A stretch of 64,000 bases of DNA from Deinococcales bacterium (GTDB taxonomy: Bacteria; Deinococcota; Deinococci; Deinococcales; JAAFIG01). This document shows, one piece after another, positions 1 to 64,000 of this stretch. The position numbers were made by a program, and so were the translations under genes. The notes beneath the pieces were generated by a model. That model saw nothing but the letters and a program-made list of their open reading frames with translations, was not told the DNA's origin and searched no databases. Positions within the stretch are counted from its first letter, which is position 1; each line of letters begins with the position of its first letter. Where the stretch lies: the NCBI GenBank assembly GCA_043778225.1, contig JAYWGM010000079.1, forward strand, positions 910-64,909, written 5' to 3'.

Positions 1-282
1 CATCCATGAAATAAAATATTGTTGCCACAAAACCGAATTTATTCGTGAAAAGGTTCGATTTATCGTGTCATGACTTGGGATGCCATTTGGTAATTCGAGG
101 AATTGCTTGAAAAATTGGTAGCGTGCGACTGCATAATCCGCAATTTCTTCCCAAGTTTCGCATTTAGCGATCATTGCACATAAAGCAATAATAATGATGT
201 CAATGAGCTTATGGAGTTTACTTGGGTGGTCACGACGAGCGTCTTCGAGGGTACTGAAATGTTCGATGATATTGATAATCAT
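1..282 (-). CDS. ISAs1-family (H-repeat) transposase, N-terminal part; runs off the window start
   Basis: Manual translation from ATG at 282: MIINIIEHFSTLEDARRDHPSKLHKLIDIIIIALCAMIAKCETWEEIADYA...LELPNGIPSHDTINRTFSRI. The GIPSHDT motif and H-L-DI...LCA pattern are typical of ISAs1. Not in the ORF track because it is truncated. Confidence 0.92.
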   Translation of the reverse strand, partial: MIINIIEHFSTLEDARRDHPSKLHKLIDIIIIALCAMIAKCETWEEIADYAVARYQFFKQFLELPNGIPSHDTINRTFSRINSVLWQQYFISWM

Positions 283-323
283 TCTTTAGGGTACAGCAAG
301 CTCAACTTGGTGCGTTTGCCCTA
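1..323 (-). mobile_element. ISAs1-family insertion sequence, left end (partial)
   Basis: Transposase plus a candidate terminal IR TAGGGCAAACGCACC (minus strand, about 309-323) that resembles ISAs1 ends. It lies immediately after the stop codon of the 325..918 gene. Confidence 0.75.
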
Positions 324-324
324 G

Positions 325-918
325 TCATTCTGGGTTATCGCTTGCCTTCTGTAATAGCCTTAAAAGCGTCTCGAGTTCAGCTTCGGACAATTTGCCATAA
401 TCCACACTCGAGGGTCTTGCCTGTTGCGTCTGGTTGCTCTCAGTGCGCTGTGTGGGTTCACCAACAGCCAAGCGCATGAGTTTCGAGCCAAGGTCAATGG
501 TCGAAAGTATTGTGCTTGCAGACCACCTCACAGGACGTATGACGATGGTTTGACCATCAGCCGAAACAATTTGCTCGAGAAGTGGGAGTTTAAGCATCTC
601 TTCGGCGCGTTGCATCAGCCGTTCACCCGTTGCCCATTCGCGCTCGAGTAGTGCCTCTTTACGGTCAGCCCATTTCTTAGCACGGTCTTTGAACTCCGAT
701 TCCATCATGGCTAACTCGAGGTCAGCTAAGTACGCATCGAATGCCCTTGCTCGAGCAACCCATTGGTATTGGACTGACCATTTCTTGACCGTTGGTAGGC
801 TTTTGATATGGTTTTGGCATACTTTTTCAAGACTGCGTTCGCTACCCATTTCTGCATACAGTCGAAATGCTTCATAGGCTTTGCTGCTTTCGTCAGGATG
901 TTGTTCCCAAGGTTTCAT
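325..918 (-). CDS. Phage terminase small subunit-like protein
   Basis: N-terminal PWE..PDES.KAYEAF..Y..MG..RSL..V...WS..Y.W..RA.A.D HTH pattern typical of TerS-like phage proteins, a helical middle, and a C-terminal D..KLS..EL..L tail. Confidence 0.7.
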   Translation of the reverse strand: MKPWEQHPDESSKAYEAFRLYAEMGSERSLEKVCQNHIKSLPTVKKWSVQYQWVARARAFDAYLADLELAMMESEFKDRAKKWADRKEALLEREWATGERLMQRAEEMLKLPLLEQIVSADGQTIVIRPVRWSASTILSTIDLGSKLMRLAVGEPTQRTESNQTQQARPSSVDYGKLSEAELETLLRLLQKASDNPE

Positions 919-1286
919 GGCTCATGCTCCTGTTTTTGACGGGTCAAAGAGACTAATTCCCCACCAACTACAAGCCACAAAGCAGGATAGTGTTTCAGAA
1001 TGTCCTCGAGTTCCTTACCAGTCGGGTAGACGATATGGTCATGGGTAAATGTCTCGAGTGCCGCATTCTCTTGCTTACGTCCTTTTCTGGCTCGAGTAAC
1101 GAATTCTCGGTATGCCTTTGATAAACGGTCGGGATGTTTAATCACCAGCGCCGCGTTGGGCAAGTCTGGTATTTGAATCAGGTAAATATCACCGTATTCA
1201 GCTTTGAGTTGGGCTATGAAATCATCGGTCAGCCATTGGGGGCTTTGGTTGCTTTCAGGGTCGCTTGTTGCTTGCTCGAGTGCCAT
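915..1286 (-). CDS. Putative phage tail assembly chaperone-like protein
   Basis: 123 aa with I..LK..YGDIY.I / ...IVYP....L...P.L pattern reminiscent of myophage tail chaperones. Adjacent to the tape measure gene; ATGA overlap with terS. Confidence 0.5.
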   Translation of the reverse strand: MALEQATSDPESNQSPQWLTDDFIAQLKAEYGDIYLIQIPDLPNAALVIKHPDRLSKAYREFVTRARKGRKQENAALETFTHDHIVYPTGKELEDILKHYPALWLVVGGELVSLTRQKQEHEP

Positions 1287-1355
1287 GTTTATACCTTCTT
1301 CTGATACTGGTCAAGACATCCTTATAACTCGAGTGTCTTGTCTTTGACGTGTCAA

Positions 1356-1388
1356 TTTAAGGTTGTCACAAGTTGTGACAACCTTAAA
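1356..1388. repeat. Perfect 33-bp palindrome (16-bp arms, 1-nt spacer) between tape measure and chaperone genes
   Basis: TTTAAGGTTGTCACAA-G-TTGTGACAACCTTAAA. Confidence 0.9.
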
Positions 1389-1398
1389 CGGATTAGCT

Positions 1399-3942
1399 TC
1401 AATTCCCACCGCGTACCTCCAATGTCTCGAGTTCCATAACCTCGCGCAACGCCTCAACAGTCAGCGCCTTGTACGTCTCGAGCGTGGTTTTGTCGGTGCT
1501 TGGTGAACCCTCAACTTTGACCGTTAGATTCACAGTCTTACCCGAGCTTGTATTGCTTGTATTGGCTACTGGGGGTTTAACTCGAGTTGTTACAGGTACA
1601 GGTTGTGGAATAACTGGGGTTCTGGTTGCTTGTACGGGCTTGGTTTGTACTGCTTTTGGTGTCTTGCCAATTTCTAAGGCTCGAGTGGCTACTTGCACTG
1701 GCTTTGGTATGGCTTGCAGTGGCTTGGCTTGTGGACTGGTCTTTTCAACAACCCGATTGACTGTTTGTACTGCTCGAGGCGTGGCTTGTACAGGTTTACT
1801 GTTCTCAACTACTCGAGTTCCCGAACGCCCTGCATTAGAAATGGTTTGTACCACTCGAGACGGGCTATCAATCTTCTTGACTGGACTCTGGACTGGTTTA
1901 GCCATCACCCCTGTTGCAAGGGCAGTTGTGGCAGTCAGTACCCGCATGGCTTTACTGACCATCGGTAGGCTTTTGGTAATGCCGTATGCCGCACCCGCAC
2001 CAATTTCTTGCCCCGCACCCATGAACACTTTGGATGGACTGGCAATGCCCAAAGCGCCCTTAAACCAACCGATTGCCGAATTAGCTGCGCCTTCAATCGC
2101 GGCTTTGACTTGTCTTAACGCCCCAAGGATGCCATCACGAATGCCCAAGATGATATTTGCCCCAAACTGTGCAAACTGTGCAGGCAGTCCAGCAAACCAT
2201 GCCATAGCCCCATTAAAGACCCCTTGGACAGTTGCCCAGATACTCGAGAATGCCGCAGGAAGCGTATTCCAATTTTGAATAAGCCAAGCCAGCGCCCCAA
2301 GTGGTAACACTGGAAACCTTGCTAAGAACGCTATTGCACCATTAAAAATACCTGTCACATTTGCCCAAAGACTCGAGAAGAACACAGGCAAACTGTTAAA
2401 GTTTTGAATCAGCCAAGCGATTGCACCAATTGGCAAGAATGGAAACTTGGCAAGGAATGCCACAGCCCCACTAAAGATTGTGCTAACTCGACTCCATAAG
2501 CCAGCAAAAAACACAGGAAGACCCAAGAAAAACATCTTGACTTTGTTAATCGCTACCCCAAACCAATTGATAATTGGTTGTATGGCAGGTTGGAATTTCT
2601 TCCAATTGGTAATCACATAAATCACCCCTGCGGCAATAGCGGCAATCAGTAAGCCCCAAGGACCCCCAATCAATGGCAGGGCTGCCCGTAAAATTCCAAA
2701 GGCGGCAATCAACAGTTGAATGGCTTGTACAGCAACAATAATGGCTTGTACAGCCTTAAATGCTACAAAAAACGCAATGATTGCAGGGGTGAATGGGGCA
2801 AGTATTTTTGCAATTTTAAGTATCGTACCAACCGCACCTGCAATACCGCTAAAAATTTGTTTGACTGTTTGCACAACTTTTGGACCCTCGGTGCGTAGCC
2901 AAATTGTGGCTTTATCAATCCAGCCAATAATACCAAGTACCAGTTTTTCACCGTTTGCACCACTGGTCATATCGGCTGCACTGCCGAAAACAGCTTTGAA
3001 CAAACCGCCAACACTGCGCTGGAATATGGTTTGGATTTTACTGCCTGGGGATTTTGAAAAATCGGTTAAGTTTGCTAAATTCTCGAGCAGATTACGGACT
3101 GGTACAAGCGGACCCGTGAACTCACCTGTTTTGGCATTGACACTGAGCAGACTGCCAAAGAGTTGACCCGTCTTAGATTGCAAAGTGGATACTAAACCGA
3201 AAATACTTTTTGCTTGCATATCCATGCCCTTACCAAAACGCTGTTTGATAATTTCCTGTACGGCTTTCATGCCTGCCTCTACAGTGCCTTTGTAACTGCC
3301 AGACTTATCAAACTTCAAACCTTTAGCCATCAGCAAGTCTCGAGTGATGCCAAGCTGACTGAATCCTTGCCCCGTTCCGAATGCTTGCCCGAAGTCCGCA
3401 CCTTTCAAAGCAGCAAAGGCAGTAGTGACTTGCTCGAGTGGCTTACCCATACCGCTTGCAAGGTTTCCCGCACTGGTCAAAATGCCCTCGAGTTGCTTGG
3501 TTGTGAATCCATAACTGAGTAGGCTTTTAGTCGCATCAATGATTTGATTGTCATTGAATGGTGTCCGAGCAGCAAAAGCTACGGCATTCGCGTAAAGGTT
3601 AGCGGCTTTGCCAGCATTGCCAAGCATCGAAGTGAAAGCGATAAGGGTCTGTTCCTTGTACCCTGCTGAATCAATAATGCTTTTGATACCCGCCCCGATA
3701 ACACCACCCGCAATAGCAGTCGGTAAAGAGAACACTCGAGACGCGATACTCCCAAAGCCCCGAAGCACACCCATAGCAATACCTACAGGAGCGCGTAAGC
3801 CAGCAATCGCCCTACCGAGTATGCCCGTTTGTCGGGCTGCGGCTTCTTGGGCTGCCCGAACTGCTCGAGTGGCTGCTTCCATCCGCCGTGCTGGGGCGCT
3901 CAGTCGGTCTATTAACGACATGATCCATTGAATTCTGTCCAT
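1399..3942 (-). CDS. Phage tail tape measure protein
   Basis: 847 aa Ala/Gly-rich. Shows D.LS.P start, EQT.IAF.SMLG...A...FAA.TPF TMP motif, hydrophobic core, 43-aa W/F repeats, LGIASPSKVF motif and a KPVQ-rich tail. Confidence 0.92.
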   Translation of the reverse strand: MDRIQWIMSLIDRLSAPARRMEAATRAVRAAQEAAARQTGILGRAIAGLRAPVGIAMGVLRGFGSIASRVFSLPTAIAGGVIGAGIKSIIDSAGYKEQTLIAFTSMLGNAGKAANLYANAVAFAARTPFNDNQIIDATKSLLSYGFTTKQLEGILTSAGNLASGMGKPLEQVTTAFAALKGADFGQAFGTGQGFSQLGITRDLLMAKGLKFDKSGSYKGTVEAGMKAVQEIIKQRFGKGMDMQAKSIFGLVSTLQSKTGQLFGSLLSVNAKTGEFTGPLVPVRNLLENLANLTDFSKSPGSKIQTIFQRSVGGLFKAVFGSAADMTSGANGEKLVLGIIGWIDKATIWLRTEGPKVVQTVKQIFSGIAGAVGTILKIAKILAPFTPAIIAFFVAFKAVQAIIVAVQAIQLLIAAFGILRAALPLIGGPWGLLIAAIAAGVIYVITNWKKFQPAIQPIINWFGVAINKVKMFFLGLPVFFAGLWSRVSTIFSGAVAFLAKFPFLPIGAIAWLIQNFNSLPVFFSSLWANVTGIFNGAIAFLARFPVLPLGALAWLIQNWNTLPAAFSSIWATVQGVFNGAMAWFAGLPAQFAQFGANIILGIRDGILGALRQVKAAIEGAANSAIGWFKGALGIASPSKVFMGAGQEIGAGAAYGITKSLPMVSKAMRVLTATTALATGVMAKPVQSPVKKIDSPSRVVQTISNAGRSGTRVVENSKPVQATPRAVQTVNRVVEKTSPQAKPLQAIPKPVQVATRALEIGKTPKAVQTKPVQATRTPVIPQPVPVTTRVKPPVANTSNTSSGKTVNLTVKVEGSPSTDKTTLETYKALTVEALREVMELETLEVRGGN

Positions 3943-3950
3943 GATTTACC

Positions 3951-4265
3951 TCAAGGTGTTCGTTTTGCAGGAGCAGGGGCTTTTGTGCTTGGTTTGACGG
4001 GACTCCGAACTGCCCAATCTTTACCTTCTGGGTATCCACTTATCACCACACCATTTGTGGCAACTCGAGTTACAGGCTTTTCAGCAATGGTTTTTGTTTT
4101 CGCTTTCGTTGGGCTAACGGTTTTAACTGTTGGACGTGGTACAAACTCCCGCAAGGTCGCCGTGACCGTAAAACCTTCCCTTGGTGAGTACACCCCAGAA
4201 TCAACACTAACAAAATACACTTGTTTAACCCCATGCCTCACCAGACGGTTCTTCTGGGAAATCAC
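3951..4265 (-). CDS. Phage tail/baseplate-like protein, probably a C-terminal fragment
   Basis: HGVKQVYFVSVDSG..SP..G.TVT.TLREF.P resembles the C-terminal half of myophage proteins encoded next to TMP. Start is uncertain (overlaps the rep gene). Confidence 0.4.
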   Translation of the reverse strand: MISQKNRLVRHGVKQVYFVSVDSGVYSPREGFTVTATLREFVPRPTVKTVSPTKAKTKTIAEKPVTRVATNGVVISGYPEGKDWAVRSPVKPSTKAPAPAKRTP

Positions 4266-5067
4266 CTGTCAAAATTGGGTAGTAAGCTTCATCATCCTGT
4301 GTTTCACATTCAGAACGCCACTTAGGAGCAAACCCTTCAATAGATTGCGGTGTAATCATTTCGGGTTTCCAATTTAATTCAAGACAGCGTTTTATAACTT
4401 TTTCTACATCGGTAAGGTTGTAATTTGCAGCAATCAAAGATTTGACAGCTTTACCAGTTCGTGACCTTGCGGTATTTGTCAGGTTTTCAACTGAACCATA
4501 ACAGGCATACGCAATGACTGTAAAAATCAATTGGAATTCTGATGATGCTTTAGAAGGTTTTTCAATCGGTGGACTCGAGGCGGTTTTTGCCTCGAGTGTA
4601 TTAGCTGGAATACCTTCTTCTTTTAAAGCTGGAATACCTTCTTTGCGCGGCACGTCGTGCCGCTTGATACCCGTACCCCTAACGGCATCTCGTGCCGCTT
4701 GACTTGCGGCATCTCGTGCCGTTAGGTTTTGCACCTCGTGCCGCTTTTCTACCTCTGCTTCGGGCTTAAAAGGAAGCAAAAAAATATCATCAGTCGTTCG
4801 GCTGCCATCTTGCCTTCTTCGTAGTCTACGCTGAATCATTCCTCGAGACTCCAAAGCAATTAACACGTCTCGAACTTTGCGTTCGCTTATTTTGCAAACT
4901 GATGCGATATTGGACTGGCTACCCCATGTTCGTTTTTGGTCGTTTGCCCTTCTGCAAAGGTGCGCCCATACCCTGAATTCGTAGGGGTCGAGATTAGATT
5001 CATCCAATTCGGCACTCAAAAAAATGCCTAAGTCGAATGAATTCTTTTTTGGTGAAATGTTTGGCAT
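4225..5067 (-). CDS. Phage replication initiator-like protein with N-terminal winged HTH
   Basis: L.PYEFRVWAHL.RRAN....WGSQSNIA..C.ISERKV...L..LE.RG.I.R..R...G.R.T (HTH_36-type), with internal RH.V/ARDAA repeats. Start taken at MPNISP. Confidence 0.8.
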   Translation of the reverse strand: MPNISPKKNSFDLGIFLSAELDESNLDPYEFRVWAHLCRRANDQKRTWGSQSNIASVCKISERKVRDVLIALESRGMIQRRLRRRQDGSRTTDDIFLLPFKPEAEVEKRHEVQNLTARDAASQAARDAVRGTGIKRHDVPRKEGIPALKEEGIPANTLEAKTASSPPIEKPSKASSEFQLIFTVIAYACYGSVENLTNTARSRTGKAVKSLIAANYNLTDVEKVIKRCLELNWKPEMITPQSIEGFAPKWRSECETQDDEAYYPILTGDFPEEPSGEAWG

Positions 5068-5068
5068 T

Positions 5069-5512
5069 TCACACCTCGCCACTGGTTACGCCGTGCATTT
5101 CCTTAAAAGCATCAAAAATCTGAGCGCGTTCGCTTGGGCTGAGACGGTCGAGCCAGCAGCCGCGTACCTCGAGCCTTGCGCCTGGGTACTCGAGAATGTA
5201 CAGCCGTGCCAGAAGTGATTTAAGATTGTTGTTGAGGCAATACACATCACCCTCGTTTTTGATTGCGGTCTGATAACGCAGGGTCTCGAGAATCAGCGAA
5301 GCGCCAAACGGACGGTCTGGGTTGCCAGCACGTAGGGCGTTAGCTAAAGACCGAAAGCCTTGGTACACAGGCGGGTTTTCACGAATGAACCAAGTGGCGT
5401 AAGCAATCCGATTGTGTACATTGTCATTCCACACGGGTGCTGAAACTGTGTTACTATTCAGGTACGCTGAATTTTCGTCCCCCAACACTATTGGCTTGGC
5501 TATGGGGGACAT
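5069..5512 (-). CDS. Phage hypothetical protein
   Basis: F..ENP.VY..F...A......G..LI.E.LR......Y.LNNN....AR pattern of the kind seen in phage early proteins; in operon context. Confidence 0.6.
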   Translation of the reverse strand: MSPIAKPIVLGDENSAYLNSNTVSAPVWNDNVHNRIAYATWFIRENPPVYQGFRSLANALRAGNPDRPFGASLILETLRYQTAIKNEGDVYCLNNNLKSLLARLYILEYPGARLEVRGCWLDRLSPSERAQIFDAFKEMHGVTSGEV

Positions 5513-5513
5513 T

Positions 5514-5714
5514 TTAATTCACCGCCAATTTCTTAGCTTCGTAGGCTTGTACAACCTCGAGCGGGATACGAATTGCTGGACGGCGCGATGATTCTTTGCC
5601 GATTTTTACCACTGGCAAAGTATTCGAGCGAATCAAACCATAAACGCAATTGGCGTGTACACGCCAGCGTTTTGCCAATTCTTTTGGCGAGAAGAAGAAT
5701 TCAGAATTTTCCAT
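5514..5714 (-). CDS. Excisionase/AlpA-like helix-turn-helix protein
   Basis: FSPKELAKRWRVH...VYGLIR...LP.VKIG.....IRIP...V.AY (HTH_17 pattern); GAGGTG RBS before ATG at 5714. Confidence 0.85.
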   Translation of the reverse strand: MENSEFFFSPKELAKRWRVHANCVYGLIRSNTLPVVKIGKESSRRPAIRIPLEVVQAYEAKKLAVN

Positions 5715-5771
5715 AAAGCACCTCAAAAAAGAGAAACGAACTTTGACAAGCAAAGTAACGAAGCCGCTTTT

Positions 5772-6095
5772 TTAGGCGTTTGGGGCTACTGGCTGGATAG
5801 CTGGGCAAGCTCGAAACAAGGCAAAAAATAGGGCTTTAGACTCACGCTTTGACTCGAGACACCGATTTGCTTTGGTCTTGTCTTGCCAGCGTTCACAGAC
5901 CAGAAAAACAAAAAAACTGCTTATCTCGCGGTACTCGAAAAGCACATCACGGGCAGAATCAATAATGCTTTGCGGGGTTTTGATGCCCATTTTTCGGCAT
6001 TCGGTACGGTACGCAGCAAGCCAAGCACGACGCTGACGAATCATTTGATGCGCCAAATGCCTTTCTTCAAATGCCTTTAAGTATCGCACACACAT
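5772..6095 (-). CDS. Hypothetical protein, first gene of the element operon
   Basis: 107 aa ORF preceded by TTGTGC-N18-TAGTGT directly before the ATG; no recognisable motif. Confidence 0.5.
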   Translation of the reverse strand: MCVRYLKAFEERHLAHQMIRQRRAWLAAYRTECRKMGIKTPQSIIDSARDVLFEYREISSFFVFLVCERWQDKTKANRCLESKRESKALFFALFRACPAIQPVAPNA

Positions 6096-6159
6096 ACACT
6101 ACACGATACATCAACAAACGCACAAGTATTGTATTTGACGTGATTTATTGTGCAAAATC

Positions 6160-6287
6160 AAACGGAACAAAAACGGAATAGGTTAAGTGATTAGAGTTAA
6201 ATCGAGTTACATAAAAAACAAGCTAAGTCAAATAAACTTTTGCTAGACTGATAAATTGAAAATAGCATTAAGTCAGTATAAGTCAGT
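6160..6287 (+). repeat. Putative integrase arm-type direct repeats next to att
   Basis: AAACGGAA at 6160 and 6171; TAAGTCA at 6224, 6269 and 6279 (10-bp spacing); AT-rich region flanking the tRNA fragment. Confidence 0.55.
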
Positions 6288-6303
6288 GAAAGCCTATTTT
6301 CAA

Positions 6304-6349
6304 ACTTCTAACTCGCGGGTCGGGAGTTCGAGCCTCTCTGGGTGCGCCA
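6304..6349 (+). pseudogene. 3' half of tRNA-Arg(TCT): attachment-site duplication
   Basis: ACTTCTAACTCGCGGGTCGGGAGTTCGAGCCTCTCTGGGTGCGCCA: anticodon loop CTTCTAA, T arm GGGAG-TTCGAGC-CTCTC, acceptor 3' strand and CCA. No D arm or 5' acceptor strand upstream. Confidence 0.88.
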
Positions 6350-6409
6350 CTTCAAAAACCTCGAAAAAGATTGCAGTAAAAGAGTCTCGAGCCTGTTAGA
6401 CTACCCACA

Positions 6410-7978
6410 ATGAAACGAATCGGCATCGTGGACATGGGAAGTGGCACAGCACGTTTGGTGGTCTACGATTTTGAAGTTGGCAAATGGTTTCGGTTGTCCG
6501 ATGAAATCCGCGAAAGTGTGCGGCTTGGCGAAGGTTTTGCCGCCACTGGCAAATTATCCCAAGCCGCCACCAAACGCGCTCTGGATGCGATTCGGCTCTA
6601 TACCGACTATGCGGCTGCCACCAACTTAGGGAAACTGACCGTGATTGCCACCAGCGCGGTGCGTGAAGCTGCCAACCGCCGCCAATTTCTCGAGCAATTA
6701 CAAGGTTTTGATCTCGAGTTTCGGGTTTTAAGTGGCGAACAAGAAGCCCAGTATGGCGCATTGGCGGTTGCCAATTCTTTTCAGGTCTCGAGCGCTTGGG
6801 TGATGGACCTAGGGGGAGGAAGCGCTCAGATTTCACGGCTCGAGAAGCGCTTATTTATGGGTGGTCAAGCCTTTCCTTTGGGCTATGTGCGTTTGACCGA
6901 GCAGTTTTTGCAGGGGCAGCGCACAACCGAAAGCGAAGTCAAAGCCCTCGAAAAATTTGTGACCCAGCAACTCGAGCCAACCCTTGCCCAGCTGCGTCAA
7001 GACCCGATGCCACTGATTGCCATGGGTGGCACGATTCGCAATTTGGCTCGGGCGGTGCAGAAACTCGAGGAATACCCACTGGATGCGCTGCATGGCTACG
7101 AGTTAAAACGTGATGCTCTAGAAAACCTGATTGAGCGCTTATTAAATTTACCAGTGTTAGAGCGCTCGAGTATTTCGGGGATTCATGCTGACCGCGCTGA
7201 TGCGATTTTGGCTGGGGCATTGGTGTACCGTACTATTTTGCGCCAAACCGAGACAAAAAGCCTGATTATTTCTGGACAAGGCGTGCGTGAAGGGGCTTTT
7301 TATAAAGAATTTTTACCCCGAGCGCCACATTTATTTCCAGAAGTGCGAATTTTTAGTGTCCAGAACTTATTTGCCCATTATCCGCAAGACGAACTTCATA
7401 CCCAGCACGTGCGAAAACTGAGTCGAAAACTGTTTATGGCACTTGCACCAATTCACGGTTATGGAGCGTCAGATGCGCTTTTATTGGATGCGGCGGCTTA
7501 CTTGCACGACATTGGCATGGCGGTTTCGTACCACGACCACCATAAGCATGGCGCGTACTTGATTCTCAACACCCAAATGCCCGGCTTAACCCACCGTGAG
7601 CAGATTTTATTGGCATTGTTGGTGCAGTATCATCGCAAGGGCGAACCAAAACTTGGGGCTTATAAAAAGGTTCTCGAGCCACAGGATGAAATGCGCTTGA
7701 TTCGTTTATCGGCGTGTTTACGCTTGGCAGAATTCCTCGAGCGTTCAAGGTCGGCACGGGTGCGAGACCTTGAGGTCAGTATCAAAAAAAACCAAGTCAT
7801 CATCCGTTTAATCGCGCTACAAACCCCTCGAGTTGAACTTTGGGAGGCTTCAAAGCACGGCGATTTATTTCGTAAAGCCTTTGGGCGCGAACTGCTGCTC
7901 GAGACCGACGAATTACAACGCAGTGGCACTCAGGATAAGCGCCGCAGCACCCCAGGCGGTAAGATAAAACGCAAATAA
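6410..7978 (+). CDS. ppx: Exopolyphosphatase / pppGpp phosphohydrolase (Ppx/GppA) with HD domain
   Basis: IVDMGSGT, ATSAVREA.N, LSGEQEA, DLGGGS and LHDIG motifs. Confidence 0.95.
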   Translation: MKRIGIVDMGSGTARLVVYDFEVGKWFRLSDEIRESVRLGEGFAATGKLSQAATKRALDAIRLYTDYAAATNLGKLTVIATSAVREAANRRQFLEQLQGFDLEFRVLSGEQEAQYGALAVANSFQVSSAWVMDLGGGSAQISRLEKRLFMGGQAFPLGYVRLTEQFLQGQRTTESEVKALEKFVTQQLEPTLAQLRQDPMPLIAMGGTIRNLARAVQKLEEYPLDALHGYELKRDALENLIERLLNLPVLERSSISGIHADRADAILAGALVYRTILRQTETKSLIISGQGVREGAFYKEFLPRAPHLFPEVRIFSVQNLFAHYPQDELHTQHVRKLSRKLFMALAPIHGYGASDALLLDAAAYLHDIGMAVSYHDHHKHGAYLILNTQMPGLTHREQILLALLVQYHRKGEPKLGAYKKVLEPQDEMRLIRLSACLRLAEFLERSRSARVRDLEVSIKKNQVIIRLIALQTPRVELWEASKHGDLFRKAFGRELLLETDELQRSGTQDKRRSTPGGKIKRK

Positions 7979-8409
7979 GTCCGTTCTGGCAAATACTCGA
8001 GGGCATATAAACTGCATTTTTTGTATTCAAATGCCATCTCGAGGCTCGAGTTACCAGTTAAAAGCTGGCTGGTCAGTTGGCTCATCCACGGTTGATGCCC
8101 GACTAAAAGTAAGCATTGGTTTTTCTGGCTCTGTTCGCTAATTAAACGCAGCAAGGCTTGGTTTGGCGGGGCAGCCAATAAATCCGAAACCTCAAGATGT
8201 TGCGACACGCTTTCTAAGGCACTGGCGGTTTGTCTAGCACGTCGCCATGGGCTAGAAATGACCGTATCAAAATGTATTTCGAGGGCTTGCAAGGTGCGCC
8301 GTAGGCTTTTGGCTTGGTCGTGTCCTTTCAAGGTCAGTTTACGATTTTGGTCGAGGTGTCCAAGCTGGAGTTCTTCGGCATGGGCATGACGCAGTAGGTA
8401 AAGGTGCAT
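7930..8409 (-). CDS. sixA: Phosphohistidine phosphatase SixA
   Basis: LYLLRHA.A, R.LT.KG, SSPW.RA.QTA and LLVGHQP motifs. Confidence 0.92.
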   Translation of the reverse strand: MHLYLLRHAHAEELQLGHLDQNRKLTLKGHDQAKSLRRTLQALEIHFDTVISSPWRRARQTASALESVSQHLEVSDLLAAPPNQALLRLISEQSQKNQCLLLVGHQPWMSQLTSQLLTGNSSLEMAFEYKKCSLYALEYLPERTYLRFILPPGVLRRLS

Positions 8410-8456
8410 GAGGCTATTTTACAACGTCACTCAGACAACGCGGTAGACTGTATGGC

Positions 8457-10373
8457 GTGTCCGAACCCGAAGCCCAAAAACCCACACTGCTGGCTGGGCG
8501 TTATCAATTGCGCGAGCCTGTCGGTGAGGGTGGTATGGCAATTGTTTGGCGGGCATACGACACGATTCTCAAGCGCGATGTTGCCTTAAAAGTGCTGCAC
8601 GAATATGTGCCACCGACCGACCGACAGCGTTTTCGGCGCGAAATTCGCACCCTCTCGAGGCTGGCGCATCCCAACATTATTGGGATTTACGACCTTGGCG
8701 AAGAAGATGGCAGGGCATTTTTTACGATGGAGCTTTTGACCGGTGGGCATATCTCGAGCTTAGGTCCGTTAGAAGACAACCCCGAAGAACTGACCCGTTT
8801 TTTGCGGGTCGCCAAAGAGGCGGCTCGAGGGTTGGCATACCTGCACGATTCTAAGTTGGTGCATCGTGATTTAACGCCGCGCAACATTTTAATTGATGCC
8901 CAAGGACACCCGCGCATCATGGATTTTGGCTTGGTCTATGTTTCGGATGCAACCCGAGATTTAACCCGCACGGGCTATACGCTTGGCACGCCACAGTATA
9001 TGGCACCCGAACAAGCCAAAGGCACAAGTATTTCTGCCAAGTCCGATATTTATTCGTATGGCGCGGTGCTGTATCGGGCTGCCACTGGGGTTGCACCATT
9101 TGAAGCCGACAATGACCAAGGGGTGCTGTACCAACACGTCTACGAAACACCAAAACCACTTTTAGAACACAACCCAAGTCTGCCATTAGCGATTTCCGAA
9201 ACAATTCTTGAGTTTTTAGATAAAGACCCGAGCGAACGCCCAAACAACGCCTTTGAACGCTTTGAAGCCACTTTACAGCGCCTAGAACTCGAGCATTTTC
9301 CAAGTCAGTACCGTGGTGGGCGTTGCCGCACGGGAGTACACCCAAGTGGTACTGCCAACCCAAGCCGCCTTAGGTTGGCTTGGAAAACCCAGTTGCCAAG
9401 CGAAATCACTTGGGGCGCAGCCATCACTGGTTTACGCGATACCCTTGCGGTCGGCACTCGAGGTGGAACGATGTGTCTACTCAATGCCTCGAGCGGCGCA
9501 CCCTTGGCAGAGTTCCAGAGCCACGATGAACTGACCGCGCCAGCCACATTTGATGGCGAGAATCTGATTTTTAGCGGCTGGGATGGTGTGACCAAAGCCG
9601 TACATTGGCGAACTCAAAAAAATCTTTGGGAGTTTCGCGGGCAATCCGAAATTACCGCCGCACCAACACCGTATAACGGCGCATGGCTGGTCTGCGCTCG
9701 AGATGGCAGTTGCTCGAGTCTACGGGCTGGGAAAGCCGAATGGGTTTATCAGAGCGCTGGTGGTCTGACCGCCACCCCTGTCATTTGGGCTGGCAGTGCT
9801 ATTTTAGCCGATGAAAACGGCAATATTGCAGGAATAAATTTGCAAAATGGCAAGCTCATTTGGCAGTTGCAACTCGAGGGTGTCCAAGCCACACCAGCCA
9901 TGGTGCGCGACCCAAAAAATCCAGATGCGGCGCTTTTAATCACCCCATCTTGGCAAGGCGATATTGCTGCCCTCGAGTTTAGGCGCTCCGAGCGTGGTTG
10001 GTTGCCGCAACCAGAAGCCCGTTGGGAATACGACCTCGAGGGCGAAGTCTGGGCAGCCCCAGCAGTTTCGGGCAGCACTGTGATTCTCAGTAACTGGCAA
10101 GCCGAAGCTGGTGTGGTCAGAGCCGTAGACCTTTCGACTGGCGATGACCTTTGGAGTTGTGCAACCAAGGGCAGAATTACCGCCAGTCCAATCATCTCGA
10201 GGGGCATCGTTTATATTTGTACCGAAGCTGGCGAAATACTGGCGCTGCGGCTCGAGGATGGAAAAATACGCTGGTCAGACCAAATTGGCTCGGGTATTCA
10301 AGCCACACCGCTGGTCATGAACGGAGCGTTGTTTGTGGCAACCTTGGGTGGTTTGGTGCGGTGCTACCAGTGA
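8457..10373 (+). CDS. Hanks-type Ser/Thr kinase with C-terminal PQQ-type beta-propeller (RqkA/AfsK-like)
   Basis: GEGGMA, VALK, HRDLTPRN, DFG and GTPQYMAPE motifs; repeated W....G.I.A.P propeller motifs; GTG start. Confidence 0.93.
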   Translation: MSEPEAQKPTLLAGRYQLREPVGEGGMAIVWRAYDTILKRDVALKVLHEYVPPTDRQRFRREIRTLSRLAHPNIIGIYDLGEEDGRAFFTMELLTGGHISSLGPLEDNPEELTRFLRVAKEAARGLAYLHDSKLVHRDLTPRNILIDAQGHPRIMDFGLVYVSDATRDLTRTGYTLGTPQYMAPEQAKGTSISAKSDIYSYGAVLYRAATGVAPFEADNDQGVLYQHVYETPKPLLEHNPSLPLAISETILEFLDKDPSERPNNAFERFEATLQRLELEHFPSQYRGGRCRTGVHPSGTANPSRLRLAWKTQLPSEITWGAAITGLRDTLAVGTRGGTMCLLNASSGAPLAEFQSHDELTAPATFDGENLIFSGWDGVTKAVHWRTQKNLWEFRGQSEITAAPTPYNGAWLVCARDGSCSSLRAGKAEWVYQSAGGLTATPVIWAGSAILADENGNIAGINLQNGKLIWQLQLEGVQATPAMVRDPKNPDAALLITPSWQGDIAALEFRRSERGWLPQPEARWEYDLEGEVWAAPAVSGSTVILSNWQAEAGVVRAVDLSTGDDLWSCATKGRITASPIISRGIVYICTEAGEILALRLEDGKIRWSDQIGSGIQATPLVMNGALFVATLGGLVRCYQ

Positions 10374-10410
10374 AGGTGAAAAGGAAAAAAGTGTAAAACC
10401 TTTAACCTTG
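10371..10410. repeat. Short purine-arm/pyrimidine-arm inverted repeat element (degenerate copy)
   Basis: GAAGGTGAAAAGGAAAAAAGTG...AACCTTTAACCTT between convergent genes. Confidence 0.5.
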
Positions 10411-10848
10411 TCTTACCTCGAGTACAAATTCGATGTCTTGGCGCAAACTGCTGGCAACTGAGCAGTATTTTTCAAACGATAAACGCACGGCTTTCTCGAG
10501 ACTGTCTGCGGTCACGCCTTCACCGTTTGCGATGTGGCGCATGATGATTTTGGTGTAGCGCTGCGGCACGGTTTCGGCTCGGATTCCCTCGAGTTCAATG
10601 CGGTAGCTGCTCAGTGGGGTGCGTTTTTTCTTCATGATGTCTTGGACATCCACTGCCGTACAACTGCCTAAGGCGGCAAGCAGCGCCTCCATCGGTCCTA
10701 AGCCAACACTGGCGCTGTCGGACTCGAGCGGCGCGGTGTGGTGGGCTTCGAGTGTGATTCGGTCACCGCGTGGATTCTGTGCCACAAACTTTGACCGTGC
10801 TGCGCCAGCCGCATCTAGGGCATCTATGTAGACCAATTTAGAGTTCAT
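10402..10848 (-). CDS. OsmC/YhfA family protein
   Basis: GPMEALLAALGSCTAVDV and KYCSVA two-Cys motifs; start at MNSKLV. Confidence 0.92.
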   Translation of the reverse strand: MNSKLVYIDALDAAGAARSKFVAQNPRGDRITLEAHHTAPLESDSASVGLGPMEALLAALGSCTAVDVQDIMKKKRTPLSSYRIELEGIRAETVPQRYTKIIMRHIANGEGVTADSLEKAVRLSFEKYCSVASSLRQDIEFVLEVRQG

Positions 10849-10891
10849 AGGCTCGAGTGTACGGCTTGGTGATAAGTTAGCAAGTATTACA

Positions 10892-11827
10892 TCATTCAAT
10901 TTGGCTAATCGCTTTTTGAAGCGTTTGCTCGAGTTGAGCGCCAATCAAAAGCGCCTCCAACCAGCGCTTAGGGATACTCGAGAAACCAAATTTTGCGCCT
11001 AGCAATGCCCCAGCCACTGCACCAATCGTATCGGCATCACCGCCTTGGTTAATTGCCAAAATTAAACCATCCTCTAAATTTTCGCTGTGCATCAGCACCC
11101 ACGCTGCGACCTGAACTGTTGCCAAGGCATAACCACTGGTGTCAAGTTCGGTAATCTCGAGTTCACGGGCGCGTTCAGTCCAGACCAAAACATCAGCTTC
11201 TGGGGGCTGCTGTCCAGCCCGAGCAAAACGCAATTCTTCTTGCGCCGCCAACCATGCTTCTTGGTCGGTAGCGCCGCAAATATAGGCGGCTATCATTGCG
11301 TTTAGCCACAGCGCAGCCTCAACTGCCCGTTGGTCAAAATGGGTCACTCGAGCAATTTCGATTGTTTCCATGACCCGCACTTCGCGGTCGATTGCTCGTA
11401 AAATGGCAGTTGGCGCAGAGCGCATCACCGCCCCATTGCCGGCTCCTGTTTGGCGCATGGTCTCAAAGGCTACACGTCCGGACTCACGTGGCGAAACACC
11501 GCGTTTGAGTTCATTTAAGGCAGTTCGGGTCTGGTTGCCAATGTCTTTGGGTTTACTTTGTAGCCAGCCTAAAAAATTTTCGGCAACCCGCTCTAAGGTA
11601 TAGCCAGCCGCGTATGCCTCGAGAATACAAAGCGTCATTTCGGTATCATCGGTGATTTCTCCAGCCTTTAAGCCCAGCCAGCCACCACCAATCAAGTCGC
11701 GGACTGTTTGCCCAATCGCTTCTCGAGTCTTAAATTCGTTGGTTGCCCCAAGCGCATCGCCGATTGCCAAGGCAAAAAGACAGCCCTGTGCTTTGTCTAA
11801 AAAAACTTCGTTCATGGGCAACAGCAT
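10892..11827 (-). CDS. ADP-ribosylglycohydrolase (DraG/ARH family)
   Basis: AIGDALG, TDDTEM, DIGNQT, GNGAVMR and GGDADTIGAVAG motifs. Confidence 0.95.
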   Translation of the reverse strand: MLLPMNEVFLDKAQGCLFALAIGDALGATNEFKTREAIGQTVRDLIGGGWLGLKAGEITDDTEMTLCILEAYAAGYTLERVAENFLGWLQSKPKDIGNQTRTALNELKRGVSPRESGRVAFETMRQTGAGNGAVMRSAPTAILRAIDREVRVMETIEIARVTHFDQRAVEAALWLNAMIAAYICGATDQEAWLAAQEELRFARAGQQPPEADVLVWTERARELEITELDTSGYALATVQVAAWVLMHSENLEDGLILAINQGGDADTIGAVAGALLGAKFGFSSIPKRWLEALLIGAQLEQTLQKAISQIE

Positions 11828-11870
11828 AACGCCTTAGTCGGTTGTGGCGTGGTCAACTTTGGGCTTTGGC

Positions 11871-12401
11871 TCAATGCAGTACCGCTTCGTTTTCACGTGG
11901 CGAACCAGTTTTTAAGCCCATGTTTGGCTCGAGGTGCTTGGCATACCACGATAAAATTGGACGGGCATCCACCGCAAAGCTGTAGCCCATTCGCTCCCAA
12001 AAGCGCACCGCTCGTGGATTATGTCCAAAAACGCCAGCCAGAATTCTTTGTACCCGAGTTTTTAGGCGCTGCTCGAGACGCTGCATAATCTGTGAACCTA
12101 AACCAAGGTGCTGCTTATTCTCGGCAACCAACAGTAAATTGACGATCGCATCGGCTTTTTTTGGGTAATCGAGGGTGGTGTCTAAGTATGCCACAACCTG
12201 ATTATCGAGAAAGTAAAACTCGAGACTGCGGCGCGGATTGGACAGAGCCGTCTCGAGTTCTCGGGTCACATCTTCGATGCTTGGCAATGGCGCGGCGATG
12301 ATTTCAAAGTAATGGGTACTTTGGGTGTAAAATTGATGAAGCATAAAAACGTCGGTCTGCGCCAGAGGACGGGACTCGAGATGGGTTAAAAGGATTTTCA
12401 C
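11871..12401 (-). CDS. GNAT family N-acetyltransferase
   Basis: Q.LGLGS and N.RA..FWE.MGY motifs. Confidence 0.85.
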   Translation of the reverse strand: MKILLTHLESRPLAQTDVFMLHQFYTQSTHYFEIIAAPLPSIEDVTRELETALSNPRRSLEFYFLDNQVVAYLDTTLDYPKKADAIVNLLLVAENKQHLGLGSQIMQRLEQRLKTRVQRILAGVFGHNPRAVRFWERMGYSFAVDARPILSWYAKHLEPNMGLKTGSPRENEAVLH

Positions 12402-12482
12402 GGCGTTGTTATTGTACGCCAGATTTCAATGAGAGGCGGGTCAGAATTAAAATATGCTTCTACCGACGGCGAATGTCAGCCT

Positions 12483-13046
12483 CTACCGACGGCGCTTCTT
12501 ACGAAAAAAACGCGGCTGTATATCGGGGGCAATCCCATCCGCGATTAAGTGTAGCCATTGCGAAAGATAATAGCCAGCCACCAAGCCCAGCACCGCTTGT
12601 GAAGCCAGCACGCCACTCGAGAAAACATTTTGCAGGCTGCCCAGTAAATCGTGGACAAAACCACGGGTTACGCCAAGCAATTGGGTCTCGAGAACGGGCT
12701 GACGCAGCAACCAAATTGGTATTGCCAGCAGTAAACACAGATAAACCACTCGAGTTAATGGTCCAACAATCCAAGTGTGCGATAAGCCTCGGTGCGAGAA
12801 CATCATGCCGTATGGAATCCACAATGCCCCGAGTATTCCCCAATTGCGTTTAGAATCCACATTTTGTTCGGCTAAATCTAAATCGGGCGAAAGCAAATAC
12901 GTTCCTGATAAAAAAGCCCCCGAAAAAGTCAGAAGCGTGACTGGCTCGAGCCGCACCCAGCCAGCCGCGTGGGCATAGCCATACGAACCCGCGATTGCCA
13001 CAAATGACAACGTGTTGATTAAATTGTGAACTCGTCCAGATGGCAC
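12483..13046 (-). CDS. DUF2227-like membrane metal-binding protein
   Basis: MPSGRVH, LSPDLD, W.PY....SHRG.SH and WLHLIAD motifs. Confidence 0.88.
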   Translation of the reverse strand: MPSGRVHNLINTLSFVAIAGSYGYAHAAGWVRLEPVTLLTFSGAFLSGTYLLSPDLDLAEQNVDSKRNWGILGALWIPYGMMFSHRGLSHTWIVGPLTRVVYLCLLLAIPIWLLRQPVLETQLLGVTRGFVHDLLGSLQNVFSSGVLASQAVLGLVAGYYLSQWLHLIADGIAPDIQPRFFRKKRRR

Positions 13047-13124
13047 AAAGGCTATTATAAGTCTAAACGCAAATTAAGGTTGCGCTTACCTCAAACACAG
13101 GTTCAAAGCGTCAAAATAGCAGCT

Positions 13125-15143
13125 ATGAAGATACCTTATGCAGTCGGTGCTTTAACGTTAGCAGCCATTCTTGTGGCTTGTCCGCCGCCACCTACGCTAG
13201 GCATTGTTCGGGTACAACAAGCCGCCGGCGAGGTTTTACGCAGCGTGGCGGTCAATACCCAAGTGCAATTCTCGGCAACCCTCGACGGTCAGCCGACCAC
13301 CAATGTCAGTTGGAGCGTGGTCGAAGGCGCAACTCGAGGCACGATGGATGCTAATGGCAATTATACCGCCCCAGCCGCCGTACCATCGCCCGCCACCGCC
13401 ACCATTCGCGCCACCAACAAAAGCGTGACGACTCAATTTGGCGAATTCCAACTGACGGTCGTCACCAGTGGCGGAATCAGTGGCACAGTTACCCTTGGGG
13501 CGGGTTTACTTGGCGCTCCAAATGCCCAAGTCCAAACAGTACGTCTCGAGCCACAAGCTGTCCGTTCGGCTAAAGCCGATTGGAATGCGCCACGAATTCA
13601 AGGTGAAGTGCTGATTGTCAGCACCAGCAACCTGCAAAGCCTCTCGAGCCAAAGTGCCAGTTTACGCAGCACCAGCAGCAAATCCGAAGCTGGGTTTGTT
13701 CGCGTCCGTGTTCCAAGTGGTACAACCGACCGCGCCTTTGCCGAAAAACTCGCCCTCGAGACCGGTGCAACCGTACAACCCAATTACCGTTACCGTTTAC
13801 TTGAAGCCCCAAACGATACTTTATTTAATGACCAAGCCAACCTGACCCAAATAGATGCGGCTGGTGCTTGGTTTACCCAAGTCAATGTGCCAGATAACCT
13901 GATTGCTGTGTTGGATACGGGTATCAACGCCAGTCATCCAGACTTGGTGGGGCGGATTAACGCTGGTAAAGATTTTTGCCCAACCTTTACCACTTCTTGC
14001 ACAGGCGAAGACAACGACCCAACCGAATTGACCGTTGCCCAAGGTGGCGGACACGGCACATTTGCGACTGGAATTGTTGGCGCAACCACCAATAACAAAG
14101 CTGGTATTGCTGGCATCACCCAAGGCGGCAAAATTTTAGCCGTTAAAGTCTTTGGCGCAGACGCTGGCGGCGCGATTGCCGATACCGTAGCACTTTCAAA
14201 AGGCATTAAGTACGCTGCCGACCAAGGTTCAAAAGTGATTAGTATGTCACTTGGAGTCTGTATTACCCAAGCCAATGCCTTTGACACCCCAGATAAACTG
14301 ACCGAAAATGCAATTACTTATGCGGTTGGTAAGGGTGCGGTTTTGGTGGCTGCGTCGGGCAACAACGGTGTCAATCCAAATGCCCAATGTGGTACAGATA
14401 CAGCCGTGCAATTTCCAGCCAGCAACCCGAATGTGATTGCCGTTGGTTCGGTCAACAACAGCAATGCTCGCTCGAGCTTTAGTGCCACAGGAGCAGCCCT
14501 CGACTTGGTTGCGCCCGGCGAAGCCCTGACCTCGTTGCGCTTTGACAATGCTGCTTATGAACAAAAAAGTGGCACAAGTTTTGCCGCTCCACAAGTCTCA
14601 GCAGTGGCTGGTTTAATTTTTGCAGCCAATCCAGCTTTAACCCGAATTGAAGTCCAGAGCATTCTCGAGTCCACCGCTAAGGACTTAGGTACAGCTGGCA
14701 AAGACACCGATTTTGGGGCGGGTTTACTCCAAGCAGGAGCAGCCGTTTCTAAAGCCAAAGTTTTTTCAAACCCTAATCCAGCCCCAACCGCCAAAACCAG
14801 TGTCTATATGTACGCCGACCGTCTGCGTACTGCCCCAAATCCAACCGCAGGTTGTGTGGTCGTCGAAGCCAGCAACCGCAACTGTTACGACGGTGCAAGC
14901 ACCTTGGCTGGGCGTGGCGTGGTCACGATCAACGGCACAAGTGGCGCAGTCGCCTACAGCATCACCCTCTCGAGAGATGGCAACCCATTACAACCCGGTA
15001 CATACCGAGTCGTGGCGTGTGTCAATAAAAACTCCAATGCTTTAGCCTGCGACCCCGGCGACCTTGGTGCAGAAAGTAACGTCAACATCAACTATCCAGG
15101 CGGAACTTTACCGGGCATTAACTTGACCTTAGCTGCCCTCTAA
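13125..15143 (+). CDS. S8 subtilisin-like serine protease, lipoprotein with Ig-like N-domain
   Basis: Lipobox LVAC; catalytic VLDTG, GHGT, AASGN and SGTSFAAP motifs. Confidence 0.95.
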   Translation: MKIPYAVGALTLAAILVACPPPPTLGIVRVQQAAGEVLRSVAVNTQVQFSATLDGQPTTNVSWSVVEGATRGTMDANGNYTAPAAVPSPATATIRATNKSVTTQFGEFQLTVVTSGGISGTVTLGAGLLGAPNAQVQTVRLEPQAVRSAKADWNAPRIQGEVLIVSTSNLQSLSSQSASLRSTSSKSEAGFVRVRVPSGTTDRAFAEKLALETGATVQPNYRYRLLEAPNDTLFNDQANLTQIDAAGAWFTQVNVPDNLIAVLDTGINASHPDLVGRINAGKDFCPTFTTSCTGEDNDPTELTVAQGGGHGTFATGIVGATTNNKAGIAGITQGGKILAVKVFGADAGGAIADTVALSKGIKYAADQGSKVISMSLGVCITQANAFDTPDKLTENAITYAVGKGAVLVAASGNNGVNPNAQCGTDTAVQFPASNPNVIAVGSVNNSNARSSFSATGAALDLVAPGEALTSLRFDNAAYEQKSGTSFAAPQVSAVAGLIFAANPALTRIEVQSILESTAKDLGTAGKDTDFGAGLLQAGAAVSKAKVFSNPNPAPTAKTSVYMYADRLRTAPNPTAGCVVVEASNRNCYDGASTLAGRGVVTINGTSGAVAYSITLSRDGNPLQPGTYRVVACVNKNSNALACDPGDLGAESNVNINYPGGTLPGINLTLAAL

Positions 15144-15160
15144 AATACTTCTCCCTCGAA

Positions 15161-15188
15161 CCTCCTAGCTTTGGTTAGGAGGCTTTTT
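15161..15188 (+). terminator. Rho-independent terminator
   Basis: CCTCCTAG-CTTTGG-TTAGGAGG followed by CTTTTT after the protease stop. Confidence 0.8.
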
Positions 15189-15241
15189 CATGCTTCTCAT
15201 TGCCACAACGTATCATTGGATTCTCGAGCCAACTCGAGCTT

Positions 15242-16405
15242 ATGAAACGATTTCTTTTCCCGCTTTTACTTTTGCTGGCACTGGTGGCGTGCGGTGCTTG
15301 GACTTATCCAGCTTGGGGCGTTATCTCGAGATTTGCGGCTTTTCCGGCTGCGCCAAGTCAACCGATTACTTTTTTACTGGCTGGGGTTGGGCATCATTAT
15401 GTCGGCTACCACACCCGAGGTACACTCGAGAACGATTTTACGCTTGGTTTGACCGACACAATGGTGCTGGTGCAACTGAATCCGACGCAAAAAGCCATCA
15501 AATTGCTTTCGATTCCTCGAGACACCCACGTTGGGGCTGGCAACACCACGAGGGACAAAATTAATGCTGCCATGCTTGGTGGTTTTGACTCGAGTGTTCG
15601 GGCAGTCGAAGGGTTGCTAAACCTAAAACTAGATGGCTACTTATTTGTTTCGATTGATGGCACACGTGCCTTGGTGGATGCCCTAGGCGGGGTGCGGCTG
15701 TTTGTGCCACAAGCCATGCAGTACAAAGACAGCGCCGCCAAACTCGAGATTAACCTACAGCGCGGTTGGCAGGTCTTAAACGGCAAACAAGCCGAAGGAT
15801 TTGTGCGCTTTCGCTACGATAATCTTGGCGATATTGGGCGCACCCAACGTCAACAGGCTTTTTTTCGGGCATTGCTCGAGAAACTGCAAACCCCAGAAGC
15901 GTGGGTCAAACTGCCGCAGTTAGCCAAGGTCTTTGAAACCCACGCTCGCACCAATTTAACGCGGCGTGAAGTTGGAGCAGCTTTGGGTTTTTTGGTGCAG
16001 CGTCCTCGAGTCGATACTTTGTTGCTGCCCGGTGATTTTGGGCGTTTGGGGCGCTATTCGTTTTGGATTCCAGACGAAAATGCGGTTCGTGCCTTGGTCA
16101 ATTCTAATTTACGCAACAACAAAGAAATCCAAGGTCGTGACCCGTTTGAACTGAGCATTGCAATTGTGGCTACCGATACGGCTCGAGCCAAACGCGCCCA
16201 AAGCCAACTGCGGGCGGCTGGGTTTCGTTTTGTCTGGCTTGCCGACTCGATTCCCGGCGACCCAACAAAAACTGAAGTGCTGTCCTCGAGCAACTTAATT
16301 GAAGCTCGAGTGATTCGTACTCAACTTGGTGCGGGAACAGAGCGAATCAGTGGTGAGGGTGTTTTGGGTGCAGATATAACGGTGCGACTTGGGACAGATT
16401 TTTAG
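15242..16405 (+). CDS. LCP (LytR-CpsA-Psr) family protein with LytR C-terminal domain
   Basis: TDTMVL, LSIPRDT, DKINAA, FVRFR and GDIGR.QRQQ motifs. Confidence 0.93.
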   Translation: MKRFLFPLLLLLALVACGAWTYPAWGVISRFAAFPAAPSQPITFLLAGVGHHYVGYHTRGTLENDFTLGLTDTMVLVQLNPTQKAIKLLSIPRDTHVGAGNTTRDKINAAMLGGFDSSVRAVEGLLNLKLDGYLFVSIDGTRALVDALGGVRLFVPQAMQYKDSAAKLEINLQRGWQVLNGKQAEGFVRFRYDNLGDIGRTQRQQAFFRALLEKLQTPEAWVKLPQLAKVFETHARTNLTRREVGAALGFLVQRPRVDTLLLPGDFGRLGRYSFWIPDENAVRALVNSNLRNNKEIQGRDPFELSIAIVATDTARAKRAQSQLRAAGFRFVWLADSIPGDPTKTEVLSSSNLIEARVIRTQLGAGTERISGEGVLGADITVRLGTDF

Positions 16406-16606
16406 GTAATTGACCTTGCTGCACCAATTCACGCAAAGCGGCTCGGCGCTGGCTTGGGACAAAAAAGCAACTTGTTCTTCCAAAGCCACCTGCATTTTAA
16501 GCAACTCGAGGGCTTCCACCAGAACTTCGTTGGTATCAGCATAAACGCCAGCTTGGACTTGCGAAGAAACCCAAGTCTCGAGTTGAGTTGGCAAAGTAAC
16601 AATCAT
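16295..16606 (-). pseudogene. Orphan, degenerate ParD-like (ribbon-helix-helix) antitoxin
   Basis: MIVTLPTQLETWVSSQVQAGVYADTNEVLVEAL resembles the ParD at 35979. The 3' end runs antisense into LCP, and no toxin follows. Confidence 0.55.
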
Positions 16607-16701
16607 GGTATCGGGGTAGCACATCAAAAGCATAAAAGCCTCGAGAAGCTAAGGCATAAGCTCGAGCCGAGAAACCCCGCCTACACTTGAGTTATACCAA
16701 A

Positions 16702-17121
16702 TTAACTTAATTTGGTATTAATCCGTTTTTTCACAACTGGAATATGTACTACCCATTGCTGAAGAATATGTTTGAGTGCTTCAGAGTGAAAATCAACTGC
16801 TCTATCGGTTGTGAACTTTATGCAAGCGCGATCTGGTCCAAGCCACTTGAGTATACCACTGGGGTCTTGGATGACACCAACAGGCATTTCATTCTTCTTT
16901 GCTCCCATATGAAGAATAAGCTGTAGAGGTGGCTTTCCGTTAAGGCGCATAGTCGCAAAATGCTCACCGATATAAAAGCTCGGTGCATTCCATTTAACCG
17001 CCTCACCAATCTTAGGGTCAATAGATAGGATTAACATACGAAGTTCTTGAATGTCTAGTTTCAAGGGATGGACTAGAGTTTCTAAAAATTGCTCTACAGA
17101 TGGTTCTGTCGTGACTGCCAT
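16702..17121 (-). CDS. DUF1801 (YdhG-like) protein
   Basis: V..FL..L.HPLK..I..LR.LIL....I.E.VKWNAPSF; L.LILH.GAK; DP.G.L.W..DRA. Confidence 0.88.
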   Translation of the reverse strand: MAVTTEPSVEQFLETLVHPLKLDIQELRMLILSIDPKIGEAVKWNAPSFYIGEHFATMRLNGKPPLQLILHMGAKKNEMPVGVIQDPSGILKWLGPDRACIKFTTDRAVDFHSEALKHILQQWVVHIPVVKKRINTKLS

Positions 17122-17238
17122 GGCGACCTCTTACGGATTGGTGCGTGAACCTCAAAGCGTTCAGATTTAAGCTCAAGAACCAAAGAATTGATATTTGAAA
17201 CACTTGAACGACAAGGGAGATTTAGGGTTCAGTAGTGT

Positions 17239-17315
17239 TGGTGCGCCCGATCCGAATCGAACGGATGACCTAAGCGTTAGGAGTGCTTTGCTCTATCCGA
17301 CTGAGCTACGAGCGC
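17239..17315 (-). tRNA. tRNA-Arg(CCT)
   Basis: GCGCTCGTAGCTCAGTCGGATAGAGCAAAGCACTCCTAACGCTTAGGTCATCCGTTCGATTCGGATCGGGCGCACCA; 77-nt cloverleaf with an A31-C39 mismatch. Confidence 0.92.
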
Positions 17316-17477
17316 ATTATACTACGGCAAGAAGATTACCATGCCATTAAAGTTTTGTAAAAGTCCTAAAACTTGGCAATGTGGTGAAAATCTTTTATCG
17401 TAACAACGCAAAAGAATCTTGCACTCCGAAAAGAAAACCCTGTGAAATAGGAAGTTGTTTTGGTTCTTCTTTTTTAT

Positions 17478-17543
17478 TGACATGGTAAACGGCAATGACA
17501 CTTAAAACGGAAACCACTGACAAACAAAACGGAAATTGACAAA
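17478..17543 (+). repeat. Three imperfect direct repeats TGACA-N4/5-AAACGG.AA abutting a tRNA 3' end
   Basis: tgacatggtaaacggcaa / tgacacttaaaacggaaa / tgacaaacaaaacggaaa / tgacaaa. Confidence 0.65.
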
Positions 17544-17620
17544 TGGTGCGCCGAGAGGGAATCGAACCCACGACCTAAGCCTTAGGAGTGCCTCGCTCTA
17601 TCCTTCTGAGCTATCGGCGC
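17544..17620 (-). tRNA. tRNA-Arg(CCT), second divergent copy
   Basis: GCGCCGATAGCTCAGAAGGATAGAGCGAGGCACTCCTAAGGCTTAGGTCGTGGGTTCGATTCCCTCTCGGCGCACCA; perfect acceptor stem, A31-G39 mismatch and a T-T mismatch in the T stem. Confidence 0.88.
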
Positions 17621-17679
17621 ATGGCAGCAAGAAGTTTATCATACTTTAACGACTCTTTTTGCGCTAAACTACTGCCACT

Positions 17680-18372
17680 GTGGCAAAAGTTTTGGTGGTC
17701 GAAGACGAAGTTGAATTAGCCAATATCATCGCGGAGCATCTGCGCTCCGAAGGTCACTTGGTGGCACTCGAGGGCAATGGCGCAAAAGCCCTTGAACGAG
17801 CCAATCTCGAGGCATTTGATTTACTGATTCTGGATTTAATGCTGCCTAGCCTTGATGGTCTCGAGGTGGCTCGGCGCTTGCGGCGCTCAAGTGGCGCAAC
17901 CAACGCCACTGTGCCAATTTTAATGCTGACCGCTCGAGCCGAAGAAACCGACCGTGTGCTGGGTTTTGAAGTTGGCGCAGACGATTATATTGTTAAGCCG
18001 TTTAGCCTGCGCGAATTTCTGGCTCGAGTTCGGGCAATGCTGCGCCGCTCAAAAATTATCGAAGATGAAAGCCGCGTGGCAGTGCTGCGTTTTGGGCGTT
18101 TTGAACTTGATAGCAATGCCAGAGCCGTCAAAATTGGCGAAAAATTAACCGATTTAACGCCTCGAGAATACGAATTACTTTTAATGTTGGCGCGTCATCC
18201 GGGGCGAACCTTTACGAGGGATTACTTACTCGAGCGCATTTGGGGAACAGAATACGATGGTTCTGACCGAGTCGTGGACACCACCGTGGTGCGTTTACGG
18301 CGCAAGTTAAGCCATGAAGGCGAGCGGGTCATCAGTGTTTGGGGCGTAGGCTACCGCTTTGATGCAGCTTAA
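17680..18372 (+). CDS. OmpR/PhoB family response regulator
   Basis: VVEDE, LDLMLP, MLTAR, GADDYIVKPF and wHTH VWGVGYRF motifs. Confidence 0.96.
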   Translation: MAKVLVVEDEVELANIIAEHLRSEGHLVALEGNGAKALERANLEAFDLLILDLMLPSLDGLEVARRLRRSSGATNATVPILMLTARAEETDRVLGFEVGADDYIVKPFSLREFLARVRAMLRRSKIIEDESRVAVLRFGRFELDSNARAVKIGEKLTDLTPREYELLLMLARHPGRTFTRDYLLERIWGTEYDGSDRVVDTTVVRLRRKLSHEGERVISVWGVGYRFDAA

Positions 18373-18452
18373 AAGGCAGGTGAAAAGGTCAAAAGGTCAA
18401 AGGGGAAAAAGGAGAAACATTGAACCTTTTAACCTTTTGACCCTTTAACCTT
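18371..18452. repeat. Tandem ~8-mer inverted repeat element (AAAAGGTN)n...(NACCTTTT)n
   Basis: gaaaaggtcaaaaggtcaaagggg...tgaaccttttaaccttttgaccctttaacctt. Confidence 0.8.
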
Positions 18453-18458
18453 AGTTCT

Positions 18459-20486
18459 ATGGATGAGCGCTGGCGGGTTTTTGTTGCGCCTCGGATGGCG
18501 GCTGACGAACAGGTTGTGTCGTACTGGGCGGCTTACTCGAGGTCATTTTGGATAACTTTGTTCGAGGCGTTGTGGCTGGCTTTGTTTTTTCGTGGAGTGG
18601 CAGTGGTGCTGACTCGAGTTGGGGTGGTTGCACCTTGGGCAGAATTGTGGGCGCTTTTGAGCGAACACGTCTTGTGGTTTTGGGCAGCGCTGCGCTTAAC
18701 GCGGCTGACCGAAGCGACTTGGTGGTGGCGGGTGTTGCGGGTAGCCATGGTTGGGGTTTTATTGGGTTTGGGTTTTGCGATTGCCAATGTTATTTTGGTT
18801 AGTTTTTTAGCCCCAACCCGTACTTTTTTTGCACTGCAAGCCATCATTGCTCCAGAGCCGGCTCGAGTTTCGTTTGAAGCAATGATGTTGACAACTGTAT
18901 TGCGCTTTGGTTTTGTTTACGCCATCCGCGAGGTCTGGCTCGAGGGGCGGCGCAATTTGCGTTGGCGCTTAACCGCTTTGGCGCTGTTTGGTGGGGTTTT
19001 TGCTGCCAGTGTAGTGGCAATTTTACCGGGTGTGATTACGCTTTTGCGCGACCCAAGCGCCCGTCTAACCTCCGAGGCGCTGCGTGATGCGACCAATCTC
19101 GCCAAGGCGTTCCAAGGCGCACTGAGCAGTGGTTCTAACCAAGACCAACTCAAACGTTTATTTAACTTTTTAGAAGGTGGTTTTGATTCACGGCGCTCGA
19201 GTTTACTCGAGGATGCCGAAAGACCACAGGATTCACGGCGCATTGCTTTACTGATTGCTGGCACTGGCGAAGTTTTAGAGTCCAACCGAGTTGACCGTTT
19301 TTCTCAAGGCGATACTTTCCAGACCCCAGAACTTGCACCGTGGGCAGAAATTTTGATCACGGCTTCTGGCGGGCGTTGTCGGGCTTTGGTGGTTGGTTTA
19401 GAAGTGATTGCCGGTTGCCCTGCCATTTCCCAAGACCCAAATGTGCCTAGTGTGGTGCTTGGGGTGGTACAGAGTACCCAAAACTCGAGTCCTCCGGGCG
19501 ATATTGCGGCGCAGATTAGTTCAGATTTTAGCAATGCCCTCGATACCCTTTCGCAGTCTTTTTTGGCATTTTTTCTGGGGTTGGGCTTTCTTGGCTATGC
19601 GGTCAGTTTGCGATTAACCCGTCCGCTCGAGCAGCTTTTACAGGGTGTCCAAGCCCTTGAGGGCGGGCAACTCGAGGCTCGGGTTCATATTGATGGCGAG
19701 GACGAAGTAGCACGGTTATCGCAGACTTTTAATAAAATGGCAACGCGGCTTGAGGGCAATGTCTTGGCGCTGCGCCGCGAAAAACAAAATGTCGAGAATT
19801 TGCTCGAAGCCAAAAAAGGTTTAACCGCCAATGCTTCGCACGAGCTTCGCACCCCGATTGCAGTGCTGCGGGCGCGGCTTGAGAGCGCCGAATTGCGCGG
19901 CGAAAGCATTAAACCACAGACGCTTCTGAACGAAGTCCAACGCTTAGAGCGGTTGGTTGAGGATTTGTTTGCACTGGCTCGAGCCGACCTCGAGCAAATC
20001 GAATTTCAGCAACAAGCGGTTTTACTGTCCGAATTGGTCGGGCAACTCTTAGAAAGTTTTACACCATTAGCCAAAGCCAGCAACCTGATTTTACTCAACG
20101 ATGTCCCAGAGCGAATTATCCCAGTTCGAGCCGACCGCGAACGGCTTGAGCAGGTCTTACGGAACTTGGTCATAAACGCCATTCGTTATACCCCAGAAGG
20201 TGGCATTGTGCGAATTGCAGCTCGAGCCAGAGTAGATTTTGTTGAATTGACAGTCGAGGATACTGGCATGGGCATCGAGACCGAAGATTTAAGCCGCATT
20301 TTCGAGCCGTTCTATCGTTCTGACCCAGCCCGCGCTCGAGCCACAGGCGGGGCGGGGCTAGGTTTAGCCGTAGTACGCGAACTGATGCAGCGCATGGACG
20401 GCACAGTTCGGGCGACCAGCACCCTTGGGCAAGGCAGTACCTTTACGCTCGAGCTACCTGTGGCTCGAGAACAGCTTGAGCTTTAG
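18459..20486 (+). CDS. Membrane sensor histidine kinase (HAMP-HisKA-HATPase)
   Basis: Multiple TM segments, HAMP, SHELRTP, NLV.NA.RY, DTG.GI and GGAGLGL motifs. Confidence 0.95.
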   Translation: MDERWRVFVAPRMAADEQVVSYWAAYSRSFWITLFEALWLALFFRGVAVVLTRVGVVAPWAELWALLSEHVLWFWAALRLTRLTEATWWWRVLRVAMVGVLLGLGFAIANVILVSFLAPTRTFFALQAIIAPEPARVSFEAMMLTTVLRFGFVYAIREVWLEGRRNLRWRLTALALFGGVFAASVVAILPGVITLLRDPSARLTSEALRDATNLAKAFQGALSSGSNQDQLKRLFNFLEGGFDSRRSSLLEDAERPQDSRRIALLIAGTGEVLESNRVDRFSQGDTFQTPELAPWAEILITASGGRCRALVVGLEVIAGCPAISQDPNVPSVVLGVVQSTQNSSPPGDIAAQISSDFSNALDTLSQSFLAFFLGLGFLGYAVSLRLTRPLEQLLQGVQALEGGQLEARVHIDGEDEVARLSQTFNKMATRLEGNVLALRREKQNVENLLEAKKGLTANASHELRTPIAVLRARLESAELRGESIKPQTLLNEVQRLERLVEDLFALARADLEQIEFQQQAVLLSELVGQLLESFTPLAKASNLILLNDVPERIIPVRADRERLEQVLRNLVINAIRYTPEGGIVRIAARARVDFVELTVEDTGMGIETEDLSRIFEPFYRSDPARARATGGAGLGLAVVRELMQRMDGTVRATSTLGQGSTFTLELPVAREQLEL

Positions 20487-20488
20487 CC

Positions 20489-21301
20489 TTAGGCAAAGGC
20501 TTGTTGCAAACTTGGCATCTGGCGGCTGGCAAGGTAACGCACGGTACTTGGCACACTTGGGGCAGTCACAATCAGGGCTAAGGCACTGGTGTCGTTGATG
20601 CGGCTGACCAAAAGGCTTTTGCCTTGATACTCGAGCGAAAAACTATGTAAGTCCACGCCACCTAAATTCATCCCTAGACCATTGGAAATACTGGTCAGGG
20701 TACGCACATAGGTACCAATCAAAGGCGCTTCCTCGAGTGGTCTACCGTGTTCCGCTAAAACGCTGGCATCTACCGTGGTGGCAATAATCAGCACCGTTTC
20801 AACTTCGGGTTTCTCGAGAAATGGCGCAAGGTGCAGTGTAAAGTCCACCCCATGACCAGTCTTTGGCTTGGCGATTTCTGGCACGATGGCTGCCACGGCT
20901 GGTTGCACTTGGGCTTGGGCGGCAGCTTGGGCTTGCCCACTTTTAGCCAGAGCCGCATCTATGCGTGGAAAAAGGTCTTCTGGGGTAAATGGCTTACTGA
21001 CCACACCTTCTGCGCCAGCTTCTTTGGCTTGGGCAGTGACTGCCGAGTCAACAATGCCGCTAATCAACAAAATTGGCACATGGCGAAAACGGTCAAGGCT
21101 TTTTAAGCGAGAGGTGAGTTCAAAGCCGTTCATGTTGGGCATCACCACATCGGCAATGATTAGATTTGGCACATCGTTGGCAATCAGTTCCATGGCGTGT
21201 TCGGCACTCGAGGCACTCAAGACACTGTACTGACGCGGCGACAACAGGCGCTCGAGGGCTTTTCGAACACTGACTGAATCGTCTACAATAAGGATTTTCA
21301 T
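20489..21301 (-). CDS. Response regulator with C-terminal Roadblock/LC7-like domain
   Basis: REC (VDDS, DVVMP, KPF). The C-terminal helix-beta2-helix-beta3 pattern (...GMNLGG..L.SFSLEY.G..LLV..I....LALI) is roadblock-like. Confidence 0.8.
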   Translation of the reverse strand: MKILIVDDSVSVRKALERLLSPRQYSVLSASSAEHAMELIANDVPNLIIADVVMPNMNGFELTSRLKSLDRFRHVPILLISGIVDSAVTAQAKEAGAEGVVSKPFTPEDLFPRIDAALAKSGQAQAAAQAQVQPAVAAIVPEIAKPKTGHGVDFTLHLAPFLEKPEVETVLIIATTVDASVLAEHGRPLEEAPLIGTYVRTLTSISNGLGMNLGGVDLHSFSLEYQGKSLLVSRINDTSALALIVTAPSVPSTVRYLASRQMPSLQQAFA

Positions 21302-21328
21302 GATTTATCGCTCCTATTTTGCCGCGAA

Positions 21329-22060
21329 TTACCTTGCAACGCTTTCAAAGTTTGCAAGTTCCATTAAAAGTTGAAACAAAGATTTTCGGATTGTTCGGGT
21401 TTGTAAATCCAAAGCATCTGGCTCGAGTTTTTCAAACGAAAAATGCCCTTGGACTGCATGGCTGGCTTGCCCAAAAAGTCGGATCACAGCTTCTTCGCCA
21501 ATTCGTCCATTATACTCAGCATGGGTTGGTCTACCTTGTGCAAAATAGATACCGCCATAAGCACCATCCATATGAATCAGCAATTTTCCAGTGCTGTTGG
21601 ACTTGGCTAACCACTGCACGAGATTCAGTAAATCGGCATCGTCCAAAGAACCTCCAATACTTGGAGCGCGTTCTTGACTGGCGCGAACTTCGCTGTGGAC
21701 TTGTTGTAAAACCTCTTGCACAAGCCGCTTGGCAATCAGGGCAATGTCATTAGGGTTGGAGTTCGGGTTCATCACCAAATCGTGTTTACGCATTTCAAAT
21801 TCGCTTGGTTTTTCGGTTGCCAATAAAATAAACCCAGTCGTCACAAGGCTTGGGTCACCACGCACGATTTCATGTAAATCACAGCCGCTCATGTCCGAGA
21901 GTTCGCTTTCAGAAATCATCACATCGGGTTGTGAGCGCTCGAGAATACTGGCGGCGTGCATGGCGGTTGGGGCAATCTCGACTTCAAAATCGCTGTTGCG
22001 TAATGGTGGCTCGAGACTCCGCACCCGATTGGGGTCGGCACTGATAATCATGGCTTTCAT
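21329..22060 (-). CDS. Pseudo-receiver plus DUF4388 (PatA_N-like) protein
   Basis: Degenerate REC (Glu at the phospho-Asp position). C-terminal GSL.D..L..LVQ.L...TG.L...G.IYF..G...HA...GEEA..L...G.F.F. Confidence 0.8.
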   Translation of the reverse strand: MKAMIISADPNRVRSLEPPLRNSDFEVEIAPTAMHAASILERSQPDVMISESELSDMSGCDLHEIVRGDPSLVTTGFILLATEKPSEFEMRKHDLVMNPNSNPNDIALIAKRLVQEVLQQVHSEVRASQERAPSIGGSLDDADLLNLVQWLAKSNSTGKLLIHMDGAYGGIYFAQGRPTHAEYNGRIGEEAVIRLFGQASHAVQGHFSFEKLEPDALDLQTRTIRKSLFQLLMELANFESVAR

Positions 22061-22128
22061 GCTTCACCCATGCAGGACTGGTTTGTTCCCATGCAGGACT
22101 GGTTTGTTCCCATGCAGGACTGGTTCAT
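22057..22128 (-). repeat. 21-bp tandem repeat (about 2.8 copies) encoding a 23-aa bridging mini-ORF
   Basis: CCCATGCAGGACTGGTTTGTT repeated over 22067-22125. Minus strand reads MNQSCMGTNQSCMGTNQSCMGEA* with ATGA overlaps at both ends. Confidence 0.85.
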
Positions 22129-24968
22129 AGCCGGACACCTTCGTTGCGAACTCGAGTCAAAAAGCGCTCGAGGCGAGTTTCATCGATTGGCTTAGAAAAA
22201 TATTCAGAAACACCAAGCGCCAAGGCAAATTCGCGGTGTTTATCAGAAGCACGGGTGGTGAGCATGGCAACTGGCAGTTTAGCAAATGCTGGGCGGCGGC
22301 GCAGTTCATCGAGCAATTCAAAGCCGCTTTTGCGCGGCATCTCGAGGTCGGTGATGATCGCGTCAAATTCGGCTTCGCTGGTCATCAAGTTTAGCGCTTC
22401 TTCACCATCAGCCGCCGTGGTCACATCGCAACCCATGCGGGTCAGTAAGCCAGCCACAATTTTACGCACCGACAACGAATCGTCGACCAAGAGCAGCCGC
22501 GTCCGACGGGCAGTCGCCACGGTGCTTGGGGCTTGGATTTCGCCGCGCTCGAGTTTGGCTAAACCGTTGGGGTCGAGCATCAAAATCACTTCGCCCTCGG
22601 CACTGACCGATGCTCCCGACAAGTGAGCAATTTGGTCAAATGGGGCATCCAATTGGCGCACCACAGCTTGCTCGAGTCCAAGCATGGCATCCACTTCATA
22701 AGCCAAACGTCCGACTTCCGACTCGAGAATCATCACCACAAGGCGTTTAGCATCGCTTGGGCTGCGCGGCAATTCGAGAATATCCGCCAGATGATTCAGC
22801 ACAAAATCCTCGCCCTGAAAAGTAAATTGGCGCTCTAAACCTTCGGTCGTGACCACTTGGCGAATCTCGGCAACATCTAAGCTACGCAGCGCCCGAACCG
22901 TTTCGGCTGGCACGGCAAACTGCTCGCCAGAAACTTGGATACTGAGAATATCCGAGACAATCAAATTGGCTGGAATACGCAGGCTAAAACGTGTTCCTAA
23001 GCCGTTTTCAGTTTGGATGCTGACCGCTCCTTTTAAGCGGCGCAGGTTATTAGCCACCACATCCATACCCACCCCGCGTCCGGCTCGATCGGTGACGCTT
23101 TTGGCGGTGCTGAGTCCGGGCAAGAAAATTAACTCGGCTGCCATTTCGTCGCTCATGGCAAGCACTTCTTCGGCGGTTCTTAAACCGCGCTCGACTGCCC
23201 GACGGCGAACGGCTTGTAAATCAATCCCCGCGCCATCGTCTTGAACCTCGAGAACCAAATTTGCACCACGGCGCAGCGCCGTAATTTTTAAGACCCCCGA
23301 GGCTTCTTTGCCAGCCCGACGGCGCACATCTGGGGCTTCGATGCCATGAATCACAGCATTGTTGACCAAATGGGTGAATGGGTCTACCAGACTTTCCAAA
23401 ACCAAGTTGTCGATTTCGACATTTTCGCCGCTCAGTTCAAGTTGCACCATTTTGCTGACCGATTCGGCGGTGGTGCGGACTTGCCGCCGCAAACGCTGAT
23501 ACAACCTCGAGAGTGGCACAAGCCGCAAACGCCCCGCCTCGAGCCGCAAAGAACGGGTCAGTTTTTCAAAGTCTTGGGTTTCGCGCTTAAAGCCTTTGCC
23601 TAAATCCTCGAGTTCAAGTTGCAACTCAGAAATATCTGCCGTCAACTCGGCGACTCCTCGAGCAATCAAACTGGTGTCGTCGTAGCGGTCAAACTCAAGT
23701 TCAGAAAACATTGCCCGCACATCTTCAATCAACTGGCTTTGTGGTTCGGCTTGGGTTTCGGGTTCGGTATTTTCGGCTAAGAATTTCGGGTTGCCAAAGC
23801 GTTCGGTAATGTCGGCACTGGTTTTTTCTAAGCGCTGACGGCTGCCTGATAAAAGTTCGTTGAGTTCCTCGAGCCGACGCGCAAAATTATCGAAACGCGC
23901 CCGTGTCAGGAGCACCTCACCCGATAAATTTAAGACTCGCTCGAGTCGATTTAAGCCCACCCGCAAAGTCACATTGGCAGTTGGGGCAGTCTCGGGGGCA
24001 GCCGTTGGGATTGGTACTGGTGTTGCCGTCACCTCAGGAGGCTGGACTGGCGCTGCTCGCAGCCCAAGAATCAAATCCAAGGCTTGGTGTGTGCCTTCAA
24101 GCGCTCCCGCCAAGGCAACCTCGCGTCCTTCGGCGGTGGCAATCATCCTCGAGAGGGCATCTATGCCCTGTGCTACCGCATTACCAAATTGCTCATTCCA
24201 AGTGGTGTTGCCGTCGCGCACCAAGACCAGTGCATCCTCGAGCCGGTGCGCCAGTTTACCGAGCGGGTCGCAACCGACCGAATAGCTTGCCCCTTTGACG
24301 GTGTGAAAACCACGAAAAATCTCGTCTATGGCAGCTTTGGGCGATTCTGGGTCGAGGGTTTCTAAGCCGTGTGCCACCAATTCAAGATTCTCGAGGACTT
24401 CTGGCGCAAAATATTCCCAAACCTCGGGTTGACTACGAAAATACTGGCGCAACTCCTCAACCAGACTTAATGGGGCTGGTTCTTCAAATTGTAAGACTAG
24501 CTCTGGCTCGGATTCTTCTATAAAACCCAAGCTGTCGCCCATTTGGGCTTCAGTGCGCTTAAAGTGGCTTGGATTTTTGACCAACAAACGCTGGAGCAGG
24601 TCTCCTCCACCCAAAGCTGCCAAGGCTAAGCCCGGTTCGCCTTCATCGCCAGTGGTCTGGATGCGTTCTAAGGCTTCAGACAGCACAGCGGTGACTTGCG
24701 CTGAGAAGTCGAGCGCCAAGCGCCGTTGGTCGGTGGCAAATAAATGAGCGCTTTCAAAAACCCGCTCGAGCAAACCCGCCAAACTCGAGACTTCGGCATA
24801 CTGATACAAGCCAGCACTGCCTTTTAAGCGGTGCGAAGCCACCACCAAACGGCGCATTCCGTCGGGGTGCGCCATTAAAAACGGGGCAGACTCGAGTTCG
24901 CCAGTTGTTTCCCAGGCTTCGGCTAAGAAACTTTCAATCAGGTCTGGGGGACGAGTATAAGCAGTCAT
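22125..24968 (-). CDS. cheA: CheA/ChpA-like hybrid kinase (2 Hpt, HATPase, CheW, REC)
   Basis: SHRLKGSA and FHTVKGAS Hpt motifs, HLVNNAVIHGIE, DDGAGID, GRGVGMDVV, C-terminal REC. Confidence 0.93.
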   Translation of the reverse strand: MTAYTRPPDLIESFLAEAWETTGELESAPFLMAHPDGMRRLVVASHRLKGSAGLYQYAEVSSLAGLLERVFESAHLFATDQRRLALDFSAQVTAVLSEALERIQTTGDEGEPGLALAALGGGDLLQRLLVKNPSHFKRTEAQMGDSLGFIEESEPELVLQFEEPAPLSLVEELRQYFRSQPEVWEYFAPEVLENLELVAHGLETLDPESPKAAIDEIFRGFHTVKGASYSVGCDPLGKLAHRLEDALVLVRDGNTTWNEQFGNAVAQGIDALSRMIATAEGREVALAGALEGTHQALDLILGLRAAPVQPPEVTATPVPIPTAAPETAPTANVTLRVGLNRLERVLNLSGEVLLTRARFDNFARRLEELNELLSGSRQRLEKTSADITERFGNPKFLAENTEPETQAEPQSQLIEDVRAMFSELEFDRYDDTSLIARGVAELTADISELQLELEDLGKGFKRETQDFEKLTRSLRLEAGRLRLVPLSRLYQRLRRQVRTTAESVSKMVQLELSGENVEIDNLVLESLVDPFTHLVNNAVIHGIEAPDVRRRAGKEASGVLKITALRRGANLVLEVQDDGAGIDLQAVRRRAVERGLRTAEEVLAMSDEMAAELIFLPGLSTAKSVTDRAGRGVGMDVVANNLRRLKGAVSIQTENGLGTRFSLRIPANLIVSDILSIQVSGEQFAVPAETVRALRSLDVAEIRQVVTTEGLERQFTFQGEDFVLNHLADILELPRSPSDAKRLVVMILESEVGRLAYEVDAMLGLEQAVVRQLDAPFDQIAHLSGASVSAEGEVILMLDPNGLAKLERGEIQAPSTVATARRTRLLLVDDSLSVRKIVAGLLTRMGCDVTTAADGEEALNLMTSEAEFDAIITDLEMPRKSGFELLDELRRRPAFAKLPVAMLTTRASDKHREFALALGVSEYFSKPIDETRLERFLTRVRNEGVRL

Positions 24969-26899
24969 TAGGCAGGCAACCTAAAGCGCTCAAGGCTTTG
25001 CGATAAAGACTGCGACAGGGTTTGCAATTCGCCGGCTGCCACACCACCTTGGCGGGTATTGGTTTCGGTGACTTGGGCAGTTTTTACAATCCGCGTCACG
25101 TTCTCGCGCACCACTTCGACCGACTCGGCTTGTTGACTTGCCAAACTGGCAATGTCGGAAGCAACCTGCACCGACTGACGTGCTAAATCCGAAATGCGCT
25201 CCAAGCGTTCGCTGGCTTGCGCCGCCACTTGTGTCCCCATCTGGACTTGCTCGGCGCTAACCGTCGCCCGACCCGAGAGCGTCTGAATTTCGTTTTGGAC
25301 ATCTTTTACAATGCTGGTGATACGACTGGCGGCTTTTGCCGAGTCATCTGCCAAAGAACGCACCGCATTTGCCACCGCCCCGAAACGCGCTCCTGCCGTA
25401 CCCGCTCCGGCTGCCTCGAGCGACGCACCCAGAGCCAAAAGGTTAGTCTGCGAAGCAAAGCGCGAAATCGTGCGGACGACTTCAGAAATTTCGTCCGAAC
25501 GCCGCGCCAAGCCTTGCATCCCTTGGGTCATGCTGAGCATCTGGTCACGAATCTGAACCAACTGTTCACGGGTTTGGGTCACGGCTTGCGTTCCAGCACT
25601 CGAAGCCTCGAGCGTAAACTGAGCCGCACTCGCGCCCTTATCGGCAGTGGCTGCCAAGGACTGCATGGCTTGTGCCACAAGGTTGGTCTGGTTTTGTGCG
25701 CCCTGAGCCAAACTGGCTTGCGATTGGGCATTCTCGAGAATCCCCTGCGAAGTTTGGGTCATTGAATTGGCACTCGAGGAAACCCGCTCGGCAGCCGAAC
25801 GGACATTGCCCAATAAAACACCAAACTCATCGGTCATGATATTAATTGCATCTACCACGTTACCCAGCACATCATCGGTAACTGCCCCTTTTTTGGTCAG
25901 GTCGCCGCCAGCAATATCCATGGCGACATTTAAGAATTCCGAAACGTTTTCTTGGAGTTTAACGCCTTTTTGGCGCTCGAGGTCTTGTTCGATACGCACA
26001 GCACGAAGTTGGGTAATTGAGGCATTCAAAGCCGTCGAGACCGAACCAATTTCATCGCGTCCACGGACATCTGACTGGACATCCAAGTTACCACTGCGAA
26101 GTTCTCTGGCTGCCGACTCAAGTTTTGAAAGCCGCAAAGTAATCGAGCGCCCAATCAAAAACACCAACAACGCTCCAAAAACCAAAATCGCCAAAAAGAC
26201 CAAAATAGAATTGCGTTGACTGGCAGCGCTGGCTTCATCCGCATCGGCAGCCGACAACTTAGCAAACTCGAGGTTTAAGGACACCAAATCTTGTAAACGG
26301 TCACTGATTTCAAAATAACCACCAGTCAATTCTGCCAGTGCCATCTCGCCATTTTTACCCTTGGTTTTAATAAAGGCAGCCAAGCTGGTTTTCATTCGGT
26401 TATTGAGGGTTTTTAACTCGCCAAATTGCAGCACTTCGCGGTCTTGGAGTTTGGTTTGTTGTTTGGCTTTGAGCAAAGCCGTAAATTCAGGTTTAATCGT
26501 GGTAATCCAAAGTTTTTCGTACTGCTCGAGAACCGCATTTAAGCGCTTAGAGTAATCAAGCGACTGCTCTAAAACACCATCCACCTGCTCTTGGTCTAAA
26601 CTCGAGGCACTGGTCTGTAAAACTTCCAAAGTACGCACCGTGGCAATCGAAGAAATACGGGCTTCTTGTAAGCTGTTGATTGGCAGCAACTCGAATTCGT
26701 ACAAGTTATTGGTGTGGTACGAGAGTGTGGCATTTGTGGTCTGATTGACCAACAACAACACCAAAGTACCCAAAGCCAGCACCAAACTCAACAAGCCAAT
26801 TTTCCACAACACCCCAAGGTTATCGAGAATGCCAGCACTTTGACGTTCACCGCCGCCCAACTGGGTGGTGGTTATTCGAGATTTTCGAGCTTCTAGCAT
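24968..26899 (-). CDS. Methyl-accepting chemotaxis protein (4HB-type sensor, HAMP)
   Basis: Two TM segments, HAMP, and a signalling domain with degenerate tip QTNLLALGASLEAAGAG. Confidence 0.9.
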   Translation of the reverse strand: MLEARKSRITTTQLGGGERQSAGILDNLGVLWKIGLLSLVLALGTLVLLLVNQTTNATLSYHTNNLYEFELLPINSLQEARISSIATVRTLEVLQTSASSLDQEQVDGVLEQSLDYSKRLNAVLEQYEKLWITTIKPEFTALLKAKQQTKLQDREVLQFGELKTLNNRMKTSLAAFIKTKGKNGEMALAELTGGYFEISDRLQDLVSLNLEFAKLSAADADEASAASQRNSILVFLAILVFGALLVFLIGRSITLRLSKLESAARELRSGNLDVQSDVRGRDEIGSVSTALNASITQLRAVRIEQDLERQKGVKLQENVSEFLNVAMDIAGGDLTKKGAVTDDVLGNVVDAINIMTDEFGVLLGNVRSAAERVSSSANSMTQTSQGILENAQSQASLAQGAQNQTNLVAQAMQSLAATADKGASAAQFTLEASSAGTQAVTQTREQLVQIRDQMLSMTQGMQGLARRSDEISEVVRTISRFASQTNLLALGASLEAAGAGTAGARFGAVANAVRSLADDSAKAASRITSIVKDVQNEIQTLSGRATVSAEQVQMGTQVAAQASERLERISDLARQSVQVASDIASLASQQAESVEVVRENVTRIVKTAQVTETNTRQGGVAAGELQTLSQSLSQSLERFRLPA

Positions 26900-26912
26900 A
26901 GAATCCCCTCCT

Positions 26913-29231
26913 TTAGACCGGCAAGCGGAAACGCTCGAGGTTGGCAGCTAAGTTTTGTGCCAATTGACGAAGTTGTTCGGCGTTTTCTTGACCACTCTGA
27001 CTCTGTTCACGGGCGGATTGTGCAGTTGCGGCAATCGTCTGAACGGCTTGAGTTACGGTTTGGACCCGACCGACTTGGTTGCGAGTAACATCCGAAATAC
27101 GGGTTGCAAAATCTGAGGATTGCTGTGCCAACTGGGCGATTTGCTCGAGTTGATTACCGGCTTGCGAAGCGATTTTATAGCCCTGCTCGACTTCTTTTGT
27201 TCCGTCCTCAATACCAATCACCAAGCCCTGAATTTCGGTTTGAATGCTCTTGATTAAGCCAGCCACACGGCTGGTGGACTTTGCCGAGTCTTCTGCCAAG
27301 CGCCGCACCTCGTCTGCCACAATCGCAAACCGTGCGCCAGCTTCACCTGCACCAGAAGCCTCGATGGCGGCATTTAAGGAAAGCAAGTTGGTCTGGGCGG
27401 CAATACCCGAAATCGTATCGACAATTTCTTGAATCTCGAGCGAGCGGTCAGAAAGGCTCTTAACCGACTTAGAAATGTTACTAACCTCACGACGAATTGA
27501 GTTCATACCCGTTAGGGTTTCCTGCACTGCCGCCTGCCCTTCACGGCTGGCATCGAGGGTGCGTTGGGCAATCACGGCGGTGTCGGAGGCGGTGTTGGTC
27601 AATTCCTCGAATTGCTGACTGACCTCGAGTGCTTGGGTCTGGGCTTCTTGTGCCACTTCTTCTTGTGAAACCGCACCTTGCACAATGTTGCGACTGGCGT
27701 GGGTTAATTCTCGAGCGCCGGAGTTGACTTGTTCGGTGGTCGTCTGGACATCTTTAAGCAGGTAGCCAATTTCTTCGGTCATCAGGTTAATTGCGTCAAT
27801 CACGTTACCGAGTACGTCTTCTGTAACCCGACCTTTTTTGGTAAAGTCGCCGCCCGAAATATCCATGGCGACATTCAAAAACTCACCAATGTTCTCTTGG
27901 AGTTGCTTAGAGCGCATCGCTTCATCGCGTTGGGCATCCACAAAGTCGCGGAGTTGCAAAACCGAGTTGTTAAAAGCCACACCAAGCTGACCAATTTCGT
28001 CTCTTGAACGCACCGCCATGGTTTGTGACAAATCGCCCGAACCAAATTTCTCGGCAACTTTGACCATCTGCGAAAGCGGGTTGGTGATTGAACGGGTCGT
28101 TAAAAAAGCCCCCAACAGCACCAACAAGACCAGCACCAACAAAGCTCCAAGAACCAAACGTTGAGTATTTTGTAAATTATTAACACGTTCTTCAAGCAAT
28201 TCATTGAGTTTGGCTAAAGCATTGTCATACAAGCTGTAGTAATTCACCAACAAGCGATTCATCCCACTGACAAAAGTTTCGATTGGATAGCGCCCAATTT
28301 CGGTTGAATCGCCACCTTCTTGAATGAAAGTGCGCGAAACAACATCATCGAGTGTCCCTTGGGCAGCGCGATTAAAACCAACCGTCTGCAAACTAAACTG
28401 ACTGAGTTGCTTTGGGTTGGCAGTTGCCGCAAAGGCGGCGGAGCGCTCGGCTTCACTGGAATCGTCGCGAATACGTGCCAGCAAAACATTTAAGCGAAAT
28501 TTTTCGTCTTCAACAATCCGCTTACGGGTCAAAATACCAACCCCCACACCTGCCACCTGACCAATGTCGTCCACAATGCTAGGCAACTTATTGGTGGTCA
28601 AATCTACGGTGTAAAAAGTATCGAGTTGTGGGTCAAGAATTAAGTTTGAGTTATTGGCAACGATTCGCAACAAATCAAACATTTCGACCCGAATTAAGCG
28701 ATTATGGGCTTCAAAGTTGGCATCTACGGTGCTGGTGACCAGATTCTCTTCAATGCTGCGCCAGTTGGCTTTGACTCGCTCATAACTTTCTTTGCTCTTA
28801 AAAGACCCACCAAAACGGTTATTCAAAGCATCGGTGCTTGCCAAAAGGGTATTGATTTCTTCGGCTTTCTTTTGCCGCGTCTGGATTGCTGTACCGCCAG
28901 AACGCTGCTGGGTGACCAAACCACGGTGTTCAGAAAAACGTTGCAAAAGATTACCAAGGCTGCGAAGGTAAACTGCACCATCGCGTTCACGCAAACTAAA
29001 ATTAATTTGCTGCTGTTGCTGATTTAATAAGAAAAATACCGCCAAACCCAAAGGGATGAGCAACGACAGCACCAAAAAAAGCAGACGGGTCGAAACCAAA
29101 AAGCCGCCACGTGGGGCAGAAGTTGCCAGATCGCCAACCGATTCAAATTCAACCGAAGTGATGCTGGCGCTGGGTGATTCGGCTTTTTTAGCACCGAACA
29201 ACGAGAATTTTGGTTTTTTGGTCGTGTTCAT
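26913..29231 (-). CDS. Methyl-accepting chemotaxis protein (PilJ-like)
   Basis: Two TM segments, periplasmic SNLILDP.LDTFY domain, [33 protein letters not shown]. Confidence 0.93.
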
Positions 29232-29237
29232 CAGTGG

Positions 29238-29280
29238 ACCTCCTGTGGCGTGTTCATCTTATGAACCTCCTGTGGCGTGT
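29238..29280 (-). repeat. Duplicated 16-bp translation-initiation segment containing an RBS
   Basis: ACCTCCTGTGGCGTGT at 29238 and 29265 (AGGAGGT on minus). Produces mini-ORFs MKSPHATGGS* and MNTPQEVH*. Confidence 0.8.
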
Positions 29281-29287
29281 GGTGATT

Positions 29288-29755
29288 TCATGAAAGTACC
29301 TGAGCCGTAGGTTGTACAAAAACCACACGGCTGCTTTGGGGGGCAAAGACTGCCGAAAGTTGCTCCAAGACTTTTGGTAGATTCAAGAGTGGAATGGTGC
29401 TGTTGGCGTAGCGCATCGCCCCAAAGCAAATTGGCTCGAGGTCTGGCTCGAGCATGGCATTGGCGGCTTCAAATGCCACAAAACCCAGAGCGGCATCAAT
29501 TGCCACCCCAAATTGTCGCCCTTCAAACTCGAGTTGCACCGCAAAGTCATGTTTAGGGATTGGTAAACCAAGAAGCGGCTCAAGTGCCACAATTGGAATC
29601 ACTTGTGAGCGCACCGCAAACAAGCCAAGCAAAGCACTGGCAGCCCGTGGCGCTCGGCGTAAATCGGTTAAGCCATGCACCTGACGGGTGTATGCTCCAG
29701 CTATCCCGATTAAGGATTGCCCTATTTGCACCACACAAGCCCGTTGCACAATCAT
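29288..29755 (-). CDS. cheW: CheW-like coupling protein
   Basis: P.A...LLGL..VR.QVIPIV.L..LLGL and FGVA.D motifs; operon context. Confidence 0.85.
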   Translation of the reverse strand: MIVQRACVVQIGQSLIGIAGAYTRQVHGLTDLRRAPRAASALLGLFAVRSQVIPIVALEPLLGLPIPKHDFAVQLEFEGRQFGVAIDAALGFVAFEAANAMLEPDLEPICFGAMRYANSTIPLLNLPKVLEQLSAVFAPQSSRVVFVQPTAQVLS

Positions 29756-29756
29756 A

Positions 29757-30125
29757 TTACCTTCCTGTGGTTAAACGCGCCACCATATTTAACAAAGCAT
29801 CAGCGGTGTAGGGTTTTGGCAAATAATCGGTTGCCCCTTGACGTTTGCCCCATTCGATGTCGGTCGGTTGGTCTTTACTCGAGATGATACAGACTGCCAA
29901 GTCTTTGCTGTTGGGGTCGCGGCGGAGTTTTCGCAGAATTTCATAGCCATTGCGCTGCGGCATGACCACATCCAAAAGAATCAAATCTGGCTGCTCGGCT
30001 TCGATTAACGCCTCCACCCCTTCGCCATTGATACAAAGCGCGACCCGATGGGCAGCGCTCACCAGAATAGATTCCGCCAGCTTTAAGTCTGCCATTGAGT
30101 CGTCGACTGCGATAATTTTTGCCAT
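29757..30125 (-). CDS. Single-domain response regulator (CheY/PilH-like)
   Basis: VDDS, LLDVVMP..NGY, SSKDQ.TD..WG.RQGA.DYL.KP (PilH-type signature). Confidence 0.92.
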   Translation of the reverse strand: MAKIIAVDDSMADLKLAESILVSAAHRVALCINGEGVEALIEAEQPDLILLDVVMPQRNGYEILRKLRRDPNSKDLAVCIISSKDQPTDIEWGKRQGATDYLPKPYTADALLNMVARLTTGR

Positions 30126-30288
30126 AATTTACCTCGAGAATAAAAAATTGAGAGCTGCTTAACGGCTCGATACAACTAGCGTATCAGACTTCTTTAGCCA
30201 GCAGTGCCTAAAGTCGACACGACTATTCTAAACCAAGTATAAGTTTTTACCTGTTAAGATGAGATGTGCAAGAAAACTGGCAAGCAAC

Positions 30289-32904
30289 ATGAGTCTCGAG
30301 ATACGGGCAGCTTCGGCTGGGACAGGAAAAACCACCAGTTTAGTGCTGCTGTACTTAGAAGCCCTAAAAACCACTCCAGCACGACGTATTGCCGCCGTAA
30401 CCTTCACGCGGGCTTCGGCTCGAGATTTACGGACACGTTTACGGGCGGGCTTATTGGAGTTGCTGCAAACGGGGCGCTACTTGGATGTGGTGCTGCACAC
30501 CCGTGAACCTTTTGAACGGGCGCTAAAAGAACTGGACTCGAGTGCAATATCAACCATCCACGGATTTTTTCGGGTTTTGCTGCGCTTAAATGCCCCAAGC
30601 CTTGGTTTAGACCCTGAGTTTACCAACCTCGATGAATCCCAAGCCAAAGAAATCTACCGAGCGGCGTGCAGCAGTTTATTGGCTCGAGCCGCCCTGCTTG
30701 GCGAAACGGGTACGGCTTTACTCGCCACGTATGGCTGGGAAGAAGCCCTATCTGCCCTCGAGACACTTTTTGAAAAACGGGTTTACGCACCATTTTTTGG
30801 CGACGACCAAAATTTATTAGAAACCTACAACGCCGCCAACGCGCTCTACCAAGCTCGACTGGCAAACAGCAGTTTATCGGCAACCGATATTGAACTTAAA
30901 ACCCTTGAATTGCTCGAGCAGCCAGCTTGCGTTGCCCGAATCCAAAGCCGTTTTCAGATTTTATTGGTGGATGAGTTTCAGGATGTCAATCCACTGCAAG
31001 CCAAAATTTTTACCCGCCTGAACTTGCAGCGCACGATTTTTGTCGGAGATGCCAAACAGAGCATCTATGCCTTTCGGGATGCCGATGTGACGGCGTTTCT
31101 CGAGATGTACCAACAAGCCAAGTCACTTGCGCCTTTGACCACAACTTACCGGCATGGAAAAGCCTTATCTGAGTTTTACTCGAGCTTGTCCGAAAAATTA
31201 TTTCCAGAATTCTCGGAGCGAGGCTTACCCGCCACCGTCTCGAGTGGGCGCACAAATGCCACCTCGAGTGCCGAAATGCACCTGATTGAAGCCAGCCATT
31301 TAGAAAGCGGACGCAGCACCGAAGCGCGAATTATCGCCAAAAGGCTTTGGGAACTGCACCAAGCTGGCTATGCGTGGCGCGAGATGGCAATTCTGTTGCG
31401 AACCAGAACCTCTTTAACCAACCTTGAACCCAGTCTGCGCCATGCTCAAATACCGTTTTTGGTCGGCAGTGGACAGCGCTATTACGACCGCCGAGAAATC
31501 CGCGATGCGATTCAGCTGTTACGCGCTAAGCTCCAGCCAGAAGCGCCCGAAGTGTTGGCAGCCTTGGCACGGCTACCGAGCATCAATTTACCACTCGAGA
31601 AAATAGAAAACCTCTTGACAAACACAAAACGCGCCTTACAAGACCCCGACTTCGCGCCACTTGTGGCACTGCTTGAGGTGATTTATGGCGCAAGTGATGC
31701 CCTTGGCTTGCTCGAGGCGGCTTGGATGCACCTTGGCACAAACTTGACCCGCGAAGCCCAAAGTTACGCCAATTTGGATGGTTTACTCTATCAATTGGCA
31801 GCCAGAGGCGCACGCGACCCACGGGCTGCGCTGACGTTTCTCGAGCAAGCCCAGTTGGGCGAAGCCGAAGGCGACGAACCACTCGAGGGACAAGACGCAG
31901 TGCGAATTTTAACGATTCATGCTTCCAAAGGACTTGAGTTTCCAGTCTGTGTGGTCTACGACCTAGCGCGAGGCGAGCGCAACACTGCCGAAGCCTTGGC
32001 AGTCCACCCAAACGGCGAAGTGGCTTGGCGCGGCACAGCCAGCTACATCAGCACCCAGAAGCACTGGAACGCCCGCCGCGATGGCGAAGCCAATCGTTTG
32101 TTGTACGTTGCCCTGACTCGAGCCAAAGATGTTTTAATCCTGACTGGCTCGAGTACCGGCACTGCCCGAGGCTGGTTGGCGAACTTTGAAAAAATTGGCT
32201 CGTTGCCACACTTAGAGGTTGTGACCCATGCCGAAGACCAAAGTCTACCGCTTGAGATAACAACCAATCCGCAGTCTTTTCTGACTTTAATGCCCAATTT
32301 AGAGCTTGCTAAAGCCAGTTTTAAGCGCCACACCCCAAGGGTTCGTGCGCCGACTCGCTCGCCAGAAGCCCACGAAACAGACACCAGCCCAGACGAACTG
32401 CGACTGGATTTACACAGCGAATCCATCCCCGAAGCCGACCGTGTGATAGGCACACTGGCACACTATGCGATTGCCGAAAATTTCTCGAGCCAGAACATGG
32501 CACAACGCCAGATTCTAAGCGCCCAATATGTCCTGCACCCCTATAGCCCACTCGAGTGCCAAACCATGATTGAACGGGCTTGGTGGTATTTAACCCAATA
32601 TGAAAAACTGTATCCAGACCGCAGTCAGCGCCTTGTGGATTATGCCGAACTGCCCTTTGCCTACCAAGACGGCAAAACCACATGGCAAGGCATCATAGAC
32701 CGCCTCTACCAAGAAGAAAACGGCACTTGGATACTCGAGGATTACAAAACCGACAGCCTTCCCTTGCCAGAAATCCCACAGCGTGCCAGAGCTTACGAGC
32801 GCCAGCTTGGCATTTACCGCGAAGCCGTAAAAAGCGCCAGAAAACTCGAGCCAGAAGTTCGCCTGACGTTTTTGCACCACGGGATTGTTTATAAACTAGG
32901 GTAA
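30289..32904 (+). CDS. AddA-like UvrD helicase with C-terminal PD-(D/E)XK nuclease
   Basis: ASAGTGKT, TFT, STIHGF, VDEFQD, VGD.KQSIY.FR, TIH.SKGLEF, LLYVALTRA and GIIDRL...DYKT motifs. Confidence 0.9.
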   Translation: MSLEIRAASAGTGKTTSLVLLYLEALKTTPARRIAAVTFTRASARDLRTRLRAGLLELLQTGRYLDVVLHTREPFERALKELDSSAISTIHGFFRVLLRLNAPSLGLDPEFTNLDESQAKEIYRAACSSLLARAALLGETGTALLATYGWEEALSALETLFEKRVYAPFFGDDQNLLETYNAANALYQARLANSSLSATDIELKTLELLEQPACVARIQSRFQILLVDEFQDVNPLQAKIFTRLNLQRTIFVGDAKQSIYAFRDADVTAFLEMYQQAKSLAPLTTTYRHGKALSEFYSSLSEKLFPEFSERGLPATVSSGRTNATSSAEMHLIEASHLESGRSTEARIIAKRLWELHQAGYAWREMAILLRTRTSLTNLEPSLRHAQIPFLVGSGQRYYDRREIRDAIQLLRAKLQPEAPEVLAALARLPSINLPLEKIENLLTNTKRALQDPDFAPLVALLEVIYGASDALGLLEAAWMHLGTNLTREAQSYANLDGLLYQLAARGARDPRAALTFLEQAQLGEAEGDEPLEGQDAVRILTIHASKGLEFPVCVVYDLARGERNTAEALAVHPNGEVAWRGTASYISTQKHWNARRDGEANRLLYVALTRAKDVLILTGSSTGTARGWLANFEKIGSLPHLEVVTHAEDQSLPLEITTNPQSFLTLMPNLELAKASFKRHTPRVRAPTRSPEAHETDTSPDELRLDLHSESIPEADRVIGTLAHYAIAENFSSQNMAQRQILSAQYVLHPYSPLECQTMIERAWWYLTQYEKLYPDRSQRLVDYAELPFAYQDGKTTWQGIIDRLYQEENGTWILEDYKTDSLPLPEIPQRARAYERQLGIYREAVKSARKLEPEVRLTFLHHGIVYKLG

Positions 32905-33020
32905 AAAGGAAAAAAGGAAAAAGCGACCCAGCCCGCAGGGTGCGTGTTTAGGGTCAAGAAAGGTTAAGAGTTTAGACGGGTTTACTTTTAACCTTTTAAC
33001 CTTTTGACCTTTTAACCTTT
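32902..33020. repeat. Tandem ~8-mer inverted repeat element
   Basis: taaaaggaaaaaaggaaaaag...aaaggttaagagttta...ttttaaccttttaaccttttgaccttttaaccttt. Confidence 0.75.
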
Positions 33021-33031
33021 AGAATGCTCAA

Positions 33032-33493
33032 GTGAGCTTGCCCGACCTCGACCCAAACGTACCCTTGCACCTTCGCAAAGCAGCGATGCGCGATGTTGAA
33101 GCAATGCTGCAACTGATTGCCCACTGGGCAAGGCGTGGCGCGATGCTGCCCAAATCTCGAGATGTGCTGTACACCCAAATCCGCGATTTTTACTTGCTCG
33201 AGACGATAGACAACGGCATGGCTGGGATTATCGGGCTGCATATTTTATGGTCAGACCTTGCCGAAGTGCGCTCTTTGGCGATTCATCCCAATTTTCAGGG
33301 AAAAGGCTTGGGCAAACAGTTGGTCTACGGCATCGAACCCGAAGCTCGAGAACTCGGCATTTTGCGCTTATTTGCTTGGACACTCGAGCCGACTTTTTTT
33401 GTGCGCTGTGGTTACACCGAAATTCCGCTCGAGGAATTGCCACCCAAGGTTTATAAGGAATACCATAAGAACGCCATGGTCAAACGGCTTTAA
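33032..33493 (+). CDS. Short GNAT-type N-acetylglutamate synthase-like (ArgA-like) acetyltransferase
   Basis: G.MLP.S...LY..IRDF, LHILW.DLAEVRSLA and QG.GLG motifs. Confidence 0.8.
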   Translation: MSLPDLDPNVPLHLRKAAMRDVEAMLQLIAHWARRGAMLPKSRDVLYTQIRDFYLLETIDNGMAGIIGLHILWSDLAEVRSLAIHPNFQGKGLGKQLVYGIEPEARELGILRLFAWTLEPTFFVRCGYTEIPLEELPPKVYKEYHKNAMVKRL

Positions 33494-33508
33494 GCGTAGA
33501 ATCTGAGC

Positions 33509-33874
33509 ATGAATAGAAATGTGCTTGGAACAGACCTCGAGACTTGTTGCAGTAAACCATTGACTGGATATTTTAGAGATGGCTTGTGCCGCACCGACCA
33601 GACCGACCAAGGTTCGCACGTGATATGCGCCCGCGTGACCGACAAATTTCTCGAGTTCAGTCAATCCGTCGGCAATGACCTAAGCACCCCACGCCCAGAA
33701 TACCGATTTAATGGCTTAAAACACGGCGATTGCTGGTGTTTGTGCGCCCTGCGCTGGGCAGAAGCCCTCGAAGCTGGAGTTGCACCGCCTGTGCGCTTAG
33801 GCAGCACCAATATTAAAGCCCTTGAGTTTGTCGAGCTTGCAGACCTAAAGCAACACGCGCTCGAGATGAATTAA
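33509..33874 (+). CDS. DUF2237 family protein
   Basis: NVLG..L..C...PLTG.FRDG.C, GNDLSTP and GD.WCLCA.RW motifs. Confidence 0.93.
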   Translation: MNRNVLGTDLETCCSKPLTGYFRDGLCRTDQTDQGSHVICARVTDKFLEFSQSVGNDLSTPRPEYRFNGLKHGDCWCLCALRWAEALEAGVAPPVRLGSTNIKALEFVELADLKQHALEMN

Positions 33875-34959
33875 CCGCGCCAGTCACGGCGCAGTAATCC
33901 GTACCTTTGCCAATCGTGGAAACGGGCATACAACCATTCGGCATCTCGAGTGACCGATTCTGGCTTAAACCCAAGGCGTTCAATCACGGCTTTTGAAGCC
34001 GTATTCTCGAGCGCATGGGCAATCGAAACTCGGTGCAGATGAAGTTCAAAAAAAACATAGTCCAGCATGGCTCGAGCCGCTTTATTCATGATGCCCCGAC
34101 CCGTAAAATCTTTGGCAAGCCAATAGCCAAATTCGGTATCTTGGTGTTCCCAATCTATGAAGTGTAAGCCAATGATGCCGACCAGCCCACCGTCTAACCA
34201 GATTCCAGCACTAAAGCCATCAAAGTTCTTAAATTGATCTAAACTCGAGGAAATAAAATTTTTGAAATGCGCTGGCGAGGTATTCAAATCCACCCATGGC
34301 AAAAACCTGCGAAGGTGTTCACGGCTGGGTTCAATCGCCTCAAAAATGCTTTGGGCATGATTTAACTCGAGCAGACGCAGTTCTAAAGCATCACCAAGCG
34401 GTTTGGAAAAATATGCTGCCCGACTTCGCCTATCCCTGTCCAACAACGACCAGACCTGATGCGAAACCCTCGAGCCTCGTAAAGTGCGGTCTTCTCGAGC
34501 CAGACCCTCGAGCAAAAACCCAAGTTTTTCGGCAACCCGCTGGCTTGGCTTATTATCAGTCGCACAACAGAGTTGAATTCGATTGAGACCAAGTTCAGAA
34601 AAAGCGTAATCGAGTAAGCTCGAGACCGCCTTGGTGATGATGCCCCGACCCGCAAAAGGCGCTCCAATCCAATAGCCGACTTCGGCTTTACGATGGGTTG
34701 TATTGACATCAAATAAACTGACCACCCCAACCAATTGCGCACCGAGCCAAATTCCAAAATTCCCAGAACCATCTTTGATGTATTTTTCTCGAGAGCGACG
34801 AATAAAGTCCTCGGCAGTAATCAGCGTTGCCAAATCCACAAAACCAAGGTAACGCCGCAAGTGGGTTCGGCTTGAGTTTATTAAAGCAAACAAAATTTCG
34901 CTGTGATGCAATTCAAAATGCCGCAACTCGAGATTTGGTTCTATTGCTAAAGAAAACAT
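33871..34959 (-). CDS. Tandem double RimL/RimJ-type GNAT acetyltransferase
   Basis: Two homologous halves, each with LELR, HLRR.L..VD, E.GYW, GRGI and N..S..V.E.LGF..E. Confidence 0.9.
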   Translation of the reverse strand: MFSLAIEPNLELRHFELHHSEILFALINSSRTHLRRYLGFVDLATLITAEDFIRRSREKYIKDGSGNFGIWLGAQLVGVVSLFDVNTTHRKAEVGYWIGAPFAGRGIITKAVSSLLDYAFSELGLNRIQLCCATDNKPSQRVAEKLGFLLEGLAREDRTLRGSRVSHQVWSLLDRDRRSRAAYFSKPLGDALELRLLELNHAQSIFEAIEPSREHLRRFLPWVDLNTSPAHFKNFISSSLDQFKNFDGFSAGIWLDGGLVGIIGLHFIDWEHQDTEFGYWLAKDFTGRGIMNKAARAMLDYVFFELHLHRVSIAHALENTASKAVIERLGFKPESVTRDAEWLYARFHDWQRYGLLRRDWRG

Positions 34960-34969
34960 GGGTTAAACT

Positions 34970-35641
34970 TTAACGCAACTCGAGCAGGTCAGCCAATGCC
35001 TGCGGGTTGACCACCCAAACACGTCGTTTCTCGAGCCGAATAAACCCCATGCGGTAAAACTCGCCAAGTTTACGCGAAACCAATTCTGGCACAGTCCCCA
35101 ATTCGGAAGCCAACAACGAATTTGGCGGCAACAACCAACCGCTCGAATCCGCATTCTCGAGCAAGACCCGCGCCACTCGAGCATTCAAATCGGCAAAAAA
35201 CACTTGGTCTACCCGACGCAACAACGCCCCAGACCGCGAAACCACAAAACGCAATAATGTATTGGCTAAAGCTGCATCAGAAGTCACCAACGCCTCGAGT
35301 TGCAAAGCATCCAGACTCAGCACCACACCCACCTCGAGCATTTGAGCAGAAACCGAATAACACCGTTCAGAAGACCATAAACTCTGGATACCCAGTACGG
35401 CTCGAGCCGACAAGACCGCCACCGTGAATTCTCGAGCTAGACTGGTTAAGCAAAATGTTCTGGCAACACCCGAGACAATCACAAAAACTCGAGAAACCGA
35501 ATCGCCTGCGGCAAAAAGTAACTCGCCACGCTGCAAAGTTAAGCACATACTGCCCTCGAGAAGTCGCTCAAGCATTGGCACAGTCAGACCACGAAAAGCG
35601 GCTGTTCGCTGCAAAACAAGAACTTGCTGCTCGAGAACCAT
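34970..35641 (-). CDS. Crp/Fnr family transcriptional regulator
   Basis: cNMP-like domain (GE.LF..GD, SG) and HTH LA..LGTVPELVSR.L. Confidence 0.9.
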   Translation of the reverse strand: MVLEQQVLVLQRTAAFRGLTVPMLERLLEGSMCLTLQRGELLFAAGDSVSRVFVIVSGVARTFCLTSLAREFTVAVLSARAVLGIQSLWSSERCYSVSAQMLEVGVVLSLDALQLEALVTSDAALANTLLRFVVSRSGALLRRVDQVFFADLNARVARVLLENADSSGWLLPPNSLLASELGTVPELVSRKLGEFYRMGFIRLEKRRVWVVNPQALADLLELR

Positions 35642-35649
35642 GACCTATT

Positions 35650-35895
35650 CTACAAAGCAAAATGGGAATGCGCCTTGGCGATAAAACTTGTCCATTCTGG
35701 AGGCACATCGTCATTCGCAAAAATTGCACCTGTCGGACAGACACTGATACACATTCCGCAAATAATGCACTCGTCAGGATGAATAAAAAACTGGTCTTCA
35801 CCCTCATAAATACAATCCATAGGGCAAACCTGAACACAAGCGCCATCTTTTTTGCCAATACATGGCTCGGTAATCACTGCATAAGAATTTTTCAC
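35650..35895 (-). CDS. Ferredoxin (7Fe/dicluster type)
   Basis: [19 protein letters not shown]...IHPDECI.CG.C..VCP; GTG start. Confidence 0.95.
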
Positions 35896-35929
35896 ACGTT
35901 CAGTTTGCCTCGAGCAGCCAAAAAAGTCT

Positions 35930-35943
35930 TTGACTTAGGTCAA
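35930..35943. promoter_or_regulatory. FNR/Crp-type operator centred at -41.5 of the ferredoxin-crp/fnr operon
   Basis: Perfect TTGAC-TTAG-GTCAA. Its centre (35936.5) is 41.5 bp upstream of the GTG at 35895; weak -10 CAAACT at 35907-35902. Confidence 0.75.
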
Positions 35944-35978
35944 GCACAAAAAATAGCAAAATTTACTAGAATTGAGTT

Positions 35979-36209
35979 ATGAATATCTCTCTAACCAACG
36001 AACTGCAACAATGGATTCAACAAAAAGTGGCTTCTGGACATTATCAAACCTCGAGCGAGTTCGTGCGCGAAGCCCTACGCGCTCAAATTCAACGAGAAGA
36101 AAAACTCGAGTCTTTACGCAGCACCATCAACGAAGGCTGGCAAGACCTTGAAGCGGGGCGCACCATCAGTCTCGAGGAGTTAAAAGCACGAACCCAAAAC
36201 AAAATATGA
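35979..36209 (+). CDS. parD: ParD-family type II antitoxin
   Basis: MNISL..EL..WI..KV.SG.Y...SE.VREALR...L.SLR..I.EG..D..AG. Confidence 0.9.
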   Translation: MNISLTNELQQWIQQKVASGHYQTSSEFVREALRAQIQREEKLESLRSTINEGWQDLEAGRTISLEELKARTQNKI

Positions 36210-36493
36210 TTCCAATTATTACCGAACGCGCTGCCTCAGATATTCTTGGAATTTTTGACTTTCGAGGCGAAAAATCAGCGCAATTAACGGTCAATGAAAT
36301 CCTTAAAACAATTACTGACCTTGAAATTTTCCCATTGCTTGGGCGTTCTCGAGACGAATTGCGAAAAGGCACACGCAGCCTCGTGATGCGAAAATACCTG
36401 ATTTTTTACACGATTTTTCAAAACACACCCGTTATACCGAGGGTCGTTCATGGCAGTCGTGACCCCGAGACTTTATTTGAAAACGAACCATGA
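36206..36493 (+). CDS. parE: ParE-family type II toxin
   Basis: T.RA..DI..I, L..FP.LGR.RDEL..G.RS....YLIFY....RVVHG.RD; ATGA overlap with parD. Confidence 0.88.
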   Translation: MIPIITERAASDILGIFDFRGEKSAQLTVNEILKTITDLEIFPLLGRSRDELRKGTRSLVMRKYLIFYTIFQNTPVIPRVVHGSRDPETLFENEP

Positions 36494-36515
36494 GCCTTTA
36501 AGGTTAGAATAACCC

Positions 36516-37634
36516 ATGCAAGAAATTCATAATTACCTAGGACAAAACACCAACGCCATGCTGACCGACATCGAAAAATTGGTGCGGCTCGAGTCACCAT
36601 CTCGAGATGCCGCCGCGATTAACCTTGTGCAAGATGCGCTGCAAACCATGCTCGAGCCAATGGGAACAGTCAAACGCCACAGTCACGAATTGGGCGATAT
36701 TCTGCACGTCCAGATTCAAGGAAACTCGAGTGAGCGCGTGCTGCTGATGGGTCATGCTGACACGGTTTACCCGCACGGCACTTGGAAAAGTAATTGGCGG
36801 GTCGAAGGCGAAAAAGTCTTTGCGCCCGGCAGCTATGACATGAAAGCCGGTATTATCCAAGCAATTTGGGCATTAAAAGCGATTTTTGAGGCTGGCAAAA
36901 CCCCAAGTTGCACCGTGGATTTTCTGGTCACACCCGACGAGGAAATTGCCAGTCATGCCGGACGACCGTTTATCGAAGGACTCGCCAAAGGCGCAAAAGC
37001 GGTGCTGGTTCTCGAGCCACCGCACTTAAATGGAGATTTGAAAGTCGCACGAAAAGGTGTAGGCGGCTACCGTGTTTTTATTCGTGGCAAAGCCGCTCAC
37101 CAAGGCACAGAACCCGAAAATGGACGCAATGCAATTGTCAGCACAGCGCATTTAATTACCGAAGTGATCAAACTCCAAGATTTAGCCAAAGGCACGACCC
37201 TCGGACCAAACGTGATTCAAGGCGGCAGTGTCATGAATGTAGTCGCCGACGAAGTTTACCTCGAGATTGACATTCGTGTTTGGACAGAGGAAGAAGCGAC
37301 TCGAGTAGACCAAGAAATTCGTAAAATCGTACCGCTCGAGGGAACAACTTATGAAATTTTGGATGGCTTAAACCGCCCCGCAATGGAACCCTCTGACGGC
37401 ACTTGGGTACTGCTCGAGAAAGCCCAGAAAATTGCTAATGCCCTAGGCTTTAACCCGGGCGCGGCTCGAGTTGGCGGCGGTTCAGATGGAAATTTCACCG
37501 CGAAACTCGCACCAACCATAGATGGCTTTGGCGCATTTGGCGCAAACGCCCATCAGAAGGAACTCGAGTACATAAACATTCCAAGCCTTGCGCCACGGGC
37601 AGCCCTCATAGCTGGAATGCTCCTCGAGATTTGA
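36516..37634 (+). CDS. M20 metallopeptidase (glutamate carboxypeptidase-like)
   Basis: ESPS, GH.DTV, G.YDMK.G, DEEI.S and GGGSDGNF motifs. Confidence 0.93.
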   Translation: MQEIHNYLGQNTNAMLTDIEKLVRLESPSRDAAAINLVQDALQTMLEPMGTVKRHSHELGDILHVQIQGNSSERVLLMGHADTVYPHGTWKSNWRVEGEKVFAPGSYDMKAGIIQAIWALKAIFEAGKTPSCTVDFLVTPDEEIASHAGRPFIEGLAKGAKAVLVLEPPHLNGDLKVARKGVGGYRVFIRGKAAHQGTEPENGRNAIVSTAHLITEVIKLQDLAKGTTLGPNVIQGGSVMNVVADEVYLEIDIRVWTEEEATRVDQEIRKIVPLEGTTYEILDGLNRPAMEPSDGTWVLLEKAQKIANALGFNPGAARVGGGSDGNFTAKLAPTIDGFGAFGANAHQKELEYINIPSLAPRAALIAGMLLEI

Positions 37635-37637
37635 GCC

Positions 37638-38099
37638 ATGCTAAAGTTTCGAGAAGCCACCATAGCCGACCTGAACCAAATGCTCATTTGGCGCGGTCAA
37701 TCCCAAGCATCCCAAGAAGCCATTACTCGAGAATTTGATTCATTAGAAACAGGAAAAACAACTATTTTTCTGGCATTTGAAGCACAACAATTGATTGGAA
37801 CAGTGCAACTGAGCTTCGACCACACCGACCCTGAAATGATTCGTGACGCTGTTTACTTGCAAGCAATCGAGGTTCACAGTGCATTCAGACAACAAGGCAT
37901 TGCCACTGCCTTATGCCAGTTGCTCGAGACCAAAGCAGCCCAAAAAGGATATTCACGAATCACCGTAGAAATCGAACCCGATAACTTACCGTCAATCAGA
38001 TTTTTTCAAAAATACGATTACCTCGAGTTCAAACAATCCGAATTTACGTGGGACGGCGAAATACTGCCCGTGATTTGCTTTGAAAAATACCTCAAATAA
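37638..38099 (+). CDS. GNAT family N-acetyltransferase
   Basis: V...FRQQGIA and N.PS.RFF.K..Y motifs. Confidence 0.85.
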   Translation: MLKFREATIADLNQMLIWRGQSQASQEAITREFDSLETGKTTIFLAFEAQQLIGTVQLSFDHTDPEMIRDAVYLQAIEVHSAFRQQGIATALCQLLETKAAQKGYSRITVEIEPDNLPSIRFFQKYDYLEFKQSEFTWDGEILPVICFEKYLK

Positions 38100-38100
38100 A

Positions 38101-38127
38101 ACGGGGATTTGCAGAACAAATCCCCGT
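38101..38127. terminator. Hairpin terminator between the convergent GNAT and nuoN genes
   Basis: ACGGGGATTTG-CAGAA-CAAATCCCCGT, with an A-run on the left (U-tract for the minus-strand nuo transcript). Confidence 0.8.
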
Positions 38128-38143
38128 GCAAAAGTACAAACAA

Positions 38144-39574
38144 TCATCTCGAGGCAATAATGCCGATATTAGCAACCAAGTTTGTGACCAGACTTGGCAG
38201 AACACCGAGCAACACAACGCCAATTGCACAGACAATCATCACGGCTCGAGACATACCGCTTGAAAGGTCTGGGAGGGCAAAACCTTTGGGTTCGGCGAAC
38301 CACATTAGGGCAACAGGTCGCAGGTAATAGTAGACACTGACTGCACTGGTGAGGGCTGCCAGAATGACCAAACCGTAAAAACCAGCTTGGGCAGCGCCAG
38401 CAAAAATCAGGTACTTGCCCATAAAACCAGCCAAGGGCGGAATGCCAGCCAAGGCAATCAGAAAAAGCGCCAGCATTGAAGCTAAGAACGGGTTTCTCGA
38501 GCCTAGTCCAGCTAAACTGTCCACTTTAATACCATCATCGGATGGAGAGATGCTGTTTAAGACTGCAAATGCACCCGCATTCATCAGGGCATAGGCTGCC
38601 ATGTAAAAAAGTGCCGCAGGAAATGCCTGTGCTGGACTCGAGAGAACCGCCAAACCAATGTAGCCCGCATGGGCAATACTCGAGTACGCCAGCATTCGCT
38701 TAAAATTGGTTTGACGCAGTGCAGCTAAATTACCAATCATTAGGGTTAGCGCAATTAAGAACTGGGCTGGCGTTTGCCAACCCGCCACGCTCGGCAGTGC
38801 CTCACCAAAAATTCGGAGCATCCCCGCAAAGGCTGCGGCTTTGACACCAACACTCATGTACTGCGTAACGGCGATGGGCGCACCTGTGTAGACATCTGGA
38901 GTCCACTGGTGAAACGGCGCAAAAGCAACCTTAAAACCAAAGCCAATCAGAATAAAAAGCGCTCCGACCGCCACAATTGGCGTATTGGCAGGTGAACTCG
39001 AGACAGCGGTACGGATTGCCTCGAGCGCAAAAGTTCCCGTGCCACCAAAAACCAAGGCAATACCAAAAATTAGAATCGCACTGGCAAAAGAACCCAAGAG
39101 AAAATACTTCATGCCAGCTTCTTCGGATTGCTGTCGGGCTTGGAAACTGGTCAGAATATAGACACTAAGGCTCATGACTTCAAAACCGATCAGCATCACA
39201 ATTAAATCCTTGGAATGAACCAACAACATCGTGCCACAAATGGCGTACAACATAATCGCGTAGAACTCGGCGGGAAACGAACCCGAGCGCACGATTCCGT
39301 CGCTGCTCGAGGCAATCGCCGCAATACCAGCCAGAATCAGAATGACACTGAAACCCAAGGCAAAATTATCCGCCAAAAACGCACCATTAAAACTCGAGAG
39401 ACGCTGATTCCACAAGGCAACCGTCCAGCCAAGCGCCACCACAAGCCCCATTGCCGACAGCCCCGCGATGCCACGGCGAGTTGTATAAAATGGCAAGACC
39501 GTTGCAAAAACAGCCGTGATTAAAACCACAAGAATGGGCATCAAAGACAACACGTTGACATCTGGCGGGGTCAT
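38144..39574 (-). CDS. nuoN: NADH-quinone oxidoreductase subunit N
   Basis: EAGMKYFLLG, FKV..APFH.W.PDVY.GAP and KRMLAYSSI.HAG motifs. Confidence 0.96.
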   Translation of the reverse strand: MTPPDVNVLSLMPILVVLITAVFATVLPFYTTRRGIAGLSAMGLVVALGWTVALWNQRLSSFNGAFLADNFALGFSVILILAGIAAIASSSDGIVRSGSFPAEFYAIMLYAICGTMLLVHSKDLIVMLIGFEVMSLSVYILTSFQARQQSEEAGMKYFLLGSFASAILIFGIALVFGGTGTFALEAIRTAVSSSPANTPIVAVGALFILIGFGFKVAFAPFHQWTPDVYTGAPIAVTQYMSVGVKAAAFAGMLRIFGEALPSVAGWQTPAQFLIALTLMIGNLAALRQTNFKRMLAYSSIAHAGYIGLAVLSSPAQAFPAALFYMAAYALMNAGAFAVLNSISPSDDGIKVDSLAGLGSRNPFLASMLALFLIALAGIPPLAGFMGKYLIFAGAAQAGFYGLVILAALTSAVSVYYYLRPVALMWFAEPKGFALPDLSSGMSRAVMIVCAIGVVLLGVLPSLVTNLVANIGIIASR

Positions 39575-41067
39575 TTATTTGCCTCCAATACAATTCCGTA
39601 CAGTTGCGCCACAACAGGTTTGACCAACTCGAGGGCAGGGGCGCTGTACACGCCAAAGAACACAACCAGTGCGACAATAGGTACAAGAACTCGCCATTCT
39701 CGAGGTGATAAGTCTGCAACGGTGTGTGTGGCTTCTTCGTACCAAGTTTTTTGATAAGCCGTCAGCGCGAAGGCTGCACTGGCAACCACCGTAGTGACAG
39801 CAATAGCAGCCATCCACGGGTTGGCTTGGTATGCGCCTAGTAAAATGCTGTACTCGCCAATAAAACCAGCTAAGCCCGGCACGCCAATGCTGGCAAACCA
39901 GAGCAGCAATGCCACTCCTGCAAAGGCTGGGGCGCTTGCAGCGAGTCCGCGAACCCGTCCAATCTCGAGGGCGCGGTCAAGGGCTTTTTCTTTGGTTTCG
40001 TCGCCGCCCTCGAGCATAATAAAACGTCGTTCGAGCATCCCGACCACCAAGAACAACCCGCTCGAGTAAATGCCTTGGAAGGCAAGCAGCAGCATTGCGC
40101 CACTTGCTCCAGCTGGATGCAGACTGAACACGCCAAGAGCAACCAAGCCCATGTGGGAGATGCCTGAGTATGCCAGTAAGCGCTTAAAATCGGTTTGGGC
40201 AAAGGCAATCCACGCGGCATAAATAGCAGTGAAGGCAGCCAGTAGCATCCAAATCCATTGGTAATTATTAGCAACATCTGGAAAGAGTGGCAAGGCAAAC
40301 CTAAACAAACCGTAGCCTCCAACTTTGTAGAGTGTTCCCATTAAGTCTGCCACACCACTCGGATGATTCTGGGCGTGAAATTCTGGCAACCAAGCGTGCA
40401 TAGGAAACAACGGGGTTTTGACCGCGAAAGCAATCAAGAAGCCAAGGAACAACCAGACCTGCTGCCATTCTGGGATATTCCGTACACCACGCAGCAAATC
40501 CTCGAGCAGAAAGGTTGGCGAACCCGACAAAAGGCGTGTAGCAATGATACTGACCAGCATCAGCAAACCACCAAAAACCGTATAAAGCGCCATTGTGGTT
40601 AGCGCTTTGACTCGAGTGATGCGACCATACCGCCCAAGCAAAAATAAACTCGGGATAAGCGTCGCCTCAAAGAACACATAAAACAGAATCAGGTCTCGAG
40701 CCGCGTAAATACCAAGAATACCAGTCTGCATGGCAAGGGCAAGCGGATAGAACGCAGCTAACTTGCCATCGTCTCGAGTGGTTAAGTAATACAAGCCAAG
40801 CGGAACCATCAGTGCTGTGACCAACGAAAGCAGTAACGAAACACCATCGGTACCGACTGCAAATTTAACGCCCAGACCGGGCAACCAATCCACAACCGTT
40901 GAGAATTTCTCGAAACTCGAGCCACCCAACCAAATGTACACACCCAAAGCTAAATGTGCCACGCCAGCCAGCACGGCGAATTTTCCTCGAGATGCCTTAG
41001 GTACTGCCAAAGACAAAAACGCCACCAGCAACGGCACAAAAATAAAAGCAATCAAAACCCAATTCAT
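39571..41067 (-). CDS. nuoM: NADH-quinone oxidoreductase subunit M
   Basis: FYVFFE, AFAVK.P.FP.H.WLP and KRL.AYS.ISHMG motifs. Confidence 0.96.
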   Translation of the reverse strand: MNWVLIAFIFVPLLVAFLSLAVPKASRGKFAVLAGVAHLALGVYIWLGGSSFEKFSTVVDWLPGLGVKFAVGTDGVSLLLSLVTALMVPLGLYYLTTRDDGKLAAFYPLALAMQTGILGIYAARDLILFYVFFEATLIPSLFLLGRYGRITRVKALTTMALYTVFGGLLMLVSIIATRLLSGSPTFLLEDLLRGVRNIPEWQQVWLFLGFLIAFAVKTPLFPMHAWLPEFHAQNHPSGVADLMGTLYKVGGYGLFRFALPLFPDVANNYQWIWMLLAAFTAIYAAWIAFAQTDFKRLLAYSGISHMGLVALGVFSLHPAGASGAMLLLAFQGIYSSGLFLVVGMLERRFIMLEGGDETKEKALDRALEIGRVRGLAASAPAFAGVALLLWFASIGVPGLAGFIGEYSILLGAYQANPWMAAIAVTTVVASAAFALTAYQKTWYEEATHTVADLSPREWRVLVPIVALVVFFGVYSAPALELVKPVVAQLYGIVLEANK

Positions 41068-41095
41068 GCCAGACCCCCAACCATCACACCGCGAT

Positions 41096-43057
41096 TCATG
41101 CGAACCCCCGCAGAATTAAAAAGCCAATCAGGGCGACTGTGCCAATCAGGATCGAAATGCCGTAACCTCGAGCAAATCCATTTTGCCAGAACGACAAACT
41201 CGAGCCAGCCTCACCGACCTGTTCGCCAAGCACTTGCGCGCTGGCTTGCACACCGCTTTTGTCCACAATGCCAAGAAATAAAGCTGCGACTTGAGACGGA
41301 TTACCCAGCACAAAATCGTAGACCTTATCCAGAAAAAGCGCGTTTCTCGAGGCATTCCCAAAAGAATTTGGAATTTCTGCCACGACTCTTGCGCCGTCAC
41401 GTTTGAGGAAATAATTTGTTACAAAGTAACCCAAAATAACCGCCAAAACACTAAAAATAATCGGAAGGAATTCGACAATTCCCTCGAGTTTGATCATCCC
41501 ATCAGCGTTATGGGCAACTTTCTCGAGGTACGGTTCGATGAGGTTCACGTTCTTACCCAGAAAATGCGGTAATCCGATGAATCCACCAATCACACTGAAA
41601 ACCGCCAGAATCATCAGTGGTACGGTCATGACTACGCCAGATTCGTGCGGATGCTCATGACCTCGGTAATCGCCTAGGAAGACCAGTGCGTACCAACGCC
41701 ACATATAGGCAGCCGTCATTGAAGCAACAATCACCATAACCGCAAATAAAAGTACATTGCCCGCCTCGCCGCCAACAAACGGCGATTTAAGCGTACCCTC
41801 GAGAATCGCGTCCTTCGAGAAAAACCCAGCCAGTAGTGGCACGCCCATAATCGCCAGCGTCCCAATCAACGAAACAAGATGTGTGGTTGGTAGCGCCCCA
41901 CGTAAGCCGCCCATTTTCCGCACATCCTGCTCACCTTCGAGGGCATGAATGACACTGCCCGACGATAAAAACAAGAGGGCTTTGAAGAACGCATGGGTTA
42001 GCACATGGAAAATACCAGCCCAGTACGCACCGCAACCCACCGCCACGAACATAAACCCAAGTTGCGAAACGGTACTGTATGCCAGAATTTTCTTAATATC
42101 AGTTTGGGCAATGGCACATACCGCGCCATAAGCAGCGGTTGCCGCGCCAACCCAAGCCACCCAACCCGAAGCCACGGGTGCATTGGCAAAAAGCTCTGAG
42201 TTTCGTGCCACGAGGTACACACCAGCCGTGACCATCGTCGCCGCGTGAATAAGGGCGCTTACTGGAGTCGGACCCGCCATTGCATCGGGCAACCATGTCG
42301 AAAGTGGCAACTGAGCGCTTTTACCTGCCGCACCAAGCATCAAGAACAAACACGCCAACTCGAGACCGGGTGCGCCATACGCCACCGTGTTCCTCGAGAC
42401 TTGCCCCACCAGTGGCACATTGACCGAACCAAAGGATTCTTTAAGTTCGTGCAGATTAAGCGTACCGAATTCCTTAAAAAGTAAAAACATCCCGAGCATC
42501 AAAAACGCATCGCCAATCCGATTGACGATAAAGGCTTTACGCGCCGCATTAGAATTATTGAAATCCTTGTACCAAAAACCAATTAAAAGAAAACTCGCCA
42601 CGCCCACGCCTTCCCAACCAATAAACAGCACAGGCAAAGAATCGGCAAGCACCAGAATCAGCATGAATGCCACGAAGAAATTGAGGTAGGCAAAGAACCT
42701 CGAGAAACCAGGGTCTTTGTGCATATACCCAATCGCAAAGACATGAATCAGAAACCCAATCCCCGTGATAATTAGGGTCATCAGGCTCGAGAGTTGATCG
42801 AGGGCAAAACCCATGTACAACGATTTGCCCTCGCCACCAATGAATGGTAAGAATTCCCAAAGCTGCACGTGCCACTGCTTACCTTCGGCTAAACCAAGCG
42901 TACCAAAGAAACCAAGCACCGCCATCACAAACGACACCAGAATCATACCACTTGCCACAAAACCCGAAGTCGGCTCAGGAAGTTGCTTACCAAACGCAAT
43001 TAGAAGCAACCACCCAAGAAGCGGTGGAACAATCATCAAATAAAAAATAGATTCCAC
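41096..43057 (-). CDS. nuoL: NADH-quinone oxidoreductase subunit L
   Basis: GWEGVG, KAFIVNRIGD and GKSAQLPL..WLPDAMAGPTPVSALIHAATMV motifs. Confidence 0.97.
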   Translation of the reverse strand: MESIFYLMIVPPLLGWLLLIAFGKQLPEPTSGFVASGMILVSFVMAVLGFFGTLGLAEGKQWHVQLWEFLPFIGGEGKSLYMGFALDQLSSLMTLIITGIGFLIHVFAIGYMHKDPGFSRFFAYLNFFVAFMLILVLADSLPVLFIGWEGVGVASFLLIGFWYKDFNNSNAARKAFIVNRIGDAFLMLGMFLLFKEFGTLNLHELKESFGSVNVPLVGQVSRNTVAYGAPGLELACLFLMLGAAGKSAQLPLSTWLPDAMAGPTPVSALIHAATMVTAGVYLVARNSELFANAPVASGWVAWVGAATAAYGAVCAIAQTDIKKILAYSTVSQLGFMFVAVGCGAYWAGIFHVLTHAFFKALLFLSSGSVIHALEGEQDVRKMGGLRGALPTTHLVSLIGTLAIMGVPLLAGFFSKDAILEGTLKSPFVGGEAGNVLLFAVMVIVASMTAAYMWRWYALVFLGDYRGHEHPHESGVVMTVPLMILAVFSVIGGFIGLPHFLGKNVNLIEPYLEKVAHNADGMIKLEGIVEFLPIIFSVLAVILGYFVTNYFLKRDGARVVAEIPNSFGNASRNALFLDKVYDFVLGNPSQVAALFLGIVDKSGVQASAQVLGEQVGEAGSSLSFWQNGFARGYGISILIGTVALIGFLILRGFA

Positions 43058-43060
43058 AAT

Positions 43061-43363
43061 TTATCCCTTCAAACTCGAGAGTTCATCCACATTCGTAGAA
43101 ACCCGTTTACGGAAAATTGCCACGATAATCCCAAGCCCAATGGCAACTTCGGCAGCCGCCAGCGTCAGAATAATAAACACGGCTGTTTGCGCCTCGAGAT
43201 TGCCCCAAGCCCGAGCAAACGCTACCAACACCAGATTAGCACTGTTCAGCATTAACTCGACACACAAGAACATTTGAATCACACTACGGCGCATCAAAAA
43301 ACCAACTGCGCCAATCGAAAATAAAATACCCGCAAGGGCAATGTAATACGGCGTTTCAACCAT
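43061..43363 (-). CDS. nuoK: NADH-quinone oxidoreductase subunit K
   Basis: ELMLN.AN and AAAEVAIGL motifs. Confidence 0.96.
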   Translation of the reverse strand: MVETPYYIALAGILFSIGAVGFLMRRSVIQMFLCVELMLNSANLVLVAFARAWGNLEAQTAVFIILTLAAAEVAIGLGIIVAIFRKRVSTNVDELSSLKG

Positions 43364-43378
43364 GATGTCCTCTCAGTT

Positions 43379-43403
43379 GGGCGAGGCAAGCCCCGCCCCT
43401 ACG
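43379..43403 (-). repeat. REP element (GTAG-type)
   Basis: CGTAGGGGCGGGGCTTGCCTCGCCC on minus; identical to the copy at 45394-45418. Confidence 0.85.
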
Positions 43404-43414
43404 GTGATTTTGGG

Positions 43415-43978
43415 TCATGCGACAACCTCCTCGGGGGTGTGGGTGGCACGTTCCTCGAGGGTTTCTCGAGCTTGCTTGCCTTCTGGTTCGCGCTTGACCA
43501 ATGCCACTGCACCAACCACAGCAATAATCAGCAGCAACGAAACTGCTTCAAAAGGCAACAGAAATTTTGTGAACAGCACTTCGCCCACAGGACCCGGTGT
43601 ACCACCTTGCAATGCCTTGGCTGCTGTCTCGAGAACCTTTGGGGCTTTGTACAAAAATGCCATGTACGCCAATGCACCCGCCAGCACAATCCCACCTGCA
43701 ATCGCCACAGGAGCAACAAGCGGCAATGGGTCTTCGGCTTGGTCTGGATACTGCGCGTTCAAAAGCATAATCACAAACAAAAACAGCACCATAATCGCAC
43801 CCGCATACACAATCACTTGGACACTGGCTAAGAACTGCGCCTCGAGCGTCACAAAAATACAGGCTAAAGTCAGCAGCGTTCCTACCAACGACAACGCACT
43901 ATAAAGCGCGTTCTTCCACAGCACCGTACCAAGCGCCCCAGCTATTGCCAATAAGGACAATAATACGAAAACAATCAC
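43415..43978 (-). CDS. nuoJ: NADH-quinone oxidoreductase subunit J
   Basis: [19 protein letters not shown] and PFE..S.LL motifs. Confidence 0.96.
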
Positions 43979-44655
43979 CGTTTCACTCCTTCCTTATGTG
44001 GAGCTATTGGTGCATCGTGAACTCGAGACGGACTCGAGCGGCTGATGTCATCCCCAGCATCCCGCACCACCGATTCTACACCCACACCCGAGGCTGGCAA
44101 ACTCGAGACTCGCTTATTCGGGTTTTTCAGTGCCTCGAGCGCCTCTGCGACCTCGGCTCGAGGGGTGATGGTGTAACCAGGTTTGACTGGCTTATTTTTA
44201 GCGCTGGCTTCGCGGCGTTGCGGTTTTGTACCCGTTACCCCGACCATCATGTCTTCTTTACCGTAGACAAAATCTCGAGACTTATAGTCTGCCAATTCAA
44301 AATCTGTACCCAGAATAATTGCACCAGTTGGACACGCCTCCTCGCACATTCCACAGAAAATGCAGCGCAGCATATTGATTTCGTAGACCGAAGCGTACCT
44401 CTCCCCTGCCGAAACCGTGTTGCTCGAGGTATTCTCGGCAGCTTCGACATAAATCGCATACGCAGGGCAAGCTGCGGCGCAAAGCGAACAGCCAATGCAC
44501 TTTTCGAGTCCATTAGCGTGCTTTGTGAGAATATGCCGACCACGAAAACGCGGTTGCAAACGAATAGGGCTTTCCGGATAAGAAACGGTTAGCGGCTTTT
44601 GGAACAATTTGCCAAGGGTTGTACCCATCCCTTTAGCGATCTCGAGAACACCCAT
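43975..44655 (-). CDS. nuoI: NADH-quinone oxidoreductase subunit I (with C-terminal extension)
   Basis: [18 protein letters not shown] and [13 protein letters not shown] motifs; start MGVLEIAK after a GGAGG RBS. Confidence 0.96.
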
Positions 44656-44690
44656 TTTAAGAACCTCCACAGCAACGCAGAATAGTATCA

Positions 44691-45287
44691 CTAATTAACA
44701 TAAACCAATTCGTCCAATTTTTGGAATAAACTCTTTGAATCAATGACCCAAAATCCATTTTCTTTGTTTACTAGAACATTCAAAACATAAGATTCTGTAT
44801 TAAAATTACCAGAATTAATGTCTTTTCGGACATTTTCCGCAATGGCTGACTCAACATCAACATTTTGGGCTTTCTTTTTTGCAATATCCGTCGCTATTGC
44901 AAATGTAGCAAGCATAGAAACTCTTGATAAATCTGGCACTTCAGCAAAGATTTTAACTTTGGTACGACTTTCTTCTTGGAAAATTTCTGAGACTTGAAAT
45001 CGCATCTTTTGAAAAGCCAGAATATTCAGCGTTTTGCTGCTCTTCATAAGATTTGCGAATTTCTTTGAATTCATCAATAGAAGTTCAACTTCAGATGCTT
45101 TAGCAAAATATGCACTCAACTGGGTATTAAACATATTTTTTTGATCAAGCTCATCAGAACTTCCAAATAACTTTGTACCAGTATAATAACCAGCAAAAGC
45201 GATAAGAAGCATCCGCGAAACACGCCAGAACTTTTGACGGTTTTGTTCTTGCATTTCAGCTTGTTTGATAATTTTTTCAGTATCCAT
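44691..45287 (-). CDS. Hypothetical membrane-anchored protein (AT-rich insert)
   Basis: 198 aa with one N-terminal TM segment and a K.NG.W.I tail; no CTCGAG found by eye. Confidence 0.7.
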
Positions 45288-45393
45288 AATAATTCGCTCT
45301 ATCAGCCAGCAGCATTAGCTCGATCAGGGGCTACTCGGCAATATGCCTAAAATAAACTTCCCAAATTGAGAATGAAATATCATTAACCGCAAA

Positions 45394-45461
45394 GGGCGAG
45401 GCAAGCCCCGCCCCTACGACAAAAACTGTCTTCAGCCGTAGGGGTTGGGCTTGCCCAACCC
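45394..45461. repeat. Inverted REP doublet (REPIN-like)
   Basis: GGGCGAGGCAAGCCCCGCCCCTACG (45394-45418) and inverted CGTAGGGGTTGGGCTTGCCCAACCC (45437-45461). Confidence 0.85.
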
Positions 45462-45647
45462 CACCATTCACAAATTTTATTTCTGGACAAATCCTAGGTA
45501 TTTTCATGGGCGCAATTCCTCGAGTTCTTCGGCTATGCGTTGTGCTGGCGTTCCCATATCAAGCATAGGACTCCAAATTTCAGCATACTTCGGCATACGG
45601 CATACTCAGGTCTTCAGAAACAGCTTGGTACGGAAACTTAACGTAGC

Positions 45648-45860
45648 TCATGCTTTTAGACTTTGGAGTAATTCCTGGAAAGGAGTGGGTGGTTCATGTG
45701 AGAGCATTGGAGAACGCAACTCAATCTTCTTACCTTTCCATCGCTTTGCAGCTTCGTGACTAGCGCGAATCAATTGAATTTCCTCGAGTTCAAATTCCAA
45801 CTCAGTCAATTCTTCAGGGTTAAACCCATCTAGTTGGGCAATTACTTCTTGTACATTCAT
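45648..45860 (-). CDS. Small antitoxin-like hypothetical protein
   Basis: MNVQEVIAQLDGFNPEELTEL... after a GGAGGTG RBS; resembles the N-terminus of the 48105..48557 ORF. Confidence 0.6.
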   Translation of the reverse strand: MNVQEVIAQLDGFNPEELTELEFELEEIQLIRASHEAAKRWKGKKIELRSPMLSHEPPTPFQELLQSLKA

Positions 45861-45885
45861 GCCGTTCACCTCCAACATCATTCTA

Positions 45886-47010
45886 TCAGTCACCAGCACT
45901 GGCTCGAGCAGGTGCTGGTCGCACAGGGTTTCTCGAGGTAATCACAAAAATGAGTATCAGGGCAACAAAGCTAATTCCGCCCAGAATCCACGGGCTGCCA
46001 GTTGGTAAGTACCCTCTGAATCCTGCTGCCACAAGCGTATTGCCAAGTGCCACTGGGAATAAGAACTTCCAACCAAACTGCATTAACTTGTCGTACCGCA
46101 TCCGTGGCAGTGTGGCACGAACCCAGATGAAAATAAACAAGAACACACCGATTTTGGCGTACAACCAAATGAATGGAATGTTCCCAATGTTAAACCCAGC
46201 TATCTCGAGATTCGGTCCTTTATACCCACCAAAGAACAGGGTCGCCATGACCGCCGAAGCCGTAATCATTGCGACGTACTCCGCCATTTGAAACAATGCC
46301 CATTTGATACTCGAGTATTCGGTTAGGAAACCCGCCACCAGTTCTTGTTCGGCTTCTGGAAGGTCAAACGGTGAGCGATTCGTTTCGGCAAAGGCTGCCA
46401 CAAAAAAAGTCATGAATGCCACACATTGAAACAGAATTAACCAACCATTCGCGGTTTGCCATTTGACAATCTCGAGCAGGTTCATGCTGCCCACCAGAAT
46501 CAGCAGTCCAAGTACACTTAAACCCATTGCAAGTTCGTAGCTGATGACTTGAGCGCTGGCACGAAGCCCGCCCAGAAGCGGGTATTTGCTGCCCGAAGCC
46601 CAACCGCCAAGGAAAATTCCGTACACACCCATGCTGGTCGTACCAAGAATAAACAACAACCCAATGTCAAGGTTAAACACCCAAGGGTCAGTGCCGAATA
46701 GACTGCCCGCAGGACCGGCTGGAATTGCACCAAAAGCCGTTAAGGACATGGTAATGGCAATCAGAGGCGCAAGCCAATAAACAAATTTATCTGCCAGTGT
46801 AATGTTGACATCTTCCTTGAAAATACTTTTAATTGCATCAGCAAGAGGTTGTGCCAAGCCAAGCGGACCACCAACCCGATTCGGACCGTGACGCATTTGG
46901 AAACGCCCAAGCAAACGGCGTTCGATTAGGGTCATATAGGCGAAAGTAGTTAATAACCCGAGGGCTACGCCAACGGCTTTTAGTAAAACAATAAGTATCT
47001 CGAGAATCAT
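45886..47010 (-). CDS. nuoH: NADH-quinone oxidoreductase subunit H
   Basis: [25 protein letters not shown] and [17 protein letters not shown] motifs. Confidence 0.97.
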
Positions 47011-47017
47011 ATTTTCC

Positions 47018-47626
47018 TTATGGATTGAGATTGAATGGGTCAAGATTACTTTGAGCTACACGGAATTTTTCATCGCCAGTACCACGGTTCACTACAATCG
47101 TAAAAGAAAACGTTTTATCTATATTTGCCAAGTCACTTAGATTTAGTTGATCGAAATCGTATCTCAAGCCCGGCAACACACCTTCCACGGTAGCATTGCG
47201 GAGTTGCGCGAACTCTTTACCATCTTTATCTTCTAAGGAAAGATACAACGAAACTTTTTTGAAATCTGTTTCTTTAGTAAATACAACAACATGAGCATGG
47301 GCATCTCTGACTTGTTGCTTGAACGCACTTGAAGAAAAATATTGATCTCGAGCAGCAGGTGTTTGCAATACAAAACTAAGAAGTTGGCAAAAAATACCAA
47401 CCTTACCTGGTGTTGACATAAAATTAACAGCACCATTTGCTGAAGCAAAAGGCTTCTGACCCACATAGTTTCCAGGCGATTGGGTCACAGCAGCTGTACA
47501 CCCCTTTTGCGCTGCACTTTCTGATGCCACAAAAACTGTCCTTGACCAACTTTCACCACCTATTGTTCCAGGGGCGCAGCTAACAACCAGTCCCAAGAAA
47601 ACAAAAATCATTACTTTTTTCACCAT
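47018..47626 (-). CDS. Hypothetical lipoprotein
   Basis: MVKK + hydrophobic stretch + lipobox VVSC; GAGAGG RBS. Confidence 0.75.
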
Positions 47627-47638
47627 AAATAACCTCTC

Positions 47639-47896
47639 TTAACGATCATAAACTTCACTGCGATGCCCAACTCGAACAGCCGTTAGTTTCCGACCTTGTT
47701 CATCAACATCAAATAAAATTCGGTAATCTCCTACTCGAGTACGAAAATATGTTTCACCAGTCAATTAAATCACACCTTGTTTCTTTAGATTCTCGAGCAG
47801 CCCCTGCAATTCAAGTAGCACCCTTTTTTGAATACTTTGTTCTAATCGCTCAAATTGTTTTGCAAAGTCCTTACCTAAGATCAATTCAAACCTCAC
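47639..47896 (-). pseudogene. relE: RelE-family toxin with an in-frame nonsense codon
   Basis: GTG start overlapping the antitoxin stop: MRFELILGKDFAKQFERLEQSIQKRV...GVI*LTGETYFRTRVGDYRILFDVDE...VGHRSEVY. TAA at 47765-47767 (codon 44). Confidence 0.88.
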
Positions 47897-48108
47897 AAAT
47901 CCACACCTACTCTGGCTGCTAATGCTTTAATCGTGATTTGTTCACCATTTTCTCGAGCATCTGCAACCAATTGCGGCATTTGGGCTGCATCTCGAGCATC
48001 AAAGAGTTGATGAATGAGTTCTTCGTACTCCTCGAGCGGTAAGACGATATGAGTTTTATGCCCGTGAGTATTGGTTAAGTATTGATGTTGATTCTGAATT
48101 TGCATCAT
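47893..48108 (-). CDS. Antitoxin partner of the RelE-like toxin
   Basis: QYLT...G.KT.IVLPLEEYEEL...L.D..D pattern; directly upstream of relE. Confidence 0.75.
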   Translation of the reverse strand: MMQIQNQHQYLTNTHGHKTHIVLPLEEYEELIHQLFDARDAAQMPQLVADARENGEQITIKALAARVGVDL

Positions 48109-48557
48109 TGATTATCGCCTCCAAATCTCATTTTGCAAGGATAGTTATGGGTTCGTAACGCTTCATAAAAAGCATTCATACCATTCCTTTCATCTTCTAC
48201 CATCAATTGGTATAAATCTAAAACCATTTCTTGGAGTTCAAGAAGCGTTCTGCCCTGAGTCACGAGTTGAGGATGACTTTCTATCTGACCAAGCCAAAAA
48301 TCTTCTTCTTTCCAATACTGCATTGTGATTTTAGGAGTTATTACTCGAGTTTTATAGGCTCGAGAACTCCAAGGGCGACTTTGTACATTTTCCAAAAAAA
48401 CTTGCTCTTCTTCGGTGCTGGTTGCAAGGGCTTGAGCGGCAGCTTTTAGGCGTTCGCGTTTTTGTTTTTGCAACAATACTTGAATTTCCTCGAGTTGCAC
48501 AGGATTTGACTTTTGAACATCTTCTATTACTTTTTGCAACGTGATCATTTTAATCAT
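48105..48557 (-). CDS. Chimeric protein: antitoxin-like N-terminus fused to a HicB-like domain
   Basis: C-terminal YWKEEDFWLG....P...TQG.TL.EL.EM..D.Y.LM is HicB-like; unrelated helical N-terminus. Confidence 0.6.
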   Translation of the reverse strand: MIKMITLQKVIEDVQKSNPVQLEEIQVLLQKQKRERLKAAAQALATSTEEEQVFLENVQSRPWSSRAYKTRVITPKITMQYWKEEDFWLGQIESHPQLVTQGRTLLELQEMVLDLYQLMVEDERNGMNAFYEALRTHNYPCKMRFGGDNQ

Positions 48558-50916
48558 CGCCTCCTGCCATAACTGCTATTTTGACACTCGAGAGCGCTCC
48601 AGACAAATCTGAATTTAAGGCTGGGAGTGTAGGCGCAGAGACTGCATCGTCAATCCGAACAGTCACGGCTCGAGACTTCCCGCCGACCTCAACTTCGAGG
48701 TTAAATCCGTCACGCACACCCATTTTTTGTGCGTCGCTCGAGTTGACGGTCAGGTAATCCGCGCCGATACTTTGGCGAATACGTTCGCTCGAAAGCATAT
48801 TTTCAGTCCACATTCGCGGTACAATCAGCACCGTTTCACCCGTGGTTGAACGTACAATTGGTGCGGAACGACTCGAGACTGTTTTACTTGGGAATGCACC
48901 CTCTACAGCAATTTTGTCCATTTCGAGACCAAATTTATCTTGCAGTATTCGTTGGGCGCTGCGAGTTCCCCGAATCTCGAGTTTGGCACTCATGGCATCG
49001 GACAGCACTTGTAAAGCCCCAATCATGTCCACGCCTTGTCCGCCATCCACAGCAGCCCCAGCCAGTGGCAAAAGCCGACCCTCGAGGTTCATGGTTGTGC
49101 CGCGTTTCTCATAAGCAGTTAGGGCGGGCAGGACAACATCTGCCTCGAGTGCCGCGCCAGTCAAAGTATGGGTGTGAACCACCAAAAGCTCGAGCGATTT
49201 AGGGCGATTACTGAGCATAGAGCCTGACACAAACAAGCCTTTTAAGCCATCCCACTGCCCAAAACTCCGACCATTCTTAGCTGGTACAAGTTCGAGTGTC
49301 TCGAGTCCAGCGCCGTTAGCACCTGCGGGTATCGGCATGATTTTCCCACCGAGTTTCTTGGCGGCAGCCAGCACTTTCTCGGCATCGGAGGCAAGTGCGA
49401 AACTACCCAATACAATCACAGGGTTTTTTGCACCAGCCAAAAGTTTACCCGCCGCATTTGCTTGGGCATTGCTCGAGTCACTGCCTGACTTGGCTTGGTT
49501 AATAGCGCTGAGTAACTCGAGTTCAGAACCCACCGCGTACAAACTCGAGATTCCTGCGTGACTCATTTGTTGCACTGGAATTGGCGCAAACACCGCGAGT
49601 TTAGAGCGCTTTCTATCCATGCGTTCTTTGAGGCGCAAATCGGCTAACGGCGCACCATGATTAAATTGCACATCCGAAGAAAGAACACCCTTTAAGCTCT
49701 CCTCTATTCGCAGGTACGCCGTGCCAGATTCCTCGTATAAATCCGCACCAATCACAATAATCGCGTCGGACTTGGCAAGGTCGGTAAAGGTTGCTCGAGG
49801 CACACCACCCAAAGCACTGTTGTAACGCGGGAAGTGGTCTACGTTAATCGTGGCAATGGTCTTAGCAAACGACTCGAGTGCCACGCCCTCCTCTAGCGTA
49901 ATGTCCGCACTGGTGTACAACCCAAGGCTTTTCGGCTCGAGATTCGCGGCAATAATCCATTCCACAGCCTCATCAAAGGTCGCAGGCTCGAGTTTGCCAT
50001 TCTTACGCACCATCGGCACACGCACCCGAGCATCGGCATCCACCCATTCATGCCCGAAACGCTGCGCGTCAGAAATCCAAATTTCATTAACCTCTTTGTT
50101 ATGCGCGGCTCGAATCCGTTCAATCCGCCCAGTTCGGGCATCCACCCAGATACTCGAGCCATCAGCGTTGCTCATATCGGTGGTTTGGGTGCGGTCATAT
50201 TCCCAGTTGCGCCCACGGAATCTCGAGACGTTATCCAGCAGCGCTCCGACAGGACAAAGGTCGTTGATGTTGCCACTAAAATTCCCGAGTTTTGCACCCG
50301 CCAAGTCTTCGGATTGGTAGGAATCTATGAAAGTATGCCCACCGCGTTCAATAAAATCCAGCACTTCCTCGCCCGGAATCTCCTCGAAGTACCGCACGCA
50401 GCGCTTACAGTGAATGCAGCGTTCCTTGTCCAGCACAATAAAATCTGATAGTGCATGGTGTTTGTCGGCATGACGGCGGGTAAATTCAAAACGCGCCTCG
50501 CCGTAACCATATTCGTAAGCCCGGTCTTGGAGTTCACACGCGCCGCCCTTATCGCAGGTAGGGCAATCGAGTGGATGATTGATGAGGGTAAACTCCATCA
50601 TGCCAGCCTGAGCCTTCACTGCCGCATCGGTTGTGGTTTTAATTACCATGCCTTCGGAAGTTGCCAACGTACAACTTGCCACTGTACCTGGAAAGAAAAA
50701 CAGTTTCGGCACACCATTCTCGAGAATCCAAGAACCATCAGGATTCTTACGCGGCGAACCCGCTTCCACCAGACACATTCGACACGCACCAATTGGCGAA
50801 AGGTACTCGTTCGAGCAGAAATAAGGCACATCGAAACCCGCTTGAAAAACAGCATCCAAAGCAGATGCACCATTAGGGACTTCGATTTCACGATCATTCA
50901 CGATTACTTTTGGCAT
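48550..50916 (-). CDS. nuoG: NADH-quinone oxidoreductase subunit G
   Basis: [42 protein letters not shown] and DLCPVGAL motifs. Confidence 0.97.
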
Positions 50917-50930
50917 TGAACTTCCTCCAC

Positions 50931-51263
50931 TTATTTACTCATTCGGACGATTGAAAAAGTAGCTTCTCGAGCCACACGATAAAAAGCTTGAAAACTCGAG
51001 TTGACCTCATGCAATTTTACTTTCTCAAGAATAAATTCACCTACAAAGTTTGTCTCATTTATAACTTCCTGAATTCCTTTTTGGACTGCCGAGTCATAAT
51101 TATCTATGTCTAACCAAATTACTTCTGAATGATATGAAAAAATAGCGTTTGGTATGTAATGAAGCGTAATTCCAGCTTGAATATAGCGACCACCTTGGTA
51201 CTCACAAAACTCAAGATCAAGTCGATTTGCACCAATCCCAGAAGTAGTCATAGCGATACTCAT
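50931..51263 (-). CDS. Small protein resembling an isolated EF-G domain IV
   Basis: YQGGRY...I.L...P; Y..AV.KGI.E; HEVNSS..AF...A..A compared with the EF-G domain IV motifs KQSGGRGQ and H.VDSS..AF..A. Confidence 0.55.
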   Translation of the reverse strand: MSIAMTTSGIGANRLDLEFCEYQGGRYIQAGITLHYIPNAIFSYHSEVIWLDIDNYDSAVQKGIQEVINETNFVGEFILEKVKLHEVNSSFQAFYRVAREATFSIVRMSK

Positions 51264-51327
51264 ATACCCACCTCGAGCGAAGCGTTTTTATCTTCTCGAG
51301 TATTGCCTTGTGGCTTTTGCATCGGCT

Positions 51328-51738
51328 TCATGCTTCACGCTCACTTTGCATCAGCTTAAAATGATTTTTGCCTGCTGAGAACAACACATCAAACTCAAGG
51401 AAAAAATTCATTGTCCCCAGTATCAAACGTGCATCTAGACTTTGCGACCATGCAAAAACCAGCTTGACTGGCTTAAAATCTGCCACTCGAGCTTGAAGTA
51501 CCACACCTCGAGCTTTAGCTTGGGCAAGGTTGCCAGTCAGTGTTACAGGAATGTTTTGCTGATTCCAATCCAAGCCCAACTCGAGTCCGAGTTGAAATGG
51601 TAAGACATTCACGGTTGCACCCGTTGCAAGCAGAGCAATCGCCTCGGAGCGGCTTGAGCCAGATTGCAGGCAAATTGGCAGAAACGGGGCAAATGTGTTT
51701 TCGGGAGTTTTTTGGAATTCAAAAGTCATGGTTTTCAT
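51328..51738 (-). CDS. Retropepsin-like small protein with the catalytic Asp replaced
   Basis: P.LPI.L....ALLATGATVNVLP...G.ELG..W...LILG.MNFF..FDV.F; the usual DTG motif reads ATG (codon GCA). The ORF can be extended in frame to 51822. Confidence 0.7.
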   Translation of the reverse strand: MKTMTFEFQKTPENTFAPFLPICLQSGSSRSEAIALLATGATVNVLPFQLGLELGLDWNQQNIPVTLTGNLAQAKARGVVLQARVADFKPVKLVFAWSQSLDARLILGTMNFFLEFDVLFSAGKNHFKLMQSEREA

Positions 51739-51843
51739 GGCTCGAGCATAAGGCATGGAGCAAGGATGAACTGCACTTGCAAGAAGTAGGGTTAAAAAAT
51801 AGGTTTGCAAGGCTTGATTCATACTTTCCTCCTTCTTCTTGAG

Positions 51844-52773
51844 CTAGGCAGCTTGATGTGCTACTTGAATGGATTGTGGTTCTTCTTGTGCGATCATGAC
51901 ACTGAATAAATCCGTTTGTGGGTTGGCTTGGTTGATTCGAGTTTGTGCCATTTCTTGGTATTTTTTGATTAGTTCGATGCCTATAAATTGGCGTTGTAAT
52001 TTTGTTGCGACAACTCCGGTTGTGCCTGAGCCTGCAAATGGGTCAAGAATAACATCGTGTTCTCGAGTTGAGGCGAGAATGCAGATTTCGACGAGTTTTT
52101 CTGGGAAGACCGCAAAGTGTGAATCTCTAAATTTACTCAAGGGTATTTGCCATACAGTGCGTTTATTTCTGCCTTTAGGGTGGAATGCTTGATCCCAGCG
52201 TCCGTCGTGAAGATTGCTGCTCCCTGCATTTTTGCCATTTTCGGGTGTGCCTCCTTCTTTGCCAAAATGGTTTCGTCCGCCTTTCATTCTGGATTGTTCG
52301 GTGAATGTAACGTGCGGTTCGCGGATAGCATCGGCATCGTAGTAATAATCTTGGTTGAGGGCGAATAAGAAAATATATTCATGGTCGGTGGTTGGACGGT
52401 TTTTGATACTCGAGGGCATGGCGTTGGGCTTGTGCCAAATAATGTCGGAACGCAGTAACCAACCATCATCTTGGAGTGCTAGTGCCACGCGCCATGGAAC
52501 ACCCAGTAAGCATTTGTCGCGGTAAGTATCGCCAAGGTTGAGCCAGAGTAAACCATTAGGTTTGAGTTTTTGTTTTAAGGGCTGAAAAATACTAACCAAG
52601 TTCGCCACATATTCTTGGAGTGTTGCTTCTTGTCCAATTTCCGCTTGATTTGGTTCTTCGGCGTAATTTCGTAAGCCAAAATATGGTGGACTGGTGATAA
52701 TGGCTTGAATAGACTGATTCTCGAGGTTAGGCGCAATCATTCGGGTATCCCCAAGGAGAACTTGATTGTTCAT
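51844..52773 (-). CDS. Type II DNA methyltransferase, beta class (m4C-type)
   Basis: TSPPY (motif IV) precedes DPFAGSGTT (motif I); LNLGD, DIIW.KPN.MP, HEYIFLF and HFAVFP motifs. Confidence 0.93.
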   Translation of the reverse strand: MNNQVLLGDTRMIAPNLENQSIQAIITSPPYFGLRNYAEEPNQAEIGQEATLQEYVANLVSIFQPLKQKLKPNGLLWLNLGDTYRDKCLLGVPWRVALALQDDGWLLRSDIIWHKPNAMPSSIKNRPTTDHEYIFLFALNQDYYYDADAIREPHVTFTEQSRMKGGRNHFGKEGGTPENGKNAGSSNLHDGRWDQAFHPKGRNKRTVWQIPLSKFRDSHFAVFPEKLVEICILASTREHDVILDPFAGSGTTGVVATKLQRQFIGIELIKKYQEMAQTRINQANPQTDLFSVMIAQEEPQSIQVAHQAA

Positions 52774-53735
52774 AATGCTTGTCCTTGCAATACTTTTTCG
52801 ATGAATTGATTGAGTTGCACTTGTTTGGCTTGGTCAAAACCCATAAAGACATTGGGGTTCATGTTGAAATGAAAAACCAAGTCAATTTGATTTTGAATCG
52901 TTTCGAGTTCATGCACAGACCAATTCTCGGCAATAATCACCACCACAATAAAACAATTGGCAGATTGAATATCGCTAATGGCATTCATGATGTCTCGAGT
53001 GAACAGATGCGAATGCCCACCACCTTCGGTTTCTCGGGTTTTAACGGGAATAAAAATTTGTTGACTTTGGTTATTCTCGAGGACTAAATTGGCAGATACA
53101 TCTATGGTGTGATTTCCAACTTTGATTTGCTTATCAGCTATTTGAATTTCTTTGAATTGACCATAATTACCGTGAATCGAGTGATACCATTGCAGGGCTA
53201 TTCCCAGACCAATTCGCACATCAGCTTCTATTTTATTACCACTGATACTTCGTCTTGAACCTTCTAAACGATCAATCACCACTTCCCGAACAGCCTGCCA
53301 TTCAAAACTCTTAACGGCTGACCTATACTCAAAAATCAGTTCGATTAAACCATCAGTTTCGGCTGTTATTTTCTCGATTTTGACGAGCTTCTGCATTCTC
53401 GAGATCAGTGGTGCAAGTCGTTGTTGTGGAGCATCCCGTATCATCCATGCAAAAAAATAGAAGCAGGCTTTTTTATGCGGGTATGGTCTGCCGACCCCAT
53501 CAAACAGAAATGGTTTTTGTTGATTGCTTTGGTCATAGCAAGCCATGATTATGCTTTTAAGTTGTTCTTTTGAAGCAGTGAGTAGCAATTCATTCAACGT
53601 TAAGTGCGAACCTGTGACTTGTCGAGCAGTTCTTTCAATCCAATCATAAAAAGGTTTGGCTTGGTCGGCTAAAAGTGTTAGCTCAAGCAAGCGGTAATGT
53701 GCGATATTGACTTGGTGAACAATGATTTCTTTCAT
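52770..53735 (-). CDS. Putative type II restriction endonuclease
   Basis: About 320 aa, ATGA-coupled to the MTase; G..E...R and ID-X(n)-P.K catalytic-like pattern; low GC. Confidence 0.7.
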   Translation of the reverse strand: MKEIIVHQVNIAHYRLLELTLLADQAKPFYDWIERTARQVTGSHLTLNELLLTASKEQLKSIIMACYDQSNQQKPFLFDGVGRPYPHKKACFYFFAWMIRDAPQQRLAPLISRMQKLVKIEKITAETDGLIELIFEYRSAVKSFEWQAVREVVIDRLEGSRRSISGNKIEADVRIGLGIALQWYHSIHGNYGQFKEIQIADKQIKVGNHTIDVSANLVLENNQSQQIFIPVKTRETEGGGHSHLFTRDIMNAISDIQSANCFIVVVIIAENWSVHELETIQNQIDLVFHFNMNPNVFMGFDQAKQVQLNQFIEKVLQGQAL

Positions 53736-53857
53736 TTCCACCACTTCAAATGAGTTTGAGAATACCGAAAGCTAAACCCATCATGCAGCTCGAAACTCGA
53801 GCTTTGTGGCTTTTGGAATACATCATTTTGCATCATGGGTTCACCTCCTCCTCGAGT

Positions 53858-55216
53858 TTATTCGTCTTTCCAACGATTGCCGTACCCTGTGTACATGGGT
53901 TTGCCGTGTTGAGCAATGTATTCAAATTCATCTCGGAAATGCTTGAACGCACTTTGCACGGGCATGATGCACGAGTCAGCGAGTAAGCAAAATGATTTTC
54001 CGCGAATGTTGCCCATTAAATCCTCGAGGATTTTCACATCGTTAGGGTCGCCTTGTCCTGCAATCAGTTTTTGGAAGATACGATTCATCCAAGTGCCGAT
54101 TCCTTCGCGGCATGGGGTGCATTTGCCGCAAGATTCATGTCCATAGAAACGCACGAGGTTGTACATCATGTTGACAATATCAGCATTTTTGGGAATAAGG
54201 ATAATACCACCAGTACCAAGGCTCGAGCCTTTGCTAGAAACATTTTCGTAATCTGCTCCCATATCTAGTATTTCGTCAGTAAAAGGTAAGATTGGCATAC
54301 TCGAGCCGCCGGGATGAAAGCCTTTTATCTCCTCGGTTGGTCCGCCGCCCCATGTGTAAATGATTTCGCGGTAAGTCGTGCCAAGCGGTAATTCGTATAC
54401 TCCGGGGCGCTTAACAGGTCCAGAAATATGAAACAAGAAATTACCCTTACTTTTTTCTGTTCCCATGCTCGAGAACCAATCTGCACCATGGCGCATAATC
54501 AGGGCAGCCGAGGCAATACTGACGACATTGTTGACGGTACTCGGCATTCCAAAAATTCCGGCTTGGGCTGGGAACGGTGGTTTTAGGCGCGGATTGGCTC
54601 TCAGCCCCTCGAGTGAATTCATCAGTGCGGTTTCTTCGCCGCAAATGTATGCCCCTGCGCCACGATGCACAAAAACTTCCATGCTCTTACCAAAGCCAAG
54701 CGCATTATCGCCAAGAAGCCCTGCGGCTCGAGCTTCGGCAATGGCAGCGTTTAAGCGGTTTGCGCCAAGGATATACTCGCCGCGAATATAAATATATCCA
54801 ACATTGGCGCGAATGGCGTGCATTCCAATCAGCATTCCCTCGAGTAACTGGTGTGGGTCGGCTTCCATCAAATAACGGTCTTTGTACGTTCCGGGTTCGG
54901 ATTCATCGGCGTTACAAACCAAGTAATGCGGTTTGCCATCTTCTTTGGGCATAAACGACCATTTTAAGCCCGTCGGGAAACCCGCGCCGCCACGTCCTCG
55001 CAGACCAGATTTCTTTACTTCGTCTTGCACACTTTCTGGTGTTCCAGCCAAGGCGCGTTTTGCACCTTCGTAAGCCCCATGACGCAGTGCATACTCGAGC
55101 GTCCACGAATTATTCTGTCCAACGTGTTCGTACAATCTTGGTTTGAAACGCGGGTCAAGACCACTGGTAATGCTGGTCGGTTTCTCGAGAACGGGTGCAT
55201 CGGCAACTAAAGTCAT
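53858..55216 (-). CDS. nuoF: NADH-quinone oxidoreductase subunit F
   Basis: [37 protein letters not shown] and [12 protein letters not shown] motifs. Confidence 0.98.
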
Positions 55217-55794
55217 AAACTTGCTCCTTCGGCAGTGATTTGGCTCACCACATCGCCATTTCTTTGAATAAACACTGGGGCTTGGGTATCCGATTCGGGC
55301 ATACTGCCATCACCTCGAGACTTGAAATCAGCAAGCAGGGCATTCAAGCGTTTTTTGGTCAGGCATTCGTAATAACCACTGTCCGAAACTTGCATCAGAG
55401 GCGCAGTGCCACACGAGCCTAGGCATTCGACTTTTTGCACACTGAACAAACCATCAGCCGTCACATCGCCCACGCCAATATCCAGCGTTTCACACAAGTA
55501 ATCCCACATTTGGTCAGAGCCTTGCAGCGCACACGAAAGGGTCATGCAGACTTGGAGGTGATACTTACCCGTTGGGCTGCTCGAGTAGGTGCTGTAGAAG
55601 CTCATCACCGATTTAACTTCGGTTGGTGTGCTTTCGATTAACTGCGCGATTTCGGCAACTCGAGCATCAGAGATGTAGCCTTCGGCGTTCTGTACTTCGC
55701 GCAGAAGCGGCATGACCGCACTGCGTTTACGATTGGCTGGATAACGAGAAAGAATATCAGCGACGAGTGGTTGTTTATTGGTAAAGAAATTCAC
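55213..55794 (-). CDS. nuoE: NADH-quinone oxidoreductase subunit E
   Basis: SAVMPLL..Q, QVC.TLSC and VECLGSC..AP motifs. Confidence 0.96.
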
Positions 55795-56213
55795 AGTTGA
55801 ACCTCCAAGGCTCGAGCCAGTACGACAATGTGTTTGATGGTAATTCCCATAAAAGCAAAGTAGAAAACCATGACGAGGGTATAAGGCATTTGCCAGTAAT
55901 CATTGGGAGACTGAAAGAACGCAATTATTGGTACAGAAAGTGGGATAAAGCCACCACAAAGCATAAGTGCGTACCATTTTTTATGGTTTATCTGATTCTG
56001 ATACCAAATGGCTCGCAACAGTCCAAAAGCAGCAATACTACCTAACAGTGCCAGTATTGCCAATCCAAGATTCACGAATTGTTCGCCTTTAAGAAAGAAG
56101 AAAAGCACCATTAAAAAACCAATACTGCCCCAAATAAAGCAGATGAGTGCTGGCACAAAACCAAAAATTAGCTCAAACCAACGCCCAATAGTAGGTAATG
56201 CGACTCGAGTCAT
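55791..56213 (-). CDS. Hypothetical 4-TM membrane protein
   Basis: Hydrophobic 140 aa; paralogous to the neighbouring gene (FG..PAL...W...G). Confidence 0.75.
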   Translation of the reverse strand: MTRVALPTIGRWFELIFGFVPALICFIWGSIGFLMVLFFFLKGEQFVNLGLAILALLGSIAAFGLLRAIWYQNQINHKKWYALMLCGGFIPLSVPIIAFFQSPNDYWQMPYTLVMVFYFAFMGITIKHIVVLARALEVQL

Positions 56214-56641
56214 AAGCTCACCTTTTGTGTACCTCGAGAAAGTAAGTAAATTTGTTTAGCTGCCACCAGCACAAGGCTTATGGCAAAGAATGGAAAAACG
56301 ATTTTCAAATTGTCTATGTAACCAACTGGGCTTGGAAAAATAAATAAGATGATACTCGCAGCGATACCAAGGGCTAACAACCCAGTAATGAGCATTTTTG
56401 AACGGGTGTTTTCTCGAGCTACACTGACATAAATTAGGCTTATGCAGGCTAATAATCCGCAGAGTGAGATTACAAAAAGTAAAATAATTCCAAGTCCATC
56501 GTTATTAAATTTGCTACCAAAAAAGGTTATCGTGGAATAACAACCTAAAACTGCCCAAAAAGCAAAGTATAGCGCAGGCAAAACGCCAAACAGCACGTCA
56601 ATAACTCGAGATGATGGGCTGTTCCAATTCATTACCACCAC
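56210..56641 (-). CDS. Hypothetical 4-TM membrane protein
   Basis: Hydrophobic ~140 aa with FGVLPALYFAFWAVLG. Confidence 0.75.
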   Translation of the reverse strand: MVVMNWNSPSSRVIDVLFGVLPALYFAFWAVLGCYSTITFFGSKFNNDGLGIILLFVISLCGLLACISLIYVSVARENTRSKMLITGLLALGIAASIILFIFPSPVGYIDNLKIVFPFFAISLVLVAAKQIYLLSRGTQKVSL

Positions 56642-57354
56642 CTGATTTGCACATCTAGAAACTCGAGTGGCGTGGCTAGTTGTCCTTTTTCGAGCTTAAC
56701 TTGATGCAAGAATTCCACACCGTCTGAGTCTGCATAAATCTCAAGTTGTTGGGTATTTGTATTCAGCACCCAGAGTTCTGGGACGCAAGCTCGAGCATAG
56801 GCTGAAAGTTTGTAATCCCAATACTTGGGTTTTTCGGCTAAAACTTCGACCAATAAGTACACATCGCCGAGAGTAGCGTTGTGGTGATTGTATCGTTCCC
56901 GAGGGGCTTGTAGAATAGCAATTTCTGGGGACACCACAAATTTTGCACCAAGTTCGATGTCGTAACCGCCCCGAGCAACAATATCGTCACCTAACCCTCT
57001 AAGCATTTCGGTGCTTAAATCAATGGCTGCATTGGTTTGGGCTTGTGTGGATATTGGTGTTTTGAAAAAATGTCCGTTAATCAGTTCGACACGCTGGTCT
57101 GGTGTGAGTATTCTCGAGTGATACAGTTTTTTCATGTCGTCAGCGTCGTAAGTAACGAGAATTCCTTCGCCCCAGACTTGACCGTTTAAGAGTTCAATAG
57201 GTTTATAAAAAAGGATTTCTTGGGCAAACATTTCGTAAAACTGCTCGAGTTTGAATTGGTGTAAGTCAGACTTAAATTCTCGAGTAAAGTCCACACTGTT
57301 ATTGACTGCTTGGGTCAGTCGTTCCATGTATTCTTGCTCGGCAGTTTGACTCAT
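56632..57354 (-). CDS. Uma2 (DUF820) family endonuclease-like protein, degenerate, with N-terminal extension
   Basis: RVELING, PE.AIL, LLVEV, K...YARA.VPE.WV.N and C-terminal WW. Confidence 0.85.
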   Translation of the reverse strand: MSQTAEQEYMERLTQAVNNSVDFTREFKSDLHQFKLEQFYEMFAQEILFYKPIELLNGQVWGEGILVTYDADDMKKLYHSRILTPDQRVELINGHFFKTPISTQAQTNAAIDLSTEMLRGLGDDIVARGGYDIELGAKFVVSPEIAILQAPRERYNHHNATLGDVYLLVEVLAEKPKYWDYKLSAYARACVPELWVLNTNTQQLEIYADSDGVEFLHQVKLEKGQLATPLEFLDVQIRWW

Positions 57355-57358
57355 ATTC

Positions 57359-58621
57359 TCACCTGTCTACGTCGCCCATCACGGGGTCAAGGCTGGCAAT
57401 TACGGTAATCAGGTCGGCGAATAATCCACCAATGCCAATCACGGGCAGGGCTTGCAAATTCACAAAGCTCGGGGCGCGGAAATGAATGCGGTATGGCATA
57501 CTGCCGCCGTCTGAAACAATGTAACAACCCAGTTCGCCTCGAGCGCTTTCGGTTGGCACGTAAGCCTCGCCTTTGGGTGGATGGTAGCCTTCGGTCACGA
57601 GCTTAAAATGGTGAATTACAGCTTCCATGCTGGTCTCGAGTTCTTCGCGTGGTGGCAGACTGATTTTGCGGTTTGGGTCTTGGATTGCGCCGGGCTTTAA
57701 TCTCGAGAGGGCTTGGCGGCAAATTTTAGCCGATTCGCGCATCTCTTGGACGCGCACCACAAACCTATCAAAGCTATCGCCGTGCGTACCGAGCGGAATA
57801 TCAAAATCGTATTGTTCGTATCCCGAGTAAGGCGTGGTCTTGCGGTGGTCGAGTGCTACACCAGAGGCGCGTAAGTTTGGTCCAGTGATGCCCAAATCCA
57901 GCGCTACAGCTTCGGACATAATGCCAACGTTCTGGGTTCGCTCGAGAAAAAGCGGATTGGTTTTGAAGAGTTTTTCGTAAGTATCCACTTTACTATCAAA
58001 CGTGTCCAAAAAATTCTTGACCATGGTTTCAAAACCATCTGGCGTATCTTTGGCAACGCCTCCGACACGAAAATAGCCTTGGTGCAAGCGTTGTCCGCCA
58101 ATTGCTTCAAAAATATCTAAAATCGCTTCACGTTCGACAAACGTATAGAAAAACGGCGTTAAAGCGCCCAAATCCAGTAAACCTGTGCCTAAGAAAACCA
58201 AGTGGCTCGAGATACGGTTTAACTCGACCAACAGCACCCGAATTTCTCGAGCGCGGTCTGGGACTTCTGCGCCTACAAGTTGCTCGACAGGCAGGGCATA
58301 GGCAAGTTCGTAGCCAAAACCATGCAAGTAATCCATGCGTGGTGCGAACGTAAAATTTTGGGCATAAGTGCGGTTCTCCATGGTTTTTTCAAAGCCCGTA
58401 TGCAAATACCCAATGTGCGGCTCGACCCGTTTAACGTACTCGCCTTCCATGTCCACCACGACCCGCAGTACACCGTGGGTACTTGGGTGTTGTGGTCCGA
58501 CATTCAAGCGCATAATTTCGGTGTGCAACAAGCCAGAACCCGTTAAACTCGAGTGGGTTTGGGGAATAAGCACTTCGGCTCGAGACTCGAGTTTAAGCGA
58601 TTTTTCTTGTAACTGGGTCAT
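57359..58621 (-). CDS. nuoD: NADH-quinone oxidoreductase subunit D
   Basis: [24 protein letters not shown] and D.VMGDVDR motifs. Confidence 0.98.
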
Positions 58622-58623
58622 GG

Positions 58624-59226
58624 TTAATTACTCCTTTCTGGCACTGCGGTAGGGAGTTTTGGAATCAGACTCGAGTCTATGCGCGACCCGCCTCGCCAAC
58701 CCGATAAACCTGTGTCTTTGCCGCTCAAACCAGCCCGAAACGCTGATGGGTCTAAAAAGCGTCCTTCACGGAAAAGTGTTGGCGTTTCACCAAGTGGAAA
58801 ATCCTTACGCAGTGGATGTCCATCCAAATCCTCTGGCGTGAGGATTTTTCGCAAGTCTGGATGGTCGGAGAATTCGATGCCCATTAAATCGTAGACTTCG
58901 CGTTCATGAAATTCGGCAGTGCGCCAAATGTCGGTGACAGTTGGTAATTTTTCACCGTCTGGCAGGTAAACCTTGACCAGAATCCGCTCACCGTTTTTGG
59001 CATTCAGTAAGTTGTAAATAACCGCAAAACGCTCAGGCATAAATTCGGTGTACTCGAGGTAATCCACGCCCATGAGATCGGCACAGATACTAAAACCAGT
59101 GGCTTTACATTCAAATAAAAAGGCTTTGAAGGTATCACGGCTTGCAACAACCGTTTTGAATGCTCCCTCGAGAATCGGGTATTCGCGCAAGGTAGCTTTC
59201 TCGAGGGCAGTGGTTAAGGAATTCAT
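58624..59226 (-). CDS. nuoC: NADH-quinone oxidoreductase subunit C
   Basis: [19 protein letters not shown]...[10 protein letters not shown]. Confidence 0.96.
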
Positions 59227-59762
59227 CTTGTCCATGCTTCCACCATTGGCAACGGCGTACCAAAATCATCCATTGCTTCGCCACGAACCTTTTTTTGCAG
59301 TTGCATCACGGCGTAAATCAGTCCTTCGGGGCGTGGTGGGCAGCCGGGGACAAAAATATCCACGGGGACAACACTATCGACATTTTGGACGATTGCATAA
59401 TTGTTAAACATTCCGCCGCTCGAGGCACACGCGCCCATACTAATCACCCATTTTGGGTCGGGCATTTGGTCGTAGACACGGCGCATCACAGGTGCCATTT
59501 TTTTGCTTAAACGCCCAGCCACAATCAAGACATCCGATTGGCGTGGGCTGGCACGGAAAACTTCTGAGCCAAACCGAGCAAGGTCGTTGCGGGCATCGGT
59601 AGATGCCATCATTTCTATGGCACAACACGCCAAGCCAAAGGTCATGGGCCAAAGGCTATTGCTGCGCCCCCATGCCACCAGTTTCTCGAGGGTCGCAAAA
59701 ACAATCCCCTCATTCTCGAGTTCTTGGACATCTTTTTCAAATAAATCTTTTAGAGTAGACAT
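59223..59762 (-). CDS. nuoB: NADH-quinone oxidoreductase subunit B
   Basis: [24 protein letters not shown] and PGCPPRPE motifs. Confidence 0.98.
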
Positions 59763-59779
59763 TGATAGCTCCTTTGGAG

Positions 59780-59852
59780 AGGTTAAAAGGTAAAAGGTTG
59801 AAAAGGTGAAAAGTGCTTCTCAAGGGCTTATTTTTACTTTAATCTTTCGCCT
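59780..59852. repeat. Tandem ~8-mer purine arm with degenerate pyrimidine arm, between nuoA and nuoB
   Basis: aggttaaaaggtaaaaggttgaaaaggtgaaaag...tttttactttaatctttcgcct. Confidence 0.65.
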
Positions 59853-59856
59853 ATTC

Positions 59857-60210
59857 TTATTTCCAGTCGAGAATGCCTTTTTTGAGAATGTAAAAGTAGC
59901 CAATACCAACCAGCGCCACAAACGCCAGTGCTTCGTAGAAAGCAAAAAGCCCAAGTTTATTGTAAGCCACTGCCAATGGATAGAAAAAGGCAGTTTCAAT
60001 GTCGAAAATAATAAAAAGCATCGCCACCAAATAAAAATGCACCGGAAAGCGTTCTCGAGCGCTGCCAATCGGGTCATTGCCGCTTTCGTAACTCATATTT
60101 TTGGCTCGAGATGGTTTCTTGGGTCCCAAAACCGCGCCAACCAGCAAGGCAAGCACGCCAATGCCTGCGGCGACCAGAAACATAATAAAGACGTTGAGGT
60201 ATTGATTCAT
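59857..60210 (-). CDS. nuoA: NADH-quinone oxidoreductase subunit A
   Basis: K...YESG, FYLVAMLFIIFDIE and KKG.L.W motifs. Confidence 0.97.
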   Translation of the reverse strand: MNQYLNVFIMFLVAAGIGVLALLVGAVLGPKKPSRAKNMSYESGNDPIGSARERFPVHFYLVAMLFIIFDIETAFFYPLAVAYNKLGLFAFYEALAFVALVGIGYFYILKKGILDWK

Positions 60211-60314
60211 ACGATTTCCTCCATAAAAAACAAGTTGCTCGTGCTAACTTTCACGAGTTTAAGTATACAAGAACAGCCGTATTTTAACAAATGCCTTGGA
60301 CGAAAAAAAGCCCT

Positions 60315-60965
60315 CTATTCGGTCAATTGGGAATCGGCTTGCTCGACTGGCAGCGTACCCGCTTGCCAAGCATTCATCAAGGCATTGACCACCATTGGGT
60401 CAAAATGTGTACCAACGTTTTTCGAGACTTCCAAAACGATGTCGCGTGGACTGCGGCGCTTCTGGTAGACCCGCCCATTGAGCATCACATCAAGGCTGTC
60501 TGCCACCGCCACAACCCGCGCCAAAAACGGAATATCTACCCCGACCAGATTATCTGGATACCCAGCCCCATCAAAACGCTCATGGTGTGAACGGGCAATC
60601 GGTGCAAAACGCTCGAGTCCGGGCATATGTTGTAAAAACTCAAAGCCCAAAACTGTATGGTTTTTGACCAAAGTAAACTCGTGCGACTCAAGTTTTGCAG
60701 GTTTATTAAGGATGCCCAAATTGACCGATATTTTACCAATATCGTGCAGCAAAGCCCCAAGTCGCAAGGTCTCGAGTTCATCAGCACTAAGATGCAGTTC
60801 TTCGCCGATTCGCAGCACCAGCCTCGAGACTCGCTCCGAGTGGGCATAAGTATCTGGGTCGCGCTGTGCCAACATCCGCAAAATTAGACCTGCGGCTGCC
60901 GAATCCAAAACGCCCAACAAGTCAAAATTGTACGACCCCTGAGTGCTGTTGGTCTCATCTGGCAT
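60315..60965 (-). CDS. HD-GYP domain protein (c-di-GMP phosphodiesterase-like)
   Basis: HSERV, LHDIGK, HHERFDG.GYP and VAD motifs. Confidence 0.93.
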   Translation of the reverse strand: MPDETNSTQGSYNFDLLGVLDSAAAGLILRMLAQRDPDTYAHSERVSRLVLRIGEELHLSADELETLRLGALLHDIGKISVNLGILNKPAKLESHEFTLVKNHTVLGFEFLQHMPGLERFAPIARSHHERFDGAGYPDNLVGVDIPFLARVVAVADSLDVMLNGRVYQKRRSPRDIVLEVSKNVGTHFDPMVVNALMNAWQAGTLPVEQADSQLTE

Positions 60966-61009
60966 ACAAAAAGTTTAACACGTTCAGGAAGTCAGAACGT
61001 TAGTAAAAA

Positions 61010-62149
61010 TTACATCACCTGTAAAAGCGCATACTTTAAGTAGCGACTCTCTGGGAAATTCAGCACCTCGGGGTGACAGGCAGCCTGGCTGCGACGCTCG
61101 AGAATTCGCACCATTCGCCCAGCATCAGCCGCCGCATCCTCGAGCATGATGTAAAAGTCGGCTTCTGAAACATGAAAGCTGCAACTGGCAGTGCCTAGAA
61201 AACCGCCCGGCTCGAGCAATTTTAACGCCCGTAAGTTGAGTTCTTTGTAGGCTCTGTACGCGCCATCCAAGTCTTTGCGGGCTTTGGCGAGGGCGGGGGG
61301 GTCCAAAGAAATCGTGTGGTAGCGGTTTGAAGTATCGGTCTGGTGCAACCAATCAAAAGCGTTACTTTCGGTAAAAGTCATGTTAGAAATGTTATTCAAA
61401 CGGGCATTTTCTTCGGCACGTTCAAGGGCTGGCGCACTCGAGTCAATACACTCGACCGAATCGCAGACCTTAGCTAAATGCAAGCCAAACGAAGCATGGT
61501 AACTAAAAATGTCCAGCGCCCGACCAAAACCAACTTCAGCAAGCGCCGCGCGGTTATCGCGCTGGTCCAAAAAACCACCCGTTTTTTGACCGCGCCACGG
61601 GTCTATGCGGTACTTGATTTCGCCTTCCGAGCAGGTAATCCACTCGGGGACATCGCCGTACAGCACTTCAACTTTAGCTTCTAACCCCTCGAGGGTGCGG
61701 ATTTTGGAGTCAAAGCGCCCAAGAATGCCTTTTAATTTGTATTCGCGTTTTAAGACCCGCAGCATATCTAGTAAATATGGCTCGAGGGCAGCGCAATTTT
61801 GCTGAATCACCAAGTAATCGTTGTACTTATCGATCGTTAAACCGGGCAGACCATCGGCATCTGAGTGTACAACCCGAAACGAATCACCGTTGACGTGCAA
61901 AAAGCGCCTGAATTCAATGGCTCGTTCTAAGCGCTGCAAGATATTTGGACGTGCCGAACCTTTAGAAATAAAACGCACTGTAATCTCGGAGGCTGGATTG
62001 ACCGCCGCCCAGCCAAGATGATTACCACGGATGTCTTGGATGTCCTCGAGTCCAGGTTTCTCGGGCAGTTTGGCAATATCGGATTTATAAACCCACGGAT
62101 GCCCCGTGTCGTAGCGGCTTTTGCCTCGCGGTGCAAGAATCACAGTCAT
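61010..62149 (-). CDS. rlmI: RlmI-family 23S rRNA m5C methyltransferase
   Basis: PUA-like GHPWVY, D.LPGL.ID.Y, GQKTG.FLDQR.NR, LDPP and SCS motifs. Confidence 0.88.
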   Translation of the reverse strand: MTVILAPRGKSRYDTGHPWVYKSDIAKLPEKPGLEDIQDIRGNHLGWAAVNPASEITVRFISKGSARPNILQRLERAIEFRRFLHVNGDSFRVVHSDADGLPGLTIDKYNDYLVIQQNCAALEPYLLDMLRVLKREYKLKGILGRFDSKIRTLEGLEAKVEVLYGDVPEWITCSEGEIKYRIDPWRGQKTGGFLDQRDNRAALAEVGFGRALDIFSYHASFGLHLAKVCDSVECIDSSAPALERAEENARLNNISNMTFTESNAFDWLHQTDTSNRYHTISLDPPALAKARKDLDGAYRAYKELNLRALKLLEPGGFLGTASCSFHVSEADFYIMLEDAAADAGRMVRILERRSQAACHPEVLNFPESRYLKYALLQVM

Positions 62150-62298
62150 GAGTGGAGCATATCAGGAATAAAACTGGGAGTTTATGAACCAAGCTCTGGG
62201 CAGTTGAGCCTCGACTGAACCAAAACATGAAGTCCAATTCTAAGCCATACGTCAAAGGGCTTATTCAGGTTCAAGGAAACTTGAGTTATCTTAAAACC

Positions 62299-62787
62299 AT
62301 GTCTTACGTCAACACACCGCAAATAGAAGCCTACTGGCAAGCATTTCTCGAGTCACTGCCAGAAGAATCGCTGCAACGCGCCGAAGCCTTGCTGAGAACA
62401 CCAATTGCCGAAGCATGGGGCGATAATGCCGAGCTTGCCGACCGACTTGGCAATTTAATTGTGGCTGGGGTCAAGACCGCCACCTGCTCGAGTTTATGGG
62501 ATTGGGAAATTCGTCAAGAACCACTGCCAGAGATTGGTTTGAAAACCATTGTTTTGAACAGCCAAAACCAACCGATGTGCATTGTAGAGACCACCGAAGT
62601 CACGATTCGAGTGTTTGAAGCTGTGGATGGCAATTTTGCTTTTGATGAAGGCGAAGGCGAGCGCAGCCTCGAGTCTTGGCGTGCTGGGCATTGGCGTTTT
62701 TTTACACGCACCCTCAAGCCGCTTCACTTGCAACCCACGCTCGAGATGCCATTAGTTTGTGAGCATTTTAAGGTTATTTACCGCTAG
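62299..62787 (+). CDS. ASCH domain protein
   Basis: AD.L..LI..G.KTATCS, FA.DEGEG.RSL..WR..H..FF and CE.F motifs. Confidence 0.92.
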   Translation: MSYVNTPQIEAYWQAFLESLPEESLQRAEALLRTPIAEAWGDNAELADRLGNLIVAGVKTATCSSLWDWEIRQEPLPEIGLKTIVLNSQNQPMCIVETTEVTIRVFEAVDGNFAFDEGEGERSLESWRAGHWRFFTRTLKPLHLQPTLEMPLVCEHFKVIYR

Positions 62788-62797
62788 AATAGTCTCT

Positions 62798-63562
62798 ATG
62801 CAGCAACTTTTATTGGCACGTCTCGAACAAATTGGGGTCTCACTCGAGCAATCCCAAAAAGCTGTGGCGTTGATTGGACTTGGTTCAGTTGGCTTAGAAT
62901 TGGAACGTTTGGATGAATTTTCAGACCTAGATTTCTTTGTGATTGTTAAAGACGGACAAAAGCAAGGTTTTTTCGAGGATTTATCGTGGCTGACTAATCT
63001 TGCAGCAGTCGCCTATGTTTTTCAGAATACTGCCGATGGGTTTAAGTTGCTTTTTGAAGATGATGTTTTTTGTGAATTTGCAATCTTTGAAATACACGAA
63101 TTAAGTAACATTCCCTTTGCGGCTGGGCGCATTGTTTGGAAAGCAGATGACAGTCAAGATGAGATTCCCATGCCTTCTCAAGGCTCAAAGCCGCCTGCAC
63201 ATTCAAATAATCTCGAGTTTGTGCTTGGCGAGTGCTTAACCAATTTATATATTGGCGCAAAACGCTTTGCTCGAGGTGAAAAACTCAGTGCTGCTCGGTT
63301 TGTTCAGCAGTACGCAGTGGACCGAGTTCTCGAGTTAAACCAACAAATCGAAAAAGCCCAGAATGATTTTGCCGACCCGTTTAGTCGGGAACGAAGGATT
63401 GAGCAGCGTTATCCTATTTTGAATCAAGTGCTACCATTGTTCGTTCAGGGGTACGAGCGCACACCTGAATCTGCCTTAGCTATTTTGGTTTGGCTTGAAA
63501 CTAGATTTAAGATTAACCAAGCTATTGCCAAAGCAATCCGAAAGGTCATAGACAATGTTTAA
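62798..63562 (+). CDS. Nucleotidyltransferase-fold protein (lincosamide/aminoglycoside NTase-like)
   Basis: GLGS......D.FSDLDF.V, CEF and RGE.LSA motifs. Confidence 0.75.
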   Translation: MQQLLLARLEQIGVSLEQSQKAVALIGLGSVGLELERLDEFSDLDFFVIVKDGQKQGFFEDLSWLTNLAAVAYVFQNTADGFKLLFEDDVFCEFAIFEIHELSNIPFAAGRIVWKADDSQDEIPMPSQGSKPPAHSNNLEFVLGECLTNLYIGAKRFARGEKLSAARFVQQYAVDRVLELNQQIEKAQNDFADPFSRERRIEQRYPILNQVLPLFVQGYERTPESALAILVWLETRFKINQAIAKAIRKVIDNV

Positions 63563-64000
63563 GCCTATAAAAACCGCCCGATTAGTCTTGCGGGCTTTTG
63601 AACCAGACGATGCCGCCAATTTTGCGGCATACCGCAATCACCCCGAGGTAGCACGTTTACAGACTTGGGAAAGTTACACGCTCGAGCAAGCCCAGATGTT
63701 AATTGCCCAAATGCAGCGACTCCAGCAGCCAACCCCTAACCAATGGTATCAAATTGCCGTGACCCTCGAGGGGAAGTTAATTGGCGATGTGGCTTTTAAG
63801 CTACAAGACCGCCAAGCCGAAATCGGTTTTAGTTTTGACCCAACTTTTCAAGGACAAGGCTTTGCTTTTGAGGCTGTAACCGCCGTTCTCGAGTTTGCTT
63901 TTACACACTTAAAACTGCATCGGCTGCACGCCACCACCGACCCGCGCAATACTGGCTCAATTCGCTTGCTCGAGAAATTGGGCTTTAGAAAAGAAGGACA
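63555..64000 (+). CDS. RimJ/RimL-type GNAT acetyltransferase, partial (runs off the window end)
   Basis: Manual translation MFKPIKTARLVLRAF...YRNHPEVA...EIGF...QGQGFA.EA...N..S.RLLEKLGF.KEG. Confidence 0.9.
   Translation, partial: MFKPIKTARLVLRAFEPDDAANFAAYRNHPEVARLQTWESYTLEQAQMLIAQMQRLQQPTPNQWYQIAVTLEGKLIGDVAFKLQDRQAEIGFSFDPTFQGQGFAFEAVTAVLEFAFTHLKLHRLHATTDPRNTGSIRLLEKLGFRKEG

What the first reader, a model, noticed from the sequence alone, without database searches (positions are those of the whole stretch)
325..64000. CTCGAG behaves as a highly iterated palindrome
Seen: CTCGAG recurs throughout the window. A hand count gives 11 sites in 325-1400, versus roughly one per 4 kb expected by chance. 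It occurs in all three frames (LE; SS/SR; TR/AR/PR followed by V/A/E/D/G) and between genes, so the bias acts on DNA rather than protein. It clusters in low-constraint segments such as the nuoI tail and TMP tail. Known: cyanobacterial HIP1 (GCGATCGC) is the classic analogue and is linked to a cognate methyltransferase and to deletions. Inference: this is a HIP-like, possibly methylation-directed repair, recombination or DNA-uptake signal in this lineage. It may already be known in related Deinococcota; I cannot check that here.
Basis: partly seen in the sequence, partly recalled or inferred. Interest (0 to 1): 0.75.

Follow-up and report, generated by a model that had tools for sequence, protein, structure and literature searches.

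The report
Hyper-abundant CTCGAG palindrome in Deinococcales
The six-letter palindrome CTCGAG occurs about once every 160 bases throughout this uncultured Deinococcus relative and its whole family, far above chance and strongly enough to have changed protein sequences, much like the still unexplained HIP1 word of cyanobacteria but with no shared methylase found to go with it.

Summary
CTCGAG occurs 401 times in the window (9.4 expected) and 24,877 times in the 4.03-Mb genome, 27 times the composition expectation. Density is equal in coding and intergenic DNA. All three frames exceed a protein- and codon-preserving shuffle 8- to 15-fold, so neither stated refutation criterion is met. Flanks carry no information. 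Leu-Glu is the most over-represented dipeptide (2.3x).

All 19 genomes of the family (5 genera; related loci 46-65% GC) hold 4.3-6.8 sites/kb. Some other Deinococcota genera show weaker excess. Sites are kept at orthologous positions (62% against 21% for control hexamers) but also turn over. 16S rRNA genes hold none.

The methylation reading is not supported. No DNA methyltransferase orthologue is shared across six family genomes. Vsr, MutH and XhoI families were not found in the 89%-complete genome, and MutL keeps its endonuclease motifs.

My best reading is a HIP/uptake-sequence-like "self word" read by an unidentified, vertically inherited factor. The mechanism remains inferred. This scan reported the same phenomenon before, on this genome and on others. 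I found no paper on it.

The parts
370..63974 (.). 401 CTCGAG sites spread over the whole window (19-37 per 4 kb), in genes of both strands, all three frames and between genes
43978..44202 (-). C-terminal tail of NuoI (gene 43975-44691), beyond the conserved NuoI domain. It has 5 sites in 225 bp, about 22/kb.
   Evidence: NCBIfam NuoI models match residues 12-163 of 238; site list
1399..1860 (-). 3' end of the tape-measure gene (1399-3942) of a prophage remnant. It has 7 sites in about 460 bp, against 8 in the remaining 2,090 bp.
   Evidence: PHROGs tape-measure hits; sites
325..5082 (-). Prophage remnant (small terminase, tape measure, replication-initiation O-like). It has 30 sites in 4.76 kb, 6.3/kb, which is the genome average.
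16667..17766 (-). 1.1-kb stretch without sites that holds two tRNA genes (17242-17315, 17547-17620)
27716..29434 (-). 1.7-kb stretch without sites inside a methyl-accepting chemotaxis protein gene (26913-29231, 2.2 sites/kb overall)
44647..45518 (-). 872-bp stretch without sites between nuoI and nuoH. It holds ORF 44691-45287 (198 aa), which has no family and no counterpart in the relatives' loci. It is probably recently inserted DNA.
50917..53857 (-). Strain-specific insert between nuoG and nuoF with a beta-class DNA methyltransferase (51844-52773) and an unassigned 324-aa ORF (52770-53744). It has 16 sites, 5.4/kb. One site directly follows the nuoF stop codon.

Best explanation
SHOWN. CTCGAG is a real word of duplex DNA that the whole family shares. 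A weak but pervasive directional force holds it at about one copy per 160 bp. The force acts wherever constraint allows:
- It acts in all reading frames, between genes, in prophage remnants and in inserted islets.
- It has added roughly 10,000 Leu-Glu dipeptides to the proteome.
- It keeps sites at orthologous positions about three times better than other hexamers.
- It still creates and loses sites.
- It cannot invade 16S rRNA.

INFERRED.
- The force comes from a vertically inherited factor that reads the bare hexamer. The trait is constant across five genera and across loci of 46-65% GC. The methyltransferase and restriction repertoires, and the sets of avoided palindromes, differ even within a genus.
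This is what recent work proposes for cyanobacterial HIP1, and what is established for the uptake sequences of Neisseria and Haemophilus.
- Each extra site would then give a small advantage, by selection or by transformation-linked drive, with diminishing returns close to an existing site.

The reader protein is not identified and no binding, uptake or methylation was measured. I put about 0.9 on the descriptive part and about 0.35-0.4 on the proposed role.
For: Enrichment and DNA-level action.

Family-wide and independent of GC:
- 19 of 19 genomes hold 4.3-6.8 sites/kb.
- Family loci of 46-65% GC all hold 4-8.6 sites/kb.

Positional conservation:
- Against a same-genus genome, 368 of 595 sites are conserved, against 21.5% of control hexamers, alike in all frames.
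- When Leu-Glu is conserved as protein, its CTCGAG coding is nucleotide-identical in 76% of cases. Other Leu-Glu codings reach 20% and other Leu + two-fold dipeptides 22%.
- Against another genus, 119 of 548 sites are conserved, against 8%. The nuo region gives the same picture.

Turnover: the union of site positions in six genomes is 79 over 6,852 aligned nt (11.5/kb). Single genomes hold 31-52. Twenty-one positions are singletons and 3 are shared by all.

Weak force: 0 sites in 1,505-nt 16S genes of two family genomes, while each 1.5-kb flank has 4-9. There are dips at start and stop codons.

Even spacing:
- The variance/mean ratio is 0.81-0.90 at 150-600 bp, against 1.10-1.33 at 300 bp for 12 equally common tetramers.
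- Gaps of 8-17 bp occur at about 20-75% of expectation.
- Seven 300-bp windows hold 8 or more sites, where about 75 are expected.

Stable trait against unstable R-M traits: G000 avoids 34 of 64 palindromic hexamers (O/E<0.1), but AAGCTT, ACGCGT, GTGCAC and CAGCTG differ between family members. CTCGAG stays at 15-30x.

Imported-looking DNA lacks the word. Eighteen of 1,684 genes of 900 bp or more have none (1.4 expected), and the 11 gaps over 2 kb have 31-46% GC.

Competence core is present: ComEC in 18 of 19 and DprA in 18 of 19 family genomes.

HIP1 precedent, from abstracts only: methylated HIP1 raises transformation more than 100-fold (bioRxiv 10.1101/2024.09.10.611283), and a DNA-uptake role is proposed (PMC13756078).
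Against: - No reader protein is identified, and nothing here measures uptake, binding or recombination.
- ComEC and DprA also ring in the named Thermus and Deinococcus control genomes, so they do not discriminate.
- Known uptake sequences (recalled) are 9-12 nt, non-palindromic and about 1 per kb. This word is a 6-nt palindrome that is six times denser.
- The HIP1 transformation effect is methylation-dependent (abstract), and I found no conserved methylase here.
- Positional conservation, absence from foreign DNA and even spacing would equally follow from a site-restoring repair bias or from a chromosome-structure role.
- Weaker CTCGAG excess in other Deinococcota genera shows the trait is graded, which no specific model here explains.
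- My gene calls are home-made. All family genomes but one are incomplete MAGs.
Confidence: 0.38

Rival explanations
1. Methylation-coupled HIP, as Elhai proposed for HIP1. CTCGAG is methylated in every member, either by non-orthologous methylases of the same specificity or by a methylase class I did not scan. A methyl-dependent process (repair, replication control or processing of transforming DNA) selects for or creates sites.
For: - Every well-covered family genome carries several DNA methylases. G000 has about 24 candidates.
- Specificity cannot be read from sequence with these tools.
- Orphan CTCGAG methylases exist elsewhere: in Nocardia, with motif clusters at the origin (PMC4752239, passage), and M. 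smegmatis MamA is predicted to be CTCGAG-specific (PMC7526240, passage).
- CTCGAG methylation was seen in hot-spring metagenomes (bioRxiv 10.64898/2026.06.24.734251, passages). The phylum of 'Group 2' is not stated in what I read.
- The HIP1 effect on transformation needs methylation (abstract).
Against: - No orthologous methylase is shared. The TaqI_C-type enzyme is in 3 of 19 genomes.
- PF00145 gave no match in G010 (91% complete) or G002, and one match each in G006 and G168.
- PF01555 gave no match at E<=1e-8 in the complete G168, G164 or G002.
- The best G000 match to any of the seven G168 methylase candidates is 33% identity or less, where ordinary orthologues average 66%.
- G002 showed a single D12-class enzyme in the five families scanned.
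- No clusters of the Nocardia kind.
- No excess of C-to-T decay at the inner C: CTTGAG is as common as TTCGAG, and position-6 changes outnumber position-3 changes 25 to 10.
Confidence: 0.25
2. Non-adaptive molecular drive. A sequence-specific bias in mismatch correction or gene conversion turns one-off words into CTCGAG and restores mutated sites. The word has no function of its own.
For: - Equal density in coding DNA, intergenic DNA, a prophage remnant and a strain-specific islet.
- The strength is of the order of codon-bias-like forces: the site is 18 times as common as each transition neighbour, and it is excluded from rRNA.
- A restoring bias would give positional conservation without function.
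- Very-short-patch repair is known (recalled) to enrich CCWGG in E. coli.
Against: - No Vsr match in G000, which is 89% complete.
- No C5 methylase match in G010.
- All six positions of the word would need correction, not one mismatch type.
- One-off neighbours are not depleted (0.13-1.4x; transitions 1.2-1.4x).
- MutL is of the ordinary endonuclease type and MutH was not found.
- Under-dispersed spacing is not predicted by a context-free conversion bias.
Confidence: 0.2
3. Binding word for an abundant nucleoid protein, or a Chi-like attenuator of a helicase-nuclease that spares own DNA, selected for dense and even coverage of the chromosome.
For: - Even spacing and a deficit of sites closer than 18 bp.
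- Xu et al. 2018 argue for a chromosome-structure role of HIP1 (PMC5861425, abstract).
- An AddA-like helicase-nuclease lies in the window at 30259-32904.
Against: - Full-length orthologues of that helicase-nuclease (36-40% identity) also occur in the non-enriched genus g9 and in most other genera. Its presence does not follow the enrichment.
- Known Chi sites (recalled) are asymmetric and far less enriched.
- Long-range periodicity could not be tested on contigs of 154 kb or less.
Confidence: 0.1
4. By-product of codon or dipeptide usage (Leu-Glu as CTC-GAG), or an assembly artefact.
For: Sixty per cent of coding sites are in the Leu-Glu frame. In GC-rich relatives CTC and GAG may be favoured codons (my assumption, not checked), and CTCGAG is about as common there as GAGCTC (genus g9).
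Against: - The excess survives a protein- and codon-preserving shuffle 8-15-fold in every frame.
- Intergenic density equals coding density.
- CTC is only 18% of Leu codons and GAG 37% of Glu codons, yet 69% of Leu-Glu is CTCGAG.
- The reverse word GAGCTC occurs 24 times.
- The excess is seen in 19 separate assemblies, including a one-contig chromosome.
Confidence: 0.01

Closest known systems
HIP1 (GCGATCGC) of cyanobacteria
   Same: - A palindromic word 15-300-fold over-represented (PMC5861425, abstract).
- Conserved at orthologous positions, within and between reading frames (PMC5861425, abstract).
- Lineage-wide.
- Function unsettled.
   Different: - A different phylum and a different word.
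- A hexamer, not an octamer.
- About six times denser than the roughly 1 per kb given for HIP sites (PMC4390886, passage).
- HIP1 goes with two conserved methylases, DmtA and DmtC (PMC13756078, abstract). Here no shared methylase orthologue was found.
- Long-range periodicity was not testable.
Alternate HIPs of single cyanobacteria (GGCGCC in Calothrix PCC 7103, GCsGC, rCCGGy; Elhai 2015, PMC4390886, passages)
   Same: - A shorter GC-rich palindrome that takes the place of HIP1.
- GGCGCC is a hexamer, with O/E of at least about 15.
   Different: - Those are strain- or genus-level cases, each with a matching methylase present (abstract).
- This one spans a family of at least five genera, with weaker excess elsewhere in the phylum.
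DNA uptake sequences (USS of Pasteurellaceae, DUS of Neisseriaceae); features recalled, not read here
   Same: - A short word accumulated genome-wide in a phylum whose cultured members are naturally transformable (recalled).
- Present in coding DNA in several frames, with effects on peptides.
- Scarce in imported DNA.
- More evenly spaced than random.
   Different: - Those are 9-12 nt, asymmetric and about 1 per kb, with a known receptor in Neisseria.
- This is a 6-nt palindrome at 6 per kb with no receptor known.
- Uptake bias was not tested.
Orphan CTCGAG methylase of Nocardia with motif clusters at the replication origin (Blow et al. 2016, PMC4752239, passage)
   Same: The same hexamer, tied to a non-restriction role.
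   Different: - There the word clusters between dnaA and dnaN and tracks one orphan methylase.
- Here there is no clustering beyond Poisson, the excess is genome-wide, and no conserved methylase was found.
Very-short-patch repair enrichment of CCWGG in E. coli (recalled)
   Same: A repair bias can raise the frequency of a methylase target word.
   Different: - That enrichment is small and the deamination product is depleted.
- Here Vsr was not found, C5 methylases are not universal, and CTTGAG is not depleted.

Membership tests
Highly iterated palindromes (HIP1 and alternate HIPs) | Palindromic word far above composition- and codon-based expectation | tested here: met
   26.7x composition. 7.8-15x against the synonymous shuffle. 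42x and 13x against first- and second-order Markov expectations in intergenic DNA.
Highly iterated palindromes (HIP1 and alternate HIPs) | Present in all reading frames and between genes | tested here: met
   Frames hold 13,050/4,355/4,443 sites. Coding density is 6.19/kb and intergenic density 6.04/kb.
Highly iterated palindromes (HIP1 and alternate HIPs) | Sites conserved at orthologous positions beyond background | tested here: met
   368 of 595 sites against 21.5% of control hexamers (same genus). 119 of 548 against 8% (other genus).
Highly iterated palindromes (HIP1 and alternate HIPs) | A methyltransferase specific for the word present wherever the word is abundant | tested here: not met
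   No orthologue of Pfam classes PF00145, PF01555, PF02086, PF02384 or PF07669 is shared by G000, G002, G006, G010, G011 and G168. Non-orthologous enzymes of equal specificity, or other classes, are not excluded.
Highly iterated palindromes (HIP1 and alternate HIPs) | The word is methylated in vivo | not testable with these tools
   Only Logan contigs of two runs hold the DNA. No modification calls are available.
Highly iterated palindromes (HIP1 and alternate HIPs) | 10-90 kb periodicity along the chromosome (Xu et al. 2018) | not tested
   G000 contigs are 154 kb or shorter. Only 200 kb of the complete G168 chromosome was fetched.
DNA uptake sequences | Core transformation genes present | tested here: met
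   ComEC in 18 of 19 and DprA in 18 of 19 family genomes. Both also ring in non-enriched control genomes.
DNA uptake sequences | Preferential uptake of DNA that carries the word | not testable with these tools
   Needs an uptake or transformation assay.
DNA uptake sequences | Asymmetric word of about 9-12 nt (recalled) | tested here: not met
   The word is a 6-nt palindrome, and flanks carry at most 0.033 bits per position.
XhoI-type restriction-modification | CTCGAG nuclease of the XhoI family present | tested here: not met
   PF04555 gave no match at E<=0.1 in G000, which is 89% complete. Other CTCGAG nuclease families were not tested.
Methyl-directed mismatch repair (Dam/MutH type) | MutH-like nickase present and MutL without endonuclease motif | tested here: not met
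   No PF02976 match. MutL (C61:32333-33976) has DQHAAHERIIFEEL and CPHGRP. The motif patterns were recalled.
Very-short-patch repair | Vsr nuclease with a C5 methylase, and depletion of the deamination product | tested here: not met
   No PF03852 match. No C5 methylase match in G010 or G002. CTTGAG is at 1.4x.
Origin-clustered orphan-methylase words (Nocardia CTCGAG, Dam GATC) | Local clusters of the word in a non-coding origin region | tested here: not met
   The densest 300-bp window has 10 sites (3.4 such windows expected). Seven windows have 8 or more, against about 75 expected.

The most novel reading that the evidence does not exclude
This is a second, independent origin of a highly iterated palindrome, in a non-cyanobacterial phylum. 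It is kept at six sites per kb by a core-encoded reader of bare CTCGAG, without any dedicated conserved methyltransferase. It works as a lineage 'self' label for DNA uptake or recombination, and it is strong enough to have rewritten about 10,000 dipeptides per proteome. If so, methylation is not essential to the HIP phenomenon. The graded series within Deinococcota runs from none, through 2-3 per kb, to 6 per kb.
Probability: 0.3. Interest if true: 0.85.

Novelty: new variant of a known kind. Interest (0 to 1): 0.75.

Why it matters
- HIP1 has been unexplained for three decades and was known only from cyanobacteria. A denser counterpart in an unrelated phylum, with a different word and with graded intensity among related genera, gives an independent system for testing the competing ideas of methylation, uptake, recombination and chromosome structure.
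- Some of the moderately enriched genera, if they are the cultured ones I guess them to be, would make the question experimentally reachable.
- The absence of a shared methylase, if it holds up, removes the main clue used to explain HIP1.
- The case shows how far a DNA-level word can reshape a proteome. Leu-Glu is at 2.3 times expectation across a family.
- It has a practical use: stretches without the word flag imported DNA.

Tried and rejected
1. TaqI_C-type gamma methylase (G000 C65, 650 aa) as the cognate enzyme. It is in only 3 of 19 family genomes, and PDB matches are generic.
2. Any conserved methylase. Pfam scans across the family or five good genomes, followed by blastp and tblastn, found no shared orthologue.
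3. Methyl-directed repair (MutH type), very-short-patch repair and XhoI-type restriction. Their marker families were not found, and MutL is of the endonuclease type.
4. AddA-like helicase-nuclease of the window as a Chi-type partner. Orthologues also occur in non-enriched genera.
5. RlmI-like gene at 61010-62149, which PHROGs names 'DNA methyltransferase'. It is a 23S rRNA m5C methylase.
6. Origin-type clustering. None was found.
7. Phage mimicry. A triple-site scan of viral contigs gave some contigs with host-like density (L379: 57 sites in 9.7 kb, GAGCTC 0). Only 1 of 7 ORFs had a weak PHROG hit. The window's tape-measure protein has no viral relatives. The result is inconclusive.
8. Insertion junctions at CTCGAG. 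One site abuts the nuoF stop at the islet's edge, but at one site per 160 bp this is expected by chance.
9. Polarised gain/loss analysis. No strains closer than about 80% nucleotide identity were found. The best metagenome hit is 69% at protein level. Sequencing runs hold only Logan contigs.
10. rRNA genes of G000. They are not assembled, so I used those of G168 and G002.
11. Maximal-order Markov expectation (1.16x). It is uninformative because the sub-words are made of the motif itself.

Full report
OBSERVATION

The window holds 401 sites against 9.4 expected from dinucleotide-preserving shuffles (largest of 100 shuffles: 16). Every 4-kb bin has 19-37 sites.

The window is G000:C79:910-64909, in a 4.03-Mb assembly of 107 contigs that is 48.7% GC and 89% complete. 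Genome-wide there are 24,877 sites, one per 162 bp. That is 26.7 times the composition expectation and three times the count of any other hexamer. Of all TCGA tetramers, 68% sit inside CTCGAG. The reverse word GAGCTC occurs 24 times.

The twelve positions on either side of the hexamer each carry at most 0.033 bits. The hexamer is therefore the whole word.

IS IT A DNA-LEVEL OR A PROTEIN-LEVEL BIAS?

I called genes myself from ORFs scored by codon usage (3,447 genes, 87.6% coding). This is cruder than a real gene finder. Site density is 6.19/kb in genes and 6.04/kb between them. The frames hold 13,050 (CTC-GAG, Leu-Glu), 4,355 and 4,443 sites.

I shuffled synonymous codons within each gene, which keeps every protein, every dipeptide and each gene's codon counts. 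This gives 1,679/388/301 sites against 13,065/4,369/4,454 observed (10 replicates). The excess does not disappear under a codon- and dipeptide-preserving null, and it is not confined to the Leu-Glu frame.

In my intergenic set, 2,997 sites compare with 71 (first-order Markov) or 227 (second-order).

The word has changed proteins.
- Leu-Glu is the most over-represented dipeptide: 18,904 against 8,180 expected, or 2.31x.
- 69% of Leu-Glu is written CTCGAG, although CTC is 18% of Leu codons and GAG is 37% of Glu codons.
- In stop-to-stop ORFs of 200 aa or more, Leu-Glu is at 2.2-2.3x in pieces of three other family data sets. It is at 1.10x in outgroup Deinococcota loci and 0.91x in loci of other phyla. 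That ORF set includes some spurious frames.

WHO HAS IT?

Relatives of the window's NuoL are titled "MAG: Deinococcales bacterium", then Trueperaceae and Deinococcaceae at about 50% identity.

All 19 genomes of the family, in 5 genera, hold 12,028-35,442 sites. On rounded genome sizes this is 4.3-6.8 per kb. GAGCTC occurs 0-568 times, and 25 times or fewer in 16 of the 19. Family loci range from 45.6 to 64.6% GC and all hold 4-8.6 sites/kb. The trait therefore does not follow base composition.

In a sample of 150 other genomes of the phylum:
- The largest genus (g7, 77 genomes) has 26-1,010 sites.
- A genus of about 2.2-Mb genomes (g9, 27 genomes) has 1,455-2,803, similar to its GAGCTC control.
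- Genera g12, g13 and g14 have 3,336-12,522, against controls of 278-2,187.
- Two genera of another family have 6,990-10,639, against 62-1,140.

My guess that g7 is Deinococcus and g9 is Thermus rests only on genome sizes and numbers.

The trait is therefore extreme and universal in this family, and graded and patchy in the rest of the phylum.

EVOLUTIONARY BEHAVIOUR

I fetched 200 kb each of a same-genus genome (G006) and of the complete chromosome of another genus (G168). I aligned their orthologues to G000 codon by codon.

Against G006 (102 gene pairs, 30,616 codons, third-position identity 0.52):
- 368 of 595 G000 sites are CTCGAG at the same position, against 21.5% identity for all other hexamers.
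- The three frames are alike (0.64, 0.58, 0.59).
- Where Leu-Glu is conserved as protein, its CTCGAG coding is nucleotide-identical in 76% of 296 cases. Other Leu-Glu codings reach 20%, and other Leu + two-fold dipeptides reach 22%.

Against G168 (85 pairs, third-position identity 0.37), 119 of 548 sites are shared, against 8% for controls. The nuo region gives the same picture in nine family loci. Conservation falls to background in outgroups.

Sites also turn over. G000 has 429 sites and G168 has 179 sites that the other lacks at aligned positions. Over 6,852 nt aligned in six genomes, the union of site positions is 79 (11.5/kb), against 31-52 per genome. Twenty-one positions are singletons and 3 are shared by all. 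Pure loss from a richer ancestor would therefore need an ancestor denser than any living member.

The force is weak relative to strong constraint.
- The 16S rRNA genes of G168 (two identical copies) and of G002 have no site in about 1,505 nt, where about 7-8 would be expected at genome density. Their 1.5-kb flanks hold 4-9 each.
- The two tRNA genes of the window lie in a 1.1-kb site-free stretch.
- Density dips at start codons (4.2/kb) and stop codons (3.5/kb). It rises in the last 45 nt of genes (8.1-8.7/kb).
- Density falls slightly with protein conservation.

The NuoI tail has 5 sites in 225 bp, and the tape-measure tail has 7 in 460 bp.

One-off words are at 0.13-1.4x expectation. The three transition neighbours are highest, at 1.2-1.4x, as expected for decay products of an abundant word.

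SPACING

Gaps between sites have mean 160.6 and sd 160.2, with a three-base periodicity from coding. At short range the word is under-dispersed. The variance/mean ratio is 0.81, 0.84 and 0.90 in bins of 150, 300 and 600 bp. Twelve equally common tetramers give 1.10-1.33 at 300 bp.

Gaps of 8-17 bp occur at about 20-75% of expectation. A gap of 6 never occurs, because it would create the avoided GAGCTC. Dense clusters are rarer than Poisson: seven 300-bp windows have 8 or more sites, where about 75 are expected.

At 2-5 kb the ratio rises to 1.2-1.5 because of islands. Eleven gaps exceed 2 kb (0.09 expected), all with 31-46% GC. Eighteen of 1,684 genes of 900 bp or more have no site (1.4 expected).

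THE METHYLATION HYPOTHESIS

G000 has about 24 candidate DNA methyltransferase genes: 5 full C5, at least 3 beta-class, 3 D12-class and about 10 gamma-class. If the HIP1 analogy held, one of them should be family-wide. None is.
- The only TaqI_C-type enzyme, a class in which I recalled CTCGAG and TCGA enzymes to fall, is in 3 of 19 genomes.
- C5 methylases gave no match in G010 (91% complete) or G002, and one each in G006 and G168.
- Beta-class enzymes gave no match at E<=1e-8 in G168, G164 or G002.
- I collected the gamma- and D12-class candidates of G168, G010, G006, G011 and G002 and compared everything all-against-all and against the G000 genome. No orthologue group spans the six genomes.
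- The best G000 match to any of the seven G168 candidates is 33% identical or less, where ordinary orthologues average 66%.

In G000, which is 89% complete:
- Vsr, MutH and the XhoI nuclease family were not found.
- MutL has the DQHAxxExxxxE and CPHGRP endonuclease motifs, which are typical of methyl-independent mismatch repair. The motif patterns were recalled.

There is no sign of hypermutable 5-methylcytosine at the inner C.

What remains open:
- Different enzymes could share the specificity.
- Methylase classes outside the five Pfam families were not scanned.
- All family genomes but G168 are incomplete.

A CONTRAST THAT POINTS TO A CORE-ENCODED CAUSE

G000 avoids 34 of 64 palindromic hexamers (O/E<0.1). 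GGCC is at 0.01 and GATC at 0.13. The avoided set differs between family members:
- AAGCTT is at 0.07 in G000 but 1.3 and 1.2 in G006 and G168.
- ACGCGT is at 0.03 against 1.0 and 1.0.
- CAGCTG is at 0.24, 1.29 and 0.00.

This fits a shifting restriction repertoire. CTCGAG stays at 15-30x (the G006 and G168 figures rest on 200 kb each). Whatever maintains CTCGAG is therefore stable and vertically inherited, unlike the mobile methylases.

OTHER CANDIDATES

The AddA-like helicase-nuclease in the window (30259-32904) has full-length orthologues in non-enriched genera as well, so it does not track the trait.

ComEC and DprA are each in 18 of 19 family genomes. This allows a transformation-linked role but does not test it, since the named Thermus and Deinococcus controls also have them.

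Viral contigs with host-like density exist, but I could not confirm them as phages.

LITERATURE

- Elhai 2015 (PMC4390886; abstract and passages) describes HIP1 and the alternate HIPs GGCGCC, GCsGC and rCCGGy. All are in cyanobacteria, at about 1 per kb, each with a matching methylase. CTCGAG is not mentioned.
- Xu et al. 2018 (PMC5861425; abstract) show positional conservation and argue for selection and a chromosome-structure role.
- A 2024 preprint (10.1101/2024.09.10.611283; abstract) finds that methylated HIP1 raises transformation more than 100-fold and suggests uptake or Chi-like action. A 2026 paper (PMC13756078; abstract) proposes HIP1 as an uptake sequence.
- Blow et al. 2016 (PMC4752239; passages) report an orphan CTCGAG methylase in Nocardia with origin clusters.
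- Searches for CTCGAG with 'highly iterated palindrome', with Meiothermus, and with over-represented + palindrome found no report of this phenomenon. Neither did 'iterated palindrom' with Deinococc, XhoI with Thermus terms, or Meiothermus with methylome.

VERDICT

The HIP analogy is apt as a description. Membership in the HIP class fails on the one mechanistic criterion that could be tested, a conserved cognate methylase.

The most likely reading is a weakly selected or driven genomic self-word. An unidentified core-encoded factor would read it, probably in DNA uptake or recombination. I put about 0.38 on this. The main rivals are methylation-coupled HIP (0.25), non-adaptive repair drive (0.2) and a structural or nuclease-attenuating role (0.1).

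Earlier notes of this scan describe the same phenomenon on another piece of this genome (e1-2303518, of which a later check says part fell; I was not told which part) and on five other genomes. My counts agree with theirs.

Noticed in passing
window 50917-53857 (compare L112:2781-2895, L113:2069-3597, L114:2289-3334): The nuoF-nuoG spacer is a variable insertion spot. It is 115 bp in one same-genus relative, 1,529 bp and 1,046 bp of unrelated DNA in two others, and 2,941 bp here. In G000 it holds a beta-class DNA methyltransferase, an unassigned 324-aa ORF (possibly its nuclease) and two small ORFs. None of these has a counterpart in the relatives' loci.
   Followed up: partly
window 44691-45287, 45648-45899, 47018-47626, 48105-48557: Further ORFs without family or clear counterparts sit between nuoI and nuoH and between nuoH and nuoG (one has a single partial counterpart in a relative's locus). 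The complex I operon of this genome is therefore interrupted at three junctions. The first ORF has no CTCGAG in 872 bp and looks recently imported.
   Followed up: partly
window 325-5082: Remnant of a prophage: small terminase, tape-measure protein and replication-initiation O-like protein, in an order that no intact phage would have. It carries the full host density of CTCGAG (6.3/kb).
   Followed up: partly
whole genome G000; G006 and G168 pieces (L395-L414): Extreme palindrome avoidance. Thirty-four of 64 palindromic hexamers are below a tenth of expectation (GGCGCC 3 copies; GACGTC, AGGCCT and GGGCCC 1 each). GGCC is at 0.01 and GATC at 0.13. The avoided set differs between members of the family.
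   Followed up: partly
G000:C33:16107-17736 (L081): A C5 cytosine methylase is followed by a 199-aa HNH nuclease. Pfam scores and lengths suggest the same methylase in six of seven genomes of the genus (80% identity in G006) and in two genomes of another genus. It is a conserved pair of unknown specificity.
   Followed up: partly
window 30259-32904: An 881-aa AddA/RecB-like helicase-nuclease stands without an AddB partner next to it. Full-length orthologues (36-40% identity) occur in most genera of the phylum sample. Only partial UvrD-like matches occur in the largest genus (g7).
   Followed up: partly
L379 (IMG/VR contig, 9.7 kb), also L296, L303, L305: Contigs filed as viral have CTCGAG at 3.3-5.9/kb and almost no GAGCTC, like the CTCGAG-rich Deinococcota. 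They may be their phages or prophages. PHROGs gave one weak hit in seven ORFs of L379.
   Followed up: partly
L495, L496, L498 (16S rRNA loci of G168 and G002): The 16S genes are free of CTCGAG, but sites sit within about 30-100 nt of both gene ends, in the leader and spacer.
   Followed up: yes
G000:C89:21218-24828: A D12-class methylase-like gene (380 aa) with an overlapping 277-aa upstream ORF lies about 1.3 kb downstream of dprA. No counterpart was found in the five other family genomes compared.
   Followed up: no
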